24,363 bases of DNA, from IMG/VR virus record IMGVR_UViG_3300032309_000007, positions 1 through 24,363 of that record. One strand, written 5' to 3'. The position numbers were made by a program, and so were the translations under genes. Below the pieces are notes generated by a model, which was given only the letters and a program-made list of their open reading frames with translations, did not search any database and was not told where the DNA came from. Below are positions 1-24,363 of this stretch, piece after piece. This stretch comes from a virus. Taxonomy: Duplodnaviria > Caudoviricetes. Position 1 is the stretch's first letter. Every line of letters starts with the position of its first letter.

Positions 1-510
1 ACGACCAACACCACCAAATACCTGACCGACCAAGTACTCGATCTGGTCTGGGGTTGGGCTGATAACACCCTGTTTAAACTCTGTACCACCACTTAGCCGG
101 TTGATGCCGTATGCAAGAGCCTCGGTAATTCCAGAAGCATTCTGAGATTTACGTGTATAGCCCGGGGTTGGCACTAGGCTGTTAATGTCCTCACGGGCGA
201 TTGGCTTGCCGGTGAAGTCTTTGTTTTCAGCCAGTGCCACGATTGGGTCAGCGATAGTGGGTGCCAAGGTCTGCACGAATGTCGCACTACCCAATGGGTT
301 GAATCCGTCGATAATCATGTTGGCTGTTTCAAATACGCTCTTGCCAACGTTTTTGTCATCGGACATTGCAAATTCCATCACACGACGACCAAAACCGGGG
401 ATGATGTTGTAGCCAAGAGGCATCGGCACCGCAAGGTATTTGCCATCGCCGTAAGGAATGATGAACGACTTATCTTTAACAAAGTCGGGAACCTCGTCAT
501 CATCAAGACC
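1..510 (-). other. LPD38-like C-terminal domain of the giant protein (partial)
   Basis: DDEVPDFVKDKSFIIPYGDGKYLAVPMPLGY...NPLGS...PTIADPIVALAENKDFTGKPI resembles the LPD38 pattern (P-x-P-x-G ... N-K-D-F-x-G-x-P-I) as I recall it. Confidence 0.7.
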
Positions 511-3500
511 AGCCATCGCTAGAAGAACCGCCTGCATTAGTCCGAGGGTAATACCACCCATGACAATCTTCTTACCAGTTGGGGATAGTTTCCCATCAGG
601 TGTAAACAGTGTCTCTGCGATACGTGTCGTTCCCTGAACAGATGCATTAAAGAACGCATACAGGGTTTGGAAGTTCCTTGACATCGCACCGGTACGGTTA
701 AAGTTTACGGTGATATTCTTGGCAAGACTTGCCGCTTTCTCCTTAGACATACCCTTATCAAGGGCATTCTTATAGACCGATACCCGGATAGCGTTTTCAA
801 TTGCATCGTTAAAGTCTGACAGCCAACGCATGACTGCCTTGCCTTTGCCTTTGAGTGGCTTACCGGACTTGAAATCTTCTAAGTCTTTTTGGAGTTGTTC
901 GGCACGACTTTGAGAATCCTCGAACAGATCTCTATACCCTGTCTTGCCACCCTCTAATTCAAACTCTTCAAATATATTTGCCCACTTAGAATCAGCAGGC
1001 AGACCCTGACGCTGACGGCGAAGGTCAGAATAGATATCCTTAATCGATCCCAAGGCATCAGAGATAATCTTACGTTCATTACCTTTTAACGGTGTGCTTT
1101 GAAGGTTCAGTACAGCACCACCAATATCACGCATAAGGTTATAGATACCGAACGCAGGGTTGTACTGGGTATTCACAGAGGCAAAGAACCTTGTTGCTTT
1201 ACCTACCGCATTGATTGTGCCTTTGTAGTAGTCACCGGCTGTGCCCATCATCTTGATCGCTTCTGCTTGTTGCTGTGCGTCTAGATTCTTAAGCGTGGTT
1301 GCCATACGCATTGCACGTTCATCGTTCTTATTGAAACCAATGAACCGATCCTGACCGTTAATTCTTGTTACAAATATGTTTTCAGCCTTCGCCCAACTTG
1401 GCGGTATGCGCTGAACAACTAACCCAGTAGCCTTGTCTATGGTCTTTTGATATGGCCTAGATGACATCTCATTGATCATCTGATCTGCTTCGTCAGGATC
1501 AATACCAATACCAATCAATTCATTGCGGAGTGTCTGTTTATTTACCTTGCCCGGATCAATGACCCCCCAGAATCCTTTGTTGGGGTTGTTGAGAACCAAT
1601 CCGTACAATGCATTACCAACTCGGTTTTTCTCACCACGAACGATTGTTTTCTCACGTTGCATTGCAATGTTTGCAAGGACATCAACAACGCTACGGGTAG
1701 AACCCATACGGCGTTTTGTGGTTGATCCACGAATCTGATATCCACGACCAGTGCTGATTGGGTTGCCCTCCGTCTCCTCACGGAACAAGGGAACGTACTT
1801 CTTGTATGTTCTTTCCCAAGTGTCAATAGTCTTTTGATCTTCAAGACCATAGTCCACCATTAATTGGCGTGTTCCTTTGGTGATTGCATCTACATCTTTA
1901 GCGATTCTCTCAAGAGCATCACGTCTTGGAGCAGGCAAAGATTTCATGTAGTTAGCCGCCTCTTGATCAGACATCCCGGCGTTAGCATTTGGGTCAGGAT
2001 TAATTGATCTGATGTAGGAGTTAGCCTCAGGAGCATGACGGGCGAGAAGGTACTCATCCATCTGATCAAGAGATATGTCTGCACTTTCCATCTTCTTCAG
2101 CAATGGCTGAAGTTCTCGATCCATAAAGAATTTTATACGTGTAGCAGAACGTCCGTGGAAAAGTTCTTCTTTCAGGTAAGCATTCCATTTATCAGCAATG
2201 TCTTTTCCTGCACTACGAATTCCGTCTATTACCCGTTTTAAATCAATCTGCTTGTTTTGCAACAAGTAGATTAAGTTATCCCTAGACGTATTTGGATCAA
2301 CATTAAATGTGTTCTGCGGGATACGCTGTGCTGTATCTGTGTTGATTGGTTCTACAAAAGAATACTGAATACGCTTATCAGAAGGGTCAAACTCACCAGT
2401 ATTGCTTACAGCAGACTTAATTTGATTTGGAGAGAAAGCAACTAACTCAGTTAAATTTCTATCTTTGTACTGTAATATTCCATCAAACCCTTGTTTTGTT
2501 GCTCTGCTCTTAACCTCGTTTGTGATATAGCCTTTGTCTTCATAGGCTTTTTCCACAATCTGATCTGCTTTATCTCGGTCAACTCCAAGCCTTACCAAGG
2601 CTTCTATCATTGGATCTCTAGAAATAGATCCATCAATAACAAGCGGATTGGTTATATGAGCATAGACCGGGATAACATTTCCACCCTCTTCTTTTGCGTA
2701 TTCTTCAGCAAAATCTTGAGACGGAGTTAGATAAATACCATTACCTAACGAACCACCTTCTTTGCCAGCCTTGAAAAATTCAATGTCTTTAGTGGTTCCG
2801 TGATACAGAACTATTGGATTTCCTGATTCATCTATCAAGACACTGTTTTGATAAAACTTTTTAAATTCTGGTGAGGATGTATCAACTGGTTTAAACTCAT
2901 CACGAATTGATAACTTCTTAACTCCAAGTGTCCCTGCCTTGGTGGGTGCAATCTCTGTAACAGGAGAAGCCTCAAGTACCTTTGACGGCTTGATTACTTT
3001 AACCTCGGATGGCTTTATTTGAACACGACCATCGCCTGCCACTACATTCATTCCACGGATAGGCTCAACAAACTCTTGTGGCATGGACGGGGCACGGCCT
3101 GAGAATATAGAGTTTCCATAACGACGCTCAGGTTGATTCTGTACGTACATCGTCACAATAGACATTGCATCATCTTGTGGGGAAACTATTAGAGAGTTTC
3201 TGCCGTCATAGATGATGAACTTATCGCCCTCTTTGAATATCCGATTGTATTTCTGTGCCGTGGTTTGAGCAGTCTTTACAATCTTCTCAAGCAATTCCTC
3301 TGCACCACCGGGGATGCGGGATGGATCAGACAACACACGATTTAATATGTGATTGGCACCATAGGACTGAGGACGGCGCATACGCTCATTATCTAACTCA
3401 GGCACTAGGTCATTGTGCGTACCTACTAACATACGGATAGGTTTGCCACCAAGTCTTTCGGGCATGAAACCAAGTATGCCGTTGGGGTTGCCACCAACAT

Positions 3501-6500
3501 CAGGGATCAAAGATGTGGACGGCTCAATTGATCCAAGTGCTATGGAATAACGAATGTCGTTGTTATCACGGGCGAACGTGCCAATGTTGCCAATAGCAGA
3601 CTTTATTTGGTTTGGATCGTAGACGGCGAAGTTTTTAACTCCAGCCTCTTTTACATAAAAACTATCGTGACCATTTAATTTTATGGCTTGCTGAACCAGT
3701 TCATCTTCAATATAGTTCCAAACACCAGAAGTCAGTTTTCTTTGGATATCGATGTCTCGAAGCGTGTAGTTTGGAGCAATCTTTCTAACGGAATCAACAA
3801 CTTCTTTAACATGATCTGTGTTTTCGTAATCAAAAGGATTTTCTGCTCGAACATAAAGTGGCATTATGTTTTGACCGCTAGGCAACATGACTTTGATTTT
3901 TTCACGAATTAAGTCTGCAACTTGAGGTTCAATAAAATCAAGTTTATATAATCTGTCAGAATCCCTTTGGTTTTGAATTGCTGCGTCACGAATCACCTTG
4001 GAAATTTCTTTGTTTTTGTACAACTCTGATGCCGATTCGCTAACAATTTTTAATCTTTGTTCCGGAGTAAAAATCTCTTGGAACATTTCCTTAATCATGT
4101 AATCTTCTGATGCTCCAGAAAATTGATACGCAAAACCCGGAAATTCAGTTACAAAAATTGCGTTGGCTTGTTTTGGCTCAAACTCAGTAATGTCCCGAGC
4201 CGTACCGTGATACATGACTTTGGGAGAGCCGTCTTCATTCCTGATTGTGCTATCACCAAACCACTGTTTAAACTCAGGCGTGTCGATCTGGCGCAGAGAA
4301 TACTTGCGGTCACCAATTTGGATCTTGCCTTCCTCAGGACGCTCTTCTACTTCCTGACGGGTGCCACGGGAGATAACCGGGACATCTGCGCCAAGCACAA
4401 CAGCCATCCCCATATCCGGTATGGCGTATCCATCGTAGCCTGCGTCAATTACAGAGGATTCAAATGCGTTGGCATCGAACTGTCCGTCAGGGGTACGAGC
4501 CGCACTTGATAAGGCTTGTGCTTCTGGGCTGGGGCCTAATAGGTTGTTTAAACGTTGTATATGGACTTCGTTGCCCAGACCTGCTTCTGGCATCGGCATA
4601 CGTCCATTGGGATACGGGATATAGAAATAAGCCCGTTCACGTATACGGGGGTCAGTCGATTCAGAAAGACGCTGTGCCTCTGCGCCCTTGATGCCCGTTC
4701 CGTACATGGAACCGGCAAGACTATCTACTCGTTGCTTTCCGTAGTGGACTGCGTCGTAGGATTGGGCGCTTGGTTGTTGTTCTCGTATTGAGATACCACT
4801 GCCAATGCCGGATCTGTCGATAGGTTCATCAGGTCTAAAGGCGATTCTTGGTCGCCAGTTGATTGTCCCGTCTCCTGCGAGGTCGAACCTCGTTGGAGGG
4901 AACTGATCTCGTAGAAGTTGCGCTTCTTGTAATCGTCCTCTGTTGCGGAGCGAATCAACATATTGATCTCCATCCGGGTACTTGACCCAATCATTTGCTG
5001 TAGATGTGAACTGAACGTTCATGTCTACAAAATGTGCATCCTTAATTCCTGTAGCGGCTTCAGCAACATTAGCGGCATTTGCAAGAGCCTCTAATTGTTT
5101 CTTGTTCCACTTACCACTAAAGTTTACCAAACGAATACCGGGAACGCCATCAACTTTTACTTGTTGGAAGCCCGGAGCGATTGGATCGCCATTCTTATCT
5201 TTAGGCATGGCCTTCAGGTACTCGGTAAAGAACTCTACTGCTTTGCTCTGGTTGTTTAAACTCGGTGAAAGAATATCGATTGCGGAGTTTTTGCCAGATG
5301 CCAGAGGTCTTGTATTGATAACTTCCGTCTGTTGGAAGACGTAACCAACCATGTCCATAAAGGAATCTACAGATTCCGGAGAGCCTACTGCATCTACCTG
5401 AATCGATCCTTCCACGTAGGTTAGGTAAGCACCGATACCGTCAATACTTTGGGTAACCTTGATATTGGATATCTTGGCTAGGTCATTAATAATGTTCTGA
5501 GCGTCTTTGACGGGGATCTCTTTGCCCATCAAGCGGCCCGTCATAACAGATCCTGTGCCCGGGGCTAGTCCAATCGACACACGGCGGGTATTGCCGTTAA
5601 CGATATCTCGCACAAACTCGGGCTTCACGCCCATGAATTTCTGCATATTGACCCAACCCACGGCCTGAACCTCACGGGCTGTCCAACCACCGCCCATGTA
5701 CTTCTGACGGTTTAGATAGTTTGCAACGTCGTTATAGAAGTCCACCCCGTATTCGTACTGAGGTTCTCCAAATCGGGCTGTATCTATATCCAGTGAGTCA
5801 GCCGCATCCTTGCCAAACTTCTTGGATACAAACTCCTTGACTGTGTCATCTATAAAGCCAATATCTCGCTGTGCCCATACATCGATGGCGGCAGGCTGAC
5901 GACCTTCTTTCTTGTCTCCCATAACTGTACGGAGAGACTTGCCTAGTTCGCTATCCACAAAGTCCAGTAACTTGGCACCGATACCGCCCTCAGGAACTTC
6001 TCCCTTGAGCGCTGCCACCAGAGACTTCTCGTTTAAACCGGCTTTCTTGATGCGTAACTTGTTCTCGGCTATATCCGAAGCCCGTAGGACATCAGTGAAT
6101 CCCTTGGTGGGACTAGCCCGTTGTTGGGATAAAAGCCACGCTAGAGAGAATTCTGAAGCCCGATCCCCAAATACCGGGGTAAAGAAGTCATTAAGTTGCT
6201 GATACCAACCACGGGCATCCTCAATCTCAGGAACAGACATCGTGTTCTGTACACGCTCTTTCCAATCCTGTGGGGTGATCTTGCCTATGATTAACTTTTC
6301 TTTGCCCTTACCAAATACCAATCGGTCATTGGAGGGGGCACCCACGCCCTCTGCACGACCTAGGCGGCGGCGAAGTCTACCTTCTGCGTCCTCAGGGGTT
6401 ACGTACTGAGCCAGTGGGCTAGTGGGTTCTTGAAGAGAGAACTTTGTCTCTTCAATAAAGTCTGGGTCGGTAAACTGATTAAGGCGGGAATTTAATTCGC

Positions 6501-9500
6501 CAATATCGTTGTAGTCTGGTTCCCTGCTCAGCGCTTGACGGGCAAAGGCTTCCATCTCACGGTTTAAACGATTACCAAGTTTGGTGGCTGCTGTTTTGGC
6601 TCGACTATACCCGCCAACATTTACTCGATCATCAGCCGCTTGAACACGGCGATGCAAATCAATCAAAGACTGGGGAGGGTCAATTTGATTAAATTTTCCA
6701 GCCGCTGCCCTACGTGCCTCAAGCATTGCCTTACTTGCTTCAAGCGAGTACTTTTGCTCCCCAGCAACTGCCGCACCGGGGCCGGTTAAGGCGCCTTCCT
6801 CAACTCGTGTAAACACATCGTTGGCGGTCTGGAAGCCAGATCCACGGAACGCATTACCTAGAGCCTCAAAGAATGTTTTGACTTTGCGGAACAGTGCCCC
6901 GATCATTCCTGATGGTGGCTTGGTCTGATCGAAGTCTGAGAAGGCATCAGCGATGGCCTCTTCAATCTGAGAATCTTTATCAAGACTGCCATACCGCTGT
7001 TCTATGTTGTACTTCTTTATCCACTCAGACTTGGCTTTATTCTCAAGAACACGCCATTGATCAGGTGTAAAGAATCCCAAATCCTTTAGGGCATGGAGTG
7101 TCTCGTGACGTGCGGCACGGATTGGGTTTTCCGAATCTAGGGCAATCTCAATGAGTTTGGCAACATAGGATCCATTAGCAGAAGACACGCCTTCCCTAAC
7201 GTTTAAACCTTTTGCCTTAGCGTCATTCAGGACTGCCATGACTTCGTTGAACTTGGGGGTGCCTGCTGGTGGCTGGGTATAAAAGCCCATCGGCCTGCCG
7301 TCTGGGCCATCAATAATGAACCCTTTAACTGACAGGCTTTCAACAATGTTTAAACGTACTTGTTGCAGCCCTAACTTGTCCAAGGTTGCCCGCAGACGTT
7401 TATTGATCTCCGGTACTTCTTTCTCAACCTCAGGCATAAAGCGGACAGTAATCCCAACTGCACGGAGTTTCTCAGCCGCCGCTTGTGCGTCTCCGGTGAT
7501 CTTTATCTGTACCGGTGCGGCAAGGGGAGGAAGACCGGCTTGTTGTCTAAACCGGCGCTCTTTTTCTCTTGTAGCCTCAGCGTATAAACGACGTGGAGTG
7601 GCACCTCGGATGGTGCCTGTCGGGAGTTGTTGCTTACCGAAAGGCTCCTCTAGGGCACCTTCTACGTCAGATCTTGGGGCGGCATTAATTACCCCATCTA
7701 ACTGCTCATCACTCAGACTTTGGATAGCGGCAATGTCAGCATCTTCCTTAGTCGGATAGGTGCCAATTGGTTTGCCGTTATCAAACAGGGTGTAGCCAGT
7801 ACGAGACCTAGGCTTTGCTTTGGCTTTAATTTGCAGAGGCTGCGATACAGACTCAATCTTGCTGTTTAAATTGCCTAAGTTGACTTCCTGCTTCTGGATC
7901 TTTGCTTGAATTCTCTTGTACTCAGGAGAGCCTTCCTCTCCAACCTCTTGGAGTTGGCCTAGTCTTTGTTTATCTAACTCAATACCTGAGGAGACTCTGT
8001 CAATCTCCCCAGTTATCCGAGCAACCTTGGTCTCACGGTTTTGATTGGCTTTAGCGACCAGATCTTCGGCAGCGCCCAGAGTAGGACGAAACTGTTTAAA
8101 CGTTCCGTCTTCAGAGACTATGTCGTAGCCAACGGCCTCAGACTCCATGAAGTCACCACGGCGAATGTCTGGCCCCGGAACCACGCTCTTTGGAACAAAT
8201 GGGACAGAGATATTGATACTAGTCCCTACGGTGCCCCTTGTCGGAGAAGCCGATAAATCACCACGCTGAATCGCCGTCTGTAATAAACGTTCCGCATCTT
8301 TAGGGTCTGTAAGCCCCGAGAAGTCCATAATGTCCTGAACCGTAGCCGCTTTCCCCTGTGGCCCAGTGTTGAGGACAGTTTTCTTGAGACCATTAATTGT
8401 TTTGTCGTATGTTTTTTCATCAAAAACTGTCGCAACGCTTCCTGTTGGAAGTTTTGTCAACTCCGTAAAGTCAGGCAAAGCGGAGAGGGATTGTTGCGCC
8501 GCAAACAATTGTTGAGCGGTCATCCTTCTAACGTCAGGTGTACCTGTTGTTCGGGTTAAGAATTCTGCAAACCCCGGATCTTGAACATCAATATTCTTGG
8601 AAACTGCAACGTCAAAAATATTTCTAGGTGTGACAGATACGGTTTCGTCATACCCCATCTTCCTGCCAAGCATTTCGCTAATAGCATTCTTATTGGGAGC
8701 AAGATCGTATAGATCCTCAACCGTGAACTGCTGAATAGCAGGCAAGCCACGCTCTTTACGTGCCTTATTAATATCGTTGACAACCTTGGGGCCAAGATCA
8801 TTTGCATCAAAACGAATGCCAAGCGGGTCTTGTAAGTTAACTTCTTGGGCTGGGGCACCAAGCAATAGAACAGGCTTTCCTGTAGCGGGATCTATCTGAG
8901 GTGTAGCCCCCAGTGCTCCCATAGCCTGATTCATTTTTTCTTGTTCTTGGGCGGCAATAACTGCCTGCTGTTGCTGTGCAATCCTTTGCTGTTCAGCCTC
9001 TTCTTTTAGTCTTTCTTGGGTCTTGAGTTGTTCATATAACTGACCCCGTTTACCCCGGGTAGCCAACTCAATAGCACCCTGAGCAAAGGCACCAATCGAT
9101 GCACCCATAGCCGCATCACCAAGAGCAGACTCTCCCACCTCTAGATTCGGGTTATAGATACCCTTGGCAATAAGGTCTTGGGCAACGTTTGCCATGCCCT
9201 CTTGAAGACCCTCTACGCCGCCGGTAGCGACCATCCGCTTTGCACTGTTAAATAGCCCCGGTGCAATAAGGTCAGCCTGAGACTTAGGAACCCCACGAAG
9301 AATTTGTTCGATTGGCCTAGTTAAAAGTTTAACTGGCGCTAACTCGCTGAATCCAACCGCTGTACCACCCAGTTGAGCCGCAAACTCCTGTCCTGCTGTA
9401 GCGTCTGCCTGACCTTCTAGACGGGCTTGTTCGGCACGAGATCTTGCCTCTTCTGCACCGACACTACCGGCTTGACCTAACTTAGCGGCAAGACCAATAC

Positions 9501-9900
9501 CACCCTTTAAAAGACCGCCGGGAATATAGGAAAGTAAGGAACCGAGACCACTACCAAACTGGGTAATCAAGCCCTCATCACTTGGAGCCAATGCGGTCTG
9601 AGCCGAAGCAAGACCTTTACCAACGGCAGTCTTTTCAAACGGAGTCAGATCTGCGCCAGCGGCACGAGCACCCGTGTAAACAGTGGATGCAGCACCAGAT
9701 ATAGGATCAACCGTTAACCCACGTATAAACCCTTTACCAATCTCTGCTGGTAGACCAAGGATTTGTTGCCCAATACCCGGAGGGGCAGGGAATGCATCTG
9801 GAAATTTAGACTTTGCTTCTGCTAATGCGACAGAGCGAGGCTTGGCATCATCTAGAACGGTTAAAAAAGAACCGTCTGGCAAATCAAGTCTGTAAGCCAT
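1..9900 (-). CDS. Giant polyvalent virion/ejection protein, at least 3300 aa, 3' end beyond the window
   Basis: ATG at 9900 directly follows the TAA of the upstream gene (TAAATG). My translation runs MAYRLDLPDGSFLTVLDD...SPTPDQIEYLVGQVFGGVGR at position 1 with no stop met. The ORF track lists no minus-strand ORF starting at 9900, as expected if the frame runs off the edge. Several enzyme motifs lie in this frame. Confidence 0.93.
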   Translation of the reverse strand, partial: MAYRLDLPDGSFLTVLDDAKPRSVALAEAKSKFPDAFPAPPGIGQQILGLPAEIGKGFIRGLTVDPISGAASTVYTGARAAGADLTPFEKTAVGKGLASAQTALAPSDEGLITQFGSGLGSLLSYIPGGLLKGGIGLAAKLGQAGSVGAEEARSRAEQARLEGQADATAGQEFAAQLGGTAVGFSELAPVKLLTRPIEQILRGVPKSQADLIAPGLFNSAKRMVATGGVEGLQEGMANVAQDLIAKGIYNPNLEVGESALGDAAMGASIGAFAQGAIELATRGKRGQLYEQLKTQERLKEEAEQQRIAQQQQAVIAAQEQEKMNQAMGALGATPQIDPATGKPVLLLGAPAQEVNLQDPLGIRFDANDLGPKVVNDINKARKERGLPAIQQFTVEDLYDLAPNKNAISEMLGRKMGYDETVSVTPRNIFDVAVSKNIDVQDPGFAEFLTRTTGTPDVRRMTAQQLFAAQQSLSALPDFTELTKLPTGSVATVFDEKTYDKTINGLKKTVLNTGPQGKAATVQDIMDFSGLTDPKDAERLLQTAIQRGDLSASPTRGTVGTSINISVPFVPKSVVPGPDIRRGDFMESEAVGYDIVSEDGTFKQFRPTLGAAEDLVAKANQNRETKVARITGEIDRVSSGIELDKQRLGQLQEVGEEGSPEYKRIQAKIQKQEVNLGNLNSKIESVSQPLQIKAKAKPRSRTGYTLFDNGKPIGTYPTKEDADIAAIQSLSDEQLDGVINAAPRSDVEGALEEPFGKQQLPTGTIRGATPRRLYAEATREKERRFRQQAGLPPLAAPVQIKITGDAQAAAEKLRAVGITVRFMPEVEKEVPEINKRLRATLDKLGLQQVRLNIVESLSVKGFIIDGPDGRPMGFYTQPPAGTPKFNEVMAVLNDAKAKGLNVREGVSSANGSYVAKLIEIALDSENPIRAARHETLHALKDLGFFTPDQWRVLENKAKSEWIKKYNIEQRYGSLDKDSQIEEAIADAFSDFDQTKPPSGMIGALFRKVKTFFEALGNAFRGSGFQTANDVFTRVEEGALTGPGAAVAGEQKYSLEASKAMLEARRAAAGKFNQIDPPQSLIDLHRRVQAADDRVNVGGYSRAKTAATKLGNRLNREMEAFARQALSREPDYNDIGELNSRLNQFTDPDFIEETKFSLQEPTSPLAQYVTPEDAEGRLRRRLGRAEGVGAPSNDRLVFGKGKEKLIIGKITPQDWKERVQNTMSVPEIEDARGWYQQLNDFFTPVFGDRASEFSLAWLLSQQRASPTKGFTDVLRASDIAENKLRIKKAGLNEKSLVAALKGEVPEGGIGAKLLDFVDSELGKSLRTVMGDKKEGRQPAAIDVWAQRDIGFIDDTVKEFVSKKFGKDAADSLDIDTARFGEPQYEYGVDFYNDVANYLNRQKYMGGGWTAREVQAVGWVNMQKFMGVKPEFVRDIVNGNTRRVSIGLAPGTGSVMTGRLMGKEIPVKDAQNIINDLAKISNIKVTQSIDGIGAYLTYVEGSIQVDAVGSPESVDSFMDMVGYVFQQTEVINTRPLASGKNSAIDILSPSLNNQSKAVEFFTEYLKAMPKDKNGDPIAPGFQQVKVDGVPGIRLVNFSGKWNKKQLEALANAANVAEAATGIKDAHFVDMNVQFTSTANDWVKYPDGDQYVDSLRNRGRLQEAQLLRDQFPPTRFDLAGDGTINWRPRIAFRPDEPIDRSGIGSGISIREQQPSAQSYDAVHYGKQRVDSLAGSMYGTGIKGAEAQRLSESTDPRIRERAYFYIPYPNGRMPMPEAGLGNEVHIQRLNNLLGPSPEAQALSSAARTPDGQFDANAFESSVIDAGYDGYAIPDMGMAVVLGADVPVISRGTRQEVEERPEEGKIQIGDRKYSLRQIDTPEFKQWFGDSTIRNEDGSPKVMYHGTARDITEFEPKQANAIFVTEFPGFAYQFSGASEDYMIKEMFQEIFTPEQRLKIVSESASELYKNKEISKVIRDAAIQNQRDSDRLYKLDFIEPQVADLIREKIKVMLPSGQNIMPLYVRAENPFDYENTDHVKEVVDSVRKIAPNYTLRDIDIQRKLTSGVWNYIEDELVQQAIKLNGHDSFYVKEAGVKNFAVYDPNQIKSAIGNIGTFARDNNDIRYSIALGSIEPSTSLIPDVGGNPNGILGFMPERLGGKPIRMLVGTHNDLVPELDNERMRRPQSYGANHILNRVLSDPSRIPGGAEELLEKIVKTAQTTAQKYNRIFKEGDKFIIYDGRNSLIVSPQDDAMSIVTMYVQNQPERRYGNSIFSGRAPSMPQEFVEPIRGMNVVAGDGRVQIKPSEVKVIKPSKVLEASPVTEIAPTKAGTLGVKKLSIRDEFKPVDTSSPEFKKFYQNSVLIDESGNPIVLYHGTTKDIEFFKAGKEGGSLGNGIYLTPSQDFAEEYAKEEGGNVIPVYAHITNPLVIDGSISRDPMIEALVRLGVDRDKADQIVEKAYEDKGYITNEVKSRATKQGFDGILQYKDRNLTELVAFSPNQIKSAVSNTGEFDPSDKRIQYSFVEPINTDTAQRIPQNTFNVDPNTSRDNLIYLLQNKQIDLKRVIDGIRSAGKDIADKWNAYLKEELFHGRSATRIKFFMDRELQPLLKKMESADISLDQMDEYLLARHAPEANSYIRSINPDPNANAGMSDQEAANYMKSLPAPRRDALERIAKDVDAITKGTRQLMVDYGLEDQKTIDTWERTYKKYVPLFREETEGNPISTGRGYQIRGSTTKRRMGSTRSVVDVLANIAMQREKTIVRGEKNRVGNALYGLVLNNPNKGFWGVIDPGKVNKQTLRNELIGIGIDPDEADQMINEMSSRPYQKTIDKATGLVVQRIPPSWAKAENIFVTRINGQDRFIGFNKNDERAMRMATTLKNLDAQQQAEAIKMMGTAGDYYKGTINAVGKATRFFASVNTQYNPAFGIYNLMRDIGGAVLNLQSTPLKGNERKIISDALGSIKDIYSDLRRQRQGLPADSKWANIFEEFELEGGKTGYRDLFEDSQSRAEQLQKDLEDFKSGKPLKGKGKAVMRWLSDFNDAIENAIRVSVYKNALDKGMSKEKAASLAKNITVNFNRTGAMSRNFQTLYAFFNASVQGTTRIAETLFTPDGKLSPTGKKIVMGGITLGLMQAVLLAMAGLDDDEVPDFVKDKSFIIPYGDGKYLAVPMPLGYNIIPGFGRRVMEFAMSDDKNVGKSVFETANMIIDGFNPLGSATFVQTLAPTIADPIVALAENKDFTGKPIAREDINSLVPTPGYTRKSQNASGITEALAYGINRLSGGTEFKQGVISPTPDQIEYLVGQVFGGVGR
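2356..2880 (-). other. ADP-ribosyltransferase domain A (ART-PolyVal/PARP-like, H-Y-E type)
   Basis: SPEFKKFY...LYHGT (YHGT 2794-2805)...LGNGIYLT...FAEEYA...VIPVY..ITNPL...GFDGI...TELVAFSPNQIKS (Glu at 2446-2448)...TGEFD. Confidence 0.8.
3121..3480 (-). other. BECR-fold (PBECR-like) endoRNase-like domain
   Basis: PIRMLVG...SYGANHIL (3346-3363), followed by a helix and beta-strands that end in IVTMY (3145-3159). This matches the G-x-x-H-I ... T-x-Y pattern of BECR nucleases. Confidence 0.5.
3541..4290 (-). other. ADP-ribosyltransferase domain B (ART-PolyVal-like) with an 82-aa insertion
   Basis: DTPEFKQWFGDS...VMYHGT (YHGT 4201-4212)...IFVT...FAYQF...NIMPLYVRAENPF...GHDSF...KNFAVYDPNQIKSAIGNIGTF. 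It is a clear paralog of domain A. Confidence 0.75.
4350..4770 (-). other. Divergent ART-like domain C
   Basis: AVHYG...YGTGIKGAE..RL...RAYFY...PEAGLG...AGYDGY...AVVLG. The His strand, aromatic strand and GYDG element occur in the same order as in domains A and B. Confidence 0.45.
5640..6240 (-). other. HhH-GPD DNA glycosylase/lyase-like domain
   Basis: RGWY...LLSQQRASP...GGIGAKL (helix-hairpin-helix with Lys)...AAIDVWAQR (Asp motif, 5866-5886)...EVQAVGW. Confidence 0.6.
6790..7200 (-). other. Zincin-type metallopeptidase domain (MPTase-PolyVal-like)
   Basis: ANGSY...IEIAL...RHETLH (HExxH, 7093-7107)...IEEAIADAF (third-ligand Glu, 6958-6963)...LFRKVKTFF. Confidence 0.75.
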
Positions 9901-11451
9901 TTATCTTTGTATTCCACGATCTAGTGGTGCTGTCACCCTTGGATTGTAAACTATATTCCTTTCTCTAAAAATTTCAGCCATTTTCATTCTTATACTGTTT
10001 TCTTGAGCATCAGTTAATTTTTCACCCGACTTAGGTGGTTTAATATTTAATTCTTGCATTGCCTGATTTCTTGTTTGCGTCATTTCCAAAGTATCTATTG
10101 GTTTTGGTTGACGCTCTCTCAATGCATTTTCTGTCTGAGCCTGAAGTAGACCCATCCTTGCCGGTCTTTCTGACAGTTCTAAACCAAGTCTTGCGTCTGC
10201 TATGTAGTTAGCACGGTCTTGTTGCTCAGTGGCTATTCTTCTAGTGATCATAGCGTCTTGAGTGTTAGCCCTTTCCATACCACGCTTGTATTCATCAATA
10301 CTTTGCTGTTTTGCTTTGTCACCCTCATTAAATTTACCTTGGTCATAAAGCATCTGTGCTTTGTTGTAATCAATCCTAGATTGACGAAGTAAATCCTCGC
10401 TAGCACGTATGTCTTTGGTACCCTGTTGATATGCTCTTAGTCCTGCTGTACCACCTTCGGACACGGCCTGTAAGAACCGTGGTGACTTAGAACCCATGAT
10501 TCCAAGACCGGCTTGGATCAAGGCTTCATTGATATTAGATTCTCTGCGACCAGCCATTTCTTTGGCTCGATCAGCCATTTCCTTCTCTAGATAACCAAGA
10601 CGGAAAGGCACATCTTCCTCATATCTTGCCTGCCTTGTCAAAGCCGCCGTCTCTAAATCTTCCTCGGTAGGCGCTTTTGGGAGTTTGGGCGTAGGGATGG
10701 CACGAGGCTTATACGGAGCCATAGTAAATGGGGCTATTGCAGGAGCCGCAGGAGCAGACGGTGCCGACGCAGGAGCCGTCGGTGCTGTTGCTGGAGCAGA
10801 AGAAGACGACGAAACGGTTGGTGCTACTGCCTGAGCGGTTGGCTGTGCTTTTGTCCTTTGATAAAACCGATCCACGTATTGCTGGTAAGTAATTGGCTCT
10901 TTACTTACAGGATCCAAAAATAAAGTGTCTTCGGAGTAACCAACAGAAGGAATAAGTTTCCCTAAAAGTTCAGACATACTGGATGCTGGCTCGGAATAAC
11001 GCTCTAACTGTGAACGAGGGAGTGGCTGACCGCCAGTTTGAAAACGCTGAACGTCTCCACCTTGTTTAAACGACACCATTCCACCAGCAGCCATGCCTTG
11101 CGCTGGCATCATCATTTCAAGCGGTGTTGTTCCCATAGCATCTTGTGCGGCTAGGGATTCCATTGCTTGCGGTGCTGCTGCCAATCCGGCTGCGTTTAAA
11201 CTTGGTGCAGCCATCTGCTGGGCTGCTTGTGCCATAGCCATCTGACGCTGTTCTCTGCCCGGATCTGCCAAGTCCTGTGCTACTGTCGTAGTGGGGGCCT
11301 CTTTCAAAGCGCTTTCCCGCATCCGTTTACGGCGAGTTAATTCAGAAATCACCAAGTAAGAAGGATAGGCACCACTAGGAGCCTGAACTTCCTTCATCAG
11401 GAACTGGTCAGGTACGTCCTTGAGTTGGTTAGAGATTTCAATAAGGTTCAT
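9901..11451 (-). CDS. Putative internal virion (ejection) protein, 516 aa
   Basis: Long ORF that is Q/A/E/R-rich and predicted helical, with a Pro/Ala linker, a hydrophobic LIQAGLGIMG segment and three tandem xxxGG motifs. It lies between another ejection-type gene and the giant protein. Confidence 0.7.
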   Translation of the reverse strand: MNLIEISNQLKDVPDQFLMKEVQAPSGAYPSYLVISELTRRKRMRESALKEAPTTTVAQDLADPGREQRQMAMAQAAQQMAAPSLNAAGLAAAPQAMESLAAQDAMGTTPLEMMMPAQGMAAGGMVSFKQGGDVQRFQTGGQPLPRSQLERYSEPASSMSELLGKLIPSVGYSEDTLFLDPVSKEPITYQQYVDRFYQRTKAQPTAQAVAPTVSSSSSAPATAPTAPASAPSAPAAPAIAPFTMAPYKPRAIPTPKLPKAPTEEDLETAALTRQARYEEDVPFRLGYLEKEMADRAKEMAGRRESNINEALIQAGLGIMGSKSPRFLQAVSEGGTAGLRAYQQGTKDIRASEDLLRQSRIDYNKAQMLYDQGKFNEGDKAKQQSIDEYKRGMERANTQDAMITRRIATEQQDRANYIADARLGLELSERPARMGLLQAQTENALRERQPKPIDTLEMTQTRNQAMQELNIKPPKSGEKLTDAQENSIRMKMAEIFRERNIVYNPRVTAPLDRGIQR

Positions 11452-12365
11452 CTGTTCATCTCTCTATATAAACCTAGACCCAATAATCCCGGCCCAGTGA
11501 TTTGGGACAAAAGACTTGGAGGTTGCTCGTAAACAGTCTTACCACCAGTACCGGCTAGATTTGAACTACCCCGAAGGATATCCGACATGAAGCCAAGTCT
11601 CTTGTATGGATCTTGCTGCTGGGCTATAAAGTCTTGATACGCCAAATCTAATTCACGTTGGCGCTCTGCTTGACCTTGTGCGGCTGCGGCTGTCTGTAGT
11701 TTTGCAAGATCGCCAAAGGTTTGTTGTTGACCAATCCCCAACTGACCTAATGTAGCCCCTGCTTGGGTAGCGGCTTGGGCGCCCCTTAATCCCACATCTG
11801 TTCCAAACTGCATACTTTTAATAGCCTGATCATAGGCCGATTGAGAGCCAGCGGCTTGAATCTTAGCCAGTTGCTCCCCTAGATTTCTTTCCCGCTCTGT
11901 CCCGGCAAGCAGTTGACGGGCACCACCATAGGTACCTTGACGACCAGCGGCTAAATTTTGAGCCAACATACCCTTTTGGGCATCTCGAATGGCTTCTTGT
12001 TTTTGCAGATCAACCACATTCTGCATATATGGGGACATATATTTGGCTTGTTCCGCCGCACTGGTAGCCATTTTTGCATAGTCAGACCCAGCGCTTGCCG
12101 CCGCTAATCCAGCGTTAGATGCTAAATTGGTTCCGGTGGCAAATTGACCCGGAGCAGTTTGATTAAGAATTCCTTTAGTAATGTCTTTTTGTTCTTGGGT
12201 TTGAAGTGCAAGCCTATCCTTACCATATATTTCGTATGGGGTTTTGGTTACATCAGTTAGTGCACCTGCTTTACCTAATAGGTCCTCAACATATGGCTTG
12301 GCATATTCAGGTATCGATGTCGTCGTAATATTACTCGGGGCTGCAGGGGGCGAAGAAGAGCACAT
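11448..12365 (-). CDS. Putative DNA pilot/ejection protein, 305 aa
   Basis: Ser/Pro/Thr N-terminus, Q/A/G-rich helical body (YMSPYMQNVV, GTYGGAR) and a C-terminal hydrophobic GPGLLGLGLY. AAGGA Shine-Dalgarno upstream. Confidence 0.7.
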   Translation of the reverse strand: MCSSSPPAAPSNITTTSIPEYAKPYVEDLLGKAGALTDVTKTPYEIYGKDRLALQTQEQKDITKGILNQTAPGQFATGTNLASNAGLAAASAGSDYAKMATSAAEQAKYMSPYMQNVVDLQKQEAIRDAQKGMLAQNLAAGRQGTYGGARQLLAGTERERNLGEQLAKIQAAGSQSAYDQAIKSMQFGTDVGLRGAQAATQAGATLGQLGIGQQQTFGDLAKLQTAAAAQGQAERQRELDLAYQDFIAQQQDPYKRLGFMSDILRGSSNLAGTGGKTVYEQPPSLLSQITGPGLLGLGLYREMNR

Positions 12366-12375
12366 GGTCTTGTCC

Positions 12376-12837
12376 TTAAAAAGTAATGGTCATCGCATGG
12401 GCAGTGTGTTTGTAGCCCATACGAGATAAAAGTTTTGATACACGCAGATCAGTGGCTGTTGTGATGTTTAAACGCTTTACACCACGACGTTTTAATTCTT
12501 CATGAACGAAGTTAATCAATCTTTTGCCCATGCCGTTTCGATGTTCTTTAAGAACAAAAACGGTGTCTTCTTGAGCAATTAGATCTTGATTGTGCATATC
12601 GTTCGTTATGTATACGTTGCTATAGCCGCAAACATTTCCCTCATGTCTTAATACAAAAGTTAAAAGCCAACCACCTTCACTTGCCTTTACATACTCATCA
12701 AGCCTTGGGTTATAAGGAGAGACTTTAACTCCTGCCTCTTCCAACCTATCGGTCATTTCTGAATAATGCTGTCTATATAAAGGCTCTAATTCTTTGTAAG
12801 TACTAGCAAACTTCTCAATTGTTATCTCATAACTCAT
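12376..12837 (-). CDS. GNAT-family acetyltransferase, 153 aa
   Basis: VFVLKEHRNGMGKRLI (acetyl-CoA-binding motif A), LKRRGVKRL, and KLLSRMGY (motif B). Confidence 0.85.
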   Translation of the reverse strand: MSYEITIEKFASTYKELEPLYRQHYSEMTDRLEEAGVKVSPYNPRLDEYVKASEGGWLLTFVLRHEGNVCGYSNVYITNDMHNQDLIAQEDTVFVLKEHRNGMGKRLINFVHEELKRRGVKRLNITTATDLRVSKLLSRMGYKHTAHAMTITF

Positions 12838-14942
12838 GCTGGCATGAATTTATTTGGCTTAATTGCAGGAGCCTGTTTCTTGGTTCCAGTTCTTTCTTTT
12901 CTAATATCAGCCATCATTTCATATAGTCTCTTTGCTCCTGCCTTGCTAGACCCATTACCTATATGAGATACCACATCGGCAGGAATTACAAATTCTCCAT
13001 CAGCAAGACGGGCAGGTTGTTTATCGCCAATCACTGCCGGAATGTCATCACTCATACCATCTCCACCGCCTGAAAGGAAACGGGGAGATCCACCCTCAGC
13101 AAAGTTCTTTTCTACGGTTTCAAGCATTGTGTCATCACGACCCCTAAACTTGTAATAGTCCTCTCCAACCAGAGGACGGGACTTGGGACGACCACCTTGT
13201 TTAAACGCTGTCAGTCCACCAACAGCGTAGTAGTTGTCTTCTTTATCAAAGTCCACACTACGCATTGAATCCATTAGACCTCCAGCCGCCGCTAAATATG
13301 GATCACGAGCGGTAAAGGTCGGTTTGAAATATGCGGCTTCACTTGTATCCCCGGCTGGCCTGTCATAAGCACCAGTTTGTGGGTTGTATTCAAAGTCATA
13401 CGGGCGAATCATGGCTGTTGACTTAGGAGCCTCCAACGGCTCCGGTTGCATGGCTGGGGCCAAAGCGGAATAACCATATTTAAACGCTTGACCAGTGGTT
13501 AGTCCGGGCTGGGCAACAGTGGCGGCTGAAATGTCTACATTAGGTGTGTAAGTTGCCGGGGTTGCGGTTGGAAAAACTGGACTTCCAGAAGGAAGCGGTG
13601 CTCCACCAAATCCTTGTGTGCCCAAATTAACGTTTGGTGGGGTAATATTTGAAGGTGTCATACCCCCTTGTAATGACGACTCCATTCCGGGTATTGGATT
13701 GGTCTGTAATGCCGCATCAAGTGGGGTGGGTGGCGGATTACTAAGCATTGGAGAGCCTTGAGCAATAGTCTCTGGGGTTCCAGCAAGTCCAGAAGAACCA
13801 GCCAAGCCTTCACCTAAACCAGCCCCGCCATAAGCGCCTAGACCAGCCATAATGCCCTTCTTGAGACTTCCTGTACCTAAAGCAGTGGCACCACCCACAG
13901 CAACGCCAGTACCGACTGCGCTGCTAGTACCTAATGCGTTACCAATTGCAGACCCGACTCCGGGGGCAAATGCGTTTAAACCAAGTCCAATTAATGCTGG
14001 CAGCAACGCTTTTAGGTTAAACGCTTCGGGATAACCCGTATTTGGGTTAATGGTCATGCTTGTGCCATTTGAACGGGCTAGAGCCTGTAATCCTGCGACT
14101 TCCCGTGGGTTCATGTGAACCAACATTGAGTCGCCACCTCGACCATAAGCCTCACCGCCTTGTGCGTAATTCATAATTTGTCCACCTTGTTGATAACCCG
14201 TGACCCTGCCACCGTCATACATTCCAGCATCATTACCTGTACCAGTACCTTCACTTCCGCCGCTTGGGTCTCCCTGACCGGGGCCATCATTAGGCCCCAT
14301 ACCTCCACCACCTCCACCTCCACCAAAAGCAGAGCCATCACCTCCAAAACCAGTACCAGTACCGCCAGTGGCGGCAGATGCAGCAGCGGCAGCGGCTGCG
14401 GCGGCTGACGCATCAGCGTCAGTGACACCTGAAACATCCATAGCGGCATCTACTGCCTGCTGTGCCGCTAGTGATTGATTGGCCTCTTGTTCTGCTTGGG
14501 CTTGTTCTTGTGCAAAAGTAGTAAGCATTGCATCTAGAACATCTTGTGCCTGACCTGGGGCGACCGCTCCCGGAGAGATACTCTGAACAGATATATCCGG
14601 GGGTGGAACAGCAATCCCCGGTGGGGGAGGAGAGAATTGACTAATCTGAGCAACCTCTACTGGGGCTGGCTCTTGTTTTTCAGTGAAAGCATTAATTCCC
14701 ATTCTACCAAGGCTAATAGCAGCCAATGGGACAGAAAGCGCTGGAACAGCCAAACCAGCGATTGTTGCAGGGGAAAGACCAATCGCCCCTACTGGCGTAT
14801 TTACCTGTGGGGTCCCCGCAATAGGGCTAAATGCCGTGTCTAAAACCCCAGATTGAGCGGGGGCAGTTCCAATAGAAAACCCTGTGCTACCCCCTGACTG
14901 AAATCTGGGGATAGATCTTGGGTAAGCGTTTAAACCGTTCAT
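12834..14942 (-). CDS. Gly/Ala/Pro-rich internal virion protein, 702 aa
   Basis: Long ORF containing GRGGDSMLVHMNPREV...TINPNTGYPE, glycine-zipper-like hydrophobic segments, and C-terminal GDGMSDDIPA...RLADGEFVIPADVV..IGNGS..AGAKRL. It carries about nine xxxGG motifs. Confidence 0.75.
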   Translation of the reverse strand: MNGLNAYPRSIPRFQSGGSTGFSIGTAPAQSGVLDTAFSPIAGTPQVNTPVGAIGLSPATIAGLAVPALSVPLAAISLGRMGINAFTEKQEPAPVEVAQISQFSPPPPGIAVPPPDISVQSISPGAVAPGQAQDVLDAMLTTFAQEQAQAEQEANQSLAAQQAVDAAMDVSGVTDADASAAAAAAAAASAATGGTGTGFGGDGSAFGGGGGGGGMGPNDGPGQGDPSGGSEGTGTGNDAGMYDGGRVTGYQQGGQIMNYAQGGEAYGRGGDSMLVHMNPREVAGLQALARSNGTSMTINPNTGYPEAFNLKALLPALIGLGLNAFAPGVGSAIGNALGTSSAVGTGVAVGGATALGTGSLKKGIMAGLGAYGGAGLGEGLAGSSGLAGTPETIAQGSPMLSNPPPTPLDAALQTNPIPGMESSLQGGMTPSNITPPNVNLGTQGFGGAPLPSGSPVFPTATPATYTPNVDISAATVAQPGLTTGQAFKYGYSALAPAMQPEPLEAPKSTAMIRPYDFEYNPQTGAYDRPAGDTSEAAYFKPTFTARDPYLAAAGGLMDSMRSVDFDKEDNYYAVGGLTAFKQGGRPKSRPLVGEDYYKFRGRDDTMLETVEKNFAEGGSPRFLSGGGDGMSDDIPAVIGDKQPARLADGEFVIPADVVSHIGNGSSKAGAKRLYEMMADIRKERTGTKKQAPAIKPNKFMPA

Positions 14943-14977
14943 GGGGGTATTATCCTGATTTTGTCAAGTCAAGTCTA
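14943..14977 (-). promoter_or_regulatory. Candidate promoter/RBS in the intergenic gap
   Basis: Minus strand reads TAGACTTGACTTGACAAAATCAGGATAATACCCCC-ATG. It has tandem TTGAC boxes and GATAAT (14949-14954); TAGACT to GATAAT spacing is 17 nt. AGGA could also serve as a Shine-Dalgarno. Confidence 0.3.
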
Positions 14978-15343
14978 TGGGACTATGGTAACTGATACTG
15001 TCCCCAAAGAGCCAGAAGCAGATACTCCAAGCGGACGGGCAGGTGGGCCTAGAATAATTGAGACCGTTCCCAAAGAACCAGAAGCGGATACTCCGAGCAA
15101 GTAAGCGATGTTGGGAACAACAATTTTTAAGTCCTCTCCTACCCTAAATACGGTGTTGTTCCTAAGCCCGTACCCAGAGGTAGGTAAATTAAGCAGTTGT
15201 AGCCCATCGAGAACTAATGGGGTTGTGGAGTCTAGTTGGTTAAAGTAGAGGCGAAGTATACGAATCAGATCTGTGTGGTATCTCTGGTCGTATTCAACAG
15301 GCGGCAAAGGTAGCGCTGGCGCCTGAAACCTCTCCATTGCCAT
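14975..15343 (-). CDS. Small tail-associated structural protein, 122 aa
   Basis: Coupled to the nozzle gene (TAATG). Contains PALPLPPVEYD...LRLYFNQLD and a duplicated C-terminal LGVSASGSLGTVS. Confidence 0.75.
   Translation of the reverse strand: MAMERFQAPALPLPPVEYDQRYHTDLIRILRLYFNQLDSTTPLVLDGLQLLNLPTSGYGLRNNTVFRVGEDLKIVVPNIAYLLGVSASGSLGTVSIILGPPARPLGVSASGSLGTVSVTIVP
14997..15097. repeat. Imperfect 35-nt direct repeat, period 66 nt (LGVSASGSLGTV x2)
   Basis: actgtccccaaagagccagaagcagatactccaag (14997-15031) versus accgttcccaaagaaccagaagcggatactccgag (15063-15097). Differences are at synonymous positions. Confidence 0.85.
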
Positions 15344-17250
15344 TAGCGTTTACCATCCACACGAGCATCTAGTCTAGGCACACCCAACTGCCAATTAACA
15401 CCTAAGTCCTCTGAACTAATCTTTAACGCCATCTGACGGGCACGGGCACGGATAAATACCTGATCCGTGTAAACATCCACCGCAGTCTCGATTACCGGCT
15501 TAGAGTCCGTTGTACCCACAGGTTGAAAGCCTGACCCGGGGAAGTTACGGGGGCGAATCTGTAGTGTTATCTCTGGTTGTGCGGCAGTAGACTTAGCAAA
15601 GTTAATATCAGGCAGCATACGACGGGTCAGCATAAACTGCTCACCATCAGCAATATCAAAGTCAGATGATTGAATATAAGCCGTTATAGGAGCGCCATCG
15701 TCGTCTAAACCGTTTTCTTGGTCGTATAAGACCCCAACATTACTTCCACTAGGCGTATTGACTGCCATAGGATACTCACGCAACGGACTATCTAACCATG
15801 CGGTACGGTCAATATTTCCGTAGTACCAAATACGCTCAAGGTAGTTATAGATCACATAACGGTTGGGGTACGAAGAAGTAGAACTTGGGTATATCCACCA
15901 AACTTCGTTCCAACCCTCGTTTGAGCCAGAAATAATAGTGTCGGCCTGACTAAGATTAATATCTTGAAAGATAAACTGTCGCAAAGTGCAAGGGAGCGTT
16001 TCAACACGGCCTGAATAAACATAAAACTTTTCGTTTCCCATCCAGTAAGTTATGTTATTTACGGTTACAGCAGCCCGTGGGCTGAGAATAGAAATATTAT
16101 CTGCTAGTTCCTGTAACCCAAATACATCTGTTGTTCCAAGGTATTGGAAAGAATACAGATGCGATTCTGTCCACACCAAAATCTCTTGTCTGGTTGGTAG
16201 AGCACGAACAATCCTTGACCCTCTAGAAACTCTTATAAATCCCGCAGAGTTGGTAGGCGTCGGAGTCCATTGACTCGGATTATCCTGATCAGCCCACCTA
16301 ATAAGAAGGGGGTCAAAATCAGCCACACTAGTAGAACCAAAAGGCACACTCCCAAAAGCGAGAAGATGTTTATCGTTCTGTGATACAAGAACCTGCATAG
16401 CCTTGGTTGGTACTGCATTGGCGTCGTATCCATCTGCTGTAGCCTTTGCTGAAAGAAGAATTGCATTGGTCTGAAGGGCGGTTCCGGGGTTAACGGAAGA
16501 CCCACGCTCCCAATAATAAATAGCGCCATCTCGAATATTTGCAACTAAGTCATTATCAAAGTTGTCATACCACCAATCAATTCCATTTATTGCAACGGGT
16601 GTTGTGCCACCAAGACCCCACTCAAGACGACTCCAACCGTCTGTACCCCAACCGTAGCCAAATGTACCCCCACCCGGGCCAACATTTATCTGATACTTGC
16701 CAATGGTAGAAGCACCACCGTTTCCTGAATCAGAAGCATTAGCCGTTACCGGAACGACAATTGTGTATGCATTGACGTTAATTACTGTGGCAATCTCAAA
16801 CCCTGCATCAGTATTTAGTATTGCTGCCGTTACGTTACCGCCCAAAGAAGCAGCACCGGTAAACTGAACATAATTACCTACAGATGCGGGAGCGCCTGTA
16901 TCTAAAACAGTAACGGTAGAAGACCCATTAGTTGCAGTAAATGTTACGTCTCCAGCAGCCGTTGTGGCTTGGAGGGGGGTTATATCATAAAAATAACCGC
17001 CCGCTTCTATATACAGTTTTAAGTTTGTCCCAACGGCTAATAGGTTGTCCCCATAAGTTGTTACATAGTTAAATAGTTGTCGGCAAGTTCCAAGAAAGGT
17101 ATTGGGCGTCTGTTTAAGCCAGCCACCAATCTTTTGGGGAAAGCCAGAAAGAAAGCGAATTTTGTCGCCCTCAAACCAGCCACCCTCGTTAGAGTAGTTG
17201 GTCTGATCTCGGTTTATTCCCGGCTTAAATCTAAGTGCTATAAATGGCAT
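15343..17250 (-). CDS. Tail nozzle / tail tubular protein B-like (P22 gp10-like stabilisation protein), 635 aa
   Basis: Size, beta-rich composition, motifs (KIGGW, LIRWADQD, EVWWIYP, YVIYNY..WYYG...RTAW, WQLG..R.D...DGKR) and position just upstream of the ejection genes. Confidence 0.75.
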   Translation of the reverse strand: MPFIALRFKPGINRDQTNYSNEGGWFEGDKIRFLSGFPQKIGGWLKQTPNTFLGTCRQLFNYVTTYGDNLLAVGTNLKLYIEAGGYFYDITPLQATTAAGDVTFTATNGSSTVTVLDTGAPASVGNYVQFTGAASLGGNVTAAILNTDAGFEIATVINVNAYTIVVPVTANASDSGNGGASTIGKYQINVGPGGGTFGYGWGTDGWSRLEWGLGGTTPVAINGIDWWYDNFDNDLVANIRDGAIYYWERGSSVNPGTALQTNAILLSAKATADGYDANAVPTKAMQVLVSQNDKHLLAFGSVPFGSTSVADFDPLLIRWADQDNPSQWTPTPTNSAGFIRVSRGSRIVRALPTRQEILVWTESHLYSFQYLGTTDVFGLQELADNISILSPRAAVTVNNITYWMGNEKFYVYSGRVETLPCTLRQFIFQDINLSQADTIISGSNEGWNEVWWIYPSSTSSYPNRYVIYNYLERIWYYGNIDRTAWLDSPLREYPMAVNTPSGSNVGVLYDQENGLDDDGAPITAYIQSSDFDIADGEQFMLTRRMLPDINFAKSTAAQPEITLQIRPRNFPGSGFQPVGTTDSKPVIETAVDVYTDQVFIRARARQMALKISSEDLGVNWQLGVPRLDARVDGKR

Positions 17251-17257
17251 GGCATCC

Positions 17258-17722
17258 TCACGCTACAAGTCCCGGCAGATATACCGTTTTACCGCCCTGC
17301 TTGGTGGCGGTCAAGTTTTGCTTCTTGAGGTTGGCAGGGTCGTAGGAGACATGAACCCAGCCAGAATCAGGCACTCCGGGGGTATAGAATTCAAGGATTA
17401 ACTGGGTGTACTCAAGGTTGTCCATAATCCATATGGCTAGGTCTGCGTTGGGGATTCCGGGGATTTCGATGTCCGAGGCTTGGCCTCTGCAATGATCACT
17501 GGTTTTCGAGCCACCGACTTTGGCGTTGACTTCCGGGTGGCGGTAGCCGGAGTTGACCTTGACCCCCGCCTTAAAATGGTCCCTAACAGGCTGAAGAACT
17601 TTTTCACACAGTATTTTAAGACTCTCAATTTCGGCCTCCCCGGGCGTGTTGTCCATGTCATGACGCAGTGCAGTATCAGACTTCACCATTTCAGACAGAG
17701 TAAAGTTAGCGGTCAGGTTCAT
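17258..17722 (-). CDS. Endolysin, peptidase M15 family (Zn-dependent), 154 aa
   Basis: NSGYR...N..VGG...SDH..GQASDI...WVHVS gives the His/Asp/His Zn ligands of M15 peptidases. Adjacent to the holin. Confidence 0.9.
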   Translation of the reverse strand: MNLTANFTLSEMVKSDTALRHDMDNTPGEAEIESLKILCEKVLQPVRDHFKAGVKVNSGYRHPEVNAKVGGSKTSDHCRGQASDIEIPGIPNADLAIWIMDNLEYTQLILEFYTPGVPDSGWVHVSYDPANLKKQNLTATKQGGKTVYLPGLVA

Positions 17723-18159
17723 TTCTTCTTGTCCAAAATCTCATCAAGTTGTAAGGATTTTTCCTTACTGCCTTGACTTGACCCAAAGTAGTAGCCGAGC
17801 ACCATAGTGACCGCAGAGGTCAGCGCACCTAGCACATAGATAATTATGTCCTTAGCATCTGACTTGACTTCCGCAAAAACAATTATTCCAAACAAAAGAA
17901 AGGTCAGACCTACCGTACCCAAGGCCAGCACGGGTGTAACGATCTTATTTATCGTCGGCGCAAACTCGCTGGTGGCAATCTCAATCTCCCGCTTACGGGC
18001 AGAGTCCATCTCTTTTACGTGGGCCTCAAGTTCAGCCAACTGACCCTTCTGAGCCATCTCCATGAGCGTGGCTTGCGCTTTTGCCTTGGCCTCTGGGTCA
18101 GGCAGAACCTTATCCAGAACCTTTTCTCCGATGCTTAATAGTGCAGCGATTGGTAACAT
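17719..18159 (-). CDS. Holin-like membrane protein, 146 aa
   Basis: N-terminal amphipathic helix (IGEKVLDKVLPD), two TM segments, YYFGSS motif, ATGA overlap with the endolysin. Confidence 0.75.
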   Translation of the reverse strand: MLPIAALLSIGEKVLDKVLPDPEAKAKAQATLMEMAQKGQLAELEAHVKEMDSARKREIEIATSEFAPTINKIVTPVLALGTVGLTFLLFGIIVFAEVKSDAKDIIIYVLGALTSAVTMVLGYYFGSSQGSKEKSLQLDEILDKKK

Positions 18160-18161
18160 AT

Positions 18162-18308
18162 TTATCCCCTTGTTGCTAAATACAGACCGACGTTGCTAAA
18201 GGCATAACCGGCAAAAACTATCGCCATCGAAAAGTTTCCTTTAGTGCCCTGTTCAAAACATATGTAAGCGTAAATACATCCCACTAAAATAATCAGCCAA
18301 GGACTCAT
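18162..18308 (-). CDS. Small 2-TM membrane protein, 48 aa (below the ORF-track cutoff)
   Basis: My translation is MSPWLIILVGCIYAYICFEQGTKGNFSMAIVFAGYAFSNVGLYLATRG*. It fills the gap between the phosphoesterase and the holin. Confidence 0.75.
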   Translation of the reverse strand: MSPWLIILVGCIYAYICFEQGTKGNFSMAIVFAGYAFSNVGLYLATRG

Positions 18309-18311
18309 TGT

Positions 18312-19253
18312 TTAAACTCTCTGTCCACGGAAGTAAGCCACGCCGTCAAGCACTTCACAAAGTTCTGGCGGCAATAATTTCCCATTCTCAAACGTCAATA
18401 CAGCAAAGCCTGAGCACCAATTAACCGGGTTCATTTCTGTATATACAAATTGCTCACCATAAGGTTCAGCAAGCGTCCCGGCGTCTACCCCCCAGCGACG
18501 CCCGTCATAATCTGAAAAGGGGGTGGTTTTTAACTGATGTAAGTGACCAGTTACTATCGACCGCCCCGATTTCAGGGCATTGTTCCACGTACTATGAACG
18601 CCGTTATGGTAGCGATGCTTGACAACAACTGATCCGTTAATATCAACCCGCCACCCGTGGTGCCAGCCCGGGAAGTAATCCCACAGAGAAAGCATATCCC
18701 CTATCTCAGGGGCGTTAACGGCGATGTACCGATGGAGCCGAACGTCGTGATTACCTATCGTCCACAGGAACACAGCGTTCTTTGTAGCGTTACGCACCTC
18801 ATCAAGACGATCTCTGCAAGCCTCAATTTCTTTCTTTGGTGTCGGCGGGTTTGTACCCATCAAAGGCTCGTGCCTTGAAATCCTAGCGCCATCCACAACA
18901 TCCCCGTTCATGATGACCGTTTTAGGCTTGTATTCTTTTATTAGGTTAACAAATGCCTTGTGCGCTACTGTAGATTCACCGGGCCAGTAGTGTGCGTCTG
19001 ATCCAATAAACACCATTCCATTTTCAACCGTATGTTCTATAACTCTTCGGTCTTCAGGTATGTAAGTTTTTTGATGAAGTTTTTGTGATGCAGCATAGGC
19101 TGGCAAAGCAATTCCCTGTTCTACTTGAATCTTGGCTTTGCGACTAGCAAGCGCTCTAATAGACATACCAAGTTGTTTAGCAGCCATTTGGGTGCTGCCA
19201 GACCTCTTCATTGCCGCAATTATTTCTTCGTCAGATACTTTTTTTAACGCCAC
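18312..19253 (-). CDS. Calcineurin-like metallophosphoesterase with N-terminal HTH-like segment, 313 aa
   Basis: All five motifs are present: SDAH, GDVVD, GNHD, KH, GHLH. The N-terminal TQMAAKQLGMSIRAL is HTH-like. Confidence 0.85.
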   Translation of the reverse strand: MALKKVSDEEIIAAMKRSGSTQMAAKQLGMSIRALASRKAKIQVEQGIALPAYAASQKLHQKTYIPEDRRVIEHTVENGMVFIGSDAHYWPGESTVAHKAFVNLIKEYKPKTVIMNGDVVDGARISRHEPLMGTNPPTPKKEIEACRDRLDEVRNATKNAVFLWTIGNHDVRLHRYIAVNAPEIGDMLSLWDYFPGWHHGWRVDINGSVVVKHRYHNGVHSTWNNALKSGRSIVTGHLHQLKTTPFSDYDGRRWGVDAGTLAEPYGEQFVYTEMNPVNWCSGFAVLTFENGKLLPPELCEVLDGVAYFRGQRV

Positions 19254-19674
19254 GGGGTTTCCTTGGTAGTTTTATTTCATCAATAGGGCCATGAGAACTT
19301 GAGTCATATAAACAAGCAATCTCAACCGCCTCCTTCGGAGAAGCCCCATAATGCATCGCCGCTATGGCAAAGTTGGCTCCCGTCCCTATACTCCAAAAAT
19401 CATTTTTAATTCTTGCCGGAATAATTGAACTCTCATATATCCACAAACCATCGTGCTTTAAAGAAATTACCGTAACCTCGGTATCAGAATCCAAATCACC
19501 ACCGGACTCCATTACTTGATAGAACTTTAAAATCTTGTCCCAATCACCACAGGCACCGTAAATACAATCCTTGCCCTGCCGTAACTTTTCTACTAAATAA
19601 AAACTATCATCACCGCTTACCATGCTATCTGCGGCAATCTCGCCCGTAGAAAACTTAGCGGCAATGGTGGTCAT
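19231..19674 (-). CDS. HslV/proteasome-beta-like Ntn-hydrolase (Thr protease), 147 aa
   Basis: M-TTIAA (Thr nucleophile after Met removal), AADS, VEK, GACGD, SIGTGANFAIAAM, AVEIA...D..S.G. Confidence 0.75.
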   Translation of the reverse strand: MTTIAAKFSTGEIAADSMVSGDDSFYLVEKLRQGKDCIYGACGDWDKILKFYQVMESGGDLDSDTEVTVISLKHDGLWIYESSIIPARIKNDFWSIGTGANFAIAAMHYGASPKEAVEIACLYDSSSHGPIDEIKLPRKPRGVKKSI

Positions 19675-20132
19675 TACAGATGTCCCTTAGCAATGTAATA
19701 AACAGTTACCATGAAGAACGCTATGGTGAAGCACCAAATCTTTAAAAGCCTTAACTTAGCCAGATCCCTACCAAATTCATCCTTGCCTTCCTTGGCTTCT
19801 TTCATCTGGCGCTCTTTAATCGCCTGAATCTCAGACCATTCCTTCTCAGCCTCAAACTTGCCGTACCGCTCTATTAACTGATCCTTTAATTCTTTTTCTG
19901 CTTCTTTAATTTGCTTTAATCTGCGCCACTCAGCAAAGGCGGTCATAATTGTGGTGTCGCCTTGAACAACTCGTTGTCTTTGTTTAAACGCCTGCTTGGC
20001 CTGTAACTCGGCTACCCCTAACTTCTGGATGTCATCAACAGCGGACGACAACTCCTTGCCCGACTGGATAGCAGACTTTATGCCCTTCGCCGCACCCTTT
20101 GCCGCAGTGAGTATTGGATCTATATCTGCCAA
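19674..20132 (-). CDS. Hypothetical coiled-coil protein with C-terminal TM helix, 152 aa
   Basis: TTG start with AGGA upstream, charged helical body, and C-terminal IWCFTIAFFMVTVYYI. Confidence 0.65.
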   Translation of the reverse strand: MADIDPILTAAKGAAKGIKSAIQSGKELSSAVDDIQKLGVAELQAKQAFKQRQRVVQGDTTIMTAFAEWRRLKQIKEAEKELKDQLIERYGKFEAEKEWSEIQAIKERQMKEAKEGKDEFGRDLAKLRLLKIWCFTIAFFMVTVYYIAKGHL

Positions 20133-20147
20133 AGTGCATTCCTATTC

Positions 20148-20366
20148 CTAAGTCTGGCCCCAAGTCTTGGCTCCGGCTTTTGGTACTGATGTAGCCCATA
20201 CAGATACAGACTTTTTTAACTTTAGGGGTGCGCCGCAGTCAGAGCAAGTATCAGCCGCCAACTCAGCCTCATCTAAGTCATACCCACAAGCGGCACAGAC
20301 ATGGACTTCTTCTGATTTACAGACTTTTACCCCGTCTACCTTATGCGCTTCAATTACTGTTTTCAT
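20148..20366 (-). CDS. Zinc-ribbon protein, 72 aa
   Basis: CAAC...CSDCG. The likely start is ATG 20366, preceded by GGAGA and 1 nt after the oxygenase stop, rather than 20399. Confidence 0.7.
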   Translation of the reverse strand: MKTVIEAHKVDGVKVCKSEEVHVCAACGYDLDEAELAADTCSDCGAPLKLKKSVSVWATSVPKAGAKTWGQT

Positions 20367-20367
20367 A

Positions 20368-20946
20368 TCATCTCCACTTTGAACCTTCCATCCATGCAAC
20401 TAATGAGTAACGTGTACCTTTTGTAACGGGGGTAACTCGGTGCATCAAAAAAGAAGGAAACACAATTACATTACCTTGGTTACGCAAAACCATAGGATCT
20501 GGCGGTCCTAAATATAGTGGCTTTATTTCTAAATCTCCACCTTCGTATTCTGATGGGTCCGACAGTTGAATAACCATAGAAAGTTTTCTATGCCCACAAT
20601 TAGGTGAATCCCACAGTACATCGTTATGCCAATCGTAAAACCCCTCATCAGCGGCATCATACTGAGTAAACTGCATCTCATGTAAATGCCAAAGTTCTGC
20701 GCCAAACGCACGACGATTTGCTTCCCTAAACATATCTACTACATCTAAATAAAAATCTTTAAAATCTGGCATAGCGCCATTTAACCACCTAATTTTAGAC
20801 CTACGAATCTGAGTGTCTGTTCTTTCACTAATATCTTCACAACCTATTACGGCTTCCTGCTCTGGTAACAAAGAAGCCAAAGAAATAATTCGATCACAAA
20901 AGCCTTTAGAAAACCTACCCTCCCAAAGTTGCCACATTGCATTCAT
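20368..20946 (-). CDS. 2OG-Fe(II) oxygenase (PKHD/prolyl-4-hydroxylase-like), 192 aa
   Basis: WHND (HxD), RKLS, YEGGDL, FPSFLMHRVTPVTKGTRYSLVAW (distal His and RxS). Confidence 0.92.
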   Translation of the reverse strand: MNAMWQLWEGRFSKGFCDRIISLASLLPEQEAVIGCEDISERTDTQIRRSKIRWLNGAMPDFKDFYLDVVDMFREANRRAFGAELWHLHEMQFTQYDAADEGFYDWHNDVLWDSPNCGHRKLSMVIQLSDPSEYEGGDLEIKPLYLGPPDPMVLRNQGNVIVFPSFLMHRVTPVTKGTRYSLVAWMEGSKWR

Positions 20947-21227
20947 TACTGTTTTCCTTCAGCAAATACATTTATAAAAACTGTATTGTCCTCAACCGCT
21001 TCTATTTCATGCCATTCTCCAGCCACAAGATTTATAGGCTGTGTGTTTTTGTCAACTAAAACTTCTTTTCCTTCTTTACGAATTACACAAGACCCAGAGC
21101 AACAAAAAGTTGCATGAGCATAAATGTGGCTGTGTTGGGGTAGCCCTTCACCTTTGTTAGCATGAAACACATTTATTTGTGCTCCATCATAGGTAAAATT
21201 ATGTTGGGATGTTATTGCTACTACCAT
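20946..21227 (-). CDS. Cupin-fold protein, 93 aa
   Basis: GEGLPQHSHIYAH..C..GS...LVAGEWHEIEA: the two cupin motifs with His ligands. Confidence 0.8.
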   Translation of the reverse strand: MVVAITSQHNFTYDGAQINVFHANKGEGLPQHSHIYAHATFCCSGSCVIRKEGKEVLVDKNTQPINLVAGEWHEIEAVEDNTVFINVFAEGKQ

Positions 21228-21408
21228 CTGATTCTTCTTTTACCGTTGGTATCACCATCCATTTACCTGTGTAACCAACAACTTTATTTACATATCTTAC
21301 ATGTTGCTCGATAGTTCCGTCTGCTTTTTGGTAAATACGAAATTCAGGCATGGTTCCTTCAACTGGATAAATACCATACCCCAAAGGGGCCATGTCATTA
21401 GCGCTCAT
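21199..21408 (-). CDS. Hypothetical protein, 69 aa
   Basis: ATGA-type overlap with the upstream gene and fills the operon. Confidence 0.6.
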   Translation of the reverse strand: MSANDMAPLGYGIYPVEGTMPEFRIYQKADGTIEQHVRYVNKVVGYTGKWMVIPTVKEESDGSSNNIPT

Positions 21409-21656
21409 AAGTCTTGTACCCCGGAGGTTACGGGTTGATCGGGCGATGGTTCATCAGGCGAAACAAAAGGAGCAATTGGTCCATACATACCAGCCAGTGC
21501 ATTGTTATAAAGTTCCACACCGTGAGGCATTGGGTCAAAGGGTGTTGCACCAAAAGGCATTTCTGAGGCCATTTCGTAAAATTTAACTTTTAAATCTATG
21601 GTTTGTCCGTCAGAGGAACTATAGATTGGATTTTTTGCGTATTCAATTGTTAGCAT
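21405..21656 (-). CDS. Tail fibre assembly/chaperone-like protein, 83 aa
   Basis: Directly downstream of the fibre gene with an AGGAG RBS. PFGATPFDPMPHGVELY...AG.YGPIAPF resembles Tfa-like N-terminal domains. Confidence 0.6.
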   Translation of the reverse strand: MLTIEYAKNPIYSSSDGQTIDLKVKFYEMASEMPFGATPFDPMPHGVELYNNALAGMYGPIAPFVSPDEPSPDQPVTSGVQDL

Positions 21657-21667
21657 TTTATTTCTCC

Positions 21668-22618
21668 TTATGAAACACGTACTATTAATCCGGCAACATT
21701 GTAAGTATCCCCTGCGTTACTCGCCGGGGCACTCATCCATTTCCAAGTTCCGGACAAATTATTGTTAAAACCGCCCGGGCCAAAAATATTAACTGACCGG
21801 AACCTAATCGTAGGGCCACTATTAATTCCAGCAGGATAATTTGTTCCTGAAGTTATTGTGGTAGTGGTACTATCATTGGGAAATCCGCCTGTTGAATAAC
21901 TTCCTACATCATTAAATGAAGAGGAACCCCCGCTAGGCCCCGGAGGTCCGGGCGGCCCTGAAGGTCCTGTTGGTCCAGCGGGTCCTGCTGGTCCGGTTGG
22001 TCCTGTGGGGCCAGAAACACCCGATGCATAAGTTTGATCGCCACGAAGGAACGTAGTGGCATTAGCAGTACCAGTACCTAAACGTGCTGTAGGTACCGTT
22101 CCACTAGTAATAGCGGATGCATTAAGTGAAGTTATGTTTGCGCCAGAAAAAGTGGCTGTAGTCGAGCCAGTACCGCCAGAAGCAACGGGGAGTGCAGTAG
22201 CAAGAGTTAGAGAAGTTAGATGTGTAATTGCGTCAAGGACGTTAGTTCCGTTGTTGTACACATACATAGTCTTACCAGCGGGAACTGCAATACCTGTGCC
22301 ACTATTATTTTTAACAGTGATGGTATCCGCACAGGTATTGTTAATAATGTAGACTTTTTCGATAGCAGGTACAATTAAGTTCTGTGCGCCGCCAGAAGTA
22401 CCAAGCAAATTAAGACGTAGGTTACGTGCTGTCTGTGAAGCGTTAGTATCCGTTAAAGTTAAGGTAACTGGGCCACTAGCAAAAGTCACATCAGCCGAGC
22501 CAACAATAGCCTCTTCTAACGCTACCCCTAGGTTGTCATTAGTGACGTTACCCCATGTTCCCGAGTTTTCCCCGGTAGCCATAAGTTGAATTTTTAAATT
22601 ACTGTACGTACTTGCCAT
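21668..22618 (-). CDS. Tail fibre protein with collagen-like segment, 316 aa
   Basis: N-terminal ATGENSGTWG..TN.N, fibre motifs LPVASGGTG and TTFLRGD, a (Gly-Pro-X)9 segment, and a C-terminal GTWKWM...VRVS tip. AAGGAG RBS. Confidence 0.85.
   Translation of the reverse strand: MASTYSNLKIQLMATGENSGTWGNVTNDNLGVALEEAIVGSADVTFASGPVTLTLTDTNASQTARNLRLNLLGTSGGAQNLIVPAIEKVYIINNTCADTITVKNNSGTGIAVPAGKTMYVYNNGTNVLDAITHLTSLTLATALPVASGGTGSTTATFSGANITSLNASAITSGTVPTARLGTGTANATTFLRGDQTYASGVSGPTGPTGPAGPAGPTGPSGPPGPPGPSGGSSSFNDVGSYSTGGFPNDSTTTTITSGTNYPAGINSGPTIRFRSVNIFGPGGFNNNLSGTWKWMSAPASNAGDTYNVAGLIVRVS
21923..22021 (-). repeat. Collagen-like (Gly-X-Y)11 repeat
   Basis: GVS GPT GPT GPA GPA GPT GPS GPP GPP GPS GGS. 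Confidence 0.9.
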
Positions 22619-22633
22619 TTTTTACTCCTTAAA

Positions 22634-24205
22634 TTACGCCGCTATGGGCAACCAATTTGGTGTTTGTACATCATTAACCGGTATCCAGTTGGGGTTCTGA
22701 TTGGGGTTAATTTTACTCCAAATCAGTACTTTTCCAACACGGCCCTGCCCTTGAACCCCCGTTACAGCCACTACTTTTGAAATTCTTACTACAACACTGC
22801 CTACTGAACCTGTCGCCTGCTGACCTGTGAGCGGTATAAAGTTAACTGTCTTGGTCGTAATCTGACCAAGTTCAGAATCCCCTACAACCCCAGTTACCGG
22901 TACATTAGCCGCACCACTTTCATCAGTCTCACCTAACTTCGTTGCCCCAACAACCCCTATTGGATAGACATTAGCCTTACCAACTACAGTTAATTGACCA
23001 ATTTCACCAGAGCCTTCAACCCCAGTAACAGGTGCATTAGCACCGGCAGTTACAAACTCTTGCCCTAACTCAACCTCAGCCTGAAATCCAGCAGGCTCAA
23101 TCTCAGCGCCCGCAGCAACTCCAACTGGATCGAGTAATGCACTACCAACTACTCCAGTAAGTCGGACATTGGCTGTGGTAACAACAGTCTCATTCCCAAC
23201 CTGCCCAGTACCCTGAACCCCAGACACACGATACCCAACAGTAGCCCGTACAGTTCCAACTTGCCCAGTGGCTACAACTCCTGTTACAGGTACATTTTTA
23301 GGAATACTTGCTACAACAGCACCTACTAACCCTGTTGCTTGAACTCCAGTAAGTTGCACATTTGCTTTGGCACTTACTTCTTCCTCTCCAAGTTGACCAT
23401 TACCTTCAACGCCAACTGGGAACACATTAGCAAGAGTACGAATTGCAACAGAACCAACTTGACCAGTAGCGGTTACGGGATCTACGTTAAACCCACTAAA
23501 GTCTGCGCCCCAAGCGCCACGGCTCCACGGCCCCGAACCCCAACCGATGTAGTTAACATCGGTGCTAGTCTTTATTGTTCCTACACTTCCAGAACCTTGA
23601 ACTCCAGTAACGTAATAGGCAAATTCTTCCTCTTCCTCACCTATTGCGCCAGCACCTTGTACTCCAGTTGGGTATACGTTTGCTGAAATAGCAGACGAAG
23701 CAACCCCAGTTTCTCCAACTCCTTCAACACCAGTAGGCTGTACATTTATACCAATACTAAAGTCAACCTGCCCAACTTCACCTAAACCTTCAACACCTGC
23801 CGGAAATACATTAGCACCAGCGGTTACAGTTTCTTGCCCAAGTTCTACTTCAATCTGAAATCCAGCAGGTTCTACTTCACCTCCAGCGGCAACACCTACA
23901 GGGTCAAGTAATGCAGAGGCGTCTACCCCAACTGGGTATACGTTAGTCTCACCTACAACCGAAACGGTGCCAGTTTGGCCTGTTCCCTGAACCCCGGTTA
24001 AGAAGACATTTACTTCACCCGTTACATCCGCCGTACCAAGTTGGTCTGCGGCCTCAACCCCGGTTACAAAGACATTCGCTTTACCCGTAACGGCTACAGC
24101 ACCAACGGCACCAGTGGCTTGAACCCCAGTAACATTTACTAGAGCATTTGGATTACCTACACCAAAATCACCTTCCCCATAAGGACCTATGCTCCAACCA
24201 GCCAT
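22634..24205 (-). CDS. Val/Gly/Thr-rich tail-associated repeat protein (about 21 units of 22 aa), 523 aa
   Basis: Unit consensus NV.vTGV.atG.vG.v.v...A, two aromatic-Gly motifs, and a C-terminal W..I...Q..NW motif. AAGGA RBS. Confidence 0.85.
   Translation of the reverse strand: MAGWSIGPYGEGDFGVGNPNALVNVTGVQATGAVGAVAVTGKANVFVTGVEAADQLGTADVTGEVNVFLTGVQGTGQTGTVSVVGETNVYPVGVDASALLDPVGVAAGGEVEPAGFQIEVELGQETVTAGANVFPAGVEGLGEVGQVDFSIGINVQPTGVEGVGETGVASSAISANVYPTGVQGAGAIGEEEEEFAYYVTGVQGSGSVGTIKTSTDVNYIGWGSGPWSRGAWGADFSGFNVDPVTATGQVGSVAIRTLANVFPVGVEGNGQLGEEEVSAKANVQLTGVQATGLVGAVVASIPKNVPVTGVVATGQVGTVRATVGYRVSGVQGTGQVGNETVVTTANVRLTGVVGSALLDPVGVAAGAEIEPAGFQAEVELGQEFVTAGANAPVTGVEGSGEIGQLTVVGKANVYPIGVVGATKLGETDESGAANVPVTGVVGDSELGQITTKTVNFIPLTGQQATGSVGSVVVRISKVVAVTGVQGQGRVGKVLIWSKINPNQNPNWIPVNDVQTPNWLPIAA
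23035..23917. repeat. 109-nt internal duplication (23035-23143 and 23809-23917, offset 774 nt)
   Basis: SALLDPVGVAAGGEVEPAGFQIEVELGQETVTAGAN versus SALLDPVGVAAGAEIEPAGFQAEVELGQEFVTAGAN. Confidence 0.85.
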
Positions 24206-24233
24206 GATGTGTCCTTTAGGGAAGGTTTGTTAA

Positions 24234-24363
24234 TTAAGCGATACGAATAATTGCGTTTGATGCGTCATTGGTTGGGAAGATGATGGTGAAGTCACCGTCC
24301 GAAGCCGTTTTGTCTGCACCAAAGTCCAACACACAAACCGATGCATTGGTCAGCGTGGTATTA
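24234..24363 (-). CDS. Virion structural protein, C-terminal fragment
   Basis: My translation is ...NTTLTNASVCVLDFGADKTASDGDFTIIFPTNDASNAIIRIA*, with the stop at 24234-24236 and the frame open to the right edge. Confidence 0.75.
   Translation of the reverse strand, partial: NTTLTNASVCVLDFGADKTASDGDFTIIFPTNDASNAIIRIA

What the first reader, a model, noticed from the sequence alone, without database searches (positions are those of the whole stretch)
72..19989. GTTTAAAC palindrome occurs 18 times (about 0.5 expected), in all three reading frames
Seen at 72, 2889, 4266, 4546, 5254, 6031, 6562, 7201, 7348, 8094, 11064, 11194, 12466, 13199, 13974, 14928, 18310 and 19982. With my rough estimate of 46% GC, a zero-order model gives about 0.5 copies. 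Seven are read as x-Phe-Lys, ten as (R/S/G)-Leu-Asn and one as Val-stop, so a protein motif does not explain them. One-off variants also recur (GTGTAAAC at 600, 6807, 9674, 15467). I found none in 19990-24363, the fibre/accessory end. Inference: a highly iterated palindrome, analogous to cyanobacterial HIP1. It could be a binding site for a DNA-organising, packaging or protective protein, or the footprint of a methylation-linked mutational process.
Basis: partly seen in the sequence, partly recalled or inferred. Interest (0 to 1): 0.8.

Follow-up and report, generated by a model that had tools for sequence, protein, structure and literature searches.

The report
Phage self-tag read by SprT protein
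This freshwater phage carries the 8-letter palindrome GTTTAAAC about 30 times more often than chance and close relatives keep the copies unchanged; in unrelated phages and plasmids the same word or a one-letter variant goes with one small zinc-protease gene, whose product likely binds these sites and may guard the element's own DNA (that gene was not seen in this partial genome).

Summary
The 18 sites are real (0.6 expected; 17 in genes against 1.4 after synonymous-codon shuffling), fill 17 of 21 compatible coding positions and are kept in relatives at about 88% DNA identity. They are not a host-chromosome HIP1-type word: bacterial chromosomes are nearly empty of it except in 30-50 kb blocks, and no adenine methyltransferase of two Pfam families was found. 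The word tracks one mobile gene, an early SprT-like zincin with a C-terminal KQxTR zinc ribbon: 8 of 8 near-complete motif-rich phages have it, 0 of 7 motif-poor ones; 11 of 11 hand-picked cultured phages/plasmids with an intact ribbon carry GTTTAAAC or GTTTACAC, 0 of 3 with a diverged ribbon; ribbon residues co-vary with the word (AA, AC, one CC case); a site often sits just upstream of the gene. The window lacks its early region, so the gene is inferred here (its ejection genes are closest to gene-bearing phages). Binding is unshown. Best guess: a DNA-anchored protease that guards the element; main rival: a stoperator-like repressor. Not found in print in nine searches.

The parts
72..79 (.). 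GTTTAAAC site 1, in giant ejection gene (x-Phe-Lys)
2889..2896 (.). GTTTAAAC site 2 (x-Phe-Lys); lies in a 559-base segment missing from some population contigs
4266..4273 (.). GTTTAAAC site 3 (x-Phe-Lys)
4546..4553 (.). GTTTAAAC site 4 (x-Leu-Asn)
5254..5261 (.). GTTTAAAC site 5 (x-Leu-Asn)
6031..6038 (.). GTTTAAAC site 6 (x-Leu-Asn); kept in L680, L696
6562..6569 (.). GTTTAAAC site 7 (x-Leu-Asn); lies in a 327-base segment missing from some population contigs
7201..7208 (.). GTTTAAAC site 8 (x-Leu-Asn); kept in L680, L696
7348..7355 (.). GTTTAAAC site 9 (x-Leu-Asn); kept in L680, L696
8094..8101 (.). GTTTAAAC site 10 (x-Phe-Lys); kept in L680, L696
11064..11071 (.). GTTTAAAC site 11 (x-Phe-Lys, 516-aa gene); kept in L680, L696
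11194..11201 (.). GTTTAAAC site 12 (x-Leu-Asn, 516-aa gene); kept in L680, L696
12466..12473 (.). GTTTAAAC site 13 (x-Leu-Asn, GNAT acetyltransferase gene); motif-poor relatives read GTTTAATC here
13199..13206 (.). GTTTAAAC site 14 (x-Phe-Lys, 702-aa gene); kept in L680, L696, L021, L022
13974..13981 (.). GTTTAAAC site 15 (x-Leu-Asn, 702-aa gene); kept in L680, L696, L021, L022
14928..14935 (.). GTTTAAAC site 16 (codons 3-5 of the 702-aa gene); the only site near a start codon
18310..18317 (.). GTTTAAAC site 17, overlapping the stop codon of the metallophosphoesterase gene (Val-stop)
19982..19989 (.). GTTTAAAC site 18 (x-Phe-Lys, 152-aa gene); relatives show GTTTAAAT, GTTTGAAT, CTTTAAAA at this place
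600..607 (-). one-off variant GTTTACAC (coding strand)
6807..6814 (-). one-off variant GTTTACAC; kept in L680, L696
9674..9681 (-). one-off variant GTTTACAC; kept in L680, L696
15467..15474 (-). one-off variant GTTTACAC in the 635-aa tail gene; varies among relatives irrespective of motif status, probably not selected
1..9900 (-). giant (>3300 aa, 3' end cut off) ART-PolyVal x3 / LPD38 virion protein; closest to giants of motif-rich phages G004, G008, G001, G043; holds 10 sites
1..14942 (-). site-dense arm (ejection-protein genes): 16 of 18 sites
14943..24363 (-). site-poor arm (tail, lysis, accessory, fibre genes), several genes about 90% identical in protein to motif-poor relatives G010-G015; 2 sites; holds 3 of the 4 unused compatible positions

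Best explanation
The 18 palindromes are selected DNA sites that are likely bound by a small protein of the phage itself, an early SprT-like zinc protease with a C-terminal KQxTR zinc ribbon (inferred to lie in the missing part of this genome), which would anchor along the element's own DNA to guard it. Shown: the enrichment, its conservation, its restriction to mobile elements, and the gene-word association in other phages, prophage-sized blocks and plasmids. Inferred: (1) the ribbon reads the word directly (about 0.8); (2) this phage encodes the gene (about 0.8); (3) the protein represses its own gene through an upstream site; (4) purpose: sites every 1-4 kb, position-independent and near-saturating here, act as docking points from which the protease clips or displaces host proteins that travel along or coat foreign DNA (translocating nucleases, SMC-type defence, silencers, cross-linked proteins). 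Step 4 is the weakest; no target is known.
For: Selection on DNA: 17 vs 1.37; 10/13 [RSGC]-Leu-Asn and 7/8 x-Phe-Lys-[LPHQR] peptides use the word, and these peptides are 2.4-3 times in excess; synonymous codons in sites 27 same/0 changed vs 2140/770 outside, p 5e-4, L680; 30/0 vs 1975/722, L696; 17/21 compatible positions used vs 2/20, 2/21, 1/15 in motif-poor kin. Gene link: one protein cluster shared by all three motif-rich lineages and no motif-poor genome; hit in 52 of 75 motif-first loci; 8/8 vs 0/7 near-complete genomes; prediction met in 11 of 11 cultured records with intact ribbon, 0 of 3 with diverged ribbon; gene-first loci 273 vs 13.7 (prokaryote genomes), 556 vs 36, 1811 vs 58, 119 vs 2.3 (viral). 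Direct reading: only the ribbon is invariant, and it persists as a 55-aa stand-alone protein; R-M-T after the hairpin Arg goes with GTTTACAC only (0 A, 53 C, six ribbon types), R-x-S/A mostly with GTTTAAAC, one TTRYLK ribbon with GTGTACAC x9; the choice is not coding opportunity (Yang 0/14 A, 11/22 C; R26L 11/36 A, 1/35 C); a site just upstream of the gene in Mica, Persinger, ep3, Alexa, Yang, pMGMAQ and 73 of 76 group-B loci. Guard role: spacing more even than random in Yang, Crosby, R26L, G060-C25, G065 (p <= 0.001); 1 of 22 window sites near a start; present on plasmids; HExxH kept in most copies; fold nearest SPRTN.
Against: The gene was not seen in the window or in any close relative: 0 of 9 short kin contigs, two scans for longer kin found nothing; motif-rich fragments G002, G003, G005, G006, G008, G009, G046, G049, G052 also show no hit (15-73% complete). 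No binding data. In group B, where sites are densest (2-5 per kb), the HExxH or the whole protease domain is lost and sites cluster in the early arm, so protease activity is not needed there. Window spacing is not significantly even (CV 0.73, p 0.10) and G043, G045 are clumped. Only 33 of 80 prokaryote loci pass p<1e-3 singly; ep3 is weak (4 vs 0.93). Samples are not phylogenetically independent, cultured records were hand-picked (14 of 239), and several scan patterns required KKQxTR. Zeta1847 has 17 of 22 sites near starts, and the Liebe/Maureen plaque difference points to lysogeny rather than guarding.
Confidence: 0.42

Rival explanations
1. Same protein-site pair, but the protein is a stoperator-like repressor: it silences or times transcription at many sites (immunity in lysogens, early-gene shut-off in lytic phages), with the protease domain serving induction or being dispensable.
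For: Site upstream of its own gene; intergenic excess in most genomes and 17 of 22 sites near starts in Zeta1847; early-arm clustering and protease loss in group B; cluster AZ phages have no identified repressor, and Liebe (N-terminally truncated gene plus three other changes) forms clear plaques while Maureen forms turbid ones (bioRxiv 10.1101/2025.05.26.655371, section 14); G001 encodes an integrase-family protein.
Against: Stoperators are asymmetric, intergenic and oriented with transcription (PMC9283540); here the main word is palindromic, 0 of 22 window sites are intergenic, and Crosby has 19 sense/10 antisense. The word is nearly invariant across phages of several phyla, whereas immunity sites are expected to diversify (inference). 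Plasmids carry gene and sites.
Confidence: 0.32
2. A conserved host protein reads the word (Chi-like exploitation), and the SprT-like gene is a partner or a hitch-hiker of the same lifestyle.
For: Precedent: lambdoid phages enrich host Chi sites (PMC12315714, abstract). Near-identical word across lineages is easy to explain with one conserved reader.
Against: Hosts span Actinomycetota, Alpha-, Beta-, Gammaproteobacteria and Planctomycetota; their chromosomes are almost empty of the word; the word changes with the ribbon and vanishes with it in phages of the same host species (Dismas vs cluster EH kin).
Confidence: 0.08
3. The sites mark places where the DNA is nicked, cut or recombined (as for nick-associated words of some podophages) by an element-encoded enzyme.
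For: Raised by an earlier scan note (e1-3304979); even spacing in some genomes. Nick words are recalled, not tested.
Against: The associated protein has no nuclease fold; sites occur on plasmids and in chromosomal blocks; siphoviruses, myoviruses and podoviruses share them.
Confidence: 0.06
4. HIP1-like footprint of a methylation-linked or other mutational process, without a binding function.
For: Density like HIP1 (one per 1131 bp in Synechocystis, PMC6604393); near-saturation of compatible positions could arise by conversion; Yang has an annotated DNA methyltransferase beside the gene.
Confidence: 0.05

Closest known systems
Stoperators and immunity repressor of cluster A mycobacteriophages (L5, TipsytheTRex; PMC9283540, passages)
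   Same: 20 or more copies of one short word across a phage genome, read by one phage protein; autoregulation plausible
   Different: 13-bp asymmetric, intergenic, oriented with transcription, HTH repressor; here an 8-bp mostly palindromic word deep in coding DNA, a zinc ribbon fused to a zincin, same word across phyla and on plasmids
HIP1 of cyanobacteria (PMC6604393, passages)
   Same: octameric palindrome, about one per 1.1-1.2 kb, in coding DNA, maintained by selection
   Different: HIP1 fills the host chromosome and holds a methylated core; this word is confined to mobile elements, no matching adenine methyltransferase found, and has a candidate reader
SprT-like protease of cluster AZ/EB/EH actinophages (Lizalica gp46; bioRxiv 10.1101/2025.05.26.655371 section 14)
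   Same: [quoted passage not shown]
   Different: the preprint names no binding site (0 hits for TTTACAC) and no genome-wide word; function untested
SPRTN/Wss1 DNA-dependent proteases (PDB 6MDW)
   Same: nearest fold of the model (E 2.6e-3); HExxH zincin plus small Zn-binding DNA-contacting domain
   Different: they recognise DNA structure at cross-links (established knowledge), not a sequence; the ribbon here has no significant PDB match
Chi-rich lambdoid phages (PMC12315714, abstract)
   Same: phage genomes enriched for an octamer under selection
   Different: Chi is a host word read by host RecBCD and anti-correlates with a phage module; here the word correlates with a phage gene and is absent from hosts
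KorA/KorB multi-operator regulons of IncP plasmids (recalled, not tested)
   Same: element-wide sites bound by an element-encoded, autoregulated protein
   Different: longer operators, HTH/ParB proteins, no protease

Membership tests
HIP1-type highly iterated palindrome | strongly over-represented short palindrome in coding DNA, all frames | tested here: met
HIP1-type highly iterated palindrome | iterated over the host chromosome | tested here: not met
   20 bacterial genomes bearing the gene: word rare genome-wide and gathered in 30-50 kb blocks where positions were listed; the window phage's own host is unknown
HIP1-type highly iterated palindrome | contains the target of a cognate methyltransferase | tested here: inconclusive
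   0 of 18 records with PF01555 or PF02086; other MTase families and host enzymes not searched; modification not testable
Cluster A stoperators | >20 copies of one site across the phage genome | tested here: met
   18+4 in a partial genome; 25-58 in near-complete motif-rich records
Cluster A stoperators | asymmetric site oriented with transcription | tested here: not met
   main word palindromic; asymmetric variant 19 sense/10 antisense in Crosby, 3/7 in G045, though 9/1-9/2 in G001 and Yang
Cluster A stoperators | in promoters and short intergenic gaps | tested here: not met
   window 0 of 22 intergenic, 1 near a start; met in Zeta1847 (15 of 22 intergenic)
Cluster A stoperators | HTH immunity repressor as reader | tested here: not met
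   associated protein is a zincin plus zinc ribbon
Cluster A stoperators | blocks transcription and confers immunity | not testable with these tools
   indirect hint only (Liebe/Maureen)
SprT/SPRTN-like zincin (candidate reader) | HExxH zincin fold | tested here: met
   PF10263 weak hits, HELAH motif, model pLDDT 93, nearest 6MDW; lost in group B
SprT/SPRTN-like zincin (candidate reader) | gene present in this phage | tested here: inconclusive
   absent from the 24-kb window, which lacks the early region; no longer kin found
SprT/SPRTN-like zincin (candidate reader) | DNA-dependent protease activity; sequence-specific binding | not testable with these tools
   needs biochemistry
Chi-type host recombination site | asymmetric word abundant in the host chromosome | tested here: not met
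   palindromic; rare in bacterial chromosomes

The most novel reading that the evidence does not exclude
A cross-phylum 'self barcode plus tethered protease' system of phages and plasmids: a 45-residue zinc ribbon with a readable AA/AC/CC specificity code plants a SPRTN-like protease every 1-4 kb along the element, where it destroys host motors or silencers that engage foreign DNA, and the element rewrites even its protein sequences to make room for the sites.
Probability: 0.3. Interest if true: 0.92.

Novelty: categorically new. Interest (0 to 1): 0.8.

Why it matters
It gives an iterated palindrome a concrete candidate reader, which HIP1 has lacked, and gives a common 'SprT-like protease' of more than 160 cultured phage records and 75 plasmid records a testable DNA site. 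If the guard reading holds it is a new kind of counter-defence (sequence-addressed proteolysis on self DNA); if the repressor reading holds it supplies the missing immunity repressor of cluster AZ/EH phages. Either way the word marks the extent of such elements in genomes, and the stand-alone 55-aa ribbon is a very small sequence-specific DNA binder with natural specificity variants. Cultured, harmless systems (Yang, Maureen/Liebe, Zeta1847, Crosby, R26L, pUT1) make it directly testable.

Tried and rejected
Peptide-motif or codon-bias origin: rejected. Host-wide HIP: rejected for 20 gene-bearing bacterial genomes. Adenine methyltransferase link: 0 of 18 records in two Pfam searches. Promoter/start association in the window: 1 of 22. 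GntR/HutC operator resemblance (recalled consensus): dropped; no such regulator cluster was shared among motif-rich genomes. Motif-first pair scan for GTGTACAC: 0 of 80 analysed loci had the gene, 14 had four or more copies, many in tight clusters (40 of 120 loci came without flanks and were not analysed); the CC variant therefore rests on one genome. G050 (13 sites) is a tandem array, G048 (7 vs control 6) is background. Linking the gene to this phage: two viral scans with the giant protein found no relative; metagenome kin L680/L696 end inside the giant gene; contigs resembling the G004 early cassette exist in the same runs but are not linked to the window. Variant tables from population contigs were cut (40 of 810 rows shown), so they were not used for site conservation. 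No RNA holder listed. Ribbon searches found no solved homologue or named family. The wide structural search and a dimer prediction were not obtained, so dimerisation is open. Alignment A3 was out of frame and ignored. [quoted passage not shown]
Full report
1. Observation. All 18 sites are at the stated coordinates; 0.63 are expected from dinucleotide shuffles, 0.59-1.03 from order-2/3 Markov models, and no other 8-mer palindrome exceeds two copies. Frames are as reported. With proteins and codon usage fixed, 500 synonymous shuffles give 1.37 in-gene sites (maximum 5) against 17 observed; the peptides able to hold the word are themselves 2.4-3 times in excess. The window uses 17 of 21 compatible coding positions, motif-poor kin 2/20, 2/21 and 1/15. 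Relatives at about 88% DNA identity keep 9 of 9 (L680) and 10 of 10 (L696) aligned sites where about 40% of 8-mers survive, with no synonymous change in 27 and 30 in-site codons. The phage population is held by 20 listed runs of 15 studies.

2. The window. It is the whole record (24,363 bases): the virion module of a podovirus distantly related to HTVC023P/HTVC027P, with a >3300-aa ART-PolyVal/LPD38 protein, ejection, tail, lysis and fibre genes. The replication and early regions are missing. It is a mosaic: the giant and 516-aa proteins are closest to motif-rich phages G004, G008, G001, G043, while the tail, lysis and accessory genes are mostly about 90% identical to motif-poor G010-G015.

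3. The word is patchy among kin and shared by strangers. Of 32 related records, G001-G009 are rich (for example 29 in 60 kb) and G010-G032 have 0-4. A three-site pattern found 75 viral loci in several unrelated groups, 49 of them a group of about 40-kb phages with mostly 2-5 sites per kb in the early arm. The extended consensus is YGTTTAAACR; GTTTACAC is the main near-cognate (29 vs 2.4 pooled over four motif-rich genomes, 16 vs 15 in motif-poor ones).

4. One gene travels with it. All-against-all comparison left one cluster present in all three motif-rich lineages and in no motif-poor genome: a 180-250-aa SprT-like zincin at the start of the early region. Its only invariant part is a C-terminal zinc ribbon, K-Q-x-T-R...C...R...CP; the HExxH is lost in some group-B copies and others are a 55-aa ribbon alone. 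A profile hit 52 of the 75 motif-first loci. Among near-complete genomes, 8 of 8 with dispersed sites have the gene and 0 of 7 without (G018, G019, G048, G050, HTVC023P, DSL-LC04, CRP-902) (kinship not corrected). Ten motif-rich fragments, the window among them, show no gene and are 15-73% complete where estimated.

5. Prediction tested. The protein has relatives in 164 phage and 75 plasmid records. I picked 14 across hosts. All 11 with an intact ribbon carry the word: Zeta1847 22, Yang 20, Crosby 41, 4A 13 (GTTTACAC; 0.05-0.22 expected), R26L 20, pMGMAQ 18, Alexa 8, Mica 7, pUT1 5, Persinger 4, ep3 4 (GTTTAAAC; ep3 weak, 0.93 expected). The three whose ribbon has lost KQxTR (Dismas, CN1, Psa21-HRN) have 0-1. 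Gene-first loci give 273 vs 13.7 sites in 80 prokaryote loci (33 pass p<1e-3 singly), 556 vs 36 in 80 viral loci (74), 1811 vs 58 in 76 of 80 group-B loci (76; four reused loci left out; many overlap the motif-first set) and 119 vs 2.3 in 11. Some scan patterns required the KKQxTR stretch.

6. It is not a host word. In 20 gene-bearing bacterial genomes the word has 15-71 strand hits per 3-10 Mb (230 in one AT-richer genome, control 283); where positions were listed they gather in blocks: 14 of 23 in 44 kb (G061), 12 of 14 in 48 kb (G066), 16 of 20 in 44 kb (G065), 20 and 18 in two blocks of G060 (prophage identity inferred). No PF01555 or PF02086 methyltransferase was found in 18 records.

7. 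Signs of direct reading. After the conserved Arg of the second strand, M-T goes with GTTTACAC only (0 A, 53 C, six ribbon types in actinobacterial and planctomycete elements), T-T with mixed or C use, x-S/x-A mostly with GTTTAAAC (243 of 274 loci parsed; Yang, I-T with C only, does not fit simply). One Sphingomonas element with a TTRYLK ribbon has nine GTGTACAC and no A or C word, while its nearest kin use GTTTACAC; a motif-first scan did not find further CC cases. The choice is not coding opportunity. A site lies 15-80 bases upstream of the gene in Mica, Persinger, ep3, Alexa, Yang and pMGMAQ and within -400..+30 in 73 of 76 group-B loci, but in only 2 of 80 and 0 of 11 loci of two other viral sets and 23 of 80 prokaryote loci. 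The model (pLDDT 93) is a zincin with a small strand-strand-helix ribbon; the nearest structure is SPRTN 6MDW at E 2.6e-3, none below 1e-3; the ribbon alone has no significant match.

8. What for. Spacing is more even than random in Yang, Crosby, R26L, G060-C25 and G065 (p <= 0.001), weakly in pMGMAQ and G060-C28, not in the window (p 0.10), and clumped in group B, G043 and G045. Window sites ignore gene starts (1 of 22), Zeta1847 sites favour them (17 of 22). End-to-end coverage, coding-depth saturation, plasmid occurrence and a conserved protease site make me prefer a DNA-anchored guard that removes host proteins engaging foreign DNA (0.42). A stoperator-like repressor is close behind (0.32): it fits autoregulation, group B, and the report that cluster AZ phages lack an identified repressor and that Liebe, with this gene truncated and three other changes, forms clear plaques where Maureen forms turbid ones (bioRxiv 10.1101/2025.05.26.655371, section 14 read whole). 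The two share the protein-site pairing (about 0.8) and may both be true in different lineages.

9. Known systems. Stoperators are 13-bp, asymmetric, intergenic and oriented (PMC9283540, passages); HIP1 is chromosomal and methylated (PMC6604393, passages); Chi-rich lambdoid phages use a host word (PMC12315714, abstract and outline). The cluster AZ preprint predicts a DNA-binding C-terminal domain but names no site (passages); the Microbacterium phage survey lists other repeats, with no hit for SprT or this word (PMC7302621, passages); one mycobacteriophage SprT-like gene is listed as toxic (PMC7474061, one passage; same family not checked). Nine searches found no description of the pairing; preprint supplements were not seen. 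Earlier notes of this scan reached the same pairing from other genomes; I read them after and count them as no independent support.

10. Verdict. Real, selected, element-specific and very probably the site of an element-encoded zinc-ribbon/SprT protein; presence of the gene in this phage, binding and function remain to be shown. Interest 0.8; categorically new if it is a guard, a new variant of multi-site repression if not.

Noticed in passing
window 1-24363: AGCT and CGCG are wholly absent (about 90 and 40 expected), CCWGG occurs once (14554) and GGCC is halved: strong restriction-site avoidance, shared with motif-poor kin and so separate from the palindrome.
   Followed up: partly
window 2350-2908 and 6455-6781: Population contigs from three runs each skip these segments of the giant ART-PolyVal/LPD38 gene: domain-sized gain/loss in the polyvalent protein; each segment holds one site.
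   Followed up: no
window about 14900-15300: Apparent mosaic junction: ejection genes follow the G004/G001 lineage, tail/lysis genes the G010-G015 lineage, which has a different replication module.
   Followed up: partly
L083:15310-18619 (G001), also G004, G007, G043, G045: The SprT-like gene is followed by a CbbQ/MoxR-type AAA ATPase and VWA genes in group A, but is next to amidoligase and glutamine amidotransferase genes in group B.
   Followed up: no
L081:7928-8734 and L083:8812-9042 (G001): A tyrosine-integrase-family gene and a LexA-like winged-helix gene in an HTVC023P-like virion lineage; may be temperate.
   Followed up: no
L548-L550 (G069 C2:9760-47413): Element with a variant ribbon and GTGTACAC x9, the only CC-type case found.
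   Followed up: partly
L205:18239-18509 (G050): Terminal tandem array of a 29-base unit containing GTTTAAAC in a phage without the gene.
   Followed up: no
L216 (Zeta1847); L254-L257 (R26L): Second repeated words: GGGCCTTT/GAAAGGCC about 20 times in Zeta1847; CGAGTTAT/TATAACTC 11-16 times in R26L; possibly terminators or promoters.
   Followed up: no
L522-L531 (Sphingomonad plasmid-like contigs): Nine of these ten loci have exactly one GTTTAAAC within 1.5 kb of the SprT-like gene; in pUT1 sites lie only in backbone, not in transposon cargo.
   Followed up: partly
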